Shown: positions 1 through 64,000 of the stretch, in pieces | Layout of the letters: each line of letters opens with the position of its first letter | Position numbering within the stretch: position 1 is the first letter of the stretch | NCBI GenBank assembly: GCA_003222395.1 | Contig: QHWB01000034.1 | Coordinates: forward strand, 67,460 to 131,459 | Direction of reading: 5' to 3' | DNA length: 64,000 nt | Origin: Acidobacteriota bacterium | GTDB taxonomy: Bacteria; Acidobacteriota; Vicinamibacteria; Vicinamibacterales; CAVVIG01 | Made by a program: the position numbers and the translations under genes | Notes under the pieces: generated by a model | What the model saw: the letters and a program-made list of their open reading frames with translations, nothing else | The model's database searches: none | What the model was told of the DNA's origin: nothing

Positions 1-1
1 G

Positions 2-640
2 CGCGAGGCGTCGATCGAAGCCGCTGGGGCTGCCACCGGACCGCCGCCGCCACTCAGCCAGGAGCGTCAGTCCGAGTTCGAGCGCTATTACGCGTCGCAG
101 CCCCGCATCCCGCTGATCATCCCGAACGACGGCGCGAAAGTGCTCATCGTGAAATTCAACGACTTTCAGTGTCCCGCATGCGGCCAGTCGTATCTGGCCT
201 ACAAACCGATTTTCGCGAAGTACGAGGCGGAACATCCGGGGCAGGTGAAGGTCGTCCTGAAGGATTACCCGCTGAATCGCGACTGCAACGACGCGATCGG
301 TCAGACGATTCATCCCGCGGCGTGCGACGCGGCCGTGGCGGTGCGTCTCGCGCAGCAGCACGACCGGACCGATGCGATGGAGGAGTGGCTGTACACGCAT
401 CAGCCGTCCATGACTCCGCCGTCGGTTCGCCAGGCGGCGCGCGACATCGGCCAGATTACCGACTTCGACGCGAAGTACCAGCCGACGCTGGCGCTCGTGA
501 AAGGCGACGTGGCGCTCGGGCGTCAGCTGGCCGTGAAATCGACGCCGACGTTCTTCATCAACGGCGTGAAGCTCGAAGGGATGCTGCCGCCTCAGTACTT
601 CGATCAAGCGATCGCCTACGAGCTCGCACACGCGAAATAA
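2..640 (+). CDS. DsbA-family thiol:disulfide oxidoreductase (5' end outside window)
   Basis: Frame is open from the window edge. Thioredoxin-fold active site FNDFQCPACG and C-terminal STPTFFING motif. Stop lies 1 nt before the next start. Confidence 0.8.
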   Translation, partial: REASIEAAGAATGPPPPLSQERQSEFERYYASQPRIPLIIPNDGAKVLIVKFNDFQCPACGQSYLAYKPIFAKYEAEHPGQVKVVLKDYPLNRDCNDAIGQTIHPAACDAAVAVRLAQQHDRTDAMEEWLYTHQPSMTPPSVRQAARDIGQITDFDAKYQPTLALVKGDVALGRQLAVKSTPTFFINGVKLEGMLPPQYFDQAIAYELAHAK

Positions 641-641
641 T

Positions 642-1835
642 GTGAACCCCGCGCTGGCGACGTACGAGCTGACGAAGGATTATGCCGTCGGCTTCTGGCG
701 CAAGCGCCCGTACCGCGCCCTCGATCGCCTGACGCTCGAAGTCGAATCCGGCGACGTGTTCGGCTTTCTCGGACCGAACGGCGCCGGCAAGACCACGACG
801 CTGAAGCTCCTGATGCGGCTGGTGTTTCCAACCTCCGGCCGCGCCGAGATTTTTGGCCGCCCGGTCGGGGATGTCGGCGTGAAGCGGCGCTTCGGCTACC
901 TTCCCGAAAATCCGTACTTCTATGACTATCTGACCGCCGAGGAGCTGCTCCGATATTTCGCGCGGCTCTTCGGTTTTTCCGCCGCCGAAAGTCGCGCGCG
1001 TGCCAGCCGTCTGCTCGACGAGGTCGGCATCGAGCGCGAGCGATCGATGCAGCTGCGGAAGTTCTCGAAGGGAATGCTTCAGCGCGTCGGGATCGCGCAG
1101 GCGCTCGTCAACGATCCCGACCTCGTGATCTTCGACGAGCCGATGTCGGGTCTCGATCCGCTCGGACGCCGTGACGTCCGCTCGCTCATTCTGAGGCTTC
1201 GCGACCGCGGCTGCACGGTCTTCTTCAGCTCGCACGTGCTGAGCGACGCCGAAGCGTTGTGCAACCGCGTCGCGATCCTCGCCAGAGGGCGTCTGGTCGC
1301 GACCGGGAAGCTCACCGACATCCTCGCGTTCCGTGCGCGCGGATGGGAGTTGGTTGTCAGCGACGCGCCCGCGCGAATCGTCACCGCGCTCGGACCGCGC
1401 GCGCGCCGCATCGTGCAGATCAGCGAAGGGCGGTACATGCTGGATCTGCCGCTCGATCCGCCGCCCGAACGGCTATTGGCGGAGCTCACGACCGCCGGCG
1501 CACACCTCGTCTCGCTGAATCCGATTCGAGACACGCTCGAGGACTTCTTCGTCGAGCGCGTCACAGCTCCCCACCCCATGTCGGCGGACCACCGTCCGGC
1601 GCCGAGTGAGAGCGAGCGGGGGTGGGAGGCGACGAGTGAAGAGCGCCTGCGGCCCGAGCGAGGCGCCGGAGGGGACCGCGGCGCAGCCGCGGCGCCGAGT
1701 GAGAGCGAGCGGGGGTTGGAGGCGACGAGTGAAGAGCGCCTGCGGCCCGAGCGAGGCGCCGGAGGGGACCGCGGCGCAGCCGCGGCGCCGAGTGAGAGCG
1801 AGCGGGGGTGGGGCCCCGCGAGCAGTAAGAAATGA
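642..1835 (+). CDS. ABC transporter ATP-binding protein with repeat-encoded C-terminal tail
   Basis: Walker A GPNGAGKTT, signature-like FSKGMLQRV, Walker B LVIFDEP. The last ~80 aa are encoded by a 93-bp tandem repeat. ATGA overlap with the next gene. Confidence 0.9.
   Translation: MNPALATYELTKDYAVGFWRKRPYRALDRLTLEVESGDVFGFLGPNGAGKTTTLKLLMRLVFPTSGRAEIFGRPVGDVGVKRRFGYLPENPYFYDYLTAEELLRYFARLFGFSAAESRARASRLLDEVGIERERSMQLRKFSKGMLQRVGIAQALVNDPDLVIFDEPMSGLDPLGRRDVRSLILRLRDRGCTVFFSSHVLSDAEALCNRVAILARGRLVATGKLTDILAFRARGWELVVSDAPARIVTALGPRARRIVQISEGRYMLDLPLDPPPERLLAELTTAGAHLVSLNPIRDTLEDFFVERVTAPHPMSADHRPAPSESERGWEATSEERLRPERGAGGDRGAAAAPSESERGLEATSEERLRPERGAGGDRGAAAAPSESERGWGPASSKK
1599..1830 (+). repeat. 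93-bp tandem repeat (2 full + 1 partial copy) of family-A element, inside the ABC ATPase ORF
   Basis: Unit starts at 1599, 1692 and 1785. Copies 1 and 2 differ at one base. The last copy ends with the full core GGGGGTGGGGCCCCGCGAGC, then AGTAAGAAATG. Confidence 0.9.
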
Positions 1836-2638
1836 AGGCGACCCTCGCCATCGCCGTCAATGTGTTCCGCGAGTCGGTGCGGGACAAGATCCTGTACAAC
1901 CTCGTCCTGTTCGCGATTCTGATGATCGGCGCTTCGTACGTGATCGGTCAGCTGACTGCCGGCCAGGACGTCAAGATCATCAAGGACCTCGGGCTCGCAG
2001 CCACGACGCTATTCGGGCTGTTCATCGCCGTGTTCATCGGCATCGGCCTCGTGTCCAAGGAAGTCGAGCGACGCAGCATCTACAGTCTCCTCTCGAAGCC
2101 GATTCACCGGTACCAGTTCGTCCTCGGCAAGTACGCGGGGTTGGTGCTGACTCTGGTCGTGAACATCCTGGTGATGGCCGCGGCGCTCTATGCGGTGCTG
2201 GCGTACATGCGCTGGGGGATTGAGCCCTCGATCGAACGCGCCTGGGACGCGCCTGCACTCGACCCGGCACTCCTCACAGCGGTGCTGCTCATCCTGCTCG
2301 AGCTGATGCTCGTCACGGCAATCGCGTTGTTCTTCTCCACGTTTTCGACGCCGCTGCTGTCGGCGGCCTTCACGTTCGGGATCACAATCGCTGGCCATTT
2401 CAGCCGCGATCTCCGGAACTTCCACGACGTCGTCGAATCGCGCGTCGCACAAACCATCGCGCGCGGCGCGTACTGGGTGCTGCCCAACCTCGAACCCTTC
2501 GACGTCAAAGCGCAGGTCGTTCACGGCCAGCATGTGACGGCCGGGTACGTCGCGCTCGTTGCGGCGTACGGCGTCGTCTACATCGGCATCCTGCTCGTGA
2601 TTGCGACGTTCGTGTTCTCGCGGCGAGACTTCAAGTAA
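1832..2638 (+). CDS. ABC-2 type transporter permease
   Basis: 268 aa with multiple hydrophobic helices. Coupled to the ATPase (ATGA) and to the next gene (TAATG). Confidence 0.8.
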   Translation: MKATLAIAVNVFRESVRDKILYNLVLFAILMIGASYVIGQLTAGQDVKIIKDLGLAATTLFGLFIAVFIGIGLVSKEVERRSIYSLLSKPIHRYQFVLGKYAGLVLTLVVNILVMAAALYAVLAYMRWGIEPSIERAWDAPALDPALLTAVLLILLELMLVTAIALFFSTFSTPLLSAAFTFGITIAGHFSRDLRNFHDVVESRVAQTIARGAYWVLPNLEPFDVKAQVVHGQHVTAGYVALVAAYGVVYIGILLVIATFVFSRRDFK

Positions 2639-3594
2639 TGAAGCGTGCGAGCGCCTGGCCGATCGTCGGCATCATCGCCGTCGTCGTCGTGCTGACGGCG
2701 GTTGCCGCGCAGCTTCAGGCGGCGCGCGAGCGCTGGTTTCCGCCGCCTCCCGTCGAGGACGATGCGCTGTACATCGACTCCGGATCCGCGCTGAAGCGGT
2801 TGACCGTCTCGTTCGACACGCTGGCGGCCGATGTCTATTGGATTCGGGCGATTCAGTATTACGGCAGCACGAAGCGGCGGCTGGCGTCGCAGATCTCAGG
2901 GCCGGAGCCGCCCGCGATGATTGCCGATAGGTCGGATTACCGCAACCTCTACCAGCTGCTCGACTTGACGACGTCGCTCGATTCCCGGTTCGACATCGCC
3001 TATCGATTCGGCGCCGTGTTCCTCGCAGAAGGGTACCCGAGTGGTCCCGGGAGCCCGGACCTGGCGATTCGGCTCCTGGAGAAAGGTTTACGCGAACGAC
3101 CCGATAAATGGCAGTACATGCAGGATATCGGGTTCGTCCGCTACTGGTACCAACGGGACTATCGCGGCGCCGCCGAATGGTTCCGGAGAGCAAGCGAAGT
3201 CCCCGGGGCGCCAATCTGGCTGAAGCCGCTTGCGGCGACGACGGTGGCGCAGGGCGGCGATCGACGGTCGTCGCGCGTCATGTGGCTCGCCATTCTTCAA
3301 TCCGCCGACGTCGACTGGCTGCGCCAACAGGCCGAGCGGCGGTTGGTGCAGCTTCGCGCGCTCGACGACATCGACGAGCTGCAGCGCGCCGTCGATATGT
3401 ATTCGGAACGGAACGGCGCGAGGCCGAGCGACTGGATGACGCTCGTTCGCGCGCGCGTGCTCCGGGCCGTGCCCGCCGATCCCACCGGTGTGCTCTACGA
3501 ACTGACCACCGACGGCCGCGTGCGGCTTTCGCAGTCGTCGACGTTGTTTCCCTTGCCCTCGGAGCCGGCGCAGGTCGCGCCGGCGATCCGATGA
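2638..3594 (+). CDS. membrane-anchored TPR-like protein of unknown function
   Basis: N-terminal TM helix (IVGIIAVVVVLTAVAA) and helical-repeat-like composition. Translationally coupled on both sides. Confidence 0.6.
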   Translation: MKRASAWPIVGIIAVVVVLTAVAAQLQAARERWFPPPPVEDDALYIDSGSALKRLTVSFDTLAADVYWIRAIQYYGSTKRRLASQISGPEPPAMIADRSDYRNLYQLLDLTTSLDSRFDIAYRFGAVFLAEGYPSGPGSPDLAIRLLEKGLRERPDKWQYMQDIGFVRYWYQRDYRGAAEWFRRASEVPGAPIWLKPLAATTVAQGGDRRSSRVMWLAILQSADVDWLRQQAERRLVQLRALDDIDELQRAVDMYSERNGARPSDWMTLVRARVLRAVPADPTGVLYELTTDGRVRLSQSSTLFPLPSEPAQVAPAIR

Positions 3595-4364
3595 TTCCGG
3601 ACTGGGTGCTGATCGTCCTCGCGACCGTGCTGGGCGCGGCGATCGGCAGCTTCCTCAACGTGTGCATCTACCGATTGCCACGAGAGATGTCCGTCGCGTG
3701 GCCGCCCTCTTCCTGTCCGCACTGTGGGCAGACGCTCGCATGGTACGAGAACATTCCGATCGCGGCGTATCTGGCGCTCGGCGGGCACTGCCGCACGTGC
3801 CGCAATCGGATCGGTGCGCGATATCCGATCGTGGAAGCCGTCACTGCCGCGATGTTTGCAATCGCATGCTGGTATTACGGTCCAGGGCTCCTGTTGGTGT
3901 CCCGTCTCGTGCTGGGTTGCGCGCTCATCGTCCTCTTCGCTGTCGATCTCGAGCATCATCTGTTGCCGAACGCGATCACGCTTCCCGGCATTGTCGTCGG
4001 CTTCGCCTTCAGCTTGTTCATCGCGCCAGGATGGGTCGACTCGCTGCTCGGTATCGCGCTCGGCGGCGGCAGCCTGCTCGCGATGTTCTACGGGTGGCTC
4101 TGGCTGCGAGGCGAAGAAGCGCTCGGCATGGGCGATCCGAAGATGCTGGCGATGATCGGGGCGTTCGTCGGATGGAGGATGACGCTGCTGACGCTGGTGT
4201 TCGCGTCGTTCATCGGTTCGTTGATTGGCGTGGCGTTGATCGTCACGGGGCGCGGCGATCGCAAATCGATGGTCCCGTTCGGCTGCTTCCTCGCGCTCGG
4301 CGCGGTGGTCGCCATCGCGGCCGGTCGCGAAATTCTCGACTGGTACCTCGGGACGTTCGCATGA
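3591..4364 (+). CDS. pilD: prepilin peptidase (A24 family)
   Basis: Start chosen at ATG 3591 (ATGA overlap); the track ORF 3108 is an over-extension. Cys motifs CPHCGQ..CRTCRN and the conserved GMGDPKMLAMIGAFVGW motif. Confidence 0.9.
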   Translation: MIPDWVLIVLATVLGAAIGSFLNVCIYRLPREMSVAWPPSSCPHCGQTLAWYENIPIAAYLALGGHCRTCRNRIGARYPIVEAVTAAMFAIACWYYGPGLLLVSRLVLGCALIVLFAVDLEHHLLPNAITLPGIVVGFAFSLFIAPGWVDSLLGIALGGGSLLAMFYGWLWLRGEEALGMGDPKMLAMIGAFVGWRMTLLTLVFASFIGSLIGVALIVTGRGDRKSMVPFGCFLALGAVVAIAAGREILDWYLGTFA

Positions 4365-5629
4365 GGCTGACGCCAGGCGCCTACGCATTGCTTGGCTTGA
4401 CAGCGCTTGTGGCGGCGCTCGTCACCATTCTCACGTTCGCGCTCATGAAGTTCATGGCAGCGGCGCGCGACGCGCGCCGGTCGCTCGGGTCGTCGAGCGG
4501 CGCCGAGACTGCGCTGTTGTCGGCCGCGCTCCAGGAAGCCGTCACCAACCTCAAAGCCCGGGAGCGGGCCACGGCCGCGCGCGCGGATGCGTCAGAACGG
4601 CTTGCGGGCGAGATCGTGTCGAGCCTCACCGCCGGCCTGCTCGTCATCGGGCTCGACGGCGAAATCCGCATTCTCAACCCTGCGGGTCGCCGGATGTTGG
4701 ATCTCGCCGACGATGCACCGCCGGAGCAGATCGAGCGATCGCTGAAAGAGCTGACGCTGACCGAAGTCGTCGACGAATGTGTGACGACCGGCACTGCCGT
4801 CGTCCGGCGCTCCGTCACACTGCCGGAGCCGCGGCACGGCGTCTCGCATGTCGGCGTGACGGTTTCACCGCTGTTCGACGACCGCAGCGAACTGCACGGC
4901 GCGATTTGCCTCTTCACCGATCTGACCGCGGTCAAGGATCTCGAAGAGCAGCTTCGCCTGAAGGACAGCCTCGCGGCCGTCGGCGAGCTGACGGCCGGCA
5001 TCGCGCACGAGTTCCGCAACGGTCTCGCGACCATTCACGGGTACAGCAAGCTGTTCGATTTGAAGGCCCTCCCCGACTCCTACCGGGCGTACGTCGAAGG
5101 CATCCGCGCCGAAGCCGAATCGCTCGGACAGGTCGTCACGAACTTTCTCAACTTTGCGCGGCCGGCGCAGCTCGTGCTGTCGAACGTGGATCTCCGGAGC
5201 ATCTGCGAGCGCGCAGTGGAGGAGATTCGAACCGACGCGCGCGCGCTCGGCGGCGACATCGAGATTCGCGGAGAGTTTGCGCTCGTCGACGGAGACGAAG
5301 TGCTGCTGCGCCAGGCGCTCAGCAACCTCCTGCGGAACGCGGTCGAAGCGTGCGCGGGGTCGTCGACCGTCCCGCGGATCGTCGTGCAGTCGGAGGTCGA
5401 TCGTCAGCAGCGGCTGATGAAAGTGGCCGTCAACGACAACGGACCGGGCATCGCGCCCGCCTTGCGCGAGCGCATATTCCGTCCGTTCTTCACGTCCAAA
5501 CGCAACGGCACCGGCCTCGGACTCGCGCTCGTACAGAAGATCGTGGTCTTTCACAACGGCCGCATCGTCGCCGGCGTCTCGCCGGAGGGCGGTGCGAGCC
5601 TCCAGGTCACGTTGCCGACGACCAAGTAG
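4361..5629 (+). CDS. sensor histidine kinase (TM + PAS-like + HisKA + HATPase)
   Basis: Start at ATG 4361 (ATGA overlap with pilD). H-box GIAHEFRNGLATIHGY; N/G boxes LLRNAVEA, DNGPGI, GTGLGLA. Confidence 0.9.
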   Translation: MRLTPGAYALLGLTALVAALVTILTFALMKFMAAARDARRSLGSSSGAETALLSAALQEAVTNLKARERATAARADASERLAGEIVSSLTAGLLVIGLDGEIRILNPAGRRMLDLADDAPPEQIERSLKELTLTEVVDECVTTGTAVVRRSVTLPEPRHGVSHVGVTVSPLFDDRSELHGAICLFTDLTAVKDLEEQLRLKDSLAAVGELTAGIAHEFRNGLATIHGYSKLFDLKALPDSYRAYVEGIRAEAESLGQVVTNFLNFARPAQLVLSNVDLRSICERAVEEIRTDARALGGDIEIRGEFALVDGDEVLLRQALSNLLRNAVEACAGSSTVPRIVVQSEVDRQQRLMKVAVNDNGPGIAPALRERIFRPFFTSKRNGTGLGLALVQKIVVFHNGRIVAGVSPEGGASLQVTLPTTK

Positions 5630-5641
5630 CGCATTCCAGTA

Positions 5642-5660
5642 CTGTTACTGAACGTAACAG
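5642..5660. promoter_or_regulatory. perfect inverted repeat CTGTTAC-N5-GTAACAG (candidate enhancer-binding site or kinase-gene terminator stem)
   Basis: 7-bp arms with a 5-nt spacer, ~120 bp upstream of the sigma54-like motif. No U-tract follows. Confidence 0.35.
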
Positions 5661-5768
5661 AACGCCTCACGTGCACATCGCGTCAGGGCACGTCCGCCAC
5701 TCCGGATCATCCAGCAAACCACGCGTAGTCAGCACGTTGCCGGAGCTCCATGGCCGATCATCCTTCAA

Positions 5769-5784
5769 TGGCAGAGGCATTGCT
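5769..5784 (+). promoter_or_regulatory. candidate sigma54 (-24/-12) promoter upstream of the minor-pilin operon
   Basis: TGGCAG-aggca-TTGCT matches TGGCAC-N5-TTGCW with one mismatch. It lies 20 nt upstream of ATG 5804, so the leader would be only ~9 nt, which lowers confidence. Confidence 0.4.
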
Positions 5785-5803
5785 CAGTTCGAGGTATCAA
5801 GTC

Positions 5804-6403
5804 ATGCGAGCCCCGAACCAACGCTTCAGCGGCACACGCGGCTTCACGCTCATCGACATGGTCGCGACGATCGCGATCATCGGCACGCTCCTGGCGATTT
5901 CGGTGCCGCAGCTGATCGACGTGGTCGACGGCTACCGCCTCGGCATGGCGACGCGCGTCGTCGAGCGCGAGCTCCAGTTCGCGAAGCTCAAAGCGGTGTC
6001 GGCCGAATCGCCGATGCGCGTGCGGTTCAATTGCCCGGTCGCGAGGCAGGTCCGCGTCGTGGAACTGATCGGCACGTCGGCCGTGCCGAACGCGAACGAC
6101 GCGGACAACTATACCGATCGGTGCAAGGAAACGATTTACCCGTACAAGGCGACCGGATCCGACACGAGCCGGTTGACGAAACCGAACAACGACGGACCGG
6201 TGCGCTACCTCGATAGCAGCGTCACGATCACGACGTCGAAGACGATCGAATTCTGGCCCGACGGAACGGCGCACATCGATACCAACGCCGGCAATCCGTG
6301 GCCGGCAGCCGGCAATCCTGGCGTGACGATCACGCTGACCCGAAAAGGGAAAACCAAAAACATCGTGGTGAATGGCCTTGGCAAGATTCAAATGGATCGC
6401 TAG
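5804..6403 (+). CDS. prepilin-type minor pilin, GspH/FimT-like
   Basis: Prepilin cleavage/methylation motif G|FTLIDMVATIAIIGTL after a short basic leader. The alternative upstream ATG at 5750 cannot be excluded. Confidence 0.75.
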   Translation: MRAPNQRFSGTRGFTLIDMVATIAIIGTLLAISVPQLIDVVDGYRLGMATRVVERELQFAKLKAVSAESPMRVRFNCPVARQVRVVELIGTSAVPNANDADNYTDRCKETIYPYKATGSDTSRLTKPNNDGPVRYLDSSVTITTSKTIEFWPDGTAHIDTNAGNPWPAAGNPGVTITLTRKGKTKNIVVNGLGKIQMDR

Positions 6404-7004
6404 ACGCGCGCCGGCTCCGGGCGCCGAAGCTCCCGGAACGAGCGAAGGCGGCTTCTCACTCGTCGAGACGATCATCGCCTCGAGCGTCATGATGGCCGGC
6501 GTCATCACGCTTGCGCAGCTGTTCGTCATGTCGACGCGCACGAACGTCGCGGCGAAATCGACGTCGATCGCGGCGGTGCTGGCGCAGCAGAAGATGGAGC
6601 AGCTTCGGTCGCTCGAGTGGGGCTTCGACGCGCTCGGCCTTCCCAACACCGATACGACGACGAATACGGCCGTCGTGCCGATGGCGGCCAATGGCGGAAC
6701 GGGCCTCAGTCCTTCGCCGACCGGCGCCGGCAACCCGTTGAAAGCGAACGTCGCCGGCTGGGTCGATTACGTCGACAGGTACGGCAACTCGCTCGGCGGC
6801 GGTACCACGACGCCGCCCGCCGGCACGTCGTACATCCGGCGGTGGTCGGTCGAGCCGCTGCCGACCAATCCGAACAACACGATCGTCCTGCAGGTGCTCG
6901 TGACGCCGATGGGACTGCGTACGGCCGACGACAACACCGACAGCGTCCGGCGCAAGGATCAGGAAGCGCGGATTATCAGCGTGAAGACGCGAAAGGCGAG
7001 CTGA
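6372..7004 (+). CDS. prepilin-type minor pilin, PilV-like
   Basis: G|FSLVETIIASSVMMAG N-terminal methylation motif and its position in the minor-pilin operon. Confidence 0.7.
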   Translation: MALARFKWIARRAPAPGAEAPGTSEGGFSLVETIIASSVMMAGVITLAQLFVMSTRTNVAAKSTSIAAVLAQQKMEQLRSLEWGFDALGLPNTDTTTNTAVVPMAANGGTGLSPSPTGAGNPLKANVAGWVDYVDRYGNSLGGGTTTPPAGTSYIRRWSVEPLPTNPNNTIVLQVLVTPMGLRTADDNTDSVRRKDQEARIISVKTRKAS

Positions 7005-8272
7005 TGCGGCGCGAACACGGTTTTTCGATCCTGGAAATGATCGTCTCGATGGGCGTCATGCTCGCCGTCACCGGCGGCATCTTCGCCGTCATGAACCCGT
7101 CGCAGGGCACGTTCCAAACGCAGACGGAGGTATCCGATCTGCAGCAGCGCCTTCGCGTCGCGAGTGACACGCTTTACAAGGACCTCGTCATGGGAGGCGG
7201 TGGCGCGTACCAGGGATCGATGTCCGGTTCGCTGAATTATGCGTTCGCCGCGATCGTCCCGTTTCGCAGTGGCGCAGTCGGCCAGGATCCACCGGGTACG
7301 TTCAAGACCGACACGATCACCATCACGTACGTTCCGCCGACGGTCGCGCAGACGACGCTCTCGGACAATCCGGGCAACAGCCTGACGAATTCAGCGGAGA
7401 CCAAGGTCAATGCGGAAGCGGGTTGTCCCGCGGGCGATTTGCTGTGCGGCTTCAAAGAAGGGATGACGTTGCTGATCTACGACTCGACCGGCCATTCCGA
7501 CACGTTCACGGTCACGCAGATCCAGGACATCAACGCCAACAACGTCAAGCTCCAGCATAACAGTGACCAGCTGGCCTACGAATTCCTGGCCGATTGTTCG
7601 ACCCAGCCGGCTCCAAATCCGTGTGGCTCGACGAAGATCGTCCAGGCGGCCAGCTACAGCTATTACCTGAAGACCGACGCGCTCAACAAGACCGGTCAGT
7701 TGATGTTCTACGACGGGGGAATCGGTGCCGACGTGCCCGTCGTCGACAACGTCGTCGGGCTCACGTTCAAGTACTACGGCGATCCGCAGCCACCGCAGTT
7801 GAATGGCAATCCGTTGTCGAACACCATCGGCCCATGGACGACCTATGGTCCGACGCCGCCGGCGCTCGGCACCCAGGTGAAAGACCACAACAACAACGCC
7901 GCCGACGGCTGGGCGGCTGGTGAGAACTGCGTCTTCAGGATGGACAATGGCCAGCAAGTGCCACGTCTGCCCGTCCTCGGCGCTGGCGGCACGACGACGA
8001 CGCTGGTCGAGTTGACGCAGGCGATGTTGACCGACGGCCCGTGGTGTCCCGGCGGGCCGAACGGAGCGATCGGGAACGCGTGGGATGCCGACCTTCTGCG
8101 CGTCCGCAAAGTGGCCGTGACGATCCGCGTCCAGTCCGCGAACGCCGCGCTGCGGGGGCCGGCGAGCGCGTTGTTCACGAACGGCGGCACCTCGAAAGAG
8201 GGCAGCAAGTGGCTGCCCGATCAACAGGTGACGTTCAGCGTGTCGCCGCGCAACTTGAACCTGGGCAGGTAA
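7004..8272 (+). CDS. prepilin-type minor pilin, PilW-like
   Basis: Start at ATG 7004 (TGATG junction); track ORF 6617 is over-extended. HG|FSILEMIVSMGVMLAV motif. Size is ~420 aa. Confidence 0.7.
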   Translation: MRREHGFSILEMIVSMGVMLAVTGGIFAVMNPSQGTFQTQTEVSDLQQRLRVASDTLYKDLVMGGGGAYQGSMSGSLNYAFAAIVPFRSGAVGQDPPGTFKTDTITITYVPPTVAQTTLSDNPGNSLTNSAETKVNAEAGCPAGDLLCGFKEGMTLLIYDSTGHSDTFTVTQIQDINANNVKLQHNSDQLAYEFLADCSTQPAPNPCGSTKIVQAASYSYYLKTDALNKTGQLMFYDGGIGADVPVVDNVVGLTFKYYGDPQPPQLNGNPLSNTIGPWTTYGPTPPALGTQVKDHNNNAADGWAAGENCVFRMDNGQQVPRLPVLGAGGTTTTLVELTQAMLTDGPWCPGGPNGAIGNAWDADLLRVRKVAVTIRVQSANAALRGPASALFTNGGTSKEGSKWLPDQQVTFSVSPRNLNLGR

Positions 8273-8276
8273 CGCA

Positions 8277-9092
8277 ATGAGCCGTATAGCCGGGGTCGGT
8301 CAAGTGGGGATGAACATGCGACGCGAAGACGGAATCGCGATGATCGTCGCGCTGATGGCGATGCTGCTGATGTCGGCGCTTGGAGCGGCGCTCGTAATGA
8401 CCACGACGTCGGAGACGATTATCGCCGGCAACTTCTCGCGCGGTCAGGAAGGGCTGTACGCGGCCGATGCGGCGTTCGAGCGCGCGATGGACGATTTGCT
8501 GACCGTACCCGACTGGAACAAGCTGCTCGACGGAACGACGCAGTCGGCGTTCATCGATGGAGGGCCGAGCGGCGATCGCGTACTTCCTGATGGATCGCAC
8601 CTCGACATCGGCGCCGCGCTCAACATGGCCAACTGCGGCAAGACCAGCGATTGCTCGCCCTCCGATCTGACGGGGAATGCCACCGGCACTCGTCCGTGGG
8701 GCGCGAACAACCCGGTCTGGCGTGCGTACGCGTACGGGCCGCTGGTCAACATCCTGCCGACGGGGACGATCAACTCGAACTGGTACGTGATGGTGATGGT
8801 CGCCGACGATCCGTCGGAGAACGACGGCGATCCGCTGCACGACGGCACCAACGGCGGCAATCTTGGCACCGGCGTCCTCGCCATGCGCGCCGAAGCGTTC
8901 GGACCGCGCGGCGCGCACAAGATCATCGAGATGACGGTCGCCAGAACGAATACGACGAACCTGGAGCGCGGCTATACCGGACAGCGCGGCGAGGACGAGC
9001 AGAACCGCCGCGCCCGCAAGGCCGCCGTGCAGACGCCCGGCAAGTCGCTCACGATGCAATCGATGACGCTGAACTCAGGAGGAATCCAGTAG
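8277..9092 (+). CDS. PilX-like pilus assembly protein
   Basis: N-terminal hydrophobic segment IAMIVALMAMLLMSALGAALVMTTTSETIIAGN, typical of the PilX N-terminal domain. The true start may be ATG 8310 or 8316. Confidence 0.65.
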   Translation: MSRIAGVGQVGMNMRREDGIAMIVALMAMLLMSALGAALVMTTTSETIIAGNFSRGQEGLYAADAAFERAMDDLLTVPDWNKLLDGTTQSAFIDGGPSGDRVLPDGSHLDIGAALNMANCGKTSDCSPSDLTGNATGTRPWGANNPVWRAYAYGPLVNILPTGTINSNWYVMVMVADDPSENDGDPLHDGTNGGNLGTGVLAMRAEAFGPRGAHKIIEMTVARTNTTNLERGYTGQRGEDEQNRRARKAAVQTPGKSLTMQSMTLNSGGIQ

Positions 9093-9114
9093 CGCCTCGC
9101 GCTACGCGACACAT

Positions 9115-12100
9115 ATGCGTTTCCTGATTTTTCGAACCATGCTCGTTGCGGCGATGGGCGTCGCGTGCGCATCGAACGCCGCGGCCCAGGCCGATCCGCT
9201 GGAGTTCCTGAAAAAGTACCCGTCGACGACGGCCAGCGTCGGCTCGCCGAACGTCATCGTCGCGGTCGATCTCGCGAACCGGATGCTGCGCGATGCGCCG
9301 TCCGACTCGACCTGTTTGCCGACGTCGGCGACTCCCAACAGTTGCGATGTCGGCGTGGCGAATACGACGAGCAGCTACTACGACCCATTCCCTTACTCGA
9401 AAACGGGTGCGGCTTGGGAAGCAGACACAGGAATACACGGCGGATTCAACATTACGAACGTCAACACGGCGACCAACTACCGGCGCAAGTACGAGGCGCT
9501 CGTCCCAGGCGCGTCGAACTCGTTCAACGCCACCACGATCACCGTGACGCATGACGGCGATGGCAGCGCGTACACACGATTCGAGGCGCCAACGCGACTC
9601 GCGATCTTGAAGGCCGCCCTGTACCAGACAATTGTCGAGAACACACGCGTTGCCAGGTTCGACCTCGTGCGGATGCGTCAGAAGTCGCCGAAAGCGGCGG
9701 GGCAAGGCAACTTCAAGCCTGTGACAGTGACCGACGCCGACGAGTTGACGACGACCGAATTTGCCGCTGGTCAGTGGAAGATCTCCAGGCCGACTGTTAC
9801 GGGGGACAACGGCAGTGTGGGGCAGCCGACGACGGCGAACATTGCGATCATCCACGGCGAAGACAGCACCGCGAACGCCGATTTCCTGACCATGCTTGGT
9901 CTCGACGAGCGGCAGGATGAAGGTAACACAGCATCGACGCGAAGATTGACACCAGCTGGCAACGATGATTCGTCAACCAACAAAATAGATGCGCCGATCA
10001 ACAACTTGCTCGTCGACGCCCACGACGAAGCGAAGCGGCTGATTGCGATCAACAACGACCCGACCTGCCGCAACACGATCGTCATCCTCATCGTCGGCGG
10101 CGGCGAAGGAACCACGGGGGGCGCGACCAATGCGTTGCTCGCGACGACCGCGGCCACCTTCATGAATCTGAACAACTCGGGTCGCCGCGTGCCGATCTAC
10201 GTGATCGCGATCGCGCCGCCAGGCGCCGATCGATCGTCGCTGCAGGCCATCGCGACCAGCAGTGGCGGACAATACTTCGAGATTACGAAGCAGATGATCG
10301 ACTCGGCCTTCTTGCTGCAGTCGACGGTGTATCCGAGTTCGGTGACGGGGACCTTGGTCGTGCCGGAAGTCGTCGCCGCGATGAACGCCGCCGTCATGCA
10401 CAGCTACGCGGCGAGCACCGACTTCAATGCCGGCACGGCGAGCGAGTTCCCCATGACCGCGCCGATCACCGGCACGGTCGACCTCACGAACGGCCACGAC
10501 ATCAACGGACATGCGCTCCTGAATTCCGAGGTGCACAACACGAAGTCCGGCGCCTTGATTCCGCAGCGAGGCAACGTTCTCGTTACGACCGCTGTCACCA
10601 CGCCGACGACGAATGGACTGGGCGGTGTATTGCGCGCGTTCCGCACGTACATCCCGAAGAGCGACAGCACGCAGCTGTCCGGTTGGCAGTTCGTCTCTCA
10701 GCTGTCGGCCAGCGATCCTGGCGGACCGCAGGAGAAGCGGCTCTGGGTCGCGTGCGTCCCGGGTCCCGGCTGTGCGACGCCGACCGGGACGTCGGTGACC
10801 GATTCGAGTCTCCGGAATCTCTATACGGTGACGCCCGACGGCACGATGGTCGCGTTCACGACCGCCAATGTCGCCACATTGGCGCCGCTGATGAACCTGA
10901 ACCCGACTGACGCGACGAGCGTCATCACGGCGGTGCGCAATCTGCCGCTCGGCCCGATCATGACCTCGACGCCCGCGATCATGAATCCGCCGTCGCTCGA
11001 TCCGCCGCCCGACGCCTCGTACCCGAAATTCGCCGAGGACAACAAGGGCCGCCGGAGCATCGTCTGGGTCGGCACGAACTGGGGCATCTTCGAAGGCATC
11101 GACGCACGGCTCGGCGTCGAGGTGTGGGGCTTCATTCCGCTCAACCTGCTGCCGAAGCTGAGGACGATTCGCGACGGCCAGCCGATGGGCAATTTCGATT
11201 ACTTCGCCGACAGCTCGCCAAAGGTCGCCGACGTGCGGTACAGCGACGGGAGCTGGCATAGCCACCTTGTCGTCGGCGAAGGCGGCGGCGGCACGTTCTA
11301 TCAGTCGTTAGACGTGACGCTCGCCGACATGACATCGTGCAGCGGCTGCGTGTCGACGAGCGACGACATCAGCGCGCTGCTGACGTATTTTTCGACGCCG
11401 CGCGTGACGCTGAACTGGGCGTTTCCCAGTTACAGCAATTTCGATCCGACGCTCAGCGCGGCGCAGCACTGCGATCCGGTCTCCGGCACGTGCGACTCGC
11501 TGGCGTACGGCGATCTCAAAGCGACGGCGTCCGCTGTTGAGAAGAGCGTCGGACAGACCTGGTCGGATCCGGCCATCGGCGAGGTGTCGAGCAATTCAGG
11601 GCCGTACTCCGTTCTGGTCGGTTCCGGATTTCTGCCGCGTGCGACCGAGATCCAGGCGAACCGCAACAGCGCGCGTGCCGGCACGACAATCTATATTCTC
11701 GACGCGCAGACCGGCGCCGTCTTGGACAGCAAGGATGTGGGGAGCGACGGCGTCAACGAAACGGCGAACAACTGCCGCGCGAGCGCCGGCGGCTGCACGA
11801 ATCTGAAGAACGCGATCCAGGCCGATCCCGTTTCGACCGGTCCATCGAGCTCGCGGTTCATCACCATGGCGTACGCCGGCGATCTCGACGGCAACCTGTG
11901 GCGGTTCGACATCATTCTCGATTCGTCGAACGGCAACAAGCCGAAGATCAACACTACGACGAAGATTTACGCCTCCGGATCGAATCAACCGATCTTCAGC
12001 TCGATGGCGACGGTCAACGTCGGCGGGACGCAGCAGTACATCTTTTTCGGCACGGGCGCGGACACACTGGGTCCGACCGACAAGAACACCGTTTACAAAT

Positions 12101-12546
12101 ACCTCGGCGTTCTCGACACCGGCGCGGGCAGCACGGCGCCGCTGAGCCAGAATCTACAGAAGACGAACGGGAACAGCATCACGGTGGACGAGCGCGTGTC
12201 GGCGTTCCCGGCGGTTGCCGGCGATATCGTGTTTTTCACGTCGACGGTCTATAACCCGTCGAGTCTCTGCTCGGCGCCGACGGCGAATCTGTACGCCTTC
12301 ACGTTCATCGGCGGCCCGGCGTACGACAACACCGGCGACAACGTGATCAAGACCAGCGGGAACGGCGCTGATACACCGCTGGTCAAATCGATCGCCGGCT
12401 CGCGCGCGACCGCGCCGTTCATCGTCGACCAGCATCTCGCGTTCGAGATCGGTGGGAAAGTACAGCTCTTCGGCGATCCGAACGCGTACAATAACGGCGT
12501 CGGCAACGCTGGCGTCCGTCTGCTTTCCTGGCGCGAAGTGCGCTGA
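9115..12546 (+). CDS. PilY1-like type IV pilus tip-associated protein (vWA-like N-region + beta-propeller C-region)
   Basis: Signal peptide, 1143 aa, and C-terminal motifs VWGFIPLNLLPKL and YAGDLDGNLWRFDI characteristic of PilY1. It follows four minor pilins. Confidence 0.8.
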   Translation: MRFLIFRTMLVAAMGVACASNAAAQADPLEFLKKYPSTTASVGSPNVIVAVDLANRMLRDAPSDSTCLPTSATPNSCDVGVANTTSSYYDPFPYSKTGAAWEADTGIHGGFNITNVNTATNYRRKYEALVPGASNSFNATTITVTHDGDGSAYTRFEAPTRLAILKAALYQTIVENTRVARFDLVRMRQKSPKAAGQGNFKPVTVTDADELTTTEFAAGQWKISRPTVTGDNGSVGQPTTANIAIIHGEDSTANADFLTMLGLDERQDEGNTASTRRLTPAGNDDSSTNKIDAPINNLLVDAHDEAKRLIAINNDPTCRNTIVILIVGGGEGTTGGATNALLATTAATFMNLNNSGRRVPIYVIAIAPPGADRSSLQAIATSSGGQYFEITKQMIDSAFLLQSTVYPSSVTGTLVVPEVVAAMNAAVMHSYAASTDFNAGTASEFPMTAPITGTVDLTNGHDINGHALLNSEVHNTKSGALIPQRGNVLVTTAVTTPTTNGLGGVLRAFRTYIPKSDSTQLSGWQFVSQLSASDPGGPQEKRLWVACVPGPGCATPTGTSVTDSSLRNLYTVTPDGTMVAFTTANVATLAPLMNLNPTDATSVITAVRNLPLGPIMTSTPAIMNPPSLDPPPDASYPKFAEDNKGRRSIVWVGTNWGIFEGIDARLGVEVWGFIPLNLLPKLRTIRDGQPMGNFDYFADSSPKVADVRYSDGSWHSHLVVGEGGGGTFYQSLDVTLADMTSCSGCVSTSDDISALLTYFSTPRVTLNWAFPSYSNFDPTLSAAQHCDPVSGTCDSLAYGDLKATASAVEKSVGQTWSDPAIGEVSSNSGPYSVLVGSGFLPRATEIQANRNSARAGTTIYILDAQTGAVLDSKDVGSDGVNETANNCRASAGGCTNLKNAIQADPVSTGPSSSRFITMAYAGDLDGNLWRFDIILDSSNGNKPKINTTTKIYASGSNQPIFSSMATVNVGGTQQYIFFGTGADTLGPTDKNTVYKYLGVLDTGAGSTAPLSQNLQKTNGNSITVDERVSAFPAVAGDIVFFTSTVYNPSSLCSAPTANLYAFTFIGGPAYDNTGDNVIKTSGNGADTPLVKSIAGSRATAPFIVDQHLAFEIGGKVQLFGDPNAYNNGVGNAGVRLLSWREVR

Positions 12547-12575
12547 GCGCGGCGCAGGATTCCTGAAAGCACGCA

Positions 12576-13478
12576 ATGGCTGAATACGTTGTCTGTTCGT
12601 CCTGCGGCGCGCGCATCAAGGCGACGCGGCAGCGATGCCTTCGTTGTCTCGAGCCGCTTCACGGCGACGAAAGCCTGTCGTATCCGTCGCTGAGCCTGTC
12701 GCGTGTCCAGACGCTCGCGCTCGCGGGCGGGGTGTCGCTCGCCGTGCTCGCGCTCGTCGTCGTGCTCTGGTGGACGCGGCCGCAGGAGGCCGATCCGGTT
12801 GCGCGTCCGTATTCGACGCCATCGTCGGCGCAGCCGCGCCAGGCGCCCGACACGCCGTCAGCGGAACCGGCGCCGTCCGCCGGAGCGGCCGCAGCCGAAG
12901 TCGCCGCCGTTGCCGACGTGCGACGCACCGCTGGCACCGCGCTGACCGGCGGAAACCTCGAGTCGGCGCGCGCGTCGTACGAAGCCGTCCTGGAAAAAAA
13001 GGCTGACGACCCTGAAGCCTTGAACGGACTCGGGCTCGTGCTCGAACGCTCGGGAAAGCTCGACGAAGCGATCGCACGCTACGCGCAGGCCGCGCAGCTG
13101 GTCCCCGATAGGTGGACGTACCGGTTCAACCTTGCGCATGCCGAGGCACAGGCGCAGCGATGGGATCGTGCGACCGCCGATTATCGTGAGGCAGTGCGTC
13201 TGTTTCCCGACGATTACGCGACGCAATACAACCTGGCGCTCGCTCTTCATAACCAGGGAGACGACCGGGCGGCGATTCCGGAGTATGAGAAAGCGATTCA
13301 GCTCGCGCCGAGCGAGCCGAGCTTCCACTTGTCGCTGGCGATGAGCCTGGAACGCGTCGGCAAGACGTCGGATGCGGCGCGGGAGTATCAGCAGTACCTG
13401 CAGATGAACCCGTCTGCGCCGGAAGCGGAGAAGATCAGGGCTCACGTGCAGTCGCTGACCGCAACCACCCGGACGTAG
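12576..13478 (+). CDS. zinc-ribbon / TM / TPR-repeat protein
   Basis: N-terminal CSSCG..CLRC motif, one TM helix, Pro/Ala linker and C-terminal TPR repeats (ALNGLGLVLERSGKLDEAI...). Confidence 0.7.
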   Translation: MAEYVVCSSCGARIKATRQRCLRCLEPLHGDESLSYPSLSLSRVQTLALAGGVSLAVLALVVVLWWTRPQEADPVARPYSTPSSAQPRQAPDTPSAEPAPSAGAAAAEVAAVADVRRTAGTALTGGNLESARASYEAVLEKKADDPEALNGLGLVLERSGKLDEAIARYAQAAQLVPDRWTYRFNLAHAEAQAQRWDRATADYREAVRLFPDDYATQYNLALALHNQGDDRAAIPEYEKAIQLAPSEPSFHLSLAMSLERVGKTSDAAREYQQYLQMNPSAPEAEKIRAHVQSLTATTRT

Positions 13479-13540
13479 CCTTGACCGTCCTCAGGGGGTC
13501 ACGTACGATCGAGTTGCGGCCGATAAATTCTGTGAAAGTC

Positions 13541-14125
13541 ATGCCCTTCCGATTCCTCGTCGTCGTTGTCCTGATGTCGCTGGCCGCGGGCCGCGCGGCC
13601 GTCGTGTCGGCGCAGTCGCTCGCCGACCTTGCGAAAAAGGAAGAAGAACGGCGCAAAGAGATGAAGGGGCCGACCAAGGTCATCACGAACAAGGATCTCG
13701 CGCCCGTTCCCAGCGGATCGACGCCGGCACCGGCCGACGGCGCAGCGGTGCCCGCCACTCCGGCACCGGGCGGTGCGGCGAAGGACGCGAAAGGCGCCAA
13801 AGACGCGAAAGACGAGAAGGACGCCAAGGCCAACGAGCCGGGAAAGGACAAGGCCTATTGGGCAGGCCGCCTCAAAGGGCTCCAGGAGACGCTCGACCGC
13901 GACCAGACGTACGCCGACGCGTTGCAGAGCCGCATCAATGCTCTCACTACCGACTTCGTGAACCGCGCCGATCCGGCGCAGCGCTCCGTTATCGAGCGCG
14001 ACCGCCAGCGATCGCTCGCCGAGCTGGCCAAGCTCAAAGAACAGATCCAGAAGGACAAGAAGGCTCTCGCCGACCTCGACGAAGAAGCGCGCCGCGCGGG
14101 CGTTCCGCCCGGCTGGCTGCGGTGA
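13541..14125 (+). CDS. secreted coiled-coil protein, unknown function
   Basis: Start moved to ATG 13541, giving signal peptide MPFRFLVVVVLMSLAAGRAAVVSAQS. Lys/Ala-rich linker and coiled-coil C-terminus. Confidence 0.6.
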   Translation: MPFRFLVVVVLMSLAAGRAAVVSAQSLADLAKKEEERRKEMKGPTKVITNKDLAPVPSGSTPAPADGAAVPATPAPGGAAKDAKGAKDAKDEKDAKANEPGKDKAYWAGRLKGLQETLDRDQTYADALQSRINALTTDFVNRADPAQRSVIERDRQRSLAELAKLKEQIQKDKKALADLDEEARRAGVPPGWLR

Positions 14126-14166
14126 CTCTTCGGCACGCTCGGTGTCGTCCTGAGTAGAGTTGAGCG

Positions 14167-15594
14167 ATGACTTCGCGTACCCGCCGTTCGATTGATCCTC
14201 CGATCCTGCTCGTCGAGGACAAAGACTCGCTGCGGGCGATGCTGCGTCATGCGCTCGAAGCGCAGGGACACGCCGTCGTCGAGGCGCGCGATCAGCGTGA
14301 AGCAGAAGCGGCGCTGCAGGGCGGTCGTCCCGGAGTCGTGCTGTCGGATTTGCGTCTGCCTGAAGGAGACGGATTCGGCGTGCTCCGTGCGGCCAAGGAG
14401 CTCGATCCCGAGATGCCGGTCATCGTGATGACGGCGTTCGGCAGCATCCAGGACGCCGTCGCCGCGATGAAGGAAGGGGCGCTCGATTTCCTCGCCAAGC
14501 CGGTCGATCCCGACCATCTGCTGCTGATGGTCGAGCGCGCGCTCTCGCAGCGTCGCCTGACGACGGAAAACCTGATTCTCAAAGAGGAGCTGGCGCGGCG
14601 CCGCGGCGCGCCGCAGATCGTCGGCGACGATGCCAAGCTGAAACAAGTCTCGGTGGCGCTGCATCGCGCGGCCGCGACCGATACGACAGTGCTGCTCGAA
14701 GGCGAGAGCGGTACCGGCAAGGAGCTGTTCGCGCGAACGCTTCACGCGCTCAGCCCGAGGGCCGACGGGCCGTTCGTCGCCATCAACTGCGCGGCGATTC
14801 CCGAGACGCTGCTCGAGACCGAGCTCTTCGGTCACGAAAAAGGCGCATTCACAGGCGCCGCCGCCCGCAAGCCGGGAAAGTTCGAGCTTGCGCATCGCGG
14901 CACGCTGTTCCTCGACGAAATCGGCGATCTGCCGCTACCGCTCCAGGCGAAGATTCTTCGCGCGCTCGAGGAGAAGCGATTCGAGCGCGTCGGCGGCACC
15001 GTGCCGCTGCAGGTGGATGTGCGCGTCGTCGCCGCAACGAATCGCAACCTCAAAGCCGCGGTCGCGGCGCGGCAGTACCGCGAAGATCTCTACTTCCGGC
15101 TGTCGGTCTTTCCGATCACCATTCCGCCGCTGCGCGAGCGGCTCGACGACATCACGACGCTGGCGCGCTACTTCATCGATCGCTTCTGCCACGACTTGAA
15201 CAAGAAGGCGCTCATCCTCTCGCCCGCCGCGGAACAGGAGCTCTGCGCCTACGGCTGGCCGGGCAACGTGCGCGAGCTGCAGAATTGCATCGAACGCGCG
15301 GCGATTCTGACCGAGGGCGAGACGATTCATCCACGGCACTTGAACCTCTCGTTCCGCGACGCCGCGCCGCCGGCGGCCGACGACGAAGATCGGAGTCCGT
15401 GGTCGAAGATCGATCTGTCGGGCAGCCTGGCGGAGGTGACGCGGCGGACGCTGGCCGAAGTCGAGCGTCGCAAGATCGAGCTCGCGCTGAAGGAAGCATC
15501 GGGCAACCGCGGGCGCGCGGCGGAGCTGCTGCAGGTCAGCTACAAGACGTTTCTCGCGAAGCTGAAAGATTACGGGCTGGATGGGCAGGCCTGA
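14167..15594 (+). CDS. sigma54-dependent response regulator (NtrC/PilR family)
   Basis: REC domain, AAA+ domain with GESGTGKE and the GAFTGA loop, and a C-terminal Fis-type HTH. Confidence 0.92.
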   Translation: MTSRTRRSIDPPILLVEDKDSLRAMLRHALEAQGHAVVEARDQREAEAALQGGRPGVVLSDLRLPEGDGFGVLRAAKELDPEMPVIVMTAFGSIQDAVAAMKEGALDFLAKPVDPDHLLLMVERALSQRRLTTENLILKEELARRRGAPQIVGDDAKLKQVSVALHRAAATDTTVLLEGESGTGKELFARTLHALSPRADGPFVAINCAAIPETLLETELFGHEKGAFTGAAARKPGKFELAHRGTLFLDEIGDLPLPLQAKILRALEEKRFERVGGTVPLQVDVRVVAATNRNLKAAVAARQYREDLYFRLSVFPITIPPLRERLDDITTLARYFIDRFCHDLNKKALILSPAAEQELCAYGWPGNVRELQNCIERAAILTEGETIHPRHLNLSFRDAAPPAADDEDRSPWSKIDLSGSLAEVTRRTLAEVERRKIELALKEASGNRGRAAELLQVSYKTFLAKLKDYGLDGQA

Positions 15595-15646
15595 CCGCCT
15601 TCGCCAAGGCTAAGGTGCTCCGCCGCAGCTTTAGCGGAAGGGCTGC

Positions 15647-16735
15647 CTACGTCTTGAACCCAACCTGCTTCAGCGCCGCTCTCATTTCTTTTTCCGTGAC
15701 GTCGTCCACGATCGTCGTCGCGCCGACGGTTGTCGGCAGGACGAAGTGCAGCCGGCCGGCGACCATCTTCTTGTCGTGCTTCATCGCCTCGAGGATGTGG
15801 GATGTCGAAAGGTCGGCGATTGGCGGCAGCGGACCGAGGCTGGCGATGACGTCCGCCAGCGCCTGACGATCGGTTTCCGCGAGCGCTCCACGCCCGCGCG
15901 CGAGCTCGGCTGCCACGAGCATTCCGTACGCGACCGCTTCGCCGTGGCGGTAGCGCCGGTATTTCGTGACCGACTCGAGCGCGTGCCCCGCCGTGTGTCC
16001 GAAGTTGAGGATCCGCCGAGGCCCTGCCTCGCGCTCGTCCGTCGCCACGACGTCGGCCTTGATCCGGCACGATTCGGCGATGATCGGCGTCAGCGCTGCG
16101 GCCGTACGCGCGAAGATTTCCTTGCGCTGCTTCGCGACGCGGTCGAACAGCGACGCGCTCGACGTCATCCCGTACTTGATCACTTCGTAGAGGCCGGCGC
16201 GGAACTCACGCCGCGGCAGCGTCGCGAGCAGCAGCGGGTCGACGACGACGGCATGCGGCTGATAGAACGACCCAATCAGGTTCTTGCCGAGCGCGTGATT
16301 CACGCCGACCTTGCCGCCAATCGCGCTGTCGACCTGCGCGAGCAGCGTGGTCGGAACGTGGACGAGGCTGACGCCGCGCAGATAGGTCGCGGCGGCGAAT
16401 CCGGCCATGTCGCCGATGACGCCGCCGCCGAAGGTGACGAGGGTCGTCGCCCGATCGGCGTTGACGCGCGTCAACGCGTCGTAGATGCGCGACACCGTCG
16501 CGAGATGCTTGTACCGCTCCCCGTCGGGTACTAGGATCGGCTGCTCGGAGGTGACGCCGGTGCGGCCGAACTGCACGCCGTGAAAGCGCCACACGAGCGG
16601 GCTCGACACGACGAAGCGCCGCTCGGGGAGGCGAATGTCGTTGATCAGGCGGCCGAGGCGATCGAGCGCGCCGTCGTCGATCGTCACACGGTACGTGCGT
16701 GAAGGCGTCGATACATCGATGCGAACCGGGTCCAT
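15647..16735 (-). CDS. aroB: 3-dehydroquinate synthase
   Basis: 362 aa with full-length AroB-like sequence (GGGVIGDMAGFAAATYLRGV, NFGHTAGHALE). Confidence 0.92.
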   Translation of the reverse strand: MDPVRIDVSTPSRTYRVTIDDGALDRLGRLINDIRLPERRFVVSSPLVWRFHGVQFGRTGVTSEQPILVPDGERYKHLATVSRIYDALTRVNADRATTLVTFGGGVIGDMAGFAAATYLRGVSLVHVPTTLLAQVDSAIGGKVGVNHALGKNLIGSFYQPHAVVVDPLLLATLPRREFRAGLYEVIKYGMTSSASLFDRVAKQRKEIFARTAAALTPIIAESCRIKADVVATDEREAGPRRILNFGHTAGHALESVTKYRRYRHGEAVAYGMLVAAELARGRGALAETDRQALADVIASLGPLPPIADLSTSHILEAMKHDKKMVAGRLHFVLPTTVGATTIVDDVTEKEMRAALKQVGFKT

Positions 16736-16778
16736 CGAAGCGCTCTGCTAGCATAGCTGAGCAACCGTCAGTATGCAT

Positions 16779-16934
16779 GTGGCGACGTTCTGTCCGGAAC
16801 ACGCGCGAGCGGTTCATCGCGTGAGCGAGTCAGCGACGTAGGCGCGGTGTGGCGACGTTCTGTTCTAGATACGCCCGAGCGCAGCGCCGGCGGCCAAGCG
16901 AGCGGGGGTGGGGCCCCGCGAGCCCAAGGAAATG
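16779..16934 (+). repeat. family-A element (duplicated 5' module + core) upstream of nadB
   Basis: GTGGCGACGTTCTGT occurs at 16779 and 16849. The core AGCGAGCGGGGGTGGGGCCCCGCGAGC is followed by CCAAGGAAATG. Confidence 0.85.
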
Positions 16935-16973
16935 CCGCGACGGCATCAGACGCATGGCCCCATGCAATAAAAA

Positions 16974-18558
<1,585 letters not shown>

Positions 18559-18566
<8 letters not shown>

Positions 18567-20010
18567 ACAAGAGAAAGCCGACGCGTTCGTTACCGAGATC
18601 ACTCCCCGTTCGGAGGACTTCTCGCGCTGGTACCTGGACATCGTGCGCCGCGCCGAGCTCGCCGACTACTCGCCGGTGAAGGGATGCATGGTCATCAGGC
18701 CGTACGGATACGCGGTCTGGGAATTGATTCAGCAGGCATTCGACGCCGAGTTCAAGAAGACAGGGCACGTCAACGCCTACTTTCCGTTGTTCATCCCCGA
18801 GAGCCTGCTGCACAAGGAGGCGGAGCATGTCGAAGGATTCGCGCCGCAGGTCGCGTACGTGACGCACGCCGGCGGCGAGGAGCTCGAAGAGAAGCTCGTC
18901 GTGCGGCCGACGTCGGAAGCGATCATCGGCACGATGTACGCGAAATGGATCCAGTCGTGGCGCGATCTGCCGATCCTGATCAATCAGTGGGCGAACGTCG
19001 TGCGATGGGAGAAGGTGACGCGTCCGTTCCTGAGGACGACCGAGTTCCTGTGGCAGGAAGGGCACACGGCTCACGAAACACACGAAGAGGCCGAAAGGGA
19101 AACGCTGATGATCCTCGACCTGTACGCGAAGGTCGCGGAAACGGTCATGGCGATGCCTGTCGTGAAGGGGATGAAGAGCGAGAGCGAGAAGTTCGCGGGG
19201 GCGCTGAGAACCTACTCAATCGAAGCGTTGATGGGCGACGGCCGCGCGCTCCAGGCGGGGACGTCGCACAACCTCGGACAGAATTTCGCCAAGGCGTTCG
19301 ACATCACGTTCCAGGCGCGCGACAAATCAGTGCAGCACGTATGGGGCACCTCCTGGGGTGTGTCGACGCGACTCGTCGGCGGCGTCGTCATGACGCACGG
19401 CGACGACAGCGGTCTGATCCTGCCGCCTCGCGTGGCGCCATACCAGGTCGTCATCGTGCCCATCGGCCGCGACAACTGGCGCGAAACGGTGTTGCCCAAA
19501 GCGCAGGAGATTCAGCAGCAGCTGCGGTCGGCCGGCATCCGCGTGACGCTCGATGAGCGCGACGAACGTCCCGGATGGAAATTCTCGGAATGGGAGCTTC
19601 GAGGCGTGCCGCTGCGCGTCGAAATCGGTCCGAAGGACATCGAGAAGTCGGCTGTGCTCGTCGCCCGCCGCGACACCCGCGAGAAACAGAGCCTCGCCAT
19701 GGACGGACTGGCGACTCGTATCCAGCAGCTGCTCGACGACGTGCAGCGGACCCTGTTCGATCGTGCCCGCACGTTCCGCGACGAGCACACTCAGCGGGTC
19801 TCGACCTACGAAGAGTTCAAGCAGGTGATGGAAGGACGTCCCGGCTTCGTCATCGCCCCCTGGTGCGGGTCGACCGATTGCGAAGCGCAGATCAAGAACG
19901 AGACGCAGGCGACCATTCGCAACATGCCCCGGAGCGGCGCGCCCGGAGGCACCTGCATCCGCTGCGATCAGGGCGCGATCGCCGAGGCGTGGTTCGCGAA
20001 ATCGTACTGA
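18559..20010 (+). CDS. proS: proline--tRNA ligase (archaeal/eukaryote-like short type)
   Basis: 483 aa class II aaRS with an N-terminus typical of short-type ProRS (FSRWYLDIVRRAELADYSPVKGCMVIRPYG). Confidence 0.93.
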
Positions 20011-20013
20011 GTG

Positions 20014-20826
20014 TCAGTCGGCGTCGCCGATGCGCTTCGGCCCGACGATCCACGCAATGGCGATGCTGAGCAGATAGAGCCCGACCATCGGCGCCGCGAA
20101 GATCGCCTGCGTCATCATGTCGCCCGTCGGCGTGATGACCGCGGCGACGACGAAGATGATGAGGAATGCGTACTTGAAGTTCTTGGCGAGGAACCGCGCG
20201 GTGATCAGCTTGATGCGCGCCAGGAAGTACACGATCGTCGGCATCTGGAAGACCAGCCCCATGCCGATCAGCATCTTCGTGTACAGCCCGAACACGTCTT
20301 CGAGCTTCGGCATGAACGCCAGATCCGGCGTGTTGAAGCTCGCGAAGAAGGCCATCATGAACGGGAACGAGATGTAGTGATTGAACAAGGCGCCCGCGAC
20401 GAACCCGATCGTCGTGAACAACACGAACGGAATCGCCATCCGTTTCTCGTTCGAGTAGAGGCCCGGCGCGATGAACATCCAGACCTGATACATGATGTAC
20501 GGCGCAGCGACGACGGCGCCGGCGATCAGCGCGACGGTGATGTAGAGCGAAAACGCTTCGCCGGGCTGCGTGTAAATGAGCTTGACGCCTGGCGGCAGCG
20601 CCTTGCGCGTCGGCGCAAGGATGAAATTGAAAATCGGATTGATGTAGGCGAACGTGACGAGGATCCCGACCGCAACCGCGAGGCACGATCGCACGATCCG
20701 TTTCCGGAGCTCGTCGAGATGCTCCAGAAACGACATCTTGCCTACGCCGAGCAGGTCGTCGTCTTCGTCGGGCGGAAGCTCTTTGTAAGCGCCTGATTGG
20801 GTGCCGGGAAAGGGGACGAGAGCCAT
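20014..20826 (-). CDS. tatC: twin-arginine translocase subunit TatC
   Basis: MSFLEHLDELRKRI motif and six TM segments. Confidence 0.92.
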   Translation of the reverse strand: MALVPFPGTQSGAYKELPPDEDDDLLGVGKMSFLEHLDELRKRIVRSCLAVAVGILVTFAYINPIFNFILAPTRKALPPGVKLIYTQPGEAFSLYITVALIAGAVVAAPYIMYQVWMFIAPGLYSNEKRMAIPFVLFTTIGFVAGALFNHYISFPFMMAFFASFNTPDLAFMPKLEDVFGLYTKMLIGMGLVFQMPTIVYFLARIKLITARFLAKNFKYAFLIIFVVAAVITPTGDMMTQAIFAAPMVGLYLLSIAIAWIVGPKRIGDAD

Positions 20827-20838
20827 CGGGCTGACCGA

Positions 20839-21114
20839 TCAGGCGCTGTGGTCGGCCGTACGCGCGGACTCTTCCGTGTGCGGCGTGGGCGTCGCGGCCG
20901 ACGGCGGGGGCGTCTGCTTGGTCGCCGTTTCCTTCTGTTCCTCGATGCGAATCTCTTCCTCCAGCGTGTTCCGCAGCTCGTTCGATGCTTTCTTGAATTC
21001 GGCGAGGCTCTTCCCGAGCGAGCGGCCGAGCTCGGGCAACTTCCGCGGTCCAAAAATGATCAGAGCGATCACGAAAATGATGATCAGCTCCGGCATGCCG
21101 ATGGAACCAAACAT
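20839..21114 (-). CDS. tatA: twin-arginine translocase subunit TatA/E
   Basis: [36 protein letters not shown], the canonical TatA N-terminus. Confidence 0.85.
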
Positions 21115-21213
21115 ATCCCCCCGCTTTCTGCGAGAAATGAACTGCCATTATAACCCATAAGCGACCCCGAAGTCGTTGCCGGGCTATAAGTTATCTGTTA
21201 CGATGCCAAGTAT

Positions 21214-22833
21214 ATGCGCCGCTATCGACCTTTGCCCGCCGTCGTGTTTGCCATCATTGTCTCTGCTCTCGTCGGCGGCCTGTTCGGCCGGAGCGCGCTC
21301 GCCACCGACGACAAGATTCCGGACCATTATCGCGCGTTCACGGCCGCGCTGAGCGCCATCGAAAACAGCTACGTCGACAAGGTCGAGTCCGACGCGCTGG
21401 TGACGGGCGCGATTCGCGGCATGCTCGGCACGCTCGACCCGCACTCGAGTTATTTCACGCCGAAGGAATACGCGCAGATGCGCGAGCGGCAGGAAGGCCG
21501 CTACTACGGAATCGGCGTCTCGATTGTCGCCGTCGACGGCGACATCACGGCGGTGACGGTGTTCGAAGGATCGCCGGCGTACAAGAAGGGAATCCGGAGC
21601 GGCGACGTCATCGCCAAGGTCAATACCAAGGATGCGAAGGGATGGACCACCGAGCAGGCGATGCGCGAACTGCGCGGCCCGCGCGGGACGACGGTCGACG
21701 TCGAGATCAGGCGCCGCGGCTACGAAGCGCTCATTCCATTCCAGTTGACGCGCGACGAAGTCTACATTCCCACCGTCCCTGCGTATTTCATGATCGATTC
21801 GACGACCGGCTACATCCGGATGCAGGACTTCGGCGAGAACACCGACCGCGACGTGAAGCACGCGCTGCACGATCTCACGTCGAAGGGGATGCGCCGCCTC
21901 CTCTTCGACATCAGGAACAATCCGGGCGGTCCGCTCGATCAGGCGATTCAAGTGGCCAACGAGTTCCTGCCGCGCGGACGAATGATCGTGTACACGCGCG
22001 GCCGCATCGCGAACTCGGATCAGGATTACCGGGCGAAGGACGACGGCGAGTTCACCGACATTCCGATCGTGCTGCTCGCCAACCGCAACAGCGCGAGCGC
22101 ATCGGAAATCGTCACCGGCGCGCTCCAGGATCACGATCGCGCGTACGTCGTCGGCGAGACGACGTTCGGCAAGGCGCTCGTTCAGTCCGTGTACCGCATC
22201 AGCGCGGGCGCGGGTCTCGCGCTGACCACCGCTCATTACTACACGCCGAGCGGCCGGCTCATCCAGCGTCCGTGGGATGCCAGCTTCGACGAGTATCTGA
22301 GCTATGGGCTGAAGGATCAGTCCGAAGTGCGTCAGCACGCGGCGAGCGAGTTGAAGCACACTGATGCGGGACGTCCGGTGTACAGCGGCGGCGGCATCGA
22401 GCCCGACAAGCGCGTCGTCGGCCAGTTCGAAGGGTTCAATCCCGATCGCCTAGGCCGCCAGTTGTACGCGCGCCAGGCGTTCGAGCGGTTCGCGCAGCGG
22501 TTCTCGGCGCAGGGCGACACGCGTGTGAGCGGCACTTCCACCGGCCGCAAGGATGTGAAGCCGAACTTCGTCGTCGATGACGCGATGCTCGCCGACTTCC
22601 GCGAGCAGTTGAAAGGCGATCGCGTGCGGCTTGACGATGAGGCGTTCAAGAAGGATATCGACTTCATCCGCGCGATGATTCGGTTCCGCATCGACGAGGC
22701 GGTGTTCGGCATCGCCGAAGCACGGCGCCACCTGGTCGGCGCCGATCCGCAGGCGCAGGCGGCCCTAGCAATGTTCGGCGAGGCCCAGAAGCTCACGGAG
22801 TTGAGCAAGGCAGGCCGGACGAAGGCGCACTAG
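21214..22833 (+). CDS. S41 family C-terminal processing peptidase
   Basis: PDZ plus S41 catalytic region (NRNSASASEIVTGALQDHDRAYVVGETTFGKALVQS). Confidence 0.9.
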   Translation: MRRYRPLPAVVFAIIVSALVGGLFGRSALATDDKIPDHYRAFTAALSAIENSYVDKVESDALVTGAIRGMLGTLDPHSSYFTPKEYAQMRERQEGRYYGIGVSIVAVDGDITAVTVFEGSPAYKKGIRSGDVIAKVNTKDAKGWTTEQAMRELRGPRGTTVDVEIRRRGYEALIPFQLTRDEVYIPTVPAYFMIDSTTGYIRMQDFGENTDRDVKHALHDLTSKGMRRLLFDIRNNPGGPLDQAIQVANEFLPRGRMIVYTRGRIANSDQDYRAKDDGEFTDIPIVLLANRNSASASEIVTGALQDHDRAYVVGETTFGKALVQSVYRISAGAGLALTTAHYYTPSGRLIQRPWDASFDEYLSYGLKDQSEVRQHAASELKHTDAGRPVYSGGGIEPDKRVVGQFEGFNPDRLGRQLYARQAFERFAQRFSAQGDTRVSGTSTGRKDVKPNFVVDDAMLADFREQLKGDRVRLDDEAFKKDIDFIRAMIRFRIDEAVFGIAEARRHLVGADPQAQAALAMFGEAQKLTELSKAGRTKAH

Positions 22834-22840
22834 GCCGCGG

Positions 22841-22860
22841 GTAGGGCAGCCGACCGCTAC
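22841..22860. repeat. family-C short form GTAGGG..CCGCTAC after the S41 peptidase stop
   Basis: GTAGGGCAGCCGACCGCTAC shares both termini with the smc palindrome. Confidence 0.4.
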
Positions 22861-23125
22861 CAATTGGGCTGCGATTGGCGGTTGCCGCAATATTTAGTCG
22901 TGTTACACTGACGACCGATTTTCGGCCCCGGGGCCGTTTTCCCGTCGGGAAGACGAAAGGGCGGTCACATCGGTCGTTTGTCTGGTTGTCTCCCAGCCAA
23001 TCTAGGTTGTCGTTGTCGCTCGCCTGAACGGCTCGCGCTGCCGGAACTGTGCGGACTCGGAGCGCCGTTCGTCGCGCGAGGCTTTCAGCCGAGCGTGGTG
23101 TGTTCAGCGGAGCAGGGTGTGTGCC

Positions 23126-26100
23126 ATGCGTCTGCAACGTCTCGAAATCAACGGCTTCAAATCGTTCTCGGACCGGTCGGAGCTCGCCTTCGATGACGGG
23201 GTGACCGCCATCGTCGGCCCCAACGGTTGCGGCAAGAGCAACGTCGCCGACGCGATCACGTGGGTCATGGGCGAACAGAGCGCCAAGAGCCTGCGTGGCG
23301 ACAAGATGGAAGATCTCATCTTCAGCGGCAGCGACGCGCGCAAGCCGACGGCGGCGGCCGAAGTGAAGCTGAAGTTCAGCGGATTTCTCAAGACCGTTGT
23401 GGCGGAAACCGTCGCGTCCGACTCGAGGCGGACTCCTGCGAACGGCAACGGCCAGCGCGGGAACGGGAACGGACATCACTCACACAATTCGGCCGAAGCC
23501 GGACGTCCCACCGATCTGGCCGAGGAAATCATTCAATCGGTCGCGCGCGAAATCGAAGTCACGCGGCGGCTCTATCGTTCGGGCGAGAGCGAATACCTGA
23601 TCGACGGCCAGTTGTGCCGCCTGAAGGACATCCACGACCTCCTCATGGATACCGGGCTGGGCGCGAAGGCCTACGCGATCATCGAGCAAGGCAAGATCGG
23701 GATGATCCTCAGCTCACGTCCGACCGATCGGCGGCAGCTGATCGAAGAAGCGGCGGGCGTCACAAAGTACAAAGCGCGGCGGCGCGCCGCTGAGCTGAAG
23801 CTGCAAGCGGCACAGCAGAACCTCACGCGGATCGACGACATCGTCTTCGAGGTCGAGAAGCAGCGCGGCACGCTGAAGCGGCAGGCGGCGAAGGCGCGGC
23901 GGTATCAGAGGCTCCGCGACGAGCTGAAGCGCTGGGAGAAGGTGCTCTTCGCGCGCAAGTATCGTCAGCTCGCGGAAACCATCGCGTCGGCGCGGGCGCG
24001 GCTCGCCGAGGCGCGCGAGCGCGAGTCGGTCGCGGCGGCGCGCGTCTCGGAAATCGAGAGCGATCTCGGCCGTGTGCGGATCGAGCTCGTCGAAGCGGAA
24101 TCGCGCGCCACCTCCGCGCGCGAAGCGGCGCACGCGCGGGAGCTGTCGATCAACCGCCGGCAGCAGCAGATCGCGTTCGATCGCGAACAGATGCAGACGC
24201 TCGATGCTCGGTCCGCCGCAGTGGCGGGCGAGCTCGAGACGATCGAACTGCGGCGCGAACCGGCCAGGGCATCGGTCATGTCGCGCCGCGAAGCGGCGGC
24301 TGAGGCCGACAAGGAACGCGATCGCGCCGCGGCGGCGTATGCGTCGGAATCGGAGGCGTACGAGGCGGCGCACCGCGAGATCGAGGGGCTCGAAGCGGAC
24401 GTCGAAGCGGCGCGCAGCGAAGTCTTCTCGGCAATCAACTCAGCGACGGCACTGCGGCACGCGGTCGATCATGCGGCCATGGCGCGCGAGAAGGTCGCCG
24501 AGACGCTGGCGAAGCTGGACATCGAGAGCGGCGACCTGCGCGTCGAATCGGAACGCGTGGCGCTGGAACGGACGGCGGCCTCCGACGGTCTCCGACGCGC
24601 GCACGACGCCATCGAGGCGACGCGCGTTCGACGCGCCGCGCGCGAATCGGAGCTCGCGAGCGCCCGTATCGAACACGACTGGCGCGCGCGATCGGTTCGC
24701 GCGCGCGAGCACGAGCTCGCCGGCCTCGAGGCGCGGTTGAAATCGCTCGAGGAGCTCGATGCGGCGCGCGCCGGATTCGGCGATGCTCCGCGGGCCGTCC
24801 TGGCGCAGGCGAACGGCACCGTCAACCAGCACGGCGCCGTCGCCGATTACCTCGAGGTGGAAGCGGGATACGAGCGGGCGGTCGAGGCGTGTCTCGGCGA
24901 TCTCCTGCAACACGTCGTCGTCGAGCGTCCGGAGCACGCCGCCGCGGGATTCCGGGTGGTTCAAGAAGCCGGCGCAGGACGATGCGGCTTCCTGATCACG
25001 ACGGCTGTAACGAGGGTTGTAGGGGACGGTCTCAAGACCGTCCGCTACCGCGAGGGCGATTACCGCGATGGCGACGACCGTGACGACCACCACGGCGACG
25101 CCGACGGAATGGTCGCCTTGTCTTCGGTGGTGCGCGCCAACGGACCGTACGCCGACGCCATTCGCTCGGCGATTGGCGACGCGTGGATCGCGCCGTCGTA
25201 TCAGCAGGCGGCTGACGCGAGCTGCACGACGCGGATGTTGGTCGCGACGCTCGCTGGCGAAGTCTTTCACGGTCCCGCGCTCGTGTCGGGCGGCACGCGC
25301 GCCGAAGCGCGTGGCATCCTCGAGACCAAACGCGAGATCAAGGAGCTGCGCGACCGCATCGCCGTGGAGCGGGGCGCGCTGACGCGCCTCGCGCAGGAGA
25401 CGACAGAGCTCGAAGCCGCGATCGCGCAAGCGTCGAACGCCGTCGCGGCGCTCGACGCCGAGCACCACAAGCACGAAAAGGCGATCGTCGGCTACGAATC
25501 GCAGCTCCAGCACGCCAGAGACGAAGAGACGCGCCTTGCGCAGCGCGCCGCGCAGCTGGTTCGCGAGCGAAGGCAGGCGGAAGAGGAGCGCGATGCGCTC
25601 GATCGGCGTCGGGAAGAAGCGCGAGCCTCGATCGCGCGGCTGGAAAACGATCAGCGCCTCGCCGACGAGCGGCTGACCGTCGCGCAGCGGCGGCTGTTCG
25701 AAGCGCGCGAGTCGATCGATGATTCCAGCCGTCGCGCGGCCGAAGCGGGAGCGGCGCATGCGGCGCTCGTCGAGCGGGCCAGCGCGCTGGCGGCCGAAGT
25801 GCAGCGGCTCGAGGAAGCAGCGGCGGAGATCGAAGCGCGCGCCGCGTCGCTCGCGATCGAGCTCGAGGAATCGCGGAGCCGCGTGCGCCAGCTGCGGGAA
25901 TCGATTGTGGCCGGCGAGCGGCAGCTCGACGCCGACGTCCGCGATCTCGACGACCTTCGCAGGGCCGTCATGAGCGCCGACGAGCGCGTCGCCGCGCTTC
26001 GCGCGACGAGCGACGAGCGCGAGGCCACGATCAGGGAAGCGCGCGGCGCGCTCGACGCGATCCGCGCCGTCGTCTCGGAGCTCGACATCGCGCGGGCGAC

Positions 26101-26974
26101 GGCCGAAGGCGATCTGTCTCACCTCGCGTACACCTGCGAGGATGCCGTCAATGCCACGCTCGACGAGGTGCTCCGCGAGGTCGAGCAGCTCGAAGCGGCG
26201 GGGCAGGCCGTTCCGGACGCCGCGGCTCTGCGCGCCGAGGAGCCGGTCGACGAGGACGAGGACGCGGCGGGTGATGTCCGGCTGAAGCCGGACGTCTCTG
26301 AAGATGCGGTCGCGATCGCGCAGCAGCGCACGATGAGCGCCGAGGAGGCGATCGCAGCGCTGCGGGGCAGGATCGAGCGGCTCGGTCCGGTGAACATGAT
26401 GGCGATCGAGCAGTTCGACGAGCTCGACGAGCGCCACAGGTTCCTGTCGACGCAGCGCAACGATCTCGTCGAATCGATCGCGCAGACGAGCGAAGCGATC
26501 AGGCGGATCGACGAAACGACGCGTCAGCGTTTCACGGAAGCGTTCCTCGCCATCAACCGCAATTTTCAGGAGACGTTCAGCACGCTGTTCGGTGGCGGCC
26601 GCGCCGGGCTGACGCTGCTCGACGAAACCGATCCGCTCGAGAGCGGCATCGAGATCATCGCGCAGCCACCGGGCAAGCGGCTGCAGAGCGTCCAGTTGCT
26701 CTCGGGCGGCGAGAAGGCGCTGACCGCCATCGCGCTGATGTTCGGCATGTTCAAGTACAAGCCGAGCCCCTTCTGCCTCCTCGACGAGATCGATGCGCCG
26801 CTCGACGATGCCAACATCGGCCGCTTCGTCGAGATGCTCCGCGGCATGCAGCAGCACACGCAGTTCATCGTCATCACGCACAACCGCAAGACGATGGAAA
26901 TCGCCGATCGCCTCTACGGCGTGACGATGGAGGAACCGGGCGTGTCGAAGCTGATTTCGGTCCAGTTGAACTGA
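23126..26974 (+). CDS. smc: chromosome segregation protein SMC
   Basis: Start at ATG 23126 gives MRLQRLEINGFKSF. Walker A GPNGCGKSN, long coiled coils, hinge, and C-terminal LSGGEKALTAIALMF..LDEIDAPLD. Confidence 0.93.
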   Translation: MRLQRLEINGFKSFSDRSELAFDDGVTAIVGPNGCGKSNVADAITWVMGEQSAKSLRGDKMEDLIFSGSDARKPTAAAEVKLKFSGFLKTVVAETVASDSRRTPANGNGQRGNGNGHHSHNSAEAGRPTDLAEEIIQSVAREIEVTRRLYRSGESEYLIDGQLCRLKDIHDLLMDTGLGAKAYAIIEQGKIGMILSSRPTDRRQLIEEAAGVTKYKARRRAAELKLQAAQQNLTRIDDIVFEVEKQRGTLKRQAAKARRYQRLRDELKRWEKVLFARKYRQLAETIASARARLAEARERESVAAARVSEIESDLGRVRIELVEAESRATSAREAAHARELSINRRQQQIAFDREQMQTLDARSAAVAGELETIELRREPARASVMSRREAAAEADKERDRAAAAYASESEAYEAAHREIEGLEADVEAARSEVFSAINSATALRHAVDHAAMAREKVAETLAKLDIESGDLRVESERVALERTAASDGLRRAHDAIEATRVRRAARESELASARIEHDWRARSVRAREHELAGLEARLKSLEELDAARAGFGDAPRAVLAQANGTVNQHGAVADYLEVEAGYERAVEACLGDLLQHVVVERPEHAAAGFRVVQEAGAGRCGFLITTAVTRVVGDGLKTVRYREGDYRDGDDRDDHHGDADGMVALSSVVRANGPYADAIRSAIGDAWIAPSYQQAADASCTTRMLVATLAGEVFHGPALVSGGTRAEARGILETKREIKELRDRIAVERGALTRLAQETTELEAAIAQASNAVAALDAEHHKHEKAIVGYESQLQHARDEETRLAQRAAQLVRERRQAEEERDALDRRREEARASIARLENDQRLADERLTVAQRRLFEARESIDDSSRRAAEAGAAHAALVERASALAAEVQRLEEAAAEIEARAASLAIELEESRSRVRQLRESIVAGERQLDADVRDLDDLRRAVMSADERVAALRATSDEREATIREARGALDAIRAVVSELDIARATAEGDLSHLAYTCEDAVNATLDEVLREVEQLEAAGQAVPDAAALRAEEPVDEDEDAAGDVRLKPDVSEDAVAIAQQRTMSAEEAIAALRGRIERLGPVNMMAIEQFDELDERHRFLSTQRNDLVESIAQTSEAIRRIDETTRQRFTEAFLAINRNFQETFSTLFGGGRAGLTLLDETDPLESGIEIIAQPPGKRLQSVQLLSGGEKALTAIALMFGMFKYKPSPFCLLDEIDAPLDDANIGRFVEMLRGMQQHTQFIVITHNRKTMEIADRLYGVTMEEPGVSKLISVQLN
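25019..25048. repeat. family-C 30-nt near-perfect palindrome inside the smc hinge region
   Basis: GTAGGGGACGGTCTCAAGACCGTCCGCTAC has a 14-bp stem with one mismatch. It is translated as VGDGLKTVRY. Confidence 0.8.
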
Positions 26975-27049
26975 CGCCCGCCCGGCAGCCGGCCTCCTTG
27001 CGATCGAACGGAGGTCGGTGCACGATCGTCTTTACCCCGGAGGACACAT

Positions 27050-27853
27050 ATGATTCGACGGGTTGCCTGCCTGGCGGCGGTTCTTGCGCTCCTAGCGTGC
27101 GACGTCTCGATTGGAAGCCTGGCCGGCCGCGCCAGCGACGAATGGACGCGCAGCTACAAGTTGAGTCCCGGCGGCGAATTCAGGATCCGCAACACCAACG
27201 GGCGGATTGACGTCGAGGGCGGCGACGACCCGTCCGTCGAGGTCCGCGCCGAACGGATCGCCAGAGCGGTCAGCGACGAGGCCGCGCGCGAGCTGCTGCC
27301 GCGCATCGCCATCAATGAGGACGTCAAGCCCGATCGCGTCTCGATCGAGACCGGCAGACTGAGCGGAATCATGATCGGCGCCGGTTTCGAAGTCCGCTAT
27401 CACGTCCGCGCGCCGAAGAGCGTCGTCGTCAATGTGTCGAACACGAACGGGCAGATTACGCTGAAGTCGTTGAGCGGCCGCGTGACCGCGCACACGACCA
27501 ACGGCGGCGTCCGCGGAAACGCACTGAGCGGCGGCGTCGACGCGACGACCACGAACGGCGGCGTGGACGTCGAGTTCGCGTCGGTCGGCACCGACAGAAT
27601 CTCGCTGACCACGACGAACGGCGGCGTCACGATCGATCTGCCGGCCGACGCCAAAGCCGACGTGCTGGCCACGTGCACGAACGGCGGCATCAGCGTGTCG
27701 CCGGACGTCAAGATGCAGGTCACCGAGCAATCGCGGAGGCGCTTCGAGGGGAAAATGAACGGCGGCGGCACACCCGTCGACCTCAGGACCACCAACGGCG
27801 GTATCCGCATCCGCTCCCGAGGCCTTGCAGAGAAAACGACAGAGAGTCGATGA
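27050..27853 (+). CDS. lipoprotein with DUF4097-like repeated beta-strand units
   Basis: Lipobox LALLAC and repeated TTNGG(V/I) units. Confidence 0.7.
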   Translation: MIRRVACLAAVLALLACDVSIGSLAGRASDEWTRSYKLSPGGEFRIRNTNGRIDVEGGDDPSVEVRAERIARAVSDEAARELLPRIAINEDVKPDRVSIETGRLSGIMIGAGFEVRYHVRAPKSVVVNVSNTNGQITLKSLSGRVTAHTTNGGVRGNALSGGVDATTTNGGVDVEFASVGTDRISLTTTNGGVTIDLPADAKADVLATCTNGGISVSPDVKMQVTEQSRRRFEGKMNGGGTPVDLRTTNGGIRIRSRGLAEKTTESR

Positions 27854-28941
27854 ACGAGGACAAAGCGACACGCTACAACCGGCTGAAGCGGCGTGTGACC
27901 GTCGTGTCGCTGATCGCGACCGTCGGCCTCCTCGTGGCGCTGCTCGCAACCGGCTGGAGCCTGGCGCTTCGCGATGCCGCGCGCTCGAATGTGCTCGCCT
28001 ACGTCGCGCTGTTCTCGATCGTCAACGAAGCGGTCGGTCTGCCGCTGGCGTTCTACGGCGGCTTTCTCCTCGAACGGCGGTACGGGTTGTCGAACGAGAC
28101 GTTCGCGCGCTGGCTGCTCGACCAGGCGAAGTCGTTCGGGATCGGACTCGCGCTCGGCGGCGGCGCCGCCTGGTTGATCTACTCGTGCATCCGTTTTTCG
28201 CCCGAGCGATGGTGGGCGATTGCCGGGGTGCTGTTCGCGCTCGTGATCGTCGGTTTGACGAATCTGGCGCCGGTGCTTCTCATGCCTCTGTTCTATTCGC
28301 TGAAGCCGCTCGATCGGGAAGCGCTGCGCCGCCGGCTGCTCGCGCTGGCGGACCGGGCTGGTGCACGGGCGCTCGGTGCGTACGAATGGGGACTCGCCGA
28401 CAAAACCAAGAAAGCGAACGCCGCTCTGGCCGGCCTAGGCGGTACCCGGCGCATCCTCGTGTCGGACACGATGCTCGCCGAATACTCGGAGGATGAGATC
28501 GAAGTCGTCCTGGCGCACGAACTCGCGCACCACGTCCACGGCGACATTTGGAAAGGGATTCTGTTCGAAAGCGGACTGGTCCTCGCTGGCTTCTATCTCG
28601 CGTCGCGCGTCCTCGCCGCCTTCGCGCATCCGATCGGCCTGAACGGCGTCAACGACGTCGCCGGCCTGCCGCTGCTGGTGCTTGCGGCAGGGGCGGTTTC
28701 GTTCGTGATGGTGCCCGTCGCGCACGCGATGTCGCGCGCCTTCGAACGCCGGGCCGATCGGTTCGCGCTCGACCTGACGCAGAACCCGGGCGCGTTCATC
28801 GCAGCGATGCGGCGCCTCGGTGCCCAGAATCTGGCCGAGGAGCATCCGTCGAAAATCGTGCAGTGGCTGTTCTACAGTCATCCCCCGATGCGCGACCGCA
28901 TTGCGGCCGCGCAAGCCTTCAGGCCGACTCCGCTCGCCTGA
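27850..28941 (+). CDS. M48 family zinc metallopeptidase (Ste24/HtpX-like)
   Basis: Start at ATG 27850 (ATGA overlap); the track ORF is over-extended. TM N-region and HELAHH zinc motif. Confidence 0.85.
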   Translation: MNEDKATRYNRLKRRVTVVSLIATVGLLVALLATGWSLALRDAARSNVLAYVALFSIVNEAVGLPLAFYGGFLLERRYGLSNETFARWLLDQAKSFGIGLALGGGAAWLIYSCIRFSPERWWAIAGVLFALVIVGLTNLAPVLLMPLFYSLKPLDREALRRRLLALADRAGARALGAYEWGLADKTKKANAALAGLGGTRRILVSDTMLAEYSEDEIEVVLAHELAHHVHGDIWKGILFESGLVLAGFYLASRVLAAFAHPIGLNGVNDVAGLPLLVLAAGAVSFVMVPVAHAMSRAFERRADRFALDLTQNPGAFIAAMRRLGAQNLAEEHPSKIVQWLFYSHPPMRDRIAAAQAFRPTPLA

Positions 28942-28964
28942 TCGCCCTCCGCACTCACGCCTCT

Positions 28965-29240
28965 CTACGCCGCGATTGGTTGCGCCGGCTCGACCGGAGG
29001 CACGAGCGTCGGCCGGGGACGGCGCAGTTCTTCCAGATGATGGAGCACGTGTTCCCGCTCCCAAGCCGTCAAAGCGACGTACAGCACTGTATTGATCGCA
29101 AGATGCATTTCCCGCCGGCTCAGCCAGGCGGCGGCGTTGTACAAACCCATGATTGCGGCGAGACCAAACGCACTCGCGTGAACACCGAGCTTCAGGTGCT
29201 CGCAGTTGCCGCACTGCAGGATACGAAGCTCCATTTCCAT
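28965..29240 (-). CDS. small hypothetical membrane protein
   Basis: 91-aa ORF on the opposite strand to its neighbours. Two hydrophobic segments and no recognisable family. Third-codon-position GC looks lower than in neighbouring genes. Confidence 0.35.
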   Translation of the reverse strand: MEMELRILQCGNCEHLKLGVHASAFGLAAIMGLYNAAAWLSRREMHLAINTVLYVALTAWEREHVLHHLEELRRPRPTLVPPVEPAQPIAA

Positions 29241-29302
29241 ACAGTCGAGCCATGCAACCGCTGTTCCGCTCCCGTCCGTTCGAATAGCATAGAGACCGCC
29301 GA

Positions 29303-29893
29303 ATGATGACCGACTCGTCTACCCGCCGCCTCGTCGTTGCGATGACGGGCGCGACAGGCACCATCTATGGCGTCCGCGTCCTCGAGGCATTGAGAGACGC
29401 CGGCGTGGCCACGCACTTCGTCATGAGCAAATGGGGCGCGCGGACGCTCACGCACGAGACGCCGTACACGGTCGAACAAGTCAACGCGCTCGCGACCGAG
29501 GTCCATGCCGTGGGCGATCTCGGCGCCCCGATTTCGAGCGGATCGTTCGTCACGCTCGGAATGATCATCGCGCCGTGCAGCATGCGCACGCTGGCGGCCA
29601 TCGCGAACGGCTTCGGCGACAACCTGATCCACCGCGCGGCCGACGTGGTGCTGAAAGAAGGGCGCCGACTCGTCCTGGCGGTCCAGGAGACGCCGCTCAG
29701 CGCCATTCATCTCGAAAACATGTTGAAGCTGTCACGGCTGGGTGTGGCGATCGTCCCGCCTGTGCCGGCCTTCTACAACCGACCGGATTCGTTGGACGAT
29801 ATTGTGAATTACACGGTGGCGCGGTTACTCGATCAGGCGGGAATCCACATCGAAGCCGCAGCGCGCTGGGATGGGATGAAAACCGGGCGGTAA
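29303..29893 (+). CDS. ubiX: flavin prenyltransferase UbiX
   Basis: 196 aa. VVAMTGATGTIYGVRVLEAL and APCSMRTLAAIANG motifs. Confidence 0.9.
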   Translation: MMTDSSTRRLVVAMTGATGTIYGVRVLEALRDAGVATHFVMSKWGARTLTHETPYTVEQVNALATEVHAVGDLGAPISSGSFVTLGMIIAPCSMRTLAAIANGFGDNLIHRAADVVLKEGRRLVLAVQETPLSAIHLENMLKLSRLGVAIVPPVPAFYNRPDSLDDIVNYTVARLLDQAGIHIEAAARWDGMKTGR

Positions 29894-29900
29894 CGCTCAT

Positions 29901-29970
29901 GTAGGGACCGACCGACGTGTCGTCGACGCAGTGACGACGCGTCGGCACGGGGCCGACACGTTGGTCCGCC

Positions 29971-29974
<4 letters not shown>
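29901..29974. terminator. family-C long hairpin between convergent ubiX and pnp (bidirectional terminator candidate)
   Basis: GTAGGGACCGACCGACGTGTCG ... CGACACGTTGGTCCGCCCTAG. The right arm overlaps the pnp stop codon. Confidence 0.55.
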
Positions 29975-32082
<2,108 letters not shown>

Positions 32083-32096
32083 AAAGTTGGAGCCGA

Positions 32097-32136
32097 GAAG
32101 TGAAAAGTGAAAAGCACCGGTCGCTTGTTCACTTTC
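32097..32136 (-). terminator. heptamer-repeat hairpin overlapping the rpsO stop (rpsO terminator / pnp leader)
   Basis: GAAGTGAAAAGTGAAAAG .. TCACTTTC. On the minus strand, GAAAGTGA (which contains the stop) pairs with TCACTTTT and is followed by a T-rich run. Confidence 0.5.
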
Positions 32137-32398
32137 TGATGTTGAGTCGCCGAATCAAATCGGCGTAGCGCTGCGCGTCCTTCATCTTCAGGTAATCGAG
32201 AAGGCGGCGGCGCCGGCCGACCAGCATCAGCAGGCCGCGGCGCGAGTGGTGATCCTTTGCGTGCGTCTTGAAATGCTCCGTCAGATAGTTGATACGCTCG
32301 CTCAGGATGGCCACCTGCACTTCGGGGGATCCGGTGTCGGCGTCGTGGGTCTTATAACTCCCAATCAACTCGGTCTTGCGATCTTTGCTGAGTGCCAC
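32129..32398 (-). CDS. rpsO: 30S ribosomal protein S15
   Basis: 89 aa. [38 protein letters not shown] start with GGAGGT upstream. Confidence 0.95.
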
Positions 32399-32430
32399 CT
32401 GCGGGTACCTCCACGGACGCCCCAGTCAAC

Positions 32431-32530
32431 GCTGTTGTGCTCGCGGGTCCCACCCGCTCGCTCTCGCTGCGGCGCTCGCTTTCATCACGACGGCCGCAGG
32501 CGCTACCAGATGCGCCGTATAACCAAAAAC
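32431..32530 (-). repeat. family-A element between truB and rpsO
   Basis: The reverse complement reads ..AGCGCCTGCGGCC..GAGAGCGAGCGGGTGGGACCCGCGAGCACAACAG. Confidence 0.75.
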
Positions 32531-32555
32531 TTCTTAGTCGAGCAAGATCAACATG

Positions 32556-33506
32556 TTACCTCAGAACGACCGAGGGATGCAAAAGCCCGGAGGGGCCCAT
32601 CCGCTCGGCAATCGCGACCAGATCGCCGGCCGAGTCGAGCAGCCGGACGAACGGCCAGGAATCGGGATCCGCGGTTGGCGCAGCGGGCGCCTCCAGGTTA
32701 CGACCGTGAAGAGCTCGCTGCAGCCCCTCGGCGTCGAGCGTGACCGGCGGGAGGCTGGTCAGCATCCGCGCGAGTGGCACGACACCTCTCGCCGCGGCCT
32801 GCGGATCCCGCTCGGCTGCCGCCAGCGAGATCGAGTCGTCGAGCGAACACTCCCCGCTGAGCGTGCGCCGGAGCGCGATCAGATGAGCCCCCGTTCCGAG
32901 TCGTTCACCGAGATCGTGGGCCAGCGACCGAACGTAGAAGCCCCCGGAGCAGTGGAGCGTCAGCGACACTTGGTCGGCGTCGAGGTTTGTGATGACGAGA
33001 CGATTCACCGTCACGAGTGTCGGTGCCGGCGCGCCGTCAACATCCTGATTGAGTCCGACACCGGTCCGACCCCGATCCGACCCTGGTCCGACTCGTGTCG
33101 GACCCTGCCGTGCGAGGTCGTAGCTGCGGCGGCCGCCGATTTTCTTTGCGGAGAACAGGGGCGGCTGTTGCAGAAACTGACCGCGAAACGCGTCAAGCGC
33201 GCGATCGATCACTTCGACCGCCGGCAGTGGATGCTCGTACCGCGCGCCGACCTGTGTGCCATCGCTGTCGGCCGTGTCGGTTGCGAAGCCGAGACGGACG
33301 ATCGCTTCGTAGGACTTGTCGCCGGCGCTCAGGAATCGAGCCAGCCGCGTCGCACGGCCGATGACGAGCGGCAGCACGCCCGTCGCCAGCGGATCGAGCG
33401 TGCCGGTGTGCCCGATCCGCCGCTCGCGCAGGATGCGCCGCATTCGCGCGACGACGTCGTGCGACGTGGGACCGGACGGCTTGTCGACGACGAGCAAGCC
33501 GTCCAT
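32556..33506 (-). CDS. truB: tRNA pseudouridine(55) synthase
   Basis: MDGLLVVDKPSGPTSHDVV and GHTGTLDPLATGVL motifs. Confidence 0.92.
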   Translation of the reverse strand: MDGLLVVDKPSGPTSHDVVARMRRILRERRIGHTGTLDPLATGVLPLVIGRATRLARFLSAGDKSYEAIVRLGFATDTADSDGTQVGARYEHPLPAVEVIDRALDAFRGQFLQQPPLFSAKKIGGRRSYDLARQGPTRVGPGSDRGRTGVGLNQDVDGAPAPTLVTVNRLVITNLDADQVSLTLHCSGGFYVRSLAHDLGERLGTGAHLIALRRTLSGECSLDDSISLAAAERDPQAAARGVVPLARMLTSLPPVTLDAEGLQRALHGRNLEAPAAPTADPDSWPFVRLLDSAGDLVAIAERMGPSGLLHPSVVLR

Positions 33507-33511
33507 CGCGT

Positions 33512-34057
33512 TTACCGCACCGGGGAGAGCAGGCGCTCGAGCTCGTCGAGCCGGCTGTTCAAGTCGGTCCAGCGCGCCTGCTCGGCGGCCAACGCCTGCG
33601 CCGCCTCGTTCTCACGGATCTGCAGCTGCTGCTGCTCCGTGGCGAACTGACGCATCTGGAGCTGCGAGTTGCGAAGTCCGGCTTCCATCTCGCGGCGACG
33701 CGCCGGGTCGGTCTCGATCTGGATTTGCCGCTCGGCGTCGGCTATCTCCGCCGCCGTTCGCTGCACTGCCGCCTCGTGGCCTGCGAGCTGCGACCGCACG
33801 CTGGTCAGGTCGGAAGACAGATGCGAGACGCGCTGCTCCTCGATCGTCAATCTGGCGAGCGTCAGCTGCAAGCGCGGACCGACCGTCGCCTGCTGCTCCA
33901 TCGTCACGCGAAGCGCATGCACCTCCGCCAGCAGCGCAGCCAGCGGATCGCCCGCGCCGGGCGCCTGCGCCGACGCGCCGAGGGTCATCGACCCCGTGAT
34001 GGCGAGGATGCTGGCGATGATGACTACGTGAAGGACTCGCCCTGCCTGCGCGCGCAT
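33512..34057 (-). CDS. secreted coiled-coil protein, unknown function
   Basis: Signal-anchor N-terminus and Gln/Glu/Arg-rich heptad-like sequence. Sits inside the conserved translation gene cluster. Confidence 0.55.
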   Translation of the reverse strand: MRAQAGRVLHVVIIASILAITGSMTLGASAQAPGAGDPLAALLAEVHALRVTMEQQATVGPRLQLTLARLTIEEQRVSHLSSDLTSVRSQLAGHEAAVQRTAAEIADAERQIQIETDPARRREMEAGLRNSQLQMRQFATEQQQLQIRENEAAQALAAEQARWTDLNSRLDELERLLSPVR

Positions 34058-34073
34058 GTCACACCTCGCTTCG

Positions 34074-35072
34074 TCAATGCTCGAAACCCGCCATCCTGCC
34101 GTTCTGCGACTCGATGGCCCGTTCGATCTTCTCGATGAACATTTTCTGCAGCGCGTCGATGCCGCCCCGCACCGTGCAGCCTGCGGCGTTCTTGTGCCCG
34201 CCGCCGTTGAATTCCTTCGCGACCGCGCCGATGTCGACCTCGCCCTTCGATCGCATGCTCACGCGGTACTCCTCGCCCTCGGACTGCTTGAAGAAGACGA
34301 CGGCCTGGATCTCCTTCACGGTGAGGGGAAGATTGATGAGCCCTTCGGTGTCCTCATACGTGCCGCCGGCGGCGCGCGCCATCTCGTGATCGAGATACAC
34401 GATCGCGATCCGCCCCGTGACGTCGAGCTGCATCGCGCTCAGCACGGTGCCAAACAGCTTCAGCCGTCCCATGTTGTTGCTGTCGTACACGTTCCGCGCG
34501 ACGAGCAGCGGATCGACGCCCGCCTCGAGGCACTCACGGCAAATGTCGAACGTCCGCGGCGAAATATTCGAGTAATGAAACGATCCCGTGTCGGTGAGAA
34601 TCGCCAGGTAGACGTGGGTGGCGATCACCGGGGTGAGCGGAACGCCGAGCGCGCGGACCAGCTCGAATACCATCTCGCCGCACGCGGCCGCGCTCGCGTC
34701 GAACCAGTTCAGCGACCCGTACGCCGTGTTTCCCGGGTGGTGATCGATGTTGATCACCGGGAAGCGATCGAGGCCGCTGACCCCGGTGCGCGCGAGGTCG
34801 CCGCACTCCATGATGATCGCGGCGTCGAAGTCGTCCTCGACGGCCGGCGCGATGCGGATCTCCGGCACGCCGGGGAACTGCATCAGCGGTCCGGGCGCCG
34901 GATCGGCGTTGACGACGTCGAAGGCTTTGCCCATCTCGCGGAGCGCGTAGCCCATGGCGAGCTGCGATCCGATGGAATCGCCATCGGGACGGGCGTGCGA
35001 CGAAAGGACGAAGCGCTGCCGTGAGCGGATCGCGTCGACGATGCGCTGAAGATCAGGATTTACTGCCATCAT
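34074..35072 (-). CDS. DHH/DHHA1 phosphoesterase (NrnA-like oligoribonuclease/pAp phosphatase)
   Basis: DGDSIGS, DHHPGN and GGGHKNAAG motifs. Confidence 0.88.
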   Translation of the reverse strand: MMAVNPDLQRIVDAIRSRQRFVLSSHARPDGDSIGSQLAMGYALREMGKAFDVVNADPAPGPLMQFPGVPEIRIAPAVEDDFDAAIIMECGDLARTGVSGLDRFPVINIDHHPGNTAYGSLNWFDASAAACGEMVFELVRALGVPLTPVIATHVYLAILTDTGSFHYSNISPRTFDICRECLEAGVDPLLVARNVYDSNNMGRLKLFGTVLSAMQLDVTGRIAIVYLDHEMARAAGGTYEDTEGLINLPLTVKEIQAVVFFKQSEGEEYRVSMRSKGEVDIGAVAKEFNGGGHKNAAGCTVRGGIDALQKMFIEKIERAIESQNGRMAGFEH

Positions 35073-35442
35073 CGGTCGGCGTCTGGCCGGCGTGCAGCTC
35101 GTTGAGGAGCTGTTCGATGCGATCCTGGCCGGCGATCGATTCGTCGTAGATGAACTTCAGATCCGGTACGCGCCGCAGCCGCAGGCGCGATCCGATCTGA
35201 CGGCGCAGGAAGGGCGCGGCGCGCTCGAGCGCGCGCCCCGAGGTCTTTTGCGTTGTCGCTTCGGCGCCGGTCGGGCCGAGCGCGGTATAAAACACACGCG
35301 CGTGCTGCAGGTCGGGGGTCACCTCGACGCGAGTGATCGTCACGAACCCGATGCCGGGGTCGTGCACCTCGCGCGCGAGCAGGTTCCCCAGCTCGCCGCG
35401 AATCTGATCGGCGACGCGATCGGGACGCGATCCTTGTGACAT
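35053..35442 (-). CDS. rbfA: ribosome-binding factor A
   Basis: 129 aa. RVADQIRGELGNLL..ITRVEVTPDLQHARVFY. Confidence 0.9.
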   Translation of the reverse strand: MSQGSRPDRVADQIRGELGNLLAREVHDPGIGFVTITRVEVTPDLQHARVFYTALGPTGAEATTQKTSGRALERAAPFLRRQIGSRLRLRRVPDLKFIYDESIAGQDRIEQLLNELHAGQTPTDDGSKS

Positions 35443-35453
35443 CAGTAATGCAA

Positions 35454-35530
35454 GTTACAATTGAGAATTTACAATTTACAAGGTCAGGCGAACTTGGACT
35501 CTCTTTTGTAAATTGCAAATTGTCAATTAT
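35454..35530. repeat. family-B hairpin with heptamer-periodic arms (DUF503 / rbfA junction)
   Basis: Left arm GTTACAA|TTGAGAA|TTTACAA|TTTACAA. Right arm TTTTGTA|AATTGCA|AATTGTC|AATTATC. The arms are largely complementary around a ~24-nt loop. Confidence 0.8.
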
Positions 35531-35811
35531 CAAGTGAGGAACTCGACCTCGGTGCGCGTGATGAGCCCGGGCTCGACGCGCTCGATCTCTTCGGCGACGG
35601 CCGCCAGCTCGCGATCCGCGTGCGGCTCGTCAGTGCTCACCGTCACGACCGCGAGGCCGGCCCGCTGCCAGAGATCCTGGTGTTCGACCTCCGAGACTGC
35701 GACGTTGAACTTCTTCAGGCGGTCCTTGATCCGCCGCAGCACCATCCGCTTGTCCTTCAGTGACTGGCTGCCAGACACGTGAATCTCGACGGTCAACAGG
35801 CCGACGACCAT
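35530..35811 (-). CDS. DUF503 (YlxP-like) protein
   Basis: Start moved to ATG 35811 (MVVGLLTVEIHVSGSQSLKDKR). The upstream part of the track ORF is translated repeat sequence. Confidence 0.8.
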   Translation of the reverse strand: MVVGLLTVEIHVSGSQSLKDKRMVLRRIKDRLKKFNVAVSEVEHQDLWQRAGLAVVTVSTDEPHADRELAAVAEEIERVEPGLITRTEVEFLT

Positions 35812-35820
35812 TGTCTTATT

Positions 35821-35972
35821 CGCGGCGGAGCCCCACCCCCGCCGCGCTGGCGCGCTCGTGACTTTTCCTCTGCTCGCGGGGCCCCACCCCCGCTCGCCCT
35901 CGCTCGCGCATTCGCGCTCGCTCCAGCCGCAGGCGCTCCCCTCGCGCATATCCAGAACAGAACGTCACCACG
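35821..35972 (-). repeat. family-A element (full copy + second core) between infB and DUF503
   Basis: The reverse complement reads GGTGACGTTCTGTTCTGGATATGCGCGAGGGGAGCGCCTGCGGCTGGAGCGAGCG..GGGCGAGCGGGGGTGGGGCCCCGCGAGCAGAGGAAAAG..GGCGGGGGTGGGGCTCCGCCGCGAATAAGACAATG. Confidence 0.85.
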
Positions 35973-36014
35973 TTATCAAGATCGGACTGTCTTCGTGGTT
36001 CGTGTCTTCGTGGC

Positions 36015-38885
36015 CTACGCCGTGATGGCGACACGCTCCATCACGAATACTTCGATCACGTCGCCCACCTTGATGTCATTGAAGCGCTCGAAGCCGATAC
36101 CGCACTCGAAGCCGGCCTTCACCTCGCCCACGTCGTCCTTGAAGCGCCGCAGCGAGCCGATCTTCCCCTCGTAGACGACCACGTTGTCGCGCAGCAGGCG
36201 CGCCTGCGTGTCGCCCGCGCGCGTGATGCGTCCCTCGGTGACCATGCAGCCAGCGATCGTGCCGTACTTCGGCACCTTGAAGGTATCTCGCACTTCGGCG
36301 ATGCCGATTCGCGTCTCTTTGAAGGTCGGCTCGAGCAGCCCGGTCATCGCCTTCTTCATCTCGTCGGTGACGTTGTAGATGACCGAATGCTGCCGGATCT
36401 CGACGCGCTCGCGTGCGGCGATGTCTTCGGCGTTTCGGTCGGGCCGCACGTTGAACGCGATGATGATGGCGTTGGATGCCGACGCCAGCAGCACGTCCGA
36501 CTCGTTCACAGCGCCGACGCCGGAATGGATGATCCGGATCTTCACCTTCTCGTCCGACAGCTTCGTCAGCGTGTCGGCGAGCACTTCGGCCGAGCCCTGC
36601 ACGTCGGCCTTGATGATGATCGGCAGCTCCTTCATGCCGCCTTCGGCGATCTGCGCCTGCAACGATTCGAGGGTGAGCCGTGCCCCTTTCGCGCCGAGCG
36701 CGCGCGTCTTCGCCTGCTCCTCGCGGAACGCGGCGATCTGGCGCGCCTTCGCCGCGTCGGCGACCTGGAAGACGTCGCCGGGCTGCGGCAGACCGGTGAG
36801 GCCGAGTACTTCGACCGGCGACGCCGGCCCGGCCGCTTTCGTCGGACGGCCGCGATCGTCGATGAGCGCGCGGACGCGGCCGACGATCGGTCCGGCGATG
36901 AACGTGTCGCCGACGCTGAGCGTGCCGTCCTGAACGAGCACCGTCGCCACCGGACCGCGTCCCTTGTCCAGCTTCGATTCGAGGACCGTCCCGGTCGCAC
37001 TGCGCTTCGGGTTCGCCTTGAGCTCGAGGATGTCGCTGACGAGGAGCACCATCTCGAGGAGCAGCTCGATGTTCTGCTTCTTCTTCGCGGACACTTCAAC
37101 GGTGACCGTCTGCCCGCCCCATTCCTCGGGCATCAGGTTCAGCTCGGTCAGCTCGCGCTTGACGCGCTCCGGGTTCGCGTTCGGCTTGTCGATCTTGTTG
37201 ATGGCGACGATGATCGGCACGTTCGCGGCGCGCGCATGATCGATCGCTTCTCTGGTCTGCGGCATCACGCCGTCATCGGCCGCCACCACTAGAATGACGA
37301 CGTCCGTGACCTTCGCGCCGCGGGCGCGCATGAGCGTGAATGCCTCGTGGCCCGGCGTGTCGAGAAACACGATGTTGCGCCCGTTGATCGTGACCTGATA
37401 CGCGCCGATGTGCTGCGTGATGCCGCCGGCCTCGCGCTCGGCGACGCGCGTCTCGCGGATCGCATCGAGCAGGCTCGTCTTGCCGTGGTCGACGTGTCCC
37501 ATTACGGTGACGACCGGCGCGCGCGTCCTCTTGTCTTCGTCGCGCGCTTCGCCCGTATCCACGAGCAGCTCTTCTTCGAAGCTGCGCATCTGGACTTCAG
37601 CGCCGAACTCCCGTGCGACCATCGTGGCCGTCTCGGTGTCGAGCGTGTTGTTGATGGTGACGCGGAGACCTTTCATCAACAGCTTCGCGAGCACGTCCTT
37701 CACGCGGACTTCGAGTTTGTCTGCGAGATCGCGCACGGTCATACCTTCGGCGAGCGTGATCGTGCGGCTGACCGGTGGCGGCGTCGCCGGCATGGGCGGC
37801 GGCGCGGGACGCGAAGTCTGCTCGCGGCGCTGCCCGGCGGCCGGCCGGCCCTGGCCGCCAGGCCGTGGACCCTGATAAGCCGGACGCTGCGGCATACCGG
37901 GCCGCTGCGGGTACGGTTGTCCGGGTCGCGGCGCCATGCCCGGCTGCTGCGTGCGCACCGGCTGCGACGGCAGCGGACGCGGGCCGCCAACCGGCATTTG
38001 CGGCGGACGCGGAATTGGCGGACGCGCCGTTGGCGACATTCCGGCGGCGGGACGCGCGGCGTGCGACGCCGCCGCACGCGGCGTCGCGGTTCCGGTCTGT
38101 CCGGCCGCCCCTCCGGCCACCGGACGGGCGGCCGTCGGAATCGCCGGCCGCTCCGGTGCCTTCGGCCGCGGGACGACACGCGGCGCCGGCGTGGTCGGTA
38201 GCGGCGGTGTCGGTGTATCGGGACGTCGTTCTTCGATGCGCAGTCTCAGAGTCGGCGGTACGACGCGGCCGGCCGTCGGCGCCTTCGCCGGTGTGCTCGC
38301 GGCGGGCGCCGGCGCTGCGGCCAAGGGTGGTTCCGCCGGTTCCGCGACGGCGATCGGCGTTTCCGCAACGGCAGCCGGTTTGTGATCGTCTTTCCACGGC
38401 TTCTGCGCTGCAACCGGTTCGATCTTCGGCGGCATCGCGACGACCGCTGCGCGATGGACGTCGGCGACAGGCGACTCGGGCGCGACGACTGGCTCGTGTA
38501 CGGGCGCGGGCTGCGGTGCAACAGCGATCGCCGCCGGCGCAGCTTCGGCGACAGCCGCCGGCGGCGGCGCCACGGGTTTGACCGTCTTGACGAGTCGGGG
38601 CGGCGGCAGCACCGGCGCCGCGGGCTTCGGCGGTTCCGCCGGCTTCTTCGACGGCGCCGGCTTCTTGCCTTTCACGACGGGCGTCTCGGCGAAGATGTCG
38701 CCGCCCGGCAGCGTGATGCCGCGCTGCTTCGCGAGGCGCTCGACGAACTGACGGGCGACGACTTCTTCAATCGTGCTCGAGGCGCTCTTCACCTCGATGC
38801 CGTGATCGCGCTTGAGCAGCGCCGTTACTTCCTGGCTCGTCGTCCCGAGCAGCTCCGCGACTTTGTAGATCCGGACAGTTGCCAA
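36015..38885 (-). CDS. infB: translation initiation factor IF-2
   Basis: 956 aa. Pro/Ala-rich N-region and GTPase domain ([29 protein letters not shown]). Confidence 0.95.
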
Positions 38886-38888
38886 CGA

Positions 38889-40328
<1,440 letters not shown>

Positions 40329-40335
40329 GTTGCCT

Positions 40336-40821
40336 TCAGAACTCCACTTCGAGATGTGCGCGCGTAATCACGCCGATCGGCACGCGGTGCCGGCGCCCGT
40401 CGTCGGCGTCAATCAGCACCTCGCCCCCGTCGATGCCGCCGAGCGTGCCCTTGAAGAACGACTGACCGTCCACGGCCTGGCGCATGACCAGCTTCGCGCG
40501 GCGGCCGGCGAACCGTGCGTAGTCGGCCGCGCCGCGCAGCGGTCTGTCGAGGCCCGGCGATGAAACCTCCAGCACGTAAGCGGTCGGCACGACGTCCTCG
40601 ACGTCGAGGATGGCGCTCAAATCGCGGCTGACGTGCGCGCAGTCTTCCACGCTCACGCTCTCTTCCGCGCTTGCCGCCGACCCCGGCCGATCGAGCCGCA
40701 CGCGGAGCACCATACCGCTGCCTTCGCGCCGGAACTGGACGTCGAAGATCTCCAGGCCGTAGCCGGCCGCGACACGCGCCGCCATGCTGCGGACCTGTTC
40801 GACAACGTCGCCAGCCCCCAT
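40336..40821 (-). CDS. rimP: ribosome maturation factor RimP
   Basis: 161 aa. The LEVSSPGLDRPL motif and its position upstream of nusA. Confidence 0.88.
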   Translation of the reverse strand: MGAGDVVEQVRSMAARVAAGYGLEIFDVQFRREGSGMVLRVRLDRPGSAASAEESVSVEDCAHVSRDLSAILDVEDVVPTAYVLEVSSPGLDRPLRGAADYARFAGRRAKLVMRQAVDGQSFFKGTLGGIDGGEVLIDADDGRRHRVPIGVITRAHLEVEF

Positions 40822-40825
40822 AAAC

Positions 40826-40849
40826 TAAAAAAGTGGGCACATGCCCACT
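40826..40849 (-). terminator. intrinsic terminator / attenuator between rimO and rimP
   Basis: The minus strand reads AGTGGGCATGTGCCCACT followed by TTTTTT. The T-tract ends 4 nt upstream of the rimP ATG. Confidence 0.65.
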
Positions 40850-40880
40850 CGGTCTTCCAACCTAGGCTCCGAACACTAAA

Positions 40881-42269
40881 TTATAGCACGGGGCGCGCGA
40901 TGAAGTCGTAGCCACGAGCGCCCACGAGCTCGACCTTGGCCAAATCACCGGGTGCGAGCGTCGACGGGTCGCATTCGGTGAGAAAGACCGACGCGTCGAT
41001 GTCGGGTGCCTGCGTCGCGAGCCGGGCCCGGAGCACGAGATCGTGGTCGCCCGACGGCCCGTCGACGATGACGCGCGTGCGCTCGCCGATGCGGGCGCGC
41101 TGCCTTGTGGTGACCAGGCGCTTCTGGAGGCTCATCACGCGATTCCGTCGGGCCGTCTTCTCCCGCGCCGGGACGTCATCGTCGAACCCGAACGCCGACG
41201 TTCCTTCCTCGTGCGAATAGGTGAAGACGCCGACGTGATCGAACGCGTGATCGCCGACGAAACCACATAACTCCTCGACGTCCGCGTCGGCTTCGCCCGG
41301 GAACCCGACGATGAACGTCGTGCGAAGCGCGACGCCGGCGACGCATTCGCGGATCCGCGTCAGCAGCGCGTCGTAGGTCTGCCGGGTCCCAGGCCGCTTC
41401 ATCCGCTTCAGAACGGCATTCGACGCGTGCTGCAGCGGCAGGTCGATGTACTTGCACACCTTCTCGCATTCGGCGATCGCGGCAAGCGTCTCATCGTCGA
41501 TCGTCGTCGGATAGAGGTAGAGCAGCCGGATCCATTCGAGCCCGTCGATCGCGTTGAGGCTGCGGAGCAGCCGGGCCAGCGCGCCGCGCTGGCCGAGATC
41601 GATGCCGTAGAAGGTCGTGTCCTGCGAGATGAGCAGCAGTTCTTTGACGCCGCGCGCCGCGAGCGCGCGCGCTTCGCGCACGATCGAGTCGGCCGGGCGG
41701 CTGCGGTACTTGCCGCGAAGCTTCGGGATGATGCAGAACGCGCACTTGTAATCACAACCTTCCGCAACTTTGATGTACGCGTAGTGCCTCGGCGTGGCGA
41801 GGAAGCGCGGTGTATCCGCATCGTAGAGATAGGTCGGAAGCAGTGGCTCCGCGTTGCGGACCGTCGGTTTGGTCTTGAAGAAGGTCGCGCCGAATGTTTC
41901 TGGTTGGGAACGCCCTTCAGGGCGTCCCACGCCGATCGCGTTCACGATTTCCGGAACCTCACCGGTGCCGAGCACCACGTCGATCTCGGGAATTTCTTTC
42001 TTCAGCTCCTCGCGATAGCGCTCGGCCATGCAGCCGGTGACGATGAGCTGTCTGCAGGCGCCGTCTTTCTTGTGCTGCGCCATCTCCAGAATCGCGTCGA
42101 TCGATTCCTGCTTCGCCTTGTCGATGAACGCGCAGGTGTTGACGACCAGGATGTCGGCCTGCGCCGCATCCTGCGTCAGCTCGTGCCCCGCCTGTTTCGC
42201 GAGACCAAGCATCACCTCGGAGTCGACGAGGTTCTTCGGACAGCCGAGGGAAATAAGGCCCAGTTTCAT
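40881..42269 (-). CDS. rimO: ribosomal protein S12 methylthiotransferase
   Basis: N-terminal LISLGCPKNLVDSE, radical-SAM CDYKCAFC, and a C-terminal TRAM-like region. Confidence 0.9.
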   Translation of the reverse strand: MKLGLISLGCPKNLVDSEVMLGLAKQAGHELTQDAAQADILVVNTCAFIDKAKQESIDAILEMAQHKKDGACRQLIVTGCMAERYREELKKEIPEIDVVLGTGEVPEIVNAIGVGRPEGRSQPETFGATFFKTKPTVRNAEPLLPTYLYDADTPRFLATPRHYAYIKVAEGCDYKCAFCIIPKLRGKYRSRPADSIVREARALAARGVKELLLISQDTTFYGIDLGQRGALARLLRSLNAIDGLEWIRLLYLYPTTIDDETLAAIAECEKVCKYIDLPLQHASNAVLKRMKRPGTRQTYDALLTRIRECVAGVALRTTFIVGFPGEADADVEELCGFVGDHAFDHVGVFTYSHEEGTSAFGFDDDVPAREKTARRNRVMSLQKRLVTTRQRARIGERTRVIVDGPSGDHDLVLRARLATQAPDIDASVFLTECDPSTLAPGDLAKVELVGARGYDFIARPVL

Positions 42270-42282
42270 ATGTTGAACAACT

Positions 42283-42299
42283 CTCCACCACGGGTGGAG
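42283..42299 (-). terminator. short hairpin after the asnS stop
   Basis: CTCCACC-acg-GGTGGAG is a perfect 7-bp stem. No U-tract. Confidence 0.35.
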
Positions 42300-42309
42300 A
42301 TGTTATGCC

Positions 42310-43602
42310 TCACGGATACAACCTATACAGCATGCGCGGATACGGAATCGCCTCCCGCAAATGATCGAGCTTGCAAATCCACGAGACGACGCGTTCGATG
42401 CCCATTCCGAAGCCGCCGTGAGGCACCGTGCCGTATCGACGTAGATCGAGATACCACTCGAACGCTTCCTGCGGCAGATCGTGTTCCTTGATCCGCTTCA
42501 GCAGCAGATCGAGATCGGCCAGACGCTCGCCGCCGCCGATGATCTCGCCGTATCCCTCGGGCGCAAGCACGTCGACGCCGAGCGCGAGCTCGGGCCGATC
42601 GGGATCCGGCTTCATGTAAAATGCTTTCACCGCGGCAGGGTAGCGGTGAACCATCACGGGGCGGTCGTATTGCTCCGACAGCGTCGTTTCGTCGGGCCCG
42701 CCGAAGTCGCCGCCCCACTCGATCGGCAGCCCTTTGGACTGCAGCGTCTTGACCGCGTCGTCGTACGAGATTCGCGGAAACGGCTTCTTCACCCGCTCGA
42801 GCGTCGACGTGTCGCGTTCGAGGACTTTCAGTTCAGGGCGCCGTTTGTCCACCACCCGCGCCACCACCTCGACGACCAGGTCTTCGGCGAGCTCCATCAC
42901 GTCGTCGAGAGACGCGTATGCCATCTCGGGCTCGACCATCCAGAATTCCGTCAGGTGCCGCCGGGTCTTCGACTTCTCCGCGCGGAACGTCGGCCCGAAG
43001 CAGTACACCCGGCCGAGCGCCATCGCGTTCGCTTCGTTGTACAGCTGACCGCTCTGTGTCAGATAGGCCGTCGTCTCCTCGAAGTACTGCGTCGGAAAGA
43101 GCGTCGTCGTCCCCTCGCACGCGGCGGGCGTGAAGATCGGCGTGTCGGCGAGGATGAATCCGCTCGAGTTGAAGAAGTCGCGAATCGCGTTGATCACCTC
43201 GTGGCGCACGCGCAGGATCGCCTGCTGCCGTTCTGTGCGGATCCACAGATGACGGCGGTCGAGCAGGAAATCGACGCCGTGCTCCTTGGGCGTAATCGGA
43301 TAGTCGTGTGATTGGCCGACGATCTCGAAGCCCTCGACATCGATCTCGTATCCGCTCGGCGCGCGCTTGTCGGCGCGGACCGTGCCCGTCACGATGATCG
43401 AGGTTTCCTGCGAGAGGTGATCCGCCTGCTTGAACAGCTCTTCGCCGACCGCGGCCTTCGACATCACTCCCTGGATGAAGCCGGTGCCGTCGCGCACGAT
43501 CAGAAAATGAATTTTTCCGCTCGAGCGGCGGTTGTGCAGCCATCCTTTGATGGTCACCTCCTGCCCCTCGTGCTTGCCGATATCCTCTATGTAGACGTGC
43601 AT
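42310..43602 (-). CDS. asnS: asparagine--tRNA ligase
   Basis: 430 aa class IIb aa[23 protein letters not shown] is AsnRS-like. Confidence 0.85.
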
Positions 43603-43649
43603 AATCAGCTACAGCGTTCGGCTATCAGCTTTGGCCGGGAGCTGACAGC
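43603..43649. repeat. family-B-like hairpin (isomerase stop / asnS start)
   Basis: GCTATCAGCT ttggccggg AGCTGACAGC, 9 of 10 bp paired, preceded by the direct repeat AATCAGCTACAGC. The right arm overlaps the stop codon. Confidence 0.6.
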
Positions 43650-44365
43650 TATTCAGTGACCAACATGCGTTCCATTCGTTCGCGCACTTTGCGCGCCCGC
43701 TGAAGTGTTTCTTTCGCCGCGACCCGGCCGACGATGTCGAACACGAACGGCCCTTCGTAGCCGACCTTCTGCACCGCCGTCAGCGCCGACAGCCAGTCGA
43801 TTGCGCTGTCGACCGGCACGTGCGTCGTGATCAGATGCTCCGACACGGTCTCGATCGTGTCGACCAAATCGCCGCCTCGCTGCGCGTGCGCGAAATCGAG
43901 GCAGACGCCGGCAGCCACGTCGAGCGTCTCCACGAAATGGACGAGCGAGCCGGCGGGCGTCATCGAATCCGAGCTGGAATCGACGGCGATCCGAACGCCG
44001 AGCGGCGACGCAAATCCCGCCAGCCGCTCCACCTCGCGTGCCGCGCCGCGTGGTTTGCCCGCGTGAAGGACCAGCACGCGCATCGGCAGGCGCCGCGCCA
44101 TGAAGAGCGCCTGATCGGCGTCCTCAGGCGCCGTTCCGATCGGGACGTCCACGCCGTGCAGCTCGAGTCGCGCTTCCGCCAGCCACTGCTGCAGGTCGGC
44201 GACAACGGCCGGGTTGTGGAAGTCCACGTGCGTGCGATCGGCCACGACCTCGACCGTCTCGAATCCGTGCGCGGCGATCTCCGCCAGGTGCTCGCGGCTC
44301 AGGCGCTGATGCCGATAGAGACGCGTCGACACCCCGAACTGACGTTTTGCCACGGATCGAACCAT
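43649..44365 (-). CDS. sugar phosphate isomerase/epimerase (xylose isomerase-like TIM barrel)
   Basis: 238 aa. Family-typical N-terminus (FGVSTRLYRHQRLSREHLAEIAAHGFETVEV). Confidence 0.7.
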   Translation of the reverse strand: MVRSVAKRQFGVSTRLYRHQRLSREHLAEIAAHGFETVEVVADRTHVDFHNPAVVADLQQWLAEARLELHGVDVPIGTAPEDADQALFMARRLPMRVLVLHAGKPRGAAREVERLAGFASPLGVRIAVDSSSDSMTPAGSLVHFVETLDVAAGVCLDFAHAQRGGDLVDTIETVSEHLITTHVPVDSAIDWLSALTAVQKVGYEGPFVFDIVGRVAAKETLQRARKVRERMERMLVTE

Positions 44366-44393
44366 CCATTGTAACGTGGTCCGAACCCAAGCC

Positions 44394-45413
44394 TTACTTC
44401 AACTCATCGATGTGGGCGCCGAGGAGCTCGTTGAGCCGTGCGAAGCGTGCGTACTTCTGAAGATTGTCGCGCACGTAGCGGAGCGTTCGCGGAGTGTACT
44501 GGATGTAGACCGGATTCCGGCGCGTCATCGTCTGGAAACCGAACGTGCCCAGCGCCTTGAGATTGCGTTGCACGGCCATCAGGTCGAACCGGCGGCGGAA
44601 GTCTTCGTCGTCCGCGCGACGCTTGAGCGCGAGAAAGTACGCGATCAGCTCGTCGAGCTCGCGGTCGGTGACGTCAACGTACGAATCGCGCAGCAACGAC
44701 ACGAGATCGTATGTGTCAGGTCCCATCCGCGCATCCTGGAAATCGATGATGTAGAGGCTGCCGTCGTGCAGCATCAAGTTGCGGCTGTGATAGTCGCGAT
44801 GGCACAGCACACGCGGCTCGGAGGCGAGCTCCTGCACGATCGCCGCCCATTCGGCATCAAGCGCGTCGCGCTCGGCTGCGCCGAACGGCGACGCGCGATA
44901 GCCTTCGACGAAGTGCTTCGCGAAGAAATTCAGCTCCCATGTCAGCTTGTCGACGTCGAACGCAATCGTGTACGGGACGTAGCGATCGGACTGCAGCTCG
45001 GCGCCGCGCCGCTGCAGCTGCTCGATCAATGAAACGGCCTGACGATACAACGCCGCGTGCTCGGTTGCCGACGCCGCGCCAAGATGCGCCTGCAGCGTGA
45101 CGTCACCGAGATCCTGGAGCGCAAGGATGCCGAGCTCGTCGGAGTGGCCGAGCACGACCGGCACCGGCAGCGACATCTGCTGCAGCAGGTCGGCGACGTT
45201 GGCGAAAGGGAGTGCCGCGAACTCGATCGATCCGGCATGCAGCGCGAGCACGAACCCTGGGCCGCCGGACGGGATTATGCGGAAGTACCTGCGGTCCGAC
45301 GCATCGCCGGTCAGCGGAACGACGCGCGCGCGCTCATCCGCGAGACCGCTATCCCGGAGATAACGGGTGATCCGATCGCGCAGTTGCAGGCCGTCAGCCG
45401 TTCGCTGGTCCAT
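44394..45413 (-). CDS. aminoglycoside-phosphotransferase-fold kinase (sugar anomeric kinase-like)
   Basis: Start moved to ATG 45413 because the upstream part of the track ORF is repeat sequence. APH-fold motifs CHRDYHSRNLM and IIDFQDARMGP. Confidence 0.75.
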   Translation of the reverse strand: MDQRTADGLQLRDRITRYLRDSGLADERARVVPLTGDASDRRYFRIIPSGGPGFVLALHAGSIEFAALPFANVADLLQQMSLPVPVVLGHSDELGILALQDLGDVTLQAHLGAASATEHAALYRQAVSLIEQLQRRGAELQSDRYVPYTIAFDVDKLTWELNFFAKHFVEGYRASPFGAAERDALDAEWAAIVQELASEPRVLCHRDYHSRNLMLHDGSLYIIDFQDARMGPDTYDLVSLLRDSYVDVTDRELDELIAYFLALKRRADDEDFRRRFDLMAVQRNLKALGTFGFQTMTRRNPVYIQYTPRTLRYVRDNLQKYARFARLNELLGAHIDELK

Positions 45414-45423
45414 TTCGTGCTTT

Positions 45424-45545
45424 GTGCGCGGGCGCCCCACCTGTTCACGGCGTCCGGGGCCCACCCCGGACGCTCTCGCTCGCGCGTTGCGCTCGCTCGG
45501 GCTCAAGGCTGCCGCGCACCTGTCGCTGCTCGCTCGCGGCGGCGG
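45424..45545 (-). repeat. family-A element (diverged) between the nucleotidyltransferase and kinase genes
   Basis: The reverse complement reads ..GAGCGAGCGCAACGCGCGAGCGAGAGCGTCCGGGGTGGGCCCCGGACGCC..GCACGAAATG. Confidence 0.7.
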
Positions 45546-46466
45546 TCAGCGGCGACTTTTCGCGTGGGAAACATCTGCCACCAGAATTGCGTTCCGGTGG
45601 ATGGCGCCTGATGCGACACGGACGCGATCGGTGATGATGCAATCCTCGATGATGGCATTCGCGCCGACCTCCACATCGTCCCACAGAATCGACCGCACGA
45701 TACGCGCCGTGGGATGAATCGATCCAGCTCGACCGGCCGACACGTCGCCGCGCCCTTCCTTTTCGGCGAAGGCGTTCGACGTGCGCCAGTAGTCGTCGAC
45801 CGTGCCGACGTCCCAGAATTCGGCGTCTGCAACGACGCCGCGCACCAGGCCGCGGTCGCGTGCGATCAGCGCGTCGTACACCTGTCCGATCGAATTGATC
45901 GGCTCGCCGAGCGGCAGCGGTTCGAAGATCGAGCGGTTCGCGATCTGGACTCCGATGAAATGGAACGAACCTTTCGCTGAAGGGCCGCGGCGCACGAAGC
46001 CGGTCACTCGGTGCTCGCCGTCGAGCACAACGCCGCCGTAGCGCTCGTGTTCACGATTCGGCACCAGCGCCAGCGTCACCAGCGCGCCCGATGCCGCGTG
46101 CGCGTCGGCGAAGTCGCCAAGGCGCAGATCCGTCAGCGTATCGCCGTTCACGATCAAGAGCGCATCGCCGTCGAGCAGAGGCAGCGTCTGGCGCGGTCCG
46201 CCCGCGCTGCCGAGCACGCGCGGCTGTTCCCACGAATAGCGCACGCGAACGCCGAGATCGCCGCCGTCGCCGACGACGGCCGTCAGCGTTTCGGGAAGAT
46301 GATGGAGGTTCAGCACGACGTGCGACACGCCGTTCGCAGCCAGCCAGCCGATGATGCGCCGAATCATCGGCTCGCCCGCGACCGGAATGGCGGGTTTGGC
46401 TCGAACGTCGGTCAGCGGCCGCAGACGCGTGCCCAGTCCGGCCGTCAGGACGAGCGCGTCGCGAAT
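45546..46466 (-). CDS. sugar-1-phosphate nucleotidyltransferase with C-terminal left-handed beta-helix-like repeats
   Basis: The conserved N-terminal G-loop ALVLTAGLGTRLRPLT..KPAIPV lies upstream of the first ATG (46367). There is no in-frame ATG/GTG/TTG there. The best candidate start is ATT 46466, 4 nt after the CYTH stop. Confidence 0.7.
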   Translation of the reverse strand: MRDALVLTAGLGTRLRPLTDVRAKPAIPVAGEPMIRRIIGWLAANGVSHVVLNLHHLPETLTAVVGDGGDLGVRVRYSWEQPRVLGSAGGPRQTLPLLDGDALLIVNGDTLTDLRLGDFADAHAASGALVTLALVPNREHERYGGVVLDGEHRVTGFVRRGPSAKGSFHFIGVQIANRSIFEPLPLGEPINSIGQVYDALIARDRGLVRGVVADAEFWDVGTVDDYWRTSNAFAEKEGRGDVSAGRAGSIHPTARIVRSILWDDVEVGANAIIEDCIITDRVRVASGAIHRNAILVADVSHAKSRR

Positions 46467-46470
46467 GCGG

Positions 46471-47025
46471 CTAGTCCTCGAACAGCATGTCGGCCGGCGT
46501 GACGCCGCATTCCTCGCAGTGCCTGAGGTAAATGCGGCGATATGAGTCGAGCAGGTAGTCGGAGGGTCCGCGCCCGAGCACTTCGGCGGTCTCGTGGATG
46601 CCGCGATCGCCGCCTTCGATCTCGACGAAGGTTCCCACCGGCGTCTCGTCCACCGTGACGATCACGTCGTCGAGCGCGAATTCCTCGCGGTACTTCTGAT
46701 AACGAAACCACGTCTGGAAGCCGAGCTGCTGGAGGATGGCCACGAGCCCTTCGCCGTCGGCAACGATTGTTTCCATCTCTTCGCGCGCCTTCACGAGCGA
46801 CGGCGGCACCGGACCTTTGTAGGTCAGCACGCTGCGGCCCGACTCGACGCGAACGCGCAGGACGCAGCGATGCCGCCGCAGTGTCTCGTCCGCCGTGTCG
46901 AGGAGGCAGTCCTCCTGCAGGCGCCTGCAGCGGACCGGCGTGGCGCCGGCGCGCAGGATGGCCGTCCGCGCTGCCTCTGGGGTCTCAAACCTGAGCTTGA
47001 TCTCACGCTCGAGTATCGCGGTCAT
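46471..47025 (-). CDS. CYTH-domain protein (class IV adenylate cyclase/triphosphatase fold)
   Basis: N-terminal EREIKLRF motif. 184 aa. Confidence 0.8.
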   Translation of the reverse strand: MTAILEREIKLRFETPEAARTAILRAGATPVRCRRLQEDCLLDTADETLRRHRCVLRVRVESGRSVLTYKGPVPPSLVKAREEMETIVADGEGLVAILQQLGFQTWFRYQKYREEFALDDVIVTVDETPVGTFVEIEGGDRGIHETAEVLGRGPSDYLLDSYRRIYLRHCEECGVTPADMLFED

Positions 47026-47034
47026 GGCGCGTAT

Positions 47035-47943
47035 TTAACTCCCAAGTCTCTGAAACATCAATCGAACAAACACATACATCGTGAAGCACTCGAGCGCGAA
47101 CGGAGGGAAGCCCAGGTAGCCGGGCAGCGGCATCTCGAAAACTTTCCAGTCTTCCATGATCGGAACGGTGTAGTGCCATTTCGCTTCGGCCCAGAAGTTC
47201 CACATTTCCCAGAGCACGCCGCACAGCAATCCGCTGCCGAGGAGATCGGCGGTCCGATGACGATCGGCCATCAGCGTGGCGCCGCCGAGCCGAAAATTGA
47301 TCGGATCGAGCAGAAAGATGAACCCGAGCCACACCGGCGCCGCGAGATACCTTGCAACGTCGCGGGAGACGAGAAAGGGCACGAGCAACATAGCTGTCCC
47401 GATCGCGATGGACAGGGAGCGCCCGCGGCTCGAGCAAGGCGCGGGGTGGCCCGCCGGAGGGAACGTTCTCCGTCCGTCTCCTGCCGCTGTGGCCCCTCCC
47501 GCCGCTCCGGCCTCTCCCGCCGGTCCGGCCCATCCCGCCCCTCCTGCCCGTCCCGCCCCTCCTGCCCGTCCCGCCCAGACAGAGATCAGATCGGCTCCCT
47601 CGAAGATCGCGGGCCATATTGTCGCGAACGACCAGGCGTAGCCGAACATCCGGAGAAACCAGTTCTCCGGAAGGCCAGTGTAGTACCAGTTCCGGATAAT
47701 CAGGTTGTAGCCTTCGAACACAATCCAGAGCGGAATGGAAAGGATCGCGAGCAGCGCGAACTCGCGCGGCGACGATCGCATCCACGATCGGCCGCGCGCG
47801 CGGTACACGATGGTGTCGGCGAAGAGGATGAAGCCAGTCCAGCAGATCGGTGTATTCCACGAATAGAACGGCTCGATGCGCGCGATCGTCGCCGCTTCGG
47901 ACACGATCATGATGGCGAGGCCGGCGACGGCCGCTGCGCTCAT
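47035..47943 (-). CDS. polytopic membrane protein of unknown function with repeat-encoded Gly/Ala loop
   Basis: Multiple Trp/Phe-rich TM segments. The central loop AGRAGGAGRAGGAGWAGPAGEAG is encoded by an 18-bp tandem repeat. ATGA overlap with the upstream gene. Confidence 0.6.
   Translation of the reverse strand: MSAAAVAGLAIMIVSEAATIARIEPFYSWNTPICWTGFILFADTIVYRARGRSWMRSSPREFALLAILSIPLWIVFEGYNLIIRNWYYTGLPENWFLRMFGYAWSFATIWPAIFEGADLISVWAGRAGGAGRAGGAGWAGPAGEAGAAGGATAAGDGRRTFPPAGHPAPCSSRGRSLSIAIGTAMLLVPFLVSRDVARYLAAPVWLGFIFLLDPINFRLGGATLMADRHRTADLLGSGLLCGVLWEMWNFWAEAKWHYTVPIMEDWKVFEMPLPGYLGFPPFALECFTMYVFVRLMFQRLGS
47415..47580. repeat. diverged family-A fragment (opposite orientation to gene) plus 18-bp tandem repeat
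   Basis: The plus strand reads AGCGCCCGCGGCTCGAGCAAGGCGCGGGGTGGCCCGCC. TCCCGCCCCTCCTGCCCG repeats at 47533, 47551 and, partially, 47569. Confidence 0.7.
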
Positions 47944-49406
47944 GTGACGCGCATCCTGTACGAACAGCCCATGAGCGATGGAGTGCCGACGTTCTTTCCC
48001 AGGATCAGGACCTTGTGACTGCTGCCGAGGCCTCCTGGCATCAGCAGCGTTCTGAGGGCAGCGTTCCGCTTCAAATCCGCGCGAGCGGTACTTTTCTCCA
48101 TTGCGGCAGGGATCCCATCCCCGACGCTGCTGCTCGACCCGTTCGCGCCTCGCAATGGCTCGAGGCTGCCGCTCGCCGACGAGCCCGCATTTTTCAACGC
48201 TCGCGGGGTTCCACCCCCGCTCGCGTCGCTCGTGCCCTCGCGCTCGCTCGAGCCGCGGGCGCTGCTCTCGCGCGTATGTAGAAAAGTGCGTCGCAGTCGA
48301 TCGTCACTTTGCAGAAGGCCAAGCAAAAAGTACGTCTGATCGAGAAATCCGAGGATTGTGAGGCCTTCGGCTTCGGCCGCTCGGCGAACCGACGTGAAAT
48401 CGACGTGCGCGGTGATGTCCTGCCCGCCGGCACTCTGCAACCACGCGGGCGCATCGGGCCGCAGCTCCGAGCCCGCGCTGTGATGGCCGTAGAACGTTGT
48501 GAGCGTTCCGGCAGAATGCGACGCGGAGTAGAGCTCGCGCGCCTCGTGGCCGTAATCGATCACGATGATGAAACCGCGCCGCAGCCGGCGCGCCGCGTCC
48601 CGGATCCATTCGACTGCGCGCAGATTGACTTCGACGCGCCATCCGGGTTCGAGACGCGCGGCGATGCTATCGAGATATTCGGCTAGTGCCGGTGTCGAAG
48701 GCGGACCCTCGACAGTCGTCAGTCGCCAGTCGTCGGTCGTCGGTCGCGACGACTGCTGATCGCCGACTGCTGACTGAAGACTGATGACTGGTGACTGAGG
48801 ATCGATGACTGACGACTGATGACTGACATATATTTCCCGTAATCCGTCCGTCCGCATGACGACCTGATGCACGGGCAACGCGTCGAGCAGCTCGTTGGCG
48901 ACGAGCACCCCTTCGAACGACGCGGGCAGCGATGATTCGGAAGATGTCAGTCGATCGGCGACCTCGGCGAGCATCGCACGTTGAGCGCCGCGTGCGGCGG
49001 CGCTGGCTTCGACGAGGTGCAGGCGAATCCGGGCGTAGAAGCCTGGATGCTCGCGCGTCGCGGCGCGAAGGATGTCCGTCGAGAGGCGGGCATTTCCGGC
49101 GCCGGCTTCGACGAGATCGAAGGGCCGAGCGAGCTCGCCCCGCAGGCCGGATTCTGCTGCGAGCAAGCGGAACATTTCCTCGATCTGGACTTCGAGGAGC
49201 TCGCCGAAGAGCGGACCGATATCGACGCTCGTAAGAAAATCGCCCGCGCGGCCGGATCGTTGGGGCGCGCGGGCGTAGTAGCCGAGCTCGGGATCGTAAA
49301 GCGCCAGCTCCATGAACGCGGCCACCGTCAGTGGACCGCGCTGGCGAACGCGCTGCGCGAGTCGGGATTCGGGATTTGGGATTCGGGATTCGAGAGGCGT
49401 CGTCAC
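47940..49406 (-). CDS. MidA/NDUFAF7-like SAM-dependent methyltransferase (DUF185) with three repeat-derived segments
   Basis: N-terminus GPLTVAAFMELALYDPELGYYA, ANELLDALPVHQV, and GFIIVIDYGH. GTG start at 49406 lies in the loop of a hairpin repeat. Confidence 0.75.
   Translation of the reverse strand: MTTPLESRIPNPESRLAQRVRQRGPLTVAAFMELALYDPELGYYARAPQRSGRAGDFLTSVDIGPLFGELLEVQIEEMFRLLAAESGLRGELARPFDLVEAGAGNARLSTDILRAATREHPGFYARIRLHLVEASAAARGAQRAMLAEVADRLTSSESSLPASFEGVLVANELLDALPVHQVVMRTDGLREIYVSHQSSVIDPQSPVISLQSAVGDQQSSRPTTDDWRLTTVEGPPSTPALAEYLDSIAARLEPGWRVEVNLRAVEWIRDAARRLRRGFIIVIDYGHEARELYSASHSAGTLTTFYGHHSAGSELRPDAPAWLQSAGGQDITAHVDFTSVRRAAEAEGLTILGFLDQTYFLLGLLQSDDRLRRTFLHTRESSARGSSEREGTSDASGGGTPRALKNAGSSASGSLEPLRGANGSSSSVGDGIPAAMEKSTARADLKRNAALRTLLMPGGLGSSHKVLILGKNVGTPSLMGCSYRMRVT
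48188..48296 (-). repeat. family-A element in-frame inside the MidA-like gene
   Basis: The reverse complement reads GCGACGCACTTTTCTACATACGCGCGAGAGCAGCGCCCGCGGCTCGAGCGAGCG..GACGCGAGCGGGGGTGGAACCCCGCGAGCGTTGAAAAATG. Confidence 0.8.
48712..48830. repeat. family-B heptamer-repeat hairpin in-frame inside the MidA-like gene
   Basis: The right arm is GACTGAT|GACTGGT|GACTGAG|GATCGAT|GACTGAC|GACTGAT|GACTGAC. The left arm is CAGTCGT-type units. CAGTCGTCAGTC (48713) is complementary to GACTGACGACTG (48807). Confidence 0.8.
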
Positions 49407-49442
49407 CCTGCGATTCCCAAATCCCGAATCCCGAATCCCGAC
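49363..49442. repeat. family-B hairpin (GGGATTC)n / (GAATCCC)n between htrA and the MidA-like gene
   Basis: CGGGATT|CGGGATT|TGGGATT|CGGGATT, a 16-nt loop, then ATTCCCAAATCCCGAATCCCGAATCCCG. Confidence 0.9.
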
Positions 49443-49449
49443 TCCGATG

Positions 49450-51042
49450 TCACTCTTTGCGGACCGGCACGAACGTCTCGTTGTCGCCGCGCCAGACGCG
49501 CAGCTGCGCGAGGTGGCCCGACTGCACCTTCTGCAGCTCGCGCTGTGCTTCGGATGCGTTCGACACGCTGCGGCCGTTGACCGAGAGAATGACGTCGCCT
49601 TGCCGCAGCGCGCCGGCCGATGGCCCGTCGGGATCGACGTCGGTGACGATCGCGCCCGACTGTCCCGATGGAAGCCGCAGCCTCCGCGACAGTTGCGATG
49701 TCAGGTTCTCGAGCGTCAAGCCAAAGCCGCTCGCGCCCTGCTGTTCGGGCTGCTGCGTGTCCGGCTCCTGATTGCGGCGTCCGCCGCCCGTCGCCTGCTG
49801 CTCGGCCTCGAGATCCAGCTCCTCGACGGTCACGTTGAACGTTTTCTCCTGCCGATTGCGCAGCACCTTGACGGGCACGCTCGTGCCCGGCCTCGTGGCC
49901 ACGACCATCTTCACGAGCTCGTCGTTGTTCGCAATCGGCCGGCCGTTGTACTCGACGATCACGTCGCCCGGCTCGATGCCGGCTTTGGCCGCCGGACCGC
50001 TCGAGGGCACCTGCGCGACGACGGCGCCTTTGCGTTCCTTGAGCCCGAAGTCCTGGTAAGCCTCGCGCGGGACCGCGATCACCGAGACGCCGATGCGTCC
50101 GCGCGTGATCTTGCCGGTCCGCAGCTGCGGCAGCAGGTCGTGAATCGTATTGATCGGCACGGCGAATCCGATGCCGATGTTGCCCTCGGTCTGCGAGTTG
50201 GTGATGATCGCCGTGTTCATCCCGATCACTTCGCCGCGCACGTTCAGCAGCGGACCGCCCGAATTCCCCGGGTTGATCGCAGCGTCGGTCTGAATCATGT
50301 CGTTGTTGCGGCCGTTGGTCACCGGGAACGCGCGTCCGACCGCGCTGACCACGCCGACCGTCACCGTGTGGCGATACCCGAACGGGTTGCCGATGGCCAT
50401 CACCCAGTCACCGGGCGCCATCTGCGCGGAGTCGCCGAACTTCACCTCGGGCAGCGCCCCCTTCGGTTTGTCGACGAGCTCGAGGAGGGCGCTGTCGGTC
50501 AGCTGATCTCTGCCGATCACCTTCGCCGTATATGGCGTCTCATCGTCACCGTAGAGGTACACCTCGATCTTGGTCGCATCCTCGACGACGTGGTTGTTGG
50601 TGAGGATGAAGCCGTCCTTGCTGATGACGAATCCCGTGCCTGCCGCCGACGTCTTCGGCTCGCGCTGCGGCCGGCCGCGCCGGTTGCCGCCGCGTTGATC
50701 TTGATCGTCCTGCTGGCCGGGATTGCCGAAGAAGCGATGGAAGAGATCGTCCGGTGTCGTGCCGCGGCCGCCGAAGAACTCGGTGAGGTCGTTGCTCTTC
50801 GCCTTCATCTCGGTCCGGATGTTCACGACCGACGGCGTCACCGACTTCGCGATGTTCCGGAAGGTGTCGGCGCTCAGCGGGCCGGTAATGGGCGCGCTGT
50901 TGGTCGCCGGTACGTTGATCGTCTGCGCTGATGACGCGGGCGTGAGATCGAGCCGCGACGCGAGCACCATGCCGACAGCCAGCGAGGCGACCGCGATCAG
51001 GAGCGCATAAAATAATGTGGTCTTGCGAGTGGACATCGTCAC
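49450..51042 (-). CDS. HtrA/DegP-family serine protease with two PDZ domains
   Basis: Catalytic GNSGGPLLN, TNNHVV and DSALLEL motifs, plus two PDZ regions. Confidence 0.92.
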   Translation of the reverse strand: MTMSTRKTTLFYALLIAVASLAVGMVLASRLDLTPASSAQTINVPATNSAPITGPLSADTFRNIAKSVTPSVVNIRTEMKAKSNDLTEFFGGRGTTPDDLFHRFFGNPGQQDDQDQRGGNRRGRPQREPKTSAAGTGFVISKDGFILTNNHVVEDATKIEVYLYGDDETPYTAKVIGRDQLTDSALLELVDKPKGALPEVKFGDSAQMAPGDWVMAIGNPFGYRHTVTVGVVSAVGRAFPVTNGRNNDMIQTDAAINPGNSGGPLLNVRGEVIGMNTAIITNSQTEGNIGIGFAVPINTIHDLLPQLRTGKITRGRIGVSVIAVPREAYQDFGLKERKGAVVAQVPSSGPAAKAGIEPGDVIVEYNGRPIANNDELVKMVVATRPGTSVPVKVLRNRQEKTFNVTVEELDLEAEQQATGGGRRNQEPDTQQPEQQGASGFGLTLENLTSQLSRRLRLPSGQSGAIVTDVDPDGPSAGALRQGDVILSVNGRSVSNASEAQRELQKVQSGHLAQLRVWRGDNETFVPVRKE

Positions 51043-51088
51043 GATCCTCCGGCGGCGGTCGACCGCCTGACGGGCCCCAACGGACCCT

Positions 51089-52339
51089 TTACATCAGTCT
51101 CAATATCTCGGTCTGCAGTGGTCCCGTCACGGCCGCATCGCGCTCGGCGACAACCATGTTGATTTCCGTCCGAACGCCGAAGTCGTCGAAGTACACGCCG
51201 GGCTCGATGGTGAAGCCGGTGCCGGGCAGCAGGCGCCGATCGTCGTGCGTCTCGTAGTCGTCCATGTTGACGCCGTTACCGTGCACCGTTTCGCCGAGGC
51301 TGTGACCCGTGCGGTGCAGGATCTGGCGGTCGTAACCCGCATTGCGCAGCACGGTCGCCGCCGCGCGATCGACCTGCCAGCCGCGCACGTCGCGGCCGGC
51401 TCGCGCCATCTCCTGCACGAACCTGATCGCCGCGTCCCGCGCGTCGCGAATCGCGGCGAACGCACGGGCAAACCGTTCAGGCACATGAGACCCGGCGAAT
51501 CCGACCCACGTGATATCAGCAAACACTGCGCCGGGTGCGTCGAGCTTGCCCCAGAGGTCCAGCAGCACCAGGTCGTCGCGGCGGATCGCGCGGTGGACGG
51601 TCGCCGTCGGCAAATAGTGCGGGTTGCCCGCGTGTTCAGTCGCCGCTACGATGGGATCCGAATCGCTGACGAGTCCCTCGTCGCGAAACCATCCCGCCAT
51701 GAGCTGCTGAATGTCGTATTCAGAGGTGGCGACGCCGTCGATCAACCGTGCGCCGACCGCTTCGAACGCTCGATCCTTAACGCGGTAGAGCTTTTCCGAC
51801 GCCGCGCGGTGTGTCGCGATGGCCGCATCGTCCCATACGGCCGAGAAGCGCTGGAACAGGTCGCCTGACGAGACGACTTCAACGCCGAACTGCCGCACCA
51901 GCTCCATCGTGCCCGCGTCGACGCGTGAGACGTAGGGGATAGCGCATCCCGGCGAGTACTCCATCGCAATGCGACGTACGCCGGACAACAGCTCGCGCAG
52001 CCCGGCTTCGAGCTGATCGCGGCCCGCATATCGCCGGGGCGTGCCGGGAAGATGCGCGAGAGAATCTTTCTCGATCGCGTGCACGAGGGCGCGCGGCTCG
52101 CCGATCGCGGGAATGAGGTAGTACCAGCGGCGGGTGGCGAGATGGCCGCCCTGGCGGTTGACGGCAGTGACGTCGGCGGCCAGCGGGTTGATGCCGCGGA
52201 AGTCGTACAGCAGCCAGCCGTCGAGGCCGTCCGTCTTAAGAGCAGCCTGGACCGCGGAAATATCGAGCGACGTCCCCGTGACGGCTATCTGTGAGGAGGA
52301 CACCCGTCCAGTATAGCAACGCCTCGCCGAAGCCCGCAC
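51089..52339 (-). CDS. M24 family Xaa-Pro aminopeptidase
   Basis: HRTGHSLG..VHG and FTIEPGVY motifs. Confidence 0.85.
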   Translation of the reverse strand: MRASARRCYTGRVSSSQIAVTGTSLDISAVQAALKTDGLDGWLLYDFRGINPLAADVTAVNRQGGHLATRRWYYLIPAIGEPRALVHAIEKDSLAHLPGTPRRYAGRDQLEAGLRELLSGVRRIAMEYSPGCAIPYVSRVDAGTMELVRQFGVEVVSSGDLFQRFSAVWDDAAIATHRAASEKLYRVKDRAFEAVGARLIDGVATSEYDIQQLMAGWFRDEGLVSDSDPIVAATEHAGNPHYLPTATVHRAIRRDDLVLLDLWGKLDAPGAVFADITWVGFAGSHVPERFARAFAAIRDARDAAIRFVQEMARAGRDVRGWQVDRAAATVLRNAGYDRQILHRTGHSLGETVHGNGVNMDDYETHDDRRLLPGTGFTIEPGVYFDDFGVRTEINMVVAERDAAVTGPLQTEILRLM

Positions 52340-52397
52340 AGGGATGCCGGCGGGCGAGGGCGGCGGGGACGCTATAATCGCAACGAGAACGTCACTT

Positions 52398-54530
52398 ATG
52401 AAAAAAGCTTTTCAACTCGCCGTGCTGGTCGTGTTTCTCACGAGCACCGTACTTGCCGGCGGCGGCGGGGTCCCCGGCGCGCGGACTTTGCGCGCTGGGG
52501 TGCCCGAGCAGGGCGCCGCGCCGCAGCCGCAACAGCCGACCTTCCGCGTCCAGGTCGACTACGTCGAAGTCGACGTCGTCGTCACCGACCGGCAGGGAAA
52601 TCTCGTCCGCGATCTGAAAAAGGAAGATTTTCAGGTGTTCGAGGACGGGAAGCCTCAATCGATCAATACGTTCACCTTCGTGGACATTCCGATCGAGCGG
52701 GCGGATCGTCCGTTGTTCGCGGCCTCGCCGATCGAGCCGGACGTGAAGACGAACGAGCGTCCGTTCGACGGCCGGGTGTACGTGATGGTGGTCGACGACC
52801 TGCACACGCGGTTCGGACGCACGCAGCGCGTCAAGGCGGCGGGGAAGCAGTTCATCGAGCGCCGCCTGGGCGCCAACGATCTGATGGCGATCGTTCACAC
52901 CGCCGGTCCGACCGACGCGAACCAGGAATTCACCAGCAACAAGCGGCTGCTGCTTGCGTCGCTCGACAGGACGCAGGGGCGCAAGCTCGATTCGGCGACC
53001 GCGAACAGGACGACGGAGTACTTCCGCACGCGTGATTTTCGGCAGCAGGGCGACGCGCTGAACGATCCCGAGGACGCCGAGCGAGCGTTCAACGCGCGCA
53101 ATACGCTGCAGACACTGAAGAACGTGGCGGAGTGGTTCGCATCGGTGCACGGGCGCCGCAAGACAATCCTGCTGCTCAGCGAAGGGATCGACTATGACAT
53201 CAACGATCTGATCCCGCAGGGCGGATCGAACCACCGCGACGCGTCGATGATTCTCGACGAGACGCGCGACGCGATTGCCGCGGCGACGCGGGCGAACGTG
53301 TCGATCTACGGCATCGACCCGCGCGGCCTCACCGATCTCGGCGACGAATCGATCGAAATCGGATCGTTCCCCGACGATACGTCGCTCGGGATCGGACCGG
53401 GATCGCTGCAGAACGAGCTGCGCCTGGCGCAGGACAGCCTCCGCGTCCTGTCAGATGAGACCGGCGGATTCGCCGTCGTCAACCGCAACGATTTTTCGAC
53501 CGCGTTCGATCGCGTCGTGCAGGACAACAGCTCGTACTACGTGCTGGCGTACTACCCGCCCGATCCCAGGCCGGGACGCGCGCACAAGATCGAGGTCCGC
53601 ACCACGCGGCCCGGTCTCACGATTCGCGCGCGCAAAGGGTACGTGACGCCGAAGAAGGCGGTGCCCGAGAAGGTGAACACGAAGGACATCCGCACGCCGG
53701 AGGTGCGCGGCGCGCTCGACAGCCCGCTGCCGGTGAGCGGCCTGACGATGCACGTGTTCGCGGCGCCGTTCAAAGGCACGGCGCCGAACGCCTCGATTCT
53801 GCTCGGCGTGGAGCTGCGCGGACGCGATCTGCAGCTGACGCAGAACGGCAAGATTCAGCTCTCGTACCTGGCGATCGACGCCGCCGGAAAAGTCCGCGGC
53901 GGCAACACCGACGCGGTGACGATGGGCAATCTGCGTCCCGAGACGAAGACGCGCATCGAGACGACCGGTCTCCGCCTGCTGAACCGGTTCGAGATTCCGC
54001 CAGGCCGGTATCAGCTGCGCGTCGCGGCGCACGACTCGAACGGCGGCAATGTCGGGTCGGTGCAGTACGATCTCGACGTGCCCGACTTCGCGAAGACGCC
54101 CTTCAGCATCAGCGGCGTCGCGCTGACGTCGATCACGGCGTCGCAACTGCCGACGGCGCATCCAGACGAGCAGACGCGCGGCGTGCTGCCGGCGCCGCCC
54201 GCGGCCACGCGGTCGTTCCCGCAGAACGACGAGGTGGCCGTGTTCGCCGAGGTGTACGACAACAGCGGCAACACACCGCACAAGGTCGACATCACCACCA
54301 CGGTGACCACCGACGAAGGCAAGGTGATGTTCAAAACCGAAGAGCAGCGCGACTCAGCGGATCTCGGCGGCAAGAGCGGCGGCTACGGCTATTCGACGAG
54401 GATCCCGATGAAGGATCTGGCGCCCGGCCTCTACGTCCTCAACGTCTCGGCGAAGTCGCGGCTCGGCAACGGTCCGGCGGCCGAGCGTCAGGTCCGTTTC
54501 AGCGTGACGCCGCCGATTACGGGACGATGA
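52398..54530 (+). CDS. secreted VWA-domain protein (Acidobacteria-type VWFA-related family)
   Basis: Start moved to ATG 52398, giving a signal peptide. The N-terminal FRVQVDYVEVDVVVTD..G..V.DLKKEDFQVFEDG motif is typical of this family. Confidence 0.8.
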   Translation: MKKAFQLAVLVVFLTSTVLAGGGGVPGARTLRAGVPEQGAAPQPQQPTFRVQVDYVEVDVVVTDRQGNLVRDLKKEDFQVFEDGKPQSINTFTFVDIPIERADRPLFAASPIEPDVKTNERPFDGRVYVMVVDDLHTRFGRTQRVKAAGKQFIERRLGANDLMAIVHTAGPTDANQEFTSNKRLLLASLDRTQGRKLDSATANRTTEYFRTRDFRQQGDALNDPEDAERAFNARNTLQTLKNVAEWFASVHGRRKTILLLSEGIDYDINDLIPQGGSNHRDASMILDETRDAIAAATRANVSIYGIDPRGLTDLGDESIEIGSFPDDTSLGIGPGSLQNELRLAQDSLRVLSDETGGFAVVNRNDFSTAFDRVVQDNSSYYVLAYYPPDPRPGRAHKIEVRTTRPGLTIRARKGYVTPKKAVPEKVNTKDIRTPEVRGALDSPLPVSGLTMHVFAAPFKGTAPNASILLGVELRGRDLQLTQNGKIQLSYLAIDAAGKVRGGNTDAVTMGNLRPETKTRIETTGLRLLNRFEIPPGRYQLRVAAHDSNGGNVGSVQYDLDVPDFAKTPFSISGVALTSITASQLPTAHPDEQTRGVLPAPPAATRSFPQNDEVAVFAEVYDNSGNTPHKVDITTTVTTDEGKVMFKTEEQRDSADLGGKSGGYGYSTRIPMKDLAPGLYVLNVSAKSRLGNGPAAERQVRFSVTPPITGR

Positions 54531-54619
54531 GGAGAATATCGATCACGGTGGACACAGAGGGCTCGGAGGTTCAAACCCGTTTGAATCTGGCTTTATCCCT
54601 CGCGGTGGAGAGCCTGATA

Positions 54620-55027
54620 ATGCTGATGTTCGTCGCTGTCGTCGCGGCGGCTGCGCAATCCGTTCCCGCTCCGCGCACGATCGACAAAGGCGATCAGAGC
54701 AACATCGACGATCGCCGCGAAGTCGTCGTGCGCACGGCGGCGGAGTGGCAGAAGCTGTGGCAGCAGCACTCGCCGGACCGTCCGATGCCGTCGGTCGATT
54801 TCTCGAAGGAGATGGTGGTCGGCGTGTTCCTGGGGAACAGGCCGACCGCCGGCTACGGCGTCGCAGTCGTGAAGACGATCGACGCCAACGGTGTGCTGCA
54901 CGTGCAATATCGAGAGAGCGCGCCGGGCCGCGACGCCATCACCGCCCAGATGCTCACTTTCCCGTACCACCTGGTCGCGATCTCGAAATCAGCTTCGCTC
55001 GATGTGACGTTCGAGAAGATTCCCTGA
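54620..55027 (+). CDS. PrcB C-terminal-domain-like secreted protein
   Basis: VGVFLGNRPTAGYGVAVV...MLTFPYHLVAI matches the PrcB_C pattern. Start is uncertain (54527 in the track; 54620 gives a signal-like N-terminus). Confidence 0.55.
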   Translation: MLMFVAVVAAAAQSVPAPRTIDKGDQSNIDDRREVVVRTAAEWQKLWQQHSPDRPMPSVDFSKEMVVGVFLGNRPTAGYGVAVVKTIDANGVLHVQYRESAPGRDAITAQMLTFPYHLVAISKSASLDVTFEKIP

Positions 55028-55038
55028 CGGGAAACGAC

Positions 55039-55566
55039 TTATTTCTTCTTCGCCGCCTTCGCCGGAGCCGGCTTGGTTGCCGACGCGTTCTTCGCCGCCG
55101 GCTCCTTCTTCGACTCGTCGAGCGACTTCACGAGGTGCGGCTTCACGCCGCCGTTGGCGTGCGTGAACATGAACATCTGCACCTGGAAGTTGGGATTGGT
55201 CGGTGTGCGGACTTCGAGCGTCTGCACTTCGCCCGGCTGCAACAGCCCGTTCACCACGGCCTCGCCGCCCGGCAGCATGTTCTGCTGCTTGTCGTACCAG
55301 GTCTCGGCGACCTTCAGCCGCGGAATCGGCGCGTTCATCGTGTTCTTCACGGTGATTTTCGTGATGAGCGTGGAACCCTCGCGGCGCGTCGGCGACTTCA
55401 CGTATTCGATTTCGGCCTGGCCCTTCACCGGCGGGATGAATTTCTTTCCCGCGAGGATCGATTGCATCGGCGGAGCCTGCGGGGTCGACTGTTGAGCAAT
55501 GACGGTGCTGCCGACAAACGCGGCGCACACGGCGGTCGCGGCGAAGACAACGCGCGCGCGATTCAT
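55039..55566 (-). CDS. secreted hypothetical protein with Lys/Ala-rich tail
   Basis: Start at ATG 55566 is preceded by GGGAGGAAC. It gives signal peptide MNRARVVFAATAVCAAFVGSTVIAQQ. The track ORF is over-extended. Confidence 0.6.
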   Translation of the reverse strand: MNRARVVFAATAVCAAFVGSTVIAQQSTPQAPPMQSILAGKKFIPPVKGQAEIEYVKSPTRREGSTLITKITVKNTMNAPIPRLKVAETWYDKQQNMLPGGEAVVNGLLQPGEVQTLEVRTPTNPNFQVQMFMFTHANGGVKPHLVKSLDESKKEPAAKNASATKPAPAKAAKKK

Positions 55567-55619
55567 AGGTTCCTCCCGGGGTATGTGGACGAGCTGTAAG
55601 CTGAACGAAAGATTATAGC

Positions 55620-56078
55620 TTACATCTCGCCGTTCCAGTCCTCCGGTTCGGGGTTTACCGACCGGAATATTTCCATGTGCCATTTGCCGCCGCCCCACGG
55701 CTCGATGACCTCGGCCGCGACGACGTCGACGAGAATCTCCGAGAAAAGCCGTCCTTCCGGATCGCCTTCGAGATGGTAGGCCGGCTCGTCCCAGCCGAAG
55801 TTCGGATAGAGCATTAGCGTGAGGAACAAATCGTACCCATCGTCGACGACGATCAGCTGACCGCAGGGGCGCTTCAGCGTGGAATGGTAAATGAGGTATT
55901 TCTCGGCGGAGTGCGCGCGGATGTAGCGCTTGAGCGCGAACTCGCGCGCGACGATTTCTTCGACGGCGATCTTCTTGTCCCAGCAGTCGCGGCAATACTT
56001 CTCTTCGCCGCGCGGCTCGGACACGTCCTTGGCGCCGCACAGCGCGCACCGCGACTTGGCGACCGACTTGCGAGGCAT
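55620..56078 (-). CDS. hypothetical protein with N-terminal CxxC..CxxC zinc-ribbon
   Basis: CALCG..CRDCW motif. No family recognised. Confidence 0.55.
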   Translation of the reverse strand: MPRKSVAKSRCALCGAKDVSEPRGEEKYCRDCWDKKIAVEEIVAREFALKRYIRAHSAEKYLIYHSTLKRPCGQLIVVDDGYDLFLTLMLYPNFGWDEPAYHLEGDPEGRLFSEILVDVVAAEVIEPWGGGKWHMEIFRSVNPEPEDWNGEM

Positions 56079-56087
56079 CGCACCAAT

Positions 56088-56200
56088 CTACAATTTACAA
56101 GTGACAATGTCCAAAGAGTGGCAATGTCGACAGAGTGGCAATGCCCAAAGAGCGGCAACATCCAAGAGGGGCTGAATCGTCACTTGTCAATCGTCAATTG
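56088..56200. repeat. family-B hairpin arms flanking a ~17-bp tandem repeat (glgP stop / downstream gene start)
   Basis: Left arm CTACAAT|TTACAAG|TGACAAT. Right arm TCACTTG|TCAATCG|TCAATTG. ACAAGTGAC (56097) pairs with GTCACTTGT (56179). AGAGTGGCAATG-type units lie at 56115, 56132 and 56149, plus a partial fourth. Confidence 0.8.
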
Positions 56201-58336
56201 CCGTGAGCGGCCGGCGAGCGCCGGCGCGTACATGCGATCGACGTACTCCTTGACCATGCGCCGCGCGGAAAATCGTGGCGCGACCGTCCGAATCGCTTCC
56301 TTCACCAGCGCGATCCATCGTCGCGGGACGCTCGACGCGTCGCGATCGTAGAACGCCGGCACGACGTCTTCTTCGAGCAGGCGGTACAACGCGTTCGCGT
56401 CGGCGCGATCGACCTCGTCGAAGTTCTCGCCGCTCTTGCCGCCGTCGATCATCCAGCCGTTCGATCCGTCGAAGCCTTCGGCCCACCAGCCGTCGCCGAT
56501 GCTGAGATGCGGGACGCCGTTCAGCGCGGCCTTCATGCCGCTGGTGCCGCTGGCTTCGAGCGGCTTGCGCGGGTTGTTCAACCATACGTCGCAGCCCTGC
56601 ACGAGAAAATGCGCGACGTGCAGGTCGTAGTCGTCGACGAACGCGACACGGCCGGCGAACAGCGGATCGAGCGCGCGCTTGTACACGCGCTGCAGGTGAT
56701 GTTTGCCGATGTCGTCGGCGGGATGCGATTTGCCCGCGAAGACGATCTGCACCGGCCGTCCGGCCGCGTTGAGGATGCGCGCGAGGCGCTCGCCGTCGGT
56801 GAACACGAGCTCGGGCCGCTTGTATCCGGTGAAGCGACGCGCGAAGCCGATCGTCAGCGCGTCGGGCTCGAGCAGCGTGCCCGCGGCGACGACGCGCGGG
56901 ATGCCGACGTGCTCCTCGGTCCAGCGCTGCCGCGCGCGCTCGCGCACGAACGTGAAGAGATGGCGCCGGAGCGATTGCCGGACGGCCCACAGCTCCGCGT
57001 CCGGAATCGCGAGGACGCCTTCCCACAACGCCGGATCGTCGTGGCGCTCGAGCCAGTCGGCGCCGAGGTACTTCGCGAAGAGCTCGACGAGCTCGCCGGC
57101 AATCCACGTCGGCACGTGGACGCCGTTGGTAATCGACGTCACCGGCCGCTCGTCTTCGGGCAGGTCGGGCCACATCGGTTCGAACATCGCGCGCGTCACT
57201 TGGCCGTGAAGCCGGCTGACCGCGTTCGTCACGCCGGCCGAGCGGATGGCGAGCGCCGTCATGTTGAACTGCGATCCGCTGCCGTTGTCGTACGCGCCGA
57301 GCGCGAGGAACCGATCGCGGTTCGAGCCGAGCGTGCCCCACGCGCCGGCCAGATGCTTCTCGACGAGGTGGAACGGAAACGCGTCGTGGCCGGCCGGCAC
57401 CGGCGTGTGCGTCGTGAACAGCGTCGAATGACGGATTTCCTCGAGCGCCTCGTCGAACGACGATCCGTGCTCGATGAGATCGCGGATGCGCTGCAGGACG
57501 ACGAAGCCGGCGTGCCCTTCGTTCAGATGGAAGACGCCGGGATCCGATCCGAGCGCTTTCAGGGCGCGCACGCCGCCAATGCCGAGGACGATTTCCTGCT
57601 GGATGCGCGTCTCCCGATCGCCGCCGTAGAGGCGCGCCGACAGCTCGCGATCCCACGGCGCGTTCTCTTCCAGATCGGTGTCGAGCAGGTAGATCTTCGC
57701 GCGCCCGAGCCGCACGCGCCATACCGCGAGCAGCACCGATCGATCGCCGAGCGGCACGGCGGTGACGCACGGTTTGCCGTCGGGCGTCAGCGCCGGCTCG
57801 ATTGGCGCGTCGTTCCAGTCGAGCCGCTCGTAGCTCTCTTCCTGCCACCCTTCGGCCGACACGTGCTGATGGAAGTAGCCCTGCGGGTACATGAACCCGA
57901 TGCCGATCAGCGGCACGCCGAGGTCGCTCGCTTCCTTGCAGTGATCGCCTGCGAGGACGCCGAGGCCGCCCGCGTAGATCGGCAGCGACTGATGCAGCGC
58001 GAACTCGGCGGAGAAATACGCGATCGACTGGCCGGAGAGCGGCGGAAACGTGCGAGACCACCACGTATTCCGCGCCGCGCGCGCATCGTCGAGCGCGGCG
58101 ATCGCGCGATCGTAGATCTCGACGAACGCGCGTTCTTGGGCTGCCTCCTGCAGCTTGTCCGGCGGGATCAGGCGCAGCATGCGGACCGGGTTGTGCGCCG
58201 TGGCCCGCCACAGGGTGTAGTCGAGCCGGCGGAACACGGCTCGCGCTTCCGGATGCCAGCTCCACCAGAGGTCGACGGCGAGTTCTTCGAGTCGATGGAG
58301 GCGTTCAGGGAGGGCGAGCAATCCGTCTCCTGTCAT
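56180..58336 (-). CDS. glgP: alpha-glucan (glycogen/maltodextrin) phosphorylase, GT35
   Basis: Start at ATG 58336 (ATGA overlap with the upstream gene). The N-terminus LAVDLWWSWHPEA is typical of the alpha-glucan phosphorylase subfamily. The track ORF is over-extended. Confidence 0.9.
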   Translation of the reverse strand: MTGDGLLALPERLHRLEELAVDLWWSWHPEARAVFRRLDYTLWRATAHNPVRMLRLIPPDKLQEAAQERAFVEIYDRAIAALDDARAARNTWWSRTFPPLSGQSIAYFSAEFALHQSLPIYAGGLGVLAGDHCKEASDLGVPLIGIGFMYPQGYFHQHVSAEGWQEESYERLDWNDAPIEPALTPDGKPCVTAVPLGDRSVLLAVWRVRLGRAKIYLLDTDLEENAPWDRELSARLYGGDRETRIQQEIVLGIGGVRALKALGSDPGVFHLNEGHAGFVVLQRIRDLIEHGSSFDEALEEIRHSTLFTTHTPVPAGHDAFPFHLVEKHLAGAWGTLGSNRDRFLALGAYDNGSGSQFNMTALAIRSAGVTNAVSRLHGQVTRAMFEPMWPDLPEDERPVTSITNGVHVPTWIAGELVELFAKYLGADWLERHDDPALWEGVLAIPDAELWAVRQSLRRHLFTFVRERARQRWTEEHVGIPRVVAAGTLLEPDALTIGFARRFTGYKRPELVFTDGERLARILNAAGRPVQIVFAGKSHPADDIGKHHLQRVYKRALDPLFAGRVAFVDDYDLHVAHFLVQGCDVWLNNPRKPLEASGTSGMKAALNGVPHLSIGDGWWAEGFDGSNGWMIDGGKSGENFDEVDRADANALYRLLEEDVVPAFYDRDASSVPRRWIALVKEAIRTVAPRFSARRMVKEYVDRMYAPALAGRSRQLTIDK

Positions 58337-59322
58337 GAATCGCAGGCGTCGACGAGCGACGCGAACTTGGCGAGGTCGATGTTGCCGCCCGAGACGACGG
58401 CGACGATCTTGCCGGCGCCGGCCTTGTCGCCGAGCGCCGCGGCAATCGCGCAGCCGGCGGCGCCCTCGGCGATGACGTGCGCGCGCTCCGCCGCATGCTT
58501 CATCGCGCGCGCGACTGCATCGAGCGAGACGACGATCGATCCCGACAGTTGATTGAGCAGCGGCCACATCGTCTCGAGCACCGATTTGCCGCCGGCGCCG
58601 TCGACGAACGACGCCTTCCAGTTCGTGAAGTACACGGGACGTCCCGCGGCAATCGACGCCGACAGCGGCGCAGCGGTCTCGGGCTCGGCTGCATACACAC
58701 GGACGTTCGGCTTCAGCTCGCGCACCGCCGCCGCGATGCCCGACAGCAATCCGCCGCCGCCGAGCGGCGCGATGATCGCGTCGACGTCGGGAAGATCCTC
58801 GAGGATTTCGAGCCCCGCCGTCGCGTTGCCGGCAATGAACCGGTCGTCGTCGAACGGATGAATGAAATGGCCGGTCATCCGATCCGATCCGTGCGCCTCG
58901 ACGGTCCGCCAGCATTCGTCGTACGTCGCGCGCACGATGGAGGCGCCGAGGCGTTCGATCGCGCGAATCTTCGTATCGGGCGCCGTGTCCATCACCATCA
59001 CCGAGCAGCGCGCGCCGACTTTCCGTGCGGCGAAGGCGACGCCCTGAGCCGCGTTGCCGGCGCTCACGGTCCACACGCCTTCGCGGAGCTGCTCCGGCGT
59101 CAACTGACGGATCACGTTATACGCGCCGCGGATCTTGAACGAGCCGATTGGCTGAAGCACTTCGAGCTTCAAGTAGATCTCGGCCTGCGCGTCCGACGGG
59201 CGCGGTCCGGCCTCTGGCTCGAGCCTGATGAGCGGCGTGCGGATCGCGGCGCCGTACACGGCGAGCGCGGCGTCGCGGATGGCGGCCAGCGGAATGCGGC
59301 GACCCGAAATCGTGACGGCCAA
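58333..59322 (-). CDS. PLP-dependent threonine/serine dehydratase
   Basis: PLP-lysine motif LQPIGSFKIRGA. 329 aa. TTG start. Confidence 0.85.
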   Translation of the reverse strand: MAVTISGRRIPLAAIRDAALAVYGAAIRTPLIRLEPEAGPRPSDAQAEIYLKLEVLQPIGSFKIRGAYNVIRQLTPEQLREGVWTVSAGNAAQGVAFAARKVGARCSVMVMDTAPDTKIRAIERLGASIVRATYDECWRTVEAHGSDRMTGHFIHPFDDDRFIAGNATAGLEILEDLPDVDAIIAPLGGGGLLSGIAAAVRELKPNVRVYAAEPETAAPLSASIAAGRPVYFTNWKASFVDGAGGKSVLETMWPLLNQLSGSIVVSLDAVARAMKHAAERAHVIAEGAAGCAIAAALGDKAGAGKIVAVVSGGNIDLAKFASLVDACDS

Positions 59323-59399
59323 GGCGGGTAAATCGTAGCTGCCTCAGGAGATGAGCGTCAATGCTGAGCACCGTCACGCCCGCCGTCTCAGCTGTACTA

Positions 59400-59460
59400 A
59401 GGGAGCAGTGCGAAATCAGCTCTTCACCACGGATTGGTGGCGAGCTTGATTCTGCTCTCT
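59400..59460 (-). terminator. long imperfect hairpin immediately after the DmpA-family gene stop
   Basis: GGGAGCAG/CTGCTCTC, AAATCAGCTC/GAGCTTGATT and CACCA/TGGTG pair in a nested fashion. No clear U-tract. Confidence 0.5.
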
Positions 59461-59461
59461 G

Positions 59462-60595
59462 TCATTTCCTGAGCAGCTCGCGGAGCCTCTCCAGCGGGAT
59501 CGCTTCCGCCTTGCCGAAGCGCGAAGTCACGGTCGTCGCCTGGAAGAGCGAGTTGTAGACCGCTTCTTCTGTCGCTTCGAGCGCGGCTTCGAAGAGAGGC
59601 GAGGTCGCATCGGTCGGCAGAATCTGCCGCGTGTGCGGCGACGTTTCGTTGAAAGGGCTCCGCATGGCGGGTGCCGTCGAGAACGCGATCGCGAAGTCGC
59701 CGCTGCCGTTGCTGTACGCCGAACCGGTGCGGCCCAGGCCGAAGACGGCGCGCGCCGCAAGCCGGTGCAGATCGCGGGCGTCGAGCGGCGCGTCGGTCGC
59801 GACCACCAGCATGCAGGAGCCGTCATCCTTCGACTCCGACCCTGATTCCGGCCCCAGTGGGGCGGTGAGACGGTTCGGCGGCTGCAGCATCTTATAGATG
59901 GGTACGCCGGCGATTGTCAGGTTGCCGCCGAAATTGGTCTGCGCGAGAACGCCGACGGTGTAGCCGGTGCGATCGAGTTTGCGAGACGAGGTGCCGATCC
60001 CGCCTTTCCAGCCGTAGCAGATCGTTCCCGTGCCTGCGCCGACGGCGCCTTCCGCAACCGGACCGGTTCTCGCGTTCGCGATCGCGTCGAGCACGTGCTT
60101 CGTCGTGACGTGCAGTCCGCGGATGTCGTTCAAGCCGCCGTCGTTGGTCTCGCCGACCACTGCGTTGACCGATCGCACCTGCTCGTTGCCGCGCTGCGAC
60201 AGCGTGTAGCGCACGAGCGCGTCGACCGCGACGCCGACGCTCAGCGTGTTGGTGAGCACGATCGGCGTTTCGATCGTGCCGAGCTCGGCGACCTGCGTCG
60301 ATCCGGCGAGCTTGCCGAACGCGTTGCCGACGAATATGGCGCCGGCGACCTTCTCCTGAAACACGTTGCCGCCATGCGGCACGATGGCGGTGACGCCGGT
60401 GCGGACGCTGTCGCCTTCGACGATCGTCGTGTGCCCCACGCGCACGTCCGCGACGTCCGTGATGGCATTGAGCGGACCGGGCGAGAAGACGCCGGGTGCG
60501 ATGCCGACGTCGCGCGCGCGCGGCCGCGTTTGCGCGGCCAGCGCCATTATGGAGAGGGCCGCGACGAGGGCAGTCGAACTGTGGCGTGGAAGCAT
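59462..60595 (-). CDS. DmpA/P1 (S58) family aminopeptidase
   Basis: Signal peptide and family-typical GVTAIVPHGGN...TNDGGLNDIRG. Confidence 0.85.
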   Translation of the reverse strand: MLPRHSSTALVAALSIMALAAQTRPRARDVGIAPGVFSPGPLNAITDVADVRVGHTTIVEGDSVRTGVTAIVPHGGNVFQEKVAGAIFVGNAFGKLAGSTQVAELGTIETPIVLTNTLSVGVAVDALVRYTLSQRGNEQVRSVNAVVGETNDGGLNDIRGLHVTTKHVLDAIANARTGPVAEGAVGAGTGTICYGWKGGIGTSSRKLDRTGYTVGVLAQTNFGGNLTIAGVPIYKMLQPPNRLTAPLGPESGSESKDDGSCMLVVATDAPLDARDLHRLAARAVFGLGRTGSAYSNGSGDFAIAFSTAPAMRSPFNETSPHTRQILPTDATSPLFEAALEATEEAVYNSLFQATTVTSRFGKAEAIPLERLRELLRK

Positions 60596-60639
60596 TGCGT
60601 TCTCTTCGGCGATCGGCCGGCTAGAGCCTCGTGACGGCG

Positions 60640-61203
60640 CTATCGTAATGCTGAAAGCTGCGCAGAGATCCGATCGAGCCGCGCGATCAGTTCGCCGTGG
60701 CGCTCCGCCTCGGGCGTCGGTTTCTTCGCCAGGAAACAGATGCTGCCGCCGGGATCCAGGATCGCTCGATCGATCTCGTCGAGCGACGCGAAACCCTGCT
60801 TGTGCGCGGCGGCCTCGAGCTCGACTCGCGAAATCAACTCCTTGCGGAGCCGATCCTGCCGGATGACGCCGTTCTCAATCAACACATCGGGATCGCCTTC
60901 CACGAGCCGTTCGAGTTTTTCGTGTTCGAAGAGGAAGCGGACGACGACGTAGTTGATGACGAGCAGCGTCGTCGCGCCGATGATTCCGCCGGTCACGCTG
61001 TTGTCGTCGCCGATGATGGCGTTCTGCACCGTGTTCGACAACGTGAGCAACACGACCAGATCCAACGGGTTCAACTGCGCCAGCTCGCGTTTACCGGCGA
61101 CGCGGAGCCCGGCGATCAGGAAGAAATAGACCGTGATGGGCCGCAGCACCTTTTCCGCAATGGGCAGCCCGAGAACGAACATGTCATGCAGCGTCTTCAC
61201 CAT
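60640..61203 (-). CDS. DUF421 (YetF-like) membrane protein
   Basis: LNPLDLVVLLTLSNTVQNAIIG motif. Confidence 0.8.
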   Translation of the reverse strand: MVKTLHDMFVLGLPIAEKVLRPITVYFFLIAGLRVAGKRELAQLNPLDLVVLLTLSNTVQNAIIGDDNSVTGGIIGATTLLVINYVVVRFLFEHEKLERLVEGDPDVLIENGVIRQDRLRKELISRVELEAAAHKQGFASLDEIDRAILDPGGSICFLAKKPTPEAERHGELIARLDRISAQLSALR

Positions 61204-61309
61204 GCGGCGATTGTATGAAGAGCGGACCCGGAGCGGACCTGGCCGGCGATGTGCTTACGACAGACTTACGTTTCTGTCATGCGGCCCGCCGCCGGGCCTC
61301 CGAGTGCCA

Positions 61310-61337
61310 TTGACCTGGGATCGCAGGCCGGTATAAT
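61310..61337 (+). promoter_or_regulatory. near-consensus sigma70-type promoter for the propeller/phosphoesterase gene
   Basis: TTGACC-N16-TATAAT, 36 nt upstream of ATG 61374, in a divergent intergenic region. Confidence 0.55.
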
Positions 61338-61373
61338 CGACGCGGTGTACCTCGACAACCAAAAAGTTCCTTG

Positions 61374-63884
61374 ATGTTACATCCCGTCGCATCGACCACG
61401 ACGATCCGAAAGGTCGCCCCTGGTCTTGGTGCGCTGTGCCTTGCCTTGATTGGGTCGGTCCTGATCTCCCGCGCCCAGTCCGCTCCGCCTCAAGCGACGG
61501 CCGCTCCGGGCGCCATGAGCGACGGCACGATGCTGCTGCCGAACGGGTGGCGGCTCGCGCCGGCCGGGAAGCATCTTCCGCTCAGCACGCTGCCGCTCAA
61601 CATCGTCGTCTCGCCGGATGGTCGCTACGCGCTCATCACCACGAACGGCTTGACGAAGCCGGCGTTGACCGTCGTCGACATCGCGAGCTGGAAGGTCAAG
61701 AGCACACTGACGATCGACGCGGCGTGGTACGGCCTCGCATTCAGCCCTGACGGCACGAAGATCTACTCGGCAGGCGCAGCGCAGAACAACGTGCAGGAGT
61801 TTTCGTTCGCGTCCGACGGCACGCTCACGCGCGCGCGGACGTTCGCGTTGCCGGCGCAGAACGGCGACACGTTCGCGGGCGGCCTCTCGGTGAGCCGCGA
61901 CGGACGCACGTTGTATGCGACGCGCGTCTTTGCGATGACGCTCTCGGCCATCGATCTCACCAGCGGTCAGGTGGTTCGGACGGTGCCGCTGCCCGCCGAG
62001 CCGTACACGAGCGCCGTATCGCCCGACGGCCTTCTCGTGTTCGTCTCGCTGTGGGGCGGCTCCCGCGTGCAGGTGTATCAGGCCGATTCGCTGTCGCTGT
62101 ACGCCGAGCTCACGACCGACGAGCATCCGAACGCGATGACGTTCTCCAACGACGGTCGCCGGCTGTTCGTGGCCTGCGCGAACAACGCCGCGGTGTGGTC
62201 GTTCGACACCCTCGCGCTCGCGCCCATCGAGCAGATCGCGGTAACGATGTCTCCCGACGCGCCGCCCGCGACGACGCCGAACGCGCTCAGCCTGTCGCCG
62301 GACGGCAACACGCTCATCGTCGCCAACGCGGACATGAACGCCGTCGCGGTCATCGACGTGAGCAATGCGTCGCGCGCCTTCGTCAGCGGCTTCATCCCGA
62401 CCGGCTGGTACCCGACCGGCGCCGTGTTCACGCGCGACGGCCGCAACATCCTCGTTCTCAGCGGCAAGGGGCTCGCATCGGCCGCGAACCCGACGAACGG
62501 CGCCCTGGAGAAACGGCTCGTCGGCGCGGTGTCAATCGTGCCGACGCCCGATCGCGTCGCGCTCGCGGAGTACACGCGCAAGGTTGCCGCGGTGACGCCC
62601 TATAACGACAACATCCGCCTCACGCCGGCCAACGCGCCGGTCGGCGTCGCCATTCCGCGATCGGTCGGCGGCAGCTCGCCGATCAAGCACGTGTTCTACA
62701 TCATCCGCGAGAACCGCACGTACGATCAGATTCTCGGCGACGTCGCGCAGGGAAACGGCGACCCGAAGCTGACGCTCTTCGGCAACGACGTGACGCCCAA
62801 CGCGCATGCGATCGCGCAGTCGTTCGTGCTCTTCGACAACTTCTACGTCGACGCCGACGTCAGCTACAACGGGCACGCGTTCTCGACGGCGGCGTACGTC
62901 ACCGACTTCATCGAGAAGACGTGGCAGACGTTCTACGCCGGACGCGGCGGACTATATCTGTCCGAGGGCGGCGGCTTCCTCCGGAATCCCTTCGGCAACA
63001 TCAGCGCCTCGGCGCGCGGGTACATCTGGGATGTCGCGCGTCAGAGCGGCGTGTCGGTGCGCAGCTACGGCGAGTTCGTGGCGCACGCGTCGCGATCGGC
63101 GACCGGCGAGGTGACCGCGGTCGCCACGGTACCCGGCCTCTCCGGCATTGTCGCGCCGTCGTATGCGGGGTGGGATCTCGACATCACCGACGCCAGACGG
63201 GCCGACGCCTGGCTCGCCGAGTTCCGGCAGTTCGAGGCGAACGGCGCGCTGCCGCAGCTGTCGATCATCCGGCTGCCGAACGACCACACAGCCGGCACGC
63301 GCCCCGGATCGCCGACGCCGCGCGCGATGGTCGCCGACAACGACATCGCGCTCGGCCGCATCGTGGAAACGATTTCGAACAGCGCGTACTGGAAGGACTC
63401 GGCGCTGTTCGTCGTCGAAGACGATGCGCAGAGCGGCCCGGACCACGTCGATTCGCACCGGTCGGTGCTGCTCGTCGCGAGCCCGTTCGCCAAGCGCGGC
63501 TTCGTCGACCACACGCTGTACTCGACGTCGTCGGTGCTGCGCACGATCGAGCTGATCCTCGGTCTCACGCCGATGAGCCAGTACGACGCGGCCGCCGCTC
63601 CGCTGTACAACGCGTTCACCGGCACGCCGAACATCGCGACGTATCAACGCCTGGTGCCGCGCGTGCCGACCGACGAGAAGAACCTGCCCGGCTCGTTTGG
63701 CGCTGCGGCATCGCTGGCGATGGATTTCTCGGTCGAGGATCGCGCGCCCGAGGTGCTGTTGAACGACATCATCTGGCGCTCGATCAGAGGCGCGAGCTCG
63801 CCGATGCCGCCGCCGCGCCGCAGCGTCCTCGTGCGTCCCGCATCAGGTGCCGCAGAGGCCGACGACGATGATGACATCTGGTAA
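61374..63884 (+). CDS. YncE-like beta-propeller fused to phosphoesterase (PLC/AcpA family) domain
   Basis: Signal peptide, YVTN-type propeller repeats (SPDG..), and the C-terminal HVFYIIRENRTYDQILGD phosphoesterase motif. Confidence 0.8.
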   Translation: MLHPVASTTTIRKVAPGLGALCLALIGSVLISRAQSAPPQATAAPGAMSDGTMLLPNGWRLAPAGKHLPLSTLPLNIVVSPDGRYALITTNGLTKPALTVVDIASWKVKSTLTIDAAWYGLAFSPDGTKIYSAGAAQNNVQEFSFASDGTLTRARTFALPAQNGDTFAGGLSVSRDGRTLYATRVFAMTLSAIDLTSGQVVRTVPLPAEPYTSAVSPDGLLVFVSLWGGSRVQVYQADSLSLYAELTTDEHPNAMTFSNDGRRLFVACANNAAVWSFDTLALAPIEQIAVTMSPDAPPATTPNALSLSPDGNTLIVANADMNAVAVIDVSNASRAFVSGFIPTGWYPTGAVFTRDGRNILVLSGKGLASAANPTNGALEKRLVGAVSIVPTPDRVALAEYTRKVAAVTPYNDNIRLTPANAPVGVAIPRSVGGSSPIKHVFYIIRENRTYDQILGDVAQGNGDPKLTLFGNDVTPNAHAIAQSFVLFDNFYVDADVSYNGHAFSTAAYVTDFIEKTWQTFYAGRGGLYLSEGGGFLRNPFGNISASARGYIWDVARQSGVSVRSYGEFVAHASRSATGEVTAVATVPGLSGIVAPSYAGWDLDITDARRADAWLAEFRQFEANGALPQLSIIRLPNDHTAGTRPGSPTPRAMVADNDIALGRIVETISNSAYWKDSALFVVEDDAQSGPDHVDSHRSVLLVASPFAKRGFVDHTLYSTSSVLRTIELILGLTPMSQYDAAAAPLYNAFTGTPNIATYQRLVPRVPTDEKNLPGSFGAAASLAMDFSVEDRAPEVLLNDIIWRSIRGASSPMPPPRRSVLVRPASGAAEADDDDDIW

Positions 63885-64000
63885 TTGGATAATCGGGTAA
63901 TTGGATAATCGGGTAATCTGAGAAGACGATTACCAGATTTCGCGATCATTCAATTCCTCAATCCAATTACCCGATTACCCGATTACGCGATTACCCAATT
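63881..64000. repeat. family-B hairpin with 8/16-nt periodic arms (runs off window end)
   Basis: GTAATTGGATAATCGG x2 after the stop at 63884, an inner GTAATC..GATTAC stem, and a right arm CCAATTACCCGATTACCCGATTACGCGATTACCCAATT. Confidence 0.8.

Follow-up and report, generated by a model that had tools for sequence, protein, structure and literature searches.

The described systems most similar to the repeats analysed here are the REP/REPIN elements and their RAYT partners (TnpA-REP, HUH-Y1), including the class 3 'REPtron-like' systems of Acidobacteria and Planctomycetes (Quentin et al. 2018, PMC6006769). REPs are described there as species-specific, and class 3 HUH-Y1 genes accompanied by atypical hairpins in high copy number are reported from Acidobacteria (PMC6006769). 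A second comparable group is formed by the mycobacterial interspersed repetitive units, or MIRUs (Supply et al. 1997), for which we draw on the summary given in PMC3184786. Analysis of a 64-kb stretch of acidobacterial DNA (hereafter the window) revealed a small, modular, one-directional interspersed repeat family with units of about 55-170 nt. The family is specific to a single order of soil Acidobacteria, the Vicinamibacterales (Acidobacteriota subdivision 6). It is a previously undescribed hairpin repeat family, of a kind of bacterial "junk" repeat that is already known.

Units are built in one order. The 5' modules are optional; they are followed by an A-GCGCCTGCGGC motif, a variable hairpin, a core hairpin and, 3' of the core, a tail of 8-11 nt that is rich in A. 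Allowing up to 3 mismatches, the core sequence (GCGGGGGTGGGGCCCCGC) was found 6 times in the window versus 0.25 expected, a count reached by 0/100 shuffles. The 5' motif of each unit (AGCGCCTGCGGC) was found 12 times with at most 1 mismatch versus 1.8 expected, 8 of the 12 lying within reported loci, and the AT-richer 5' module (GACGTTCTGTTCTRGATA) twice (16854 and 35949) versus 0.03 expected. A covariance model built from 72 hairpin variants, all from other genomes, was run on the window with filters off and detected 8 hairpins at E<0.05; the next match was not below E=0.6. These hairpins start at 1796, 16896 and 18245 on the plus strand and at 32425, 35807, 35858, 45436 and 48185 on the minus strand. 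The matches therefore confirmed seven of the eight loci that an earlier note on this DNA had listed, on the strands first described, including both cores assigned to the locus at 35.8 kb. At the eighth (47415), the 5' motif and a short hairpin are present but the core was not detected by the model; with AGCGCCCGCGGC followed by GCGGGGTGGCCCGC, this locus is probably a degenerate copy. The tandem array reported near the left end extends over 1597-1812 with a period of 93 bp (2.3 copies, 98% matches). By the gene calls and the covariance model, 7 of the 8 loci have the G-rich strand as their sense strand, as first described. The copies are:

1597..1834, plus strand: head-to-tail array, two 93-bp units and then a complete terminal core
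1597-1689 and 1690-1782, plus strand: the two array units, with truncated cores; 5' motifs at 1642-1653 and 1735-1746
1798-1823, plus strand: terminal complete core of the array; tail at 1824-1834
16779..16934, plus strand: full copy, between the divergent aroB and nadB; 5' modules of the GACGTTCTGT type at two places (diverged near 16781, exact at 16854-16871), 5' motif 16883-16894, exact core 16898-16923, tail 16924-16934
18229..18281, plus strand: short copy within nadB, lacking the middle hairpin; motif 18232-18243, core 18247-18272, tail GATGAAATG
32431..32504, minus strand: 74-nt copy (AGCGCC...GCGAGCACAACAGC) between truB and rpsO, with a shortened core, GCGGG/TGGGA/CCCGC
35812..35971, minus strand: composite copy between infB and DUF503; 5' module 35949-35966, 5' motif 35926-35937, middle hairpin, exact first core 35872-35897 with tail 35858-35871, second core of the GCGGCGGGG..CCGCCGC subtype at about 35821-35846 with tail gaataagaca
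45414..45545, minus strand: diverged composite copy of the CAGCCTTGAGCC subfamily; model match 45436-45475, degenerate second hairpin and A-rich tail
47415..47455, plus strand: short, probably degenerate copy; motif 47418-47429, then the hairpin
48185..48296, minus strand: intragenic copy; 5' module-like part 48270-48296, motif 48252-48263, core GCGAGCGGGGGTGGAACCCCGCGAGC at 48199-48224, tail GTTGAAAAATG

Several copies abut or enter genes. The ABC ATPase ORF (642-1835) runs through the entire array, about 80 codons, and stops at TGA 1833-1835, with the ABC-2 permease ATG at 1832. The DUF503 ATG (35809-35811) directly follows the second tail of the composite copy, and the diverged copy at 45414..45545 ends at the ATG of an APH-family kinase (45411-45413). 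Codon-usage gene calls gave the same starts at 1832, 35811 and 45413 that had been said to coincide with the end of the element, and the DUF503 start also matches the orthologous start in L123. The 12-codon uORF that opens at the tail ATG 16932 and ends 3 nt 5' of the nadB ATG reads as claimed. The nadB copy contributes in-frame codons (..ERLPPDRRGWGPASDEM..) to the linker that joins the FAD-binding domain to the C-terminal one, and the copy at 48185..48296 is translated in frame (..EREGTSDASGGGTPRALKNAG..) in a Methyltransf_28 protein, C-terminal to the Pfam domain (residues 50-327). Only the probably degenerate copy at 47415..47455 is antisense to the local ORF (47035-47943, minus strand, no Pfam match).

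The limits of the element were defined by aligning 122 exact-core instances from 120 loci, in which conserved ends were seen on both sides: information content is at background upstream of the A before GCGCC and past tail position +11. The tail has the consensus A.TRARAAA, often leads into ATG or a Shine-Dalgarno-like GAGGA stretch, and measures 8-9 nt as read from tandem junctions. The earlier note had made a terminal GAAATG the end of the element; conservation stops at +11, and ATG stands at +9 in only 35% of copies. Self-pairing had likewise been put too narrowly, at GCGGGG/CCCCGC: the core forms a stem of 10 positions that includes a tandem G.A and has an invariant GGGG/GTGGGG/CCCC top above a lower stem that covaries. 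Five lower-stem pairs are changed on both sides (variants include GCGAT/ATCGC, GCCGT/ACGGC and GCGGC/GCCGC), giving 86 compensatory cells versus 39 in shuffles, a count matched by 0/500 shuffles; slid registers collapse. The core variant of the 45414..45545 copy (GCGTCCGGGG/TGGG/CCCCGGACGC) is fully Watson-Crick, and the layout of its subfamily recurs in L015, L075, L077 and L120. In the middle hairpin the tandem G.A is replaced by C-G/G-C, both sides changing together; the 64-nt subtype has fully covarying tips of 7 bp, and an additional 5' helix covaries (TGCYG with CRGCA). The 5'-foot tetranucleotide of the hairpin differs by subfamily (GCGA 122, TCGA 6, GTAG 5, GCAG 4 and GTTC 5, of 178), GTAG, the canonical REP foot, being carried by one minor subfamily. 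Many copies lack the 5' parts, and many are truncated or degenerate. G.U is not in excess of A.C in the stem, so that RNA and DNA structure cannot be distinguished on this basis.

Copies are not confined to the window: at least 62 Vicinamibacterales assemblies carry the exact 24-nt core, which was detected in at least 120 stretches. Orthologous sites in relatives are empty or differently filled; such sites gain, lose and exchange units and amplify them in tandem, even among strains of one species. The 32431..32504 copy lies within the conserved leader of rpsO (S15), as an insertion in its variable apical hairpin. An element is found at this leader in the window, L121 and L122, whereas L123 and L124 (..ccggt|gtgaactgg..; TruB identity 81%) and most of about 65 other orthologous leaders have an empty site; L128, L143 and L148 carry different core-like remnants at the same spot. 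The infB-DUF503 spacer is 14 nt long, with no element, in L123 and L124 versus 203 nt in the window. The rpsJ-rplC junction is a TAATG stop/start overlap in L057 versus an element in L080 and L095; the rplB-rpsS junction has an element in L057 and none in L085; and the aroB-nadB spacer of L004 has none. The in-frame intragenic copies proved real: beside the read-through of the ABC ATPase, in window NadB the interdomain linker is longer by about 19-30 residues than in the L004 ortholog. Among contigs with an identical permease, the ABC ATPase array varies by one 93-bp unit (ATPase of 366 or 397 aa), and one-core and two-core alleles are found upstream of DUF503 among contigs with an identical DUF503 protein.

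Copies usually lie just 5' of start codons, and their orientation is not random. Between co-directional genes, 64 copies are sense and 14 antisense (p=9e-9); the sense:antisense ratio is 54:7 within 100 nt of the next start and 10:7 beyond 100 nt (Fisher p=0.01). At compact operon junctions the entire stop-to-start gap is the element. The tail holds or directly precedes the starts of rplC, rplT, rpmA, rplD and pth (identified by family match) and of rpsS and rpmI (assigned by eye on the sequence). Position and orientation statistics suggest that the tail may provide the ribosome-binding region for the following gene. The proposal that the element is a portable translation-initiation region receives only indirect support, from the bias near starts and the filled junction gaps.

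We consider it fairly probable that the family is a REP/MIRU-like non-autonomous mobile repeat whose hairpins are copied in trans and whose insertions are filtered by selection near starts. A non-autonomous mobile element tolerated in ORFs had already been suggested, and is supported by the turnover of sites and by the in-frame copies. None of the outcomes that the earlier note had named as speaking against its readings was observed. The hairpins would probably be copied as single-stranded DNA by an enzyme acting in trans from a gene elsewhere in the genome. An HUH-Y1 nuclease (RAYT or IS200/IS605-like) is the leading candidate, and its specificity would hold the hairpin top identical across the order. 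Selection would filter the insertions: beside a start codon in compact operons only sense copies would survive, their purine-/A-rich tail replacing the ribosome-binding region of the downstream gene, and copies in ORFs would survive where they keep the reading frame and fall in a linker or at the end of the protein. Consistent with HUH-type mobilisation, the two hairpins share a strand, terminal inverted repeats are absent, target sites are not regularly duplicated (flanking repeats of at least 7 nt were not systematic), the 5'-foot tetranucleotide is subfamily-specific, and class 3 HUH-Y1 genes are reported from Acidobacteria (PMC6006769). Counting against mobility of this type, the main family shows neither a GT[AG]G foot nor the inverted doublets typical of REP/REPIN, and 6 of 83 copies are flanked by long direct target duplications (14-80 nt, starting just after the 8-nt tail), which are not expected from HUH transposition. 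No mobilising enzyme was found among the 52 predicted window proteins scanned, none of which has a transposase or integrase domain, as had been stated. Likewise, no HUH-Y1-like ORF was detected by motif in about 1 Mb of DNA or by phmmer in about 1.4 Mb with IS200 and IS608 TnpA queries.

The identical 24-mer, loop included, in at least 62 species-level assemblies could also mean that a host factor reads the hairpin. Under this hypothesis the hairpin and A-rich tail would form a portable cis-acting mRNA element kept for regulating downstream genes. It might be bound by a conserved RNA-binding protein or nuclease, stabilise the 5' end, or serve as a ribosome standby or initiation site; it would have spread through operons, ribosomal-protein ones included, with mobility as the mere route there. 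An invariant loop and upper stem over a covarying lower stem are usual for a hairpin read sequence-specifically, and the strong sense bias close to start codons would be expected. Copies precede highly expressed genes, namely rplC, rplD, rplT, rpmA and pth (family match) and rpsS, rpmI, rplX and the rpsO leader (read from sequence). GGGGGUGG could also pair with the 16S anti-Shine-Dalgarno CCACCUCC, allowing two G.U pairs. We nevertheless regard such a host-serving module as unlikely: orthologous copies are present, absent or swapped for another subfamily even within a species, copies are found within ORFs and antisense, many are truncated or degenerate, and the stem shows no G.U excess. No Rfam family was matched by the core or the element, which also counts against this reading.

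A polar DNA-level signal for replication or segregation, of the KOPS type or a gyrase/nucleoid-protein site with the G-rich strand leading and gene direction secondary, is very improbable. The G-rich strand does flip from plus to minus near 29 kb in the window, at the cumulative GC skew peak, and the 10:7 ratio far from starts is within ordinary gene-replication co-orientation; however, the skew is weak and tracks gene direction, no dif-like site was found, and the bias varies with distance to the next start, which is not the expected behaviour. A 55-170-nt unit with hairpins and an A-rich tail also far exceeds known orienting motifs, and copy turnover within a species misfits an architectural signal. 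Least credible is a retroposed SINE-like repeat, an RNA copy reverse-transcribed into nicked targets, which would explain the A-rich 3' tail, the polarity, the many copies lacking 5' parts and the occasional long target duplications directly after the 8-nt tail, but is opposed by the absence of flanking duplication beyond chance in >90% of copies, by a tail that is a short fixed motif rather than a run of variable length, and by the lack of a reverse transcriptase among the window proteins scanned. No bacterial SINE-like retroposed repeat system is known.

Compared with known mobile repeats, the family resembles the palindrome-associated elements derived from IS200/IS605 (PATE-like minimal elements) in its one-strand hairpins near each end, strict polarity, short conserved stretch from the last hairpin to the right boundary (8-11 nt here) and lack of inverted repeats and target duplication. 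Unlike these, it has no evident target tetranucleotide 5' of the left end, where only A at -1 and a purine bias are seen, and no TnpA or TnpB gene was found for it. As with RPE (Rickettsia palindromic elements), RUP and SPRITE (PMC3184786), copies sit in frame in genes without destroying the protein, here in linkers or at the C-terminus of NadB, the Methyltransf_28 protein and the ABC ATPase; unlike RPE, they are mostly intergenic, point to start codons and differ in lineage and sequence. The likeness to MIRU, by the description summarised in PMC3184786, extends to units of 40-100 bp in polycistronic operon spacers in one orientation relative to flanking genes, tandem arrays with strain-variable unit number, filled and empty orthologous sites, and frames joining the neighbours' stop and start (here ATGA at 1832-1835). 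Against that description, the host phylum is another, the hairpin covaries under an invariant top, several alternative modules exist, copies per kb are far more numerous (8 loci in 64 kb) and occur also within ORFs, and the tetranucleotide direct repeats that the summary reports for MIRU were not seen. Relative to REP, the main family has the foot GCGA instead of GT[AG]G, forms head-to-tail arrays and never the inverted doublets of REPINs, has a longer unit with a sequence-conserved 5' motif and A-rich tail, is strongly sense-oriented beside start codons, keeps its hairpin top and loop identical across at least 62 species where REPs are described as species-specific (PMC6006769), and has no linked RAYT gene in the DNA examined. 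With REP it shares imperfect, GC-rich hairpins of 20-40 nt that occur in high copy number in transcribed spacers between genes, the lack of both terminal inverted repeats and target duplication, a subfamily-specific 5'-foot tetranucleotide that is the canonical GTAG in a minor subfamily, occasional in-frame copies in genes and a mosaic, BIME-like combination of modules.

The G-rich element is an order-wide, modular and polar hairpin repeat with rapid turnover at orthologous sites, variable-number arrays and in-frame readthrough. The earlier note had described eight loci of a directional repeat in the window; direct reading of all eight confirmed that the repeat is real and that its parts follow one another in the order claimed. 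Counts in the window were 6 for the 18-nt core (0.25 expected, up to 3 mismatches allowed), 12 for the 12-nt 5' motif (1.8 expected; 8 of the 12 fall within the reported loci) and 2 for the AT-richer 5' module (0.03 expected). A covariance model of the core, built from 72 hairpin variants from other genomes and run on the window with filters off, detected eight hairpins at E<0.05 and nothing else under E=0.6. The model missed the locus at 47415, which nevertheless has the 5' motif and, after it, a short hairpin.

Element loci in the window, with the starts of covariance-model hairpins (each at E<0.05)
1597-1834, + strand, array, hairpin start 1796
aroB-nadB spacer, + strand, hairpin start 16896
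inside nadB, + strand, hairpin start 18245
rpsO leader, - strand, hairpin start 32425
infB-DUF503 spacer, - strand, hairpin starts 35807 and 35858
upstream of a kinase gene, - strand, hairpin start 45436
47415, 5' motif and short hairpin, missed by the core model
Methyltransf_28 gene, - strand, hairpin start 48185

The array has a period of 93 bp over 1597-1812. Density in the window is about one locus per 8 kb, with 8 covariance-model hairpins in 64 kb. The stretch from 2638 to 14125 is free of copies; a type IV pilus cluster (prepilin peptidase, PilX-like and PilY1-like proteins) lies there together with a histidine kinase and several ORFs without a family match.

The boundaries of the element were read from 122 exact-core instances aligned on the core. 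Conservation downstream of the core follows A.TRARAAA(T/A)G and falls to zero beyond +11, counting from the core end. On the other side, 5' of the motif, conservation is confined to an A at -1 (76 of 83 copies), apart from a preference for purines at -3 and -4, and at tandem junctions the next AGCGCC starts 8-9 nt past the core. The ends are thus AGCGCCTGCGGC on the 5' side and A.TRARAAA on the 3' side, and they are not inverted copies of one another. Unrelated versions of the segment joining the 5' motif to the core exist (types of 43, 52 and 64 nt, among others), every one of which folds as a hairpin. In the common type, tandem G.A mismatches are replaced by C-G/G-C with both strands changing together, and in the 64-nt type the 7-bp tips differ wholly between copies yet remain complementary. 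The commonest middle hairpin is preceded by CCGA. Two optional 5' modules were found, one consisting of GACGTTCTGTTCTAGATA followed by its own hairpin, the other about 55 nt long with a covarying closing helix (TGCYG with CRGCA).

The core hairpin has a stem of 10 positions and an invariant GGGG/GTGGGG/CCCC top. Covariation at the five core pairs below this top amounted to 86 compensatory cells against 39 in shuffles, with none of 500 shuffles as high, and collapsed in slid registers. G.U pairs are no commoner than A.C in this stem, so the pattern fits an RNA and a single-strand DNA structure equally. RNAalifold on the mixed alignment recovered the core hairpin alone because the middle modules are not homologous, and single-sequence fold energies lay only about 1 SD below mononucleotide shuffles; covariation was therefore used as the evidence for structure. 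Among 178 distinct hairpins, the tetranucleotide at the 5' foot was GCGA in 122, TCGA in 6, GTAG in 5, GTTC in 5 and GCAG in 4. It goes by subfamily, GTAG being restricted to one minor subfamily. Core positions 5-12 read GGGGGTGG in every copy (1804-1811 in the window, for example), which is complementary to the 16S anti-Shine-Dalgarno sequence CCACCUCC if two G.U pairs are allowed. The stem takes up half of this stretch, and the tail ATG is about 21 nt away; the match could be a coincidence or a clue to the invariance of the loop.

Scanning one genome per species for the exact 24-mer core GAGCGGGGGTGGGGCCCCGCGAGC matched at least 120 stretches, which belong to at least 62 assemblies. Almost every stretch among the matches listed carries the label Vicinamibacterales, Vicinamibacteria or Acidobacteria subdivision 6. 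In soil, Vicinamibacterales rank with the most abundant bacteria, and almost all of them are uncultured. The core had no match in the viral contigs searched. No Rfam covariance model reached gathering score anywhere in the window, searches around two copies of the element showed nothing relevant at E<=10, and no tRNA or tmRNA gene was found in the window. The searchable literature held no account of the element and nothing on repeats in Vicinamibacter or Luteitalea; the string GGGGTGGGGCCCC turned up in a single paper, an unrelated one on Staphylococcus aureus CRISPR loci.

Comparison of orthologous loci, numbered here as L loci from other genomes and metagenomes, revealed sites that are filled in some relatives and empty or otherwise occupied in others. 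An 8-kb locus (L004) syntenic with 14.2-19.9 kb of the window at about 70-76% nucleotide identity contains neither the aroB-nadB copy nor the copy inside nadB. The NadB protein of the window has extra linker residues, ERLPPDRRGWGPASDEM, which are element-encoded and missing from the L004 ortholog. Further in-frame copies in the window form a C-terminal extension of about 80 aa on the ABC ATPase and follow the domain of the Methyltransf_28 protein. In a second set of 80 metagenome loci anchored on TruB, the infB-DUF503 spacer measures 14 nt in L123 and L124 (81% TruB identity); the window has a two-core composite in a spacer of 203 nt. In the rpsO leader, a 74-nt copy sits exactly in the variable apical hairpin of the window, L121 and L122; the same point is empty in L123 and L124 (..ccggt|gtgaactgg..), and three more distant lineages carry other core-like remnants there. 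At the rpsJ-rplC junction, L057 has a TAATG stop/start overlap, L080 and L095 have full elements with differing middle hairpins, and L085 has an inverted pair of heptamer arrays (cttccag/ctggaag) forming a hairpin in the element's place. The rplB-rpsS junction of L085 reads aagTAAtcATG without an element; that of L057 is filled from stop codon to start codon, the AG of the stop being the element's first two bases. Variation extends to contigs of one species. Contigs with an identical permease differ by exactly one 93-bp unit, so that their ABC ATPase has either 366 or 397 aa, and contigs with an identical DUF503 protein have a one-core or a two-core spacer.

Two of these spacers showed further features. 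The truB-rpsO spacer (window 32399-32555, - strand; L121-L191) is a strongly conserved leader across about 70 loci, with a promoter-like TTGCAT-N17-TAACAT, ACGGCGCATCYGGT, the variable hairpin and CTGGGGCGTYCGTGGAGG just 5' of the GTG start, in that order. It is probably an S15 autoregulatory leader; Rfam returned no match for the window's leader. Downstream of infB, relatives L133, L142, L156 and L173 have a long CACGAAG/CTTCGTG heptamer hairpin. The window (about 35985-36012, - strand) and L122 keep the left arm only (ccacgaagacacgaaccacgaagac), the G-rich element replacing the right arm.

Flanking direct repeats, measured as longest common substrings, were no longer than those of shuffled pairings for more than 90% of copies. 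Local alignment identified long direct target duplications of 14-80 nt, starting right after the 8-nt tail, in 6 of 83 copies, and target-site duplication as a general feature was rejected. Duplicated stretches include the 3'-terminal 63 nt of a gene read as atpG (L005, 1795-1960; L028), the 3'-terminal 80 nt of a thiolase gene (L115, 415-620) and the 5'-terminal 53 nt of a response-regulator gene (L090, 4480-4630); L114 holds another such copy. With each duplication the gene end on one side of the element is whole again, and survivorship may therefore be the reason they are seen. The 3' end of thiolase genes (..ATCTTCGAGCGCCTGTAG) has 8-9 nt in common with the 5' motif (L104, 4840-4870; L115, 504-560), and in L104 the gene end runs straight into the element, which suggests a microhomology junction.

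The earlier note had seen no transposase or integrase in the window, and a scan of 52 window proteins agreed in finding no transposase domain. A motif regex for an HUH-Y1 gene found none in about 1 Mb of six-frame ORFs from 8-kb fragments around matches, nor did phmmer, with IS200 and IS608 TnpA queries, find an HUH-like ORF in about 1.4 Mb of fragments; both negatives say little because fragments rather than whole genomes were scanned. One report (PMC6006769) describes class 3 HUH-Y1 genes in another acidobacterium together with about 600 atypical hairpins. We therefore infer that the element is copied by an enzyme which works in trans and recognises its single-strand hairpins, given that report, the lack of inverted repeats and duplications, the one-strand hairpins and the subfamily-specific foot tetranucleotides, one of which is the REP hallmark GTAG. 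The constancy of the hairpin top in at least 62 assemblies points to a conserved protein partner, a candidate HUH nuclease or RNA-binding factor.

Genes for the orientation analysis were called by codon usage, with training on the same data. The G-rich strand is mostly the sense strand and not randomly placed: between co-directional genes, 64 copies are sense and 14 antisense (p=9e-9). Between opposite-direction genes, 18 copies lie in divergent and 4 in convergent spacers, and copies inside ORFs are sense in 11 cases and antisense in 4. The bias depends on distance to the next start codon, with 54 sense and 7 antisense copies at 100 nt or less and 10 sense and 7 antisense beyond 100 nt (Fisher p=0.01). 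Measured from the core end, the next start codon most often lies 8 nt away (ATG at +9); 35% of copies have ATG at +9 and 56% have TGA or TAA at +3. The ATGA at 1832-1835 of the window overlaps stop and start, and a subset of copies has a tail extended to a Shine-Dalgarno-like AAAGAGGAC. Genes beginning in or just past the tail include rplC, rplD, rplT, rpmA, pth, clpA, nuoH and ruvA, identified by family match, as well as rpsS and rpmI as read from sequence.

The sense bias near start codons would be a survival filter. At overlapping stop and start codons an insertion would break translational coupling, and the downstream gene would stay expressed only if the copy brought an A-rich or Shine-Dalgarno-like tail to its start codon. 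The element would then be a clean natural example of a selfish repeat that seems to persist by carrying a functional ribosome-binding tail, and it would show how compact operons with overlapping stops and starts can be opened up while the downstream gene stays functional.

The main rival explanation is that the hairpin is read at the RNA level by a host factor. The invariance of the loop across at least 62 species favours this explanation; the missing conservation of copies at orthologous sites counts against it. A more elaborate version, which we consider rather improbable, takes the GGGG/GUGGGG/CCCC hairpin and A-rich tail for a domesticated, portable RNA module, spread by transposition into an order-wide post-transcriptional regulon. 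Its reader would be a factor conserved throughout the order, which could be an RNA-binding protein, a nuclease or else the ribosome, by way of the anti-Shine-Dalgarno-complementary GGGGGUGG; translation would be uncoupled or re-initiated, or mRNA stability set, at hundreds of operon junctions, those of ribosomal-protein operons included. A purely replication-linked polarity, as in a replication-terminus or KOPS-like signal, was rejected: the orientation bias varies with distance to the start codon, GC skew is weak and tracks gene direction, and the dif-like site sought in the window is absent.

A repeat at this density in the window matters for assembly and annotation. Runs of N in public assemblies fall exactly at the infB-DUF503 element (L211, about 360-470; L219, about 500-590), which indicates that the repeat breaks or gaps short-read scaffolds. 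The element also lengthens or interrupts predicted proteins, and its length polymorphisms are possible strain markers, like MIRU-VNTR typing in mycobacteria.

Intergenic tandem arrays of 7-9 nt units (among them TCGTCAG, GACTGAT, TCGGGAT, CGAATCC and CAATTTA) are a common feature here and in related genomes, often adjoin the element and resemble cyanobacterial STRR heptamers. They lie at 13778-13824, 35451-35481, 48709-48746, 48765-48826, 49362-49392, 49411-49445 and 56100-56158 of the window and in L011, L017, L044, L045, L046, L085 and L105. At 47468-47576, 18-nt and 9-nt tandem repeats (CTCCCGCCGCTCCGGCCC, 5.4 copies) adjoin the degenerate antisense copy, within a weakly coding ORF (47035-47943, - strand) without a Pfam match. 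Facing arrays of an 8/16-nt unit (ATCGGGTAATTGGATA, complement CCAATTACCCGATTAC) at 63876-63918 and 63963-64000 are cut by the window edge and may be a long inverted repeat.

Among known systems, REP/REPIN-RAYT elements share with this one a short, GC-rich, imperfect, high-copy palindromic hairpin. Their GT[AG]G foot is not that of the main family (GCGA 122/178, GTAG 5/178, GCAG 4/178), and unlike REPIN/BIME copies, which often form inverted pairs, the multi-copy loci are all head-to-tail (window 1597-1834 and 35812-35971; L022, L042, L050, L058, L098, L119, L128 and L150). The hairpins of class 3 HUH-Y1 systems, as portrayed in PMC6006769, are atypical, have a 5' CnGA foot, number hundreds of copies and include some flanking the class 3 gene; the element's core foot reads nCGA instead of CnGA, CCGA precedes its commonest middle hairpin, and its copy number is high. 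MITEs have terminal inverted repeats and a fixed-length target-site duplication, and the element has neither. Minimal elements of the IS200/IS605 type likewise have subterminal hairpins on one strand, no inverted repeats and no duplication, and insert 3' of a fixed tetra- or pentanucleotide; the 5' flank here shows an A at -1 (76/83) and a purine bias, with no fixed target. With neither the foot nor the inverted doublets of a classical REP, no MITE hallmarks and no Rfam match, the element is filed under small interspersed repeats rather than a named family. RPEs resemble it in their in-frame copies within conserved protein genes. Mycobacterium MIRUs are oriented operon-spacer units, tandem and variable in number, with stop/start-overlapping ORFs (PMC3184786), and the likeness is one of behaviour only; homology is unlikely given the host phylum and base composition. 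MIRU is thus the closest system in behaviour, and REP/RAYT the closest in likely mechanism.

Follow-up and report, generated by a model that had tools for sequence, protein, structure and literature searches.

Heptanucleotide-repeat hairpins at gene junctions and within a MidA-family gene of a Vicinamibacterales-like acidobacterium: putative counterparts of cyanobacterial STRR sequences

Introduction

Heterocyst-forming and other filamentous cyanobacteria have long been known to carry intergenic hairpins composed of 7-bp tandem repeats, which are termed STRR (short tandemly repeated repetitive) sequences (PMC2670836). Direct repeats of the heptamer TAACTGA have been described in marine Beggiatoaceae and in some Cyanobacteria and Bacteroidetes (MacGregor 2015, PMC4679880). 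Units of the TAACTGA type hold stop codons, so that three units close all three reading frames. An STRR inside the RNase P RNA gene was reportedly described by Vioque in 1997, and the Rickettsia palindromic elements (RPE) are palindromic DNA located in frame in protein genes, to which they add a tolerated peptide segment. REP sequences stabilise the upstream mRNA, as at malE-malF of E. coli.

The window analysed here is a stretch of 64,000 nt from a Vicinamibacterales-like acidobacterium, which occurs in soil metagenomes. The initial annotation had proposed eight hairpins in it as a family that it did not recognise as a described class. Intergenic hairpins built from 7-bp tandem repeats nevertheless form such a class, namely STRR (PMC2670836), and the window hairpins can be regarded as what corresponds in an acidobacterium to the STRR hairpins of filamentous cyanobacteria.

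Hairpins and arrays of the window

The proposed family of eight could be confirmed for five sites with arms of tandem 7-8 nt units, while the other three (32097, 43603 and 59400) were ordinary short hairpins. The members, together with one direct array that was absent from the initial list, are as follows.

35452-35528 (-), hairpin of the DUF503-rbfA spacer: 23-nt arms, 91% complementary, TTTACAA-type units, fold z = -4.5
48709-48827 (-), in-gene hairpin of the MidA-family methyltransferase ORF: (TCGTCAG)x5.4 versus (GACTGAT)x8.9, z = -3.7
49359-49444 (-), HtrA-MidA hairpin: 34-nt arms, 91% complementary, GGGATTC/T x4 per arm, z = -9.5
56084-56200 (-), hairpin of the glgP-p152 spacer: 25-nt arms, 80% complementary, z only -2.2
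63876-64000 (+), hairpin 3' of the phosphoesterase/beta-propeller gene: 35-nt arms, 89% complementary, 8/16-nt units, z = -6.6
35988-36012 (-), direct octamer array CACGAAGN x3, not a hairpin, directly 3' of the infB stop codon

The architecture was non-random: the pair detector, which requires two TRF arrays of equal period with reverse-complementary units, found 4 loci in the window and none in 60 locally composition-matched shuffles. A period-7 excess could also be observed in 357 kb of Vicinamibacterales-like DNA, where arrays below 60% GC numbered 29 for period 7, 13 for period 8, 11 for period 9 and 6 for period 14, with at most 5 for each other period. The arrays are AT-richer than their surroundings, as the initial annotation had stated (22-57% GC against 65% for the window), and no T-run follows any member.

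Placement at gene junctions held for four of the five members but not for 48709-48827, which lies inside the MidA gene. The further claim that the elements begin at or in a stop codon could be verified: at 35530, 56180 and 63882, the stop codon belongs to the first unit. The 35452-35528 hairpin occupies the whole DUF503-rbfA spacer, and its first unit (TTGATAA) holds the DUF503 stop codon TGA. Its sense-strand arms are (TTGATAA TTGACAA TTTGCAA TTTACAA) and (TTGTAAA TTGTAAA ...), and 10 strain-level contigs keep it with few substitutions or indels. In 56084-56200, which likewise occupies its whole spacer, the glgP stop codon TGA falls within the first unit (CAATTGA CGATTGA CAAGTGA), the loop contains a 17-nt x3.5 tandem array (56100-56158), and the promoter-like sequence TGGACA-17-TAGATT, which stops 6 nt short of the p152 ATG, overlaps the right arm. 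The units of 63876-64000 are GGTAATTG GATAATCG, the first of which carries the phosphoesterase stop codon TAA (63882-63884; TGG TAA TTGG); this element extends beyond the window by about 3 nt (to 64003) and is whole in L108-L111. The 49359-49444 hairpin is flanked by the stop codon of HtrA (49450) and the N-terminal end of MidA. Ortholog alignments revealed conserved MidA N-terminal sequence upstream of the called ATG, and the GTG at 49406, within the hairpin loop, is likely the MidA start codon, so that translation probably includes the 3' arm (ESRIPNPESR).

Three sites were rejected as members. The rpsO-pnp spacer hairpin at 32097-32136 (-) is weak and short, with 2 GTGAAAA units in one arm only; it is borderline and no clear member (z = -1.4; 16 of 200 shuffles fold equally well). 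The site at 43603-43649 (-) is an ordinary weak hairpin without tandem units (z = -1.9), separating a TIM-barrel isomerase-like gene from a class II aminoacyl-tRNA synthetase gene; at this junction, relatives L101 and L102 have a 13-nt spacer or overlapping genes. The site at 59400-59460 (-), situated 3' of the Peptidase_S58 stop codon, is a plain stem-loop without tandem units or a TRF array (z = -3.5). The recurrence of AATCAGCT, which had been noted as a shared motif, is at chance level, with four occurrences in the window.

The in-frame hairpin of the MidA gene

The 48709-48827 hairpin is in frame within the Methyltransf_28/MidA gene, and a single Pfam Methyltransf_28 match spans it entirely. 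The left arm (CAGTCNT)n codes for QSSV(I/V)S-type repeats and the right arm (ACGACTG)n for SRPTTDD/WRLTT. Ortholog alignments revealed the hairpin to be an insertion, and the alignment to PDB 4f3n was split around it. Relatives L101-L103 and L105-L107 carry an in-gene hairpin at this site (90-147 nt), while the site is empty in L104. The lengths in the seven lineages (90, 111, 117, 123, 132, 144 and 147 nt) are all divisible by 3, and each copy keeps the reading frame open. All seven lineages retain the complementary CAGTC/GACTG core despite divergence of the host protein to about 69% identity; this suggests active maintenance of the core, by selection or inter-arm conversion, rather than pure neutrality.

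Turnover and local origin of the arrays

Elements were nearly unchanged in strains at 97% identity or more. In species-level relatives, the same "hot" sites hold direct arrays or hairpins with another unit number, or are empty. At the HtrA-MidA junction, the window and L107 have full hairpins and L005 has partial ones; direct arrays were present in L002, L003, L004, L009, L101-L103 and L106, and the site was empty in L001, L007, L066 and L104. Similar turnover could be observed at the glgP-p152 and aaRS-MiaB junctions, the glgP-p152 spacer of relatives holding other arrays or hairpins. In L104, a close relative with 79% MidA identity, both MidA-related sites are empty and the genes overlap. 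The arrays had been suspected of slippage, with a comparison of arm unit number between strains proposed; such differences were found, as one arm was 21 nt longer in L107 than in the window, the MidA inserts varied in length as given above, and strain L100 had one additional 17-nt unit (+17 nt) in 56084-56200.

Units can be traced to local sequence, for example a stop-codon heptamer or N-terminal codons. The HtrA stop region of L004, AGAGATTGA, runs on into AGATTGA x4 and closes with AGACTGA, which is the array-free ancestral gene end as in L002 and L009. The units GATTGCC and GCGATTG of L102, L103 and L106 are the I-A-D codons of the MidA N-terminus in repeated form. Further, GGGATTC/AATCCCG recurs at non-orthologous sites in the window, L001 and L066, while CACGAAGN occurs in five genomes and makes hairpins or arrays in relatives. 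A 16/17-nt stretch, CTTGTAAATTGTA(A/G)ATT, is common to 35452-35528 and 56084-56200. Units recurring at non-orthologous sites give a hint of inter-locus spread or sequence-specific selection.

Comparison with known systems

The likeness to STRR, including the hupS-hupL hairpins, comprises tandem 7-nt units, many unit sequences per genome, a location in intergenic spacers and frequent inverted pairing into hairpins (PMC2670836; own scan of cyanobacterial loci). The host here is instead a 65% GC Vicinamibacterales-like acidobacterium in which the arrays form AT-richer islands, and hairpins make up 4-5 of about 6 low-GC arrays in the window compared to about 16% of the arrays in cyanobacterial loci. 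Occurrence even within a gene is a further likeness (reportedly the RNase P RNA gene for STRR, MidA here), but the hairpin found here in a protein gene is translated in frame and retained across species.

The heptamer arrays of Beggiatoaceae are likewise mostly intergenic and near start or stop codons, and the window unit TGACTGA (48765-48826) is one base off TAACTGA. Beggiatoaceae, however, have one dominant unit per genome, with 169 direct sets against 1 inverted (PMC4679880), whereas the window has many units and hairpins are common. REP/BIME and REPIN sequences of Proteobacteria (PMC3116915) resemble the window elements as extragenic palindromes without U-tracts between co-directional genes; they differ in being a conserved family sequence with hundreds of copies, a cognate RAYT and arms that are not tandem repeats, whereas the window elements have no consensus and locally derived units. 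The MidA hairpin resembles RPE in being palindromic and in frame within a protein-coding gene. RPE, in contrast, are a mobile conserved-sequence family of about 100-150 bp, while the MidA insert is a repeat array of variable unit number, with no further copies elsewhere in the DNA examined.

Origin and possible function

The elements probably represent a locally generated, slippage-driven heptanucleotide satellite that is often inverted into hairpins, STRR-like in a Vicinamibacterales-like host, an explanation we hold with moderate confidence. The seed would be a local, fairly AT-rich sequence, typically a stop-codon heptamer or the opening codons of the gene that follows, and the array would grow and shrink via replication slippage with its units homogenised, these being occasionally octanucleotides instead of heptanucleotides. 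An inverted copy beside its own array, perhaps produced by strand-switch or fold-back copying, would create the long hairpin. Both arms being periodic, they can pair in many registers, and the hairpin thus outlasts the gain or loss of units in either arm. Arrays would persist at sites that tolerate them: short spacers that separate co-directional genes and, for lengths divisible by 3 and units that avoid stop codons, the variable surface loops of proteins. We infer that slippage and strand-switching generate the elements and that these are neutral or have only an incidental function. Transcripts must form stems of 25-50 bp without U-tracts, and these could act as putative intercistronic stabilisers or RNase III-type processing sites, a consequence that is not demonstrably selected. 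Several observations count against the satellite explanation: generic slippage leaves the period-7 preference unexplained, some units recur at non-orthologous sites, the in-gene hairpin retains its complementary core, and post-stop placement is equally expected of a functional post-stop RNA element.

It is possible, although unlikely, that the hairpins are selected intercistronic RNA elements, a U-tract-less stem after the stop codon being useful in polycistronic mRNA. Such a stem might shield the upstream cistron from 3' exonucleases like REP/BIME in E. coli, provide an RNase III-type cleavage site, or control the initiation or coupling of the next gene, the tandem units being merely the route by which stems evolve. 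The four intergenic members begin at or a few nt from a stop codon and occupy co-directional spacers, their stems of 23-35+ bp are of sufficient length for dsRNA-specific nucleases, several genera have arrays or hairpins at the same junctions, and the probable MidA start codon lies in the 49359-49444 loop. A role in transcript stability or translational coupling has also been proposed for STRR hairpins (PMC2670836). However, sense-strand G·U pairs were not in excess over A·C, fold energies of the sense and antisense strands split 8/16 each, and no compensatory covariation of the arms could be observed, arm complementarity being 0.49 within lineage versus 0.53 across lineages. Moreover, the same junctions in relatives, including L104, hold direct non-pairing arrays or nothing, and the 35-50 bp stem in an ORF is hard to explain as a 3'-end element. 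A 3'-end, processing or stability role is putative. Rho-independent (intrinsic) terminators, perhaps of a U-tract-less type, are extremely improbable: stable stems do occur downstream of stop codons, and L002 has a hairpin at a convergent gene junction (4831-4895), but the T-runs are lacking, as the initial annotation had argued against canonical intrinsic terminators, a terminator scan was negative at the member coordinates, one member is within an ORF, and the neighbours of most are closely packed, co-directional genes in conserved clusters (e.g. infB-DUF503-rbfA).

Non-autonomous mobile DNA, such as REP/REPIN-, MITE- or RPE-like palindromes mobilised by a transposase in trans, is an improbable source. 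The elements are dispersed, palindromic and present or absent among relatives; the in-frame MidA copy would be analogous to RPE; and unit types, as well as the 16/17-nt stretch, recur at unrelated loci. The GGGATTY arrays, very widespread in metagenomes, may also point to mobility, but about 88% of them are direct and not palindromic. Arms, loops and lengths differ at each locus without a common consensus, and neither target-site duplications nor defined termini were found on comparing filled and empty sites among relatives. The flanking gene sequence runs on into the units, which derive from it, and orthologous arrays change in situ with drifting unit sequences. A RAYT/REP-like system, as suggested in the initial annotation, is not supported, on the same grounds. 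It is very improbable that the arrays are sites for DNA- or RNA-binding proteins with a 7-nt footprint (e.g. a cold-shock-domain protein) or promoter elements, the hairpin being secondary. Cores of 5-7 conserved nt with 1-2 variable positions (CAGTC-NN, CACGAAG-N, GATT-NNN) would suit such sites, the 56084-56200 right arm coincides with a sigma-70-like -35/-10 pair that would give a near-leaderless p152 transcript, and CSP binding to heptamer repeats was raised by MacGregor 2015 (PMC4679880). Nevertheless, units are wholly different between loci and drift between lineages at one locus, the sense strand of 35452-35528 has no promoter match, and no candidate protein was identified.

Occurrence in other genomes

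Other high-GC metagenome contigs commonly share this architecture, as do Nostocales. Among 330 kb of high-GC metagenome loci, period 7 accounted for 25 of 28 inverted pairs, about 11 of which had units unrelated to the search pattern. In mostly cyanobacterial loci, the same detector revealed inverted heptamer pairs as well, 19 of them in 817 kb, and one such pair was present in an anammox planctomycete (L053).

Genomic context and gene map

The window has a G+C content of 65%. In the genome collection, the closest genomes by one probe gene were Vicinamibacterales/Acidobacteriota metagenome-assembled genomes (MAGs) at 50–65% amino-acid identity. By exact-protein look-up, the species of the window also occurs in numerous soil metagenome assemblies and in the NCBI MAGs GCA_003222465.1 and GCA_003223715.1. 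Genes at 30 to 61 kb were located for the most part on the minus strand, and none of the genes examined in the window belonged to a transposase family, the group that would include RAYT (TnpA_REP), the cognate gene of REP/REPIN elements.

Genes of the region that carries the repeat elements
29971–32082, minus-strand region: pnp
30–61 kb region, mostly minus strand: rpsO
35053–35442, minus-strand region: rbfA
35530–35949, minus-strand region: DUF503
after DUF503 in the gene list of the 30–61 kb region, mostly minus strand: infB
42310–43602, minus-strand region: class II aminoacyl-tRNA synthetase (aaRS)
43649–44365, minus-strand region: TIM-barrel isomerase-like gene
47940 to ~49406, minus-strand region: Methyltransf_28/MidA-family gene (MidA)
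49450–51042, minus-strand region: HtrA
55620–56078, minus strand: conserved 152-residue protein (p152)
between p152 and Peptidase_S58 in the gene list, minus-strand region: glgP-like gene and PALP
59462–60595, minus-strand region: Peptidase_S58
61371–63884, plus strand: phosphoesterase/beta-propeller gene

The p152 protein had no Pfam match and has a Cys-rich N-terminus (CALCG...YCRDCW). With 83–99% identity in relatives whose MidA was only 50–65% identical, it shows unusual conservation for a protein that is uncharacterised. A sigma-70-like element, TGGACA-17-TAGATT, ends 6 nt upstream of the p152 ATG, and the transcript may accordingly be leaderless or near-leaderless.

Identification of tandem-unit hairpins

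The initial annotation had listed eight AT-richer hairpins with arms of tandem 7–8 nt units. This architecture was borne out for five of the eight by TRF, arm complementarity and fold z-scores.

Confirmed hairpins, with fold z-score
35452–35528: 23-nt arms, 91% complementary, TTTACAA-type units; z = −4.5
48709–48827: (TCGTCAG)x5.4 against (GACTGAT)x8.9; z = −3.7
49359–49444: 34-nt arms, 91% complementary, GGGATTC x4 per arm; z = −9.5
56084–56200: 25-nt arms, 80% complementary, 17-nt x3.5 array in the loop; z = −2.2
63876–64000: 35-nt arms, 89% complementary, 8/16-nt units; z = −6.6

TRF reported period 7 at 35451–81, 35506–28, 48709–46, 48765–826, 49362–92 and 49411–45, and period 8/16 at 63876–64000; the last element reaches its end approximately 3 nt past the window end, being complete in strain contigs. 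Altogether, 5–6 array loci with differing unit sequences were present in the 64-kb window. A detector requiring two TRF arrays of equal period and reverse-complementary units within 150 nt recovered four of the five confirmed loci and none in 60 shuffles preserving local composition.

The remaining three loci were not retained as members. The locus at 32097–32136 had only two GTGAAAA units, on one side (z = −1.4), 43603–43649 was without tandem units (z = −1.9), and 59400–59460 was a plain stem-loop (z = −3.5). The supposed recurrence of AATCAGCT amounted to four occurrences in the window, as expected by chance. The compositional distinction was upheld, with arrays of 22–57% GC against 65% in the window, and no T-tract followed any element, in agreement with the reported lack of a U-tract. 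The reported overlap with stop codons could be confirmed for DUF503 (CTTGATAA TTGACAA...), glgP (CAATTGA CGATTGA CAAGTGA) and the phosphoesterase gene (TGG TAA TTGG ...), in each of which the stop codon lies inside the first repeat unit; this association is real and specific. An additional array, CACGAAGN x3 at 35988–36012, directly follows the infB stop codon and was missing from the earlier list.

The in-gene hairpin and start codon of MidA

Placement at gene junctions, given for the family as a whole, did not hold for 48709–48827, which ORF 47940–49406 reads straight through. The Pfam Methyltransf_28 match (residues 77–354) runs across this element in one stretch. Ortholog alignment revealed it as an insertion of approximately 30 residues, SHQSSVIDPQSPVISLQSAVGDQQSSRPTTDDW, in the linker between two blocks that align to 4f3n, a solved COG1565 structure. 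Among MidA relatives of 69–95% identity, the in-gene hairpin was observed in seven lineages with lengths of 90, 111, 117, 123, 132, 144 or 147 nt, all multiples of 3; all copies were open frames, with fold energies of −44 to −88 kcal/mol. The arms consist of (CAGTCNN)n on the left and (NNGACTG)n on the right, with the complementary CAGTC/GACTG core kept in 7/7 lineages and TGG in place of in-frame TGA. Among the Vicinamibacterales loci compared, (CAGTCNN)x3 arrays occurred only at the orthologous MidA site. The related contig L107 had +21 nt relative to the window, confined to one arm, and in the contig L104 (79% identity, same gene order) the site was empty (REVYV-DDGGL-VEDAPSTP).

Gene callers place the MidA start at ATG 49313, although the conserved helix at the N-terminus (...RVRQRGPLTVAAF) is encoded further upstream. 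The sole in-frame start codon upstream of this helix is GTG 49406, in the loop of 49359–49444, so that the 3' arm of that hairpin is probably translated, as ESRIPNPESR. The MidA start is called inconsistently, giving 457, 461 or 488 residues.

The C-terminal region of MidA carries a Ser/Gly-rich insertion of approximately 65 residues (~48053–48263, minus strand), which is missing in most relatives and present in the protein P0001, while the protein P0024 carries an insert at this position. This GC-rich insert folds strongly but is not a heptamer hairpin. In other lineages, this loop contains a heptamer-encoded NPQSAIR repeat of AATCCGC units. In two relatives, heptamer arrays at the MidA start and near its C-terminus were mutually reverse-complementary (L003, 3415–3447 and 4444–4475; L009, 9978–10008 and 10956–10988); these inverted pairs, approximately 1 kb apart, bracket most of the gene.

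Conservation among strains and turnover among relatives

In 26 strain contigs of 97–99.98% identity, all elements were present and near-identical. Changes were limited to a few substitutions or 1–3 nt indels in 35452–35528 and, in the loop array of 56084–56200, a single additional 17-nt unit. Change in unit number between strains was thus almost absent among these contigs, and instability could be seen only at the species level, where unit number does differ. Assemblies were often broken at the elements, either by N gaps or by the end of a contig; N gaps lay exactly at repeat hairpins in L100 (8383–8482) and L090 (9568–9667), as did the contig end of L112 and the contig start of L105.

The HtrA–MidA junction differed among relatives. 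Direct heptamer arrays were found in L002 (ATTTCAG), L003 (GGATTGC), L004 (AGATTGA) and L009 (GGATTTC), and GATTGCC/CAGATTG arrays in L101–L103 and L106. A partial hairpin was present in L005 and full hairpins in the window and L107, while the junction was empty in L001, L007, L066, L010–L012 and L104; L104 has no junction hairpin because the HtrA TGA overlaps the MidA GTG. In L004, the HtrA end ...AGA GAT TGA runs into AGATTGA x4 and then AGACTGA, the gene end of relatives without an array. The junction units of L102, L103 and L106 repeat the I-A-D codons found at the MidA N-terminus. Units at this junction are visibly made from the local sequence. The glgP–p152 and aaRS–MiaB junctions also had lineage-specific arrays or hairpins.

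AATCCCG and CACGAAGN were units that recurred at loci unrelated to each other, and 35452–35528 and 56084–56200 had a 16/17-nt stretch in common. The octamer CACGAAGN (reverse complement NCTTCGTG) was observed at differing junctions in five Vicinamibacterales-like genomes, as direct arrays or near-perfect hairpins (window 35988–36012; L002 4831–4895; L005 15081–15104 and 16462–16536; L001 5016–5047; L066 15408–15440). A purely local origin does not explain its conservation across genera.

Occurrence in other bacteria

In 357 kb of Vicinamibacterales-like DNA, period 7 was by far the commonest among low-GC arrays (n = 29), followed by period 8 (n = 13) and period 9 (n = 11). An exact search of metagenome contigs with GGGATTY x3 returned at least 120 stretches; among the matches listed, 59 of 80 loci were at least 60% GC and approximately 12% were in hairpin arrangement. 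By the detector used on the window, the high-GC loci among these listed matches (330 kb) contained 28 inverted tandem pairs, 25 of them of period 7 and approximately 11 with units unrelated to the query. Their density, about 1 per 12 kb, was equal to that of the window. Mostly cyanobacterial loci that came incidentally with the MidA search (817 kb) held 244 period-7 arrays and 19 inverted pairs. A near-perfect hairpin of approximately 140 nt with GAAATCC-type heptamer arms was found in Candidatus Loosdrechtia aerotolerans, an anammox planctomycete of the Brocadiales (L053, 17737–17877), which places the architecture also outside cyanobacteria and Acidobacteriota.

Assessment of an RNA-level function

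When both strands of 16 hairpins were folded, the sense strand was more stable in 8/16 and the antisense strand in 8/16. Selection on the sense-strand RNA would predict an excess of G·U over A·C, so this even split gives no signal. Arm complementarity of the MidA hairpin was 0.49 within a lineage and 0.53 across lineages; not being higher within lineages, it does not indicate compensatory evolution. Relatives with direct arrays, or with nothing, at junctions that elsewhere carry a hairpin speak for the hairpin form being dispensable. A promoter consensus scan of the elements gave one promoter-like match, in the right arm of 56084–56200. Participation of the elements in mRNA processing or stability is plausible, but the tests performed here gave it no support. 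Pure neutrality, on the other side, explains neither the kept CAGTC/GACTG core nor the units recurring at unrelated loci.

Comparison with known repeat classes

Cyanobacteria have been known since 1990 to carry short tandemly repeated repetitive (STRR) heptanucleotide sequences, with CCCCAGT, TTGGTCA and CAACAGT as the canonical STRR1–3 units. A 1997 title by Vioque reportedly places STRRs within the gene for RNase P RNA. In filamentous cyanobacteria, STRR sequences, described as "usually made up of 7 bp repeats", give rise to intergenic hairpins, for instance between hupS and hupL; proposals for their function, which is still called unknown, are transcript stability or translational coupling (PMC2670836). 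The window elements share with them head-to-tail 7-nt units with a period-7 excess among the low-GC arrays of relatives, dispersed and mainly intergenic loci with several unit sequences (64-kb window and 330 kb of metagenome loci), and adjacent inverted arrays able to form hairpins. However, the host is Vicinamibacterales-like, not a heterocyst-forming or filamentous cyanobacterium, and the units differ from STRR1–3. TAACTGA heptamer direct repeats have been described next to start codons in Beggiatoaceae, cyanobacteria and Bacteroidetes (PMC4679880), and the window unit TGACTGA is one base apart from these. The initial annotation had recognised no described element class here, but the elements are not an undescribed class and fit STRR-type repeats (PMC2670836). 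A literature search found no publication linking Vicinamibacter* with tandem repeats, and Rfam 15 gave no match at the gathering threshold in the whole window.

Other classes agreed less well. The MidA insert resembles Rickettsia palindromic elements in being a palindromic insertion in frame within an ORF, as translated from the sequence, but it lacks a conserved multi-copy sequence family. REP/REPIN elements were rejected, as there is no shared palindromic consensus and arms and loops differ at every locus. MITEs were likewise rejected: filled (window, L107) and empty (L104) sites differed without target-site duplication or discrete boundaries, the segment being replaced or expanded. Nor could intrinsic terminators be recognized, the scan giving no terminator-like site at any element and the stems being AT-rich and long.

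The reading we favour, with some reservation, is that the elements are STRR-like heptanucleotide arrays, locally generated, driven by slippage and often inverted into hairpins. Arrays would arise from local sequence and be turned over by slippage; frequent inverted duplication of an array would produce a long, register-tolerant hairpin; and operon spacers, as well as a protein loop where the frame is kept, would tolerate the arrays. We consider it improbable that they are produced by a dedicated mechanism, such as a polymerase, primase or repair activity of 7-nt step or hairpin-templated copying, which would act in Vicinamibacterales, Nostocales, Beggiatoaceae, some Bacteroidetes and Brocadiales and make the hairpins actively maintained DNA structures. 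If it did exist, the hairpins would, besides punctuating operons, provide proteins such as MidA with variable loops of 7-residue periodicity.

As STRR-like arrays, the elements belong to a class already described but not explained, and they widen its range to a new phylum and to protein-coding sequence. The architecture (period-7 preference, inverted pairs forming hairpins, placement at stop and start codons) occurs abundantly across a soil acidobacterial order of high GC as well as many other high-GC metagenome contigs. What had been a cyanobacterial curiosity is now cross-phylum, so that the machinery responsible can be sought by phylogenetic profiling. In frame and variable between species, the MidA hairpin is a clear case in nature of repeat DNA making variable protein loops. 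In practice, the elements fragment short-read metagenome assemblies and mislead start-codon calling.

Other tandem repeats of the window

A GC-rich coding tandem repeat of 18/9 nt, CTCCCGCCGCTCCGGCCC x5.4, was located at 47478–47576 within ORF 47035–47943 (minus strand). The 302-residue product of this ORF has no Pfam match and is called with 296 residues in L099 and 290 in L100. A GC-rich 93-nt tandem repeat (2.3 copies, 98% identity) was present at 1597–1812, near the 3' end of ORF 642–1835. The 9-nt tandem repeat GCGAAAGAC x5.2 at 13778–13824 lies outside the heptamer family and is probably coding and in frame.
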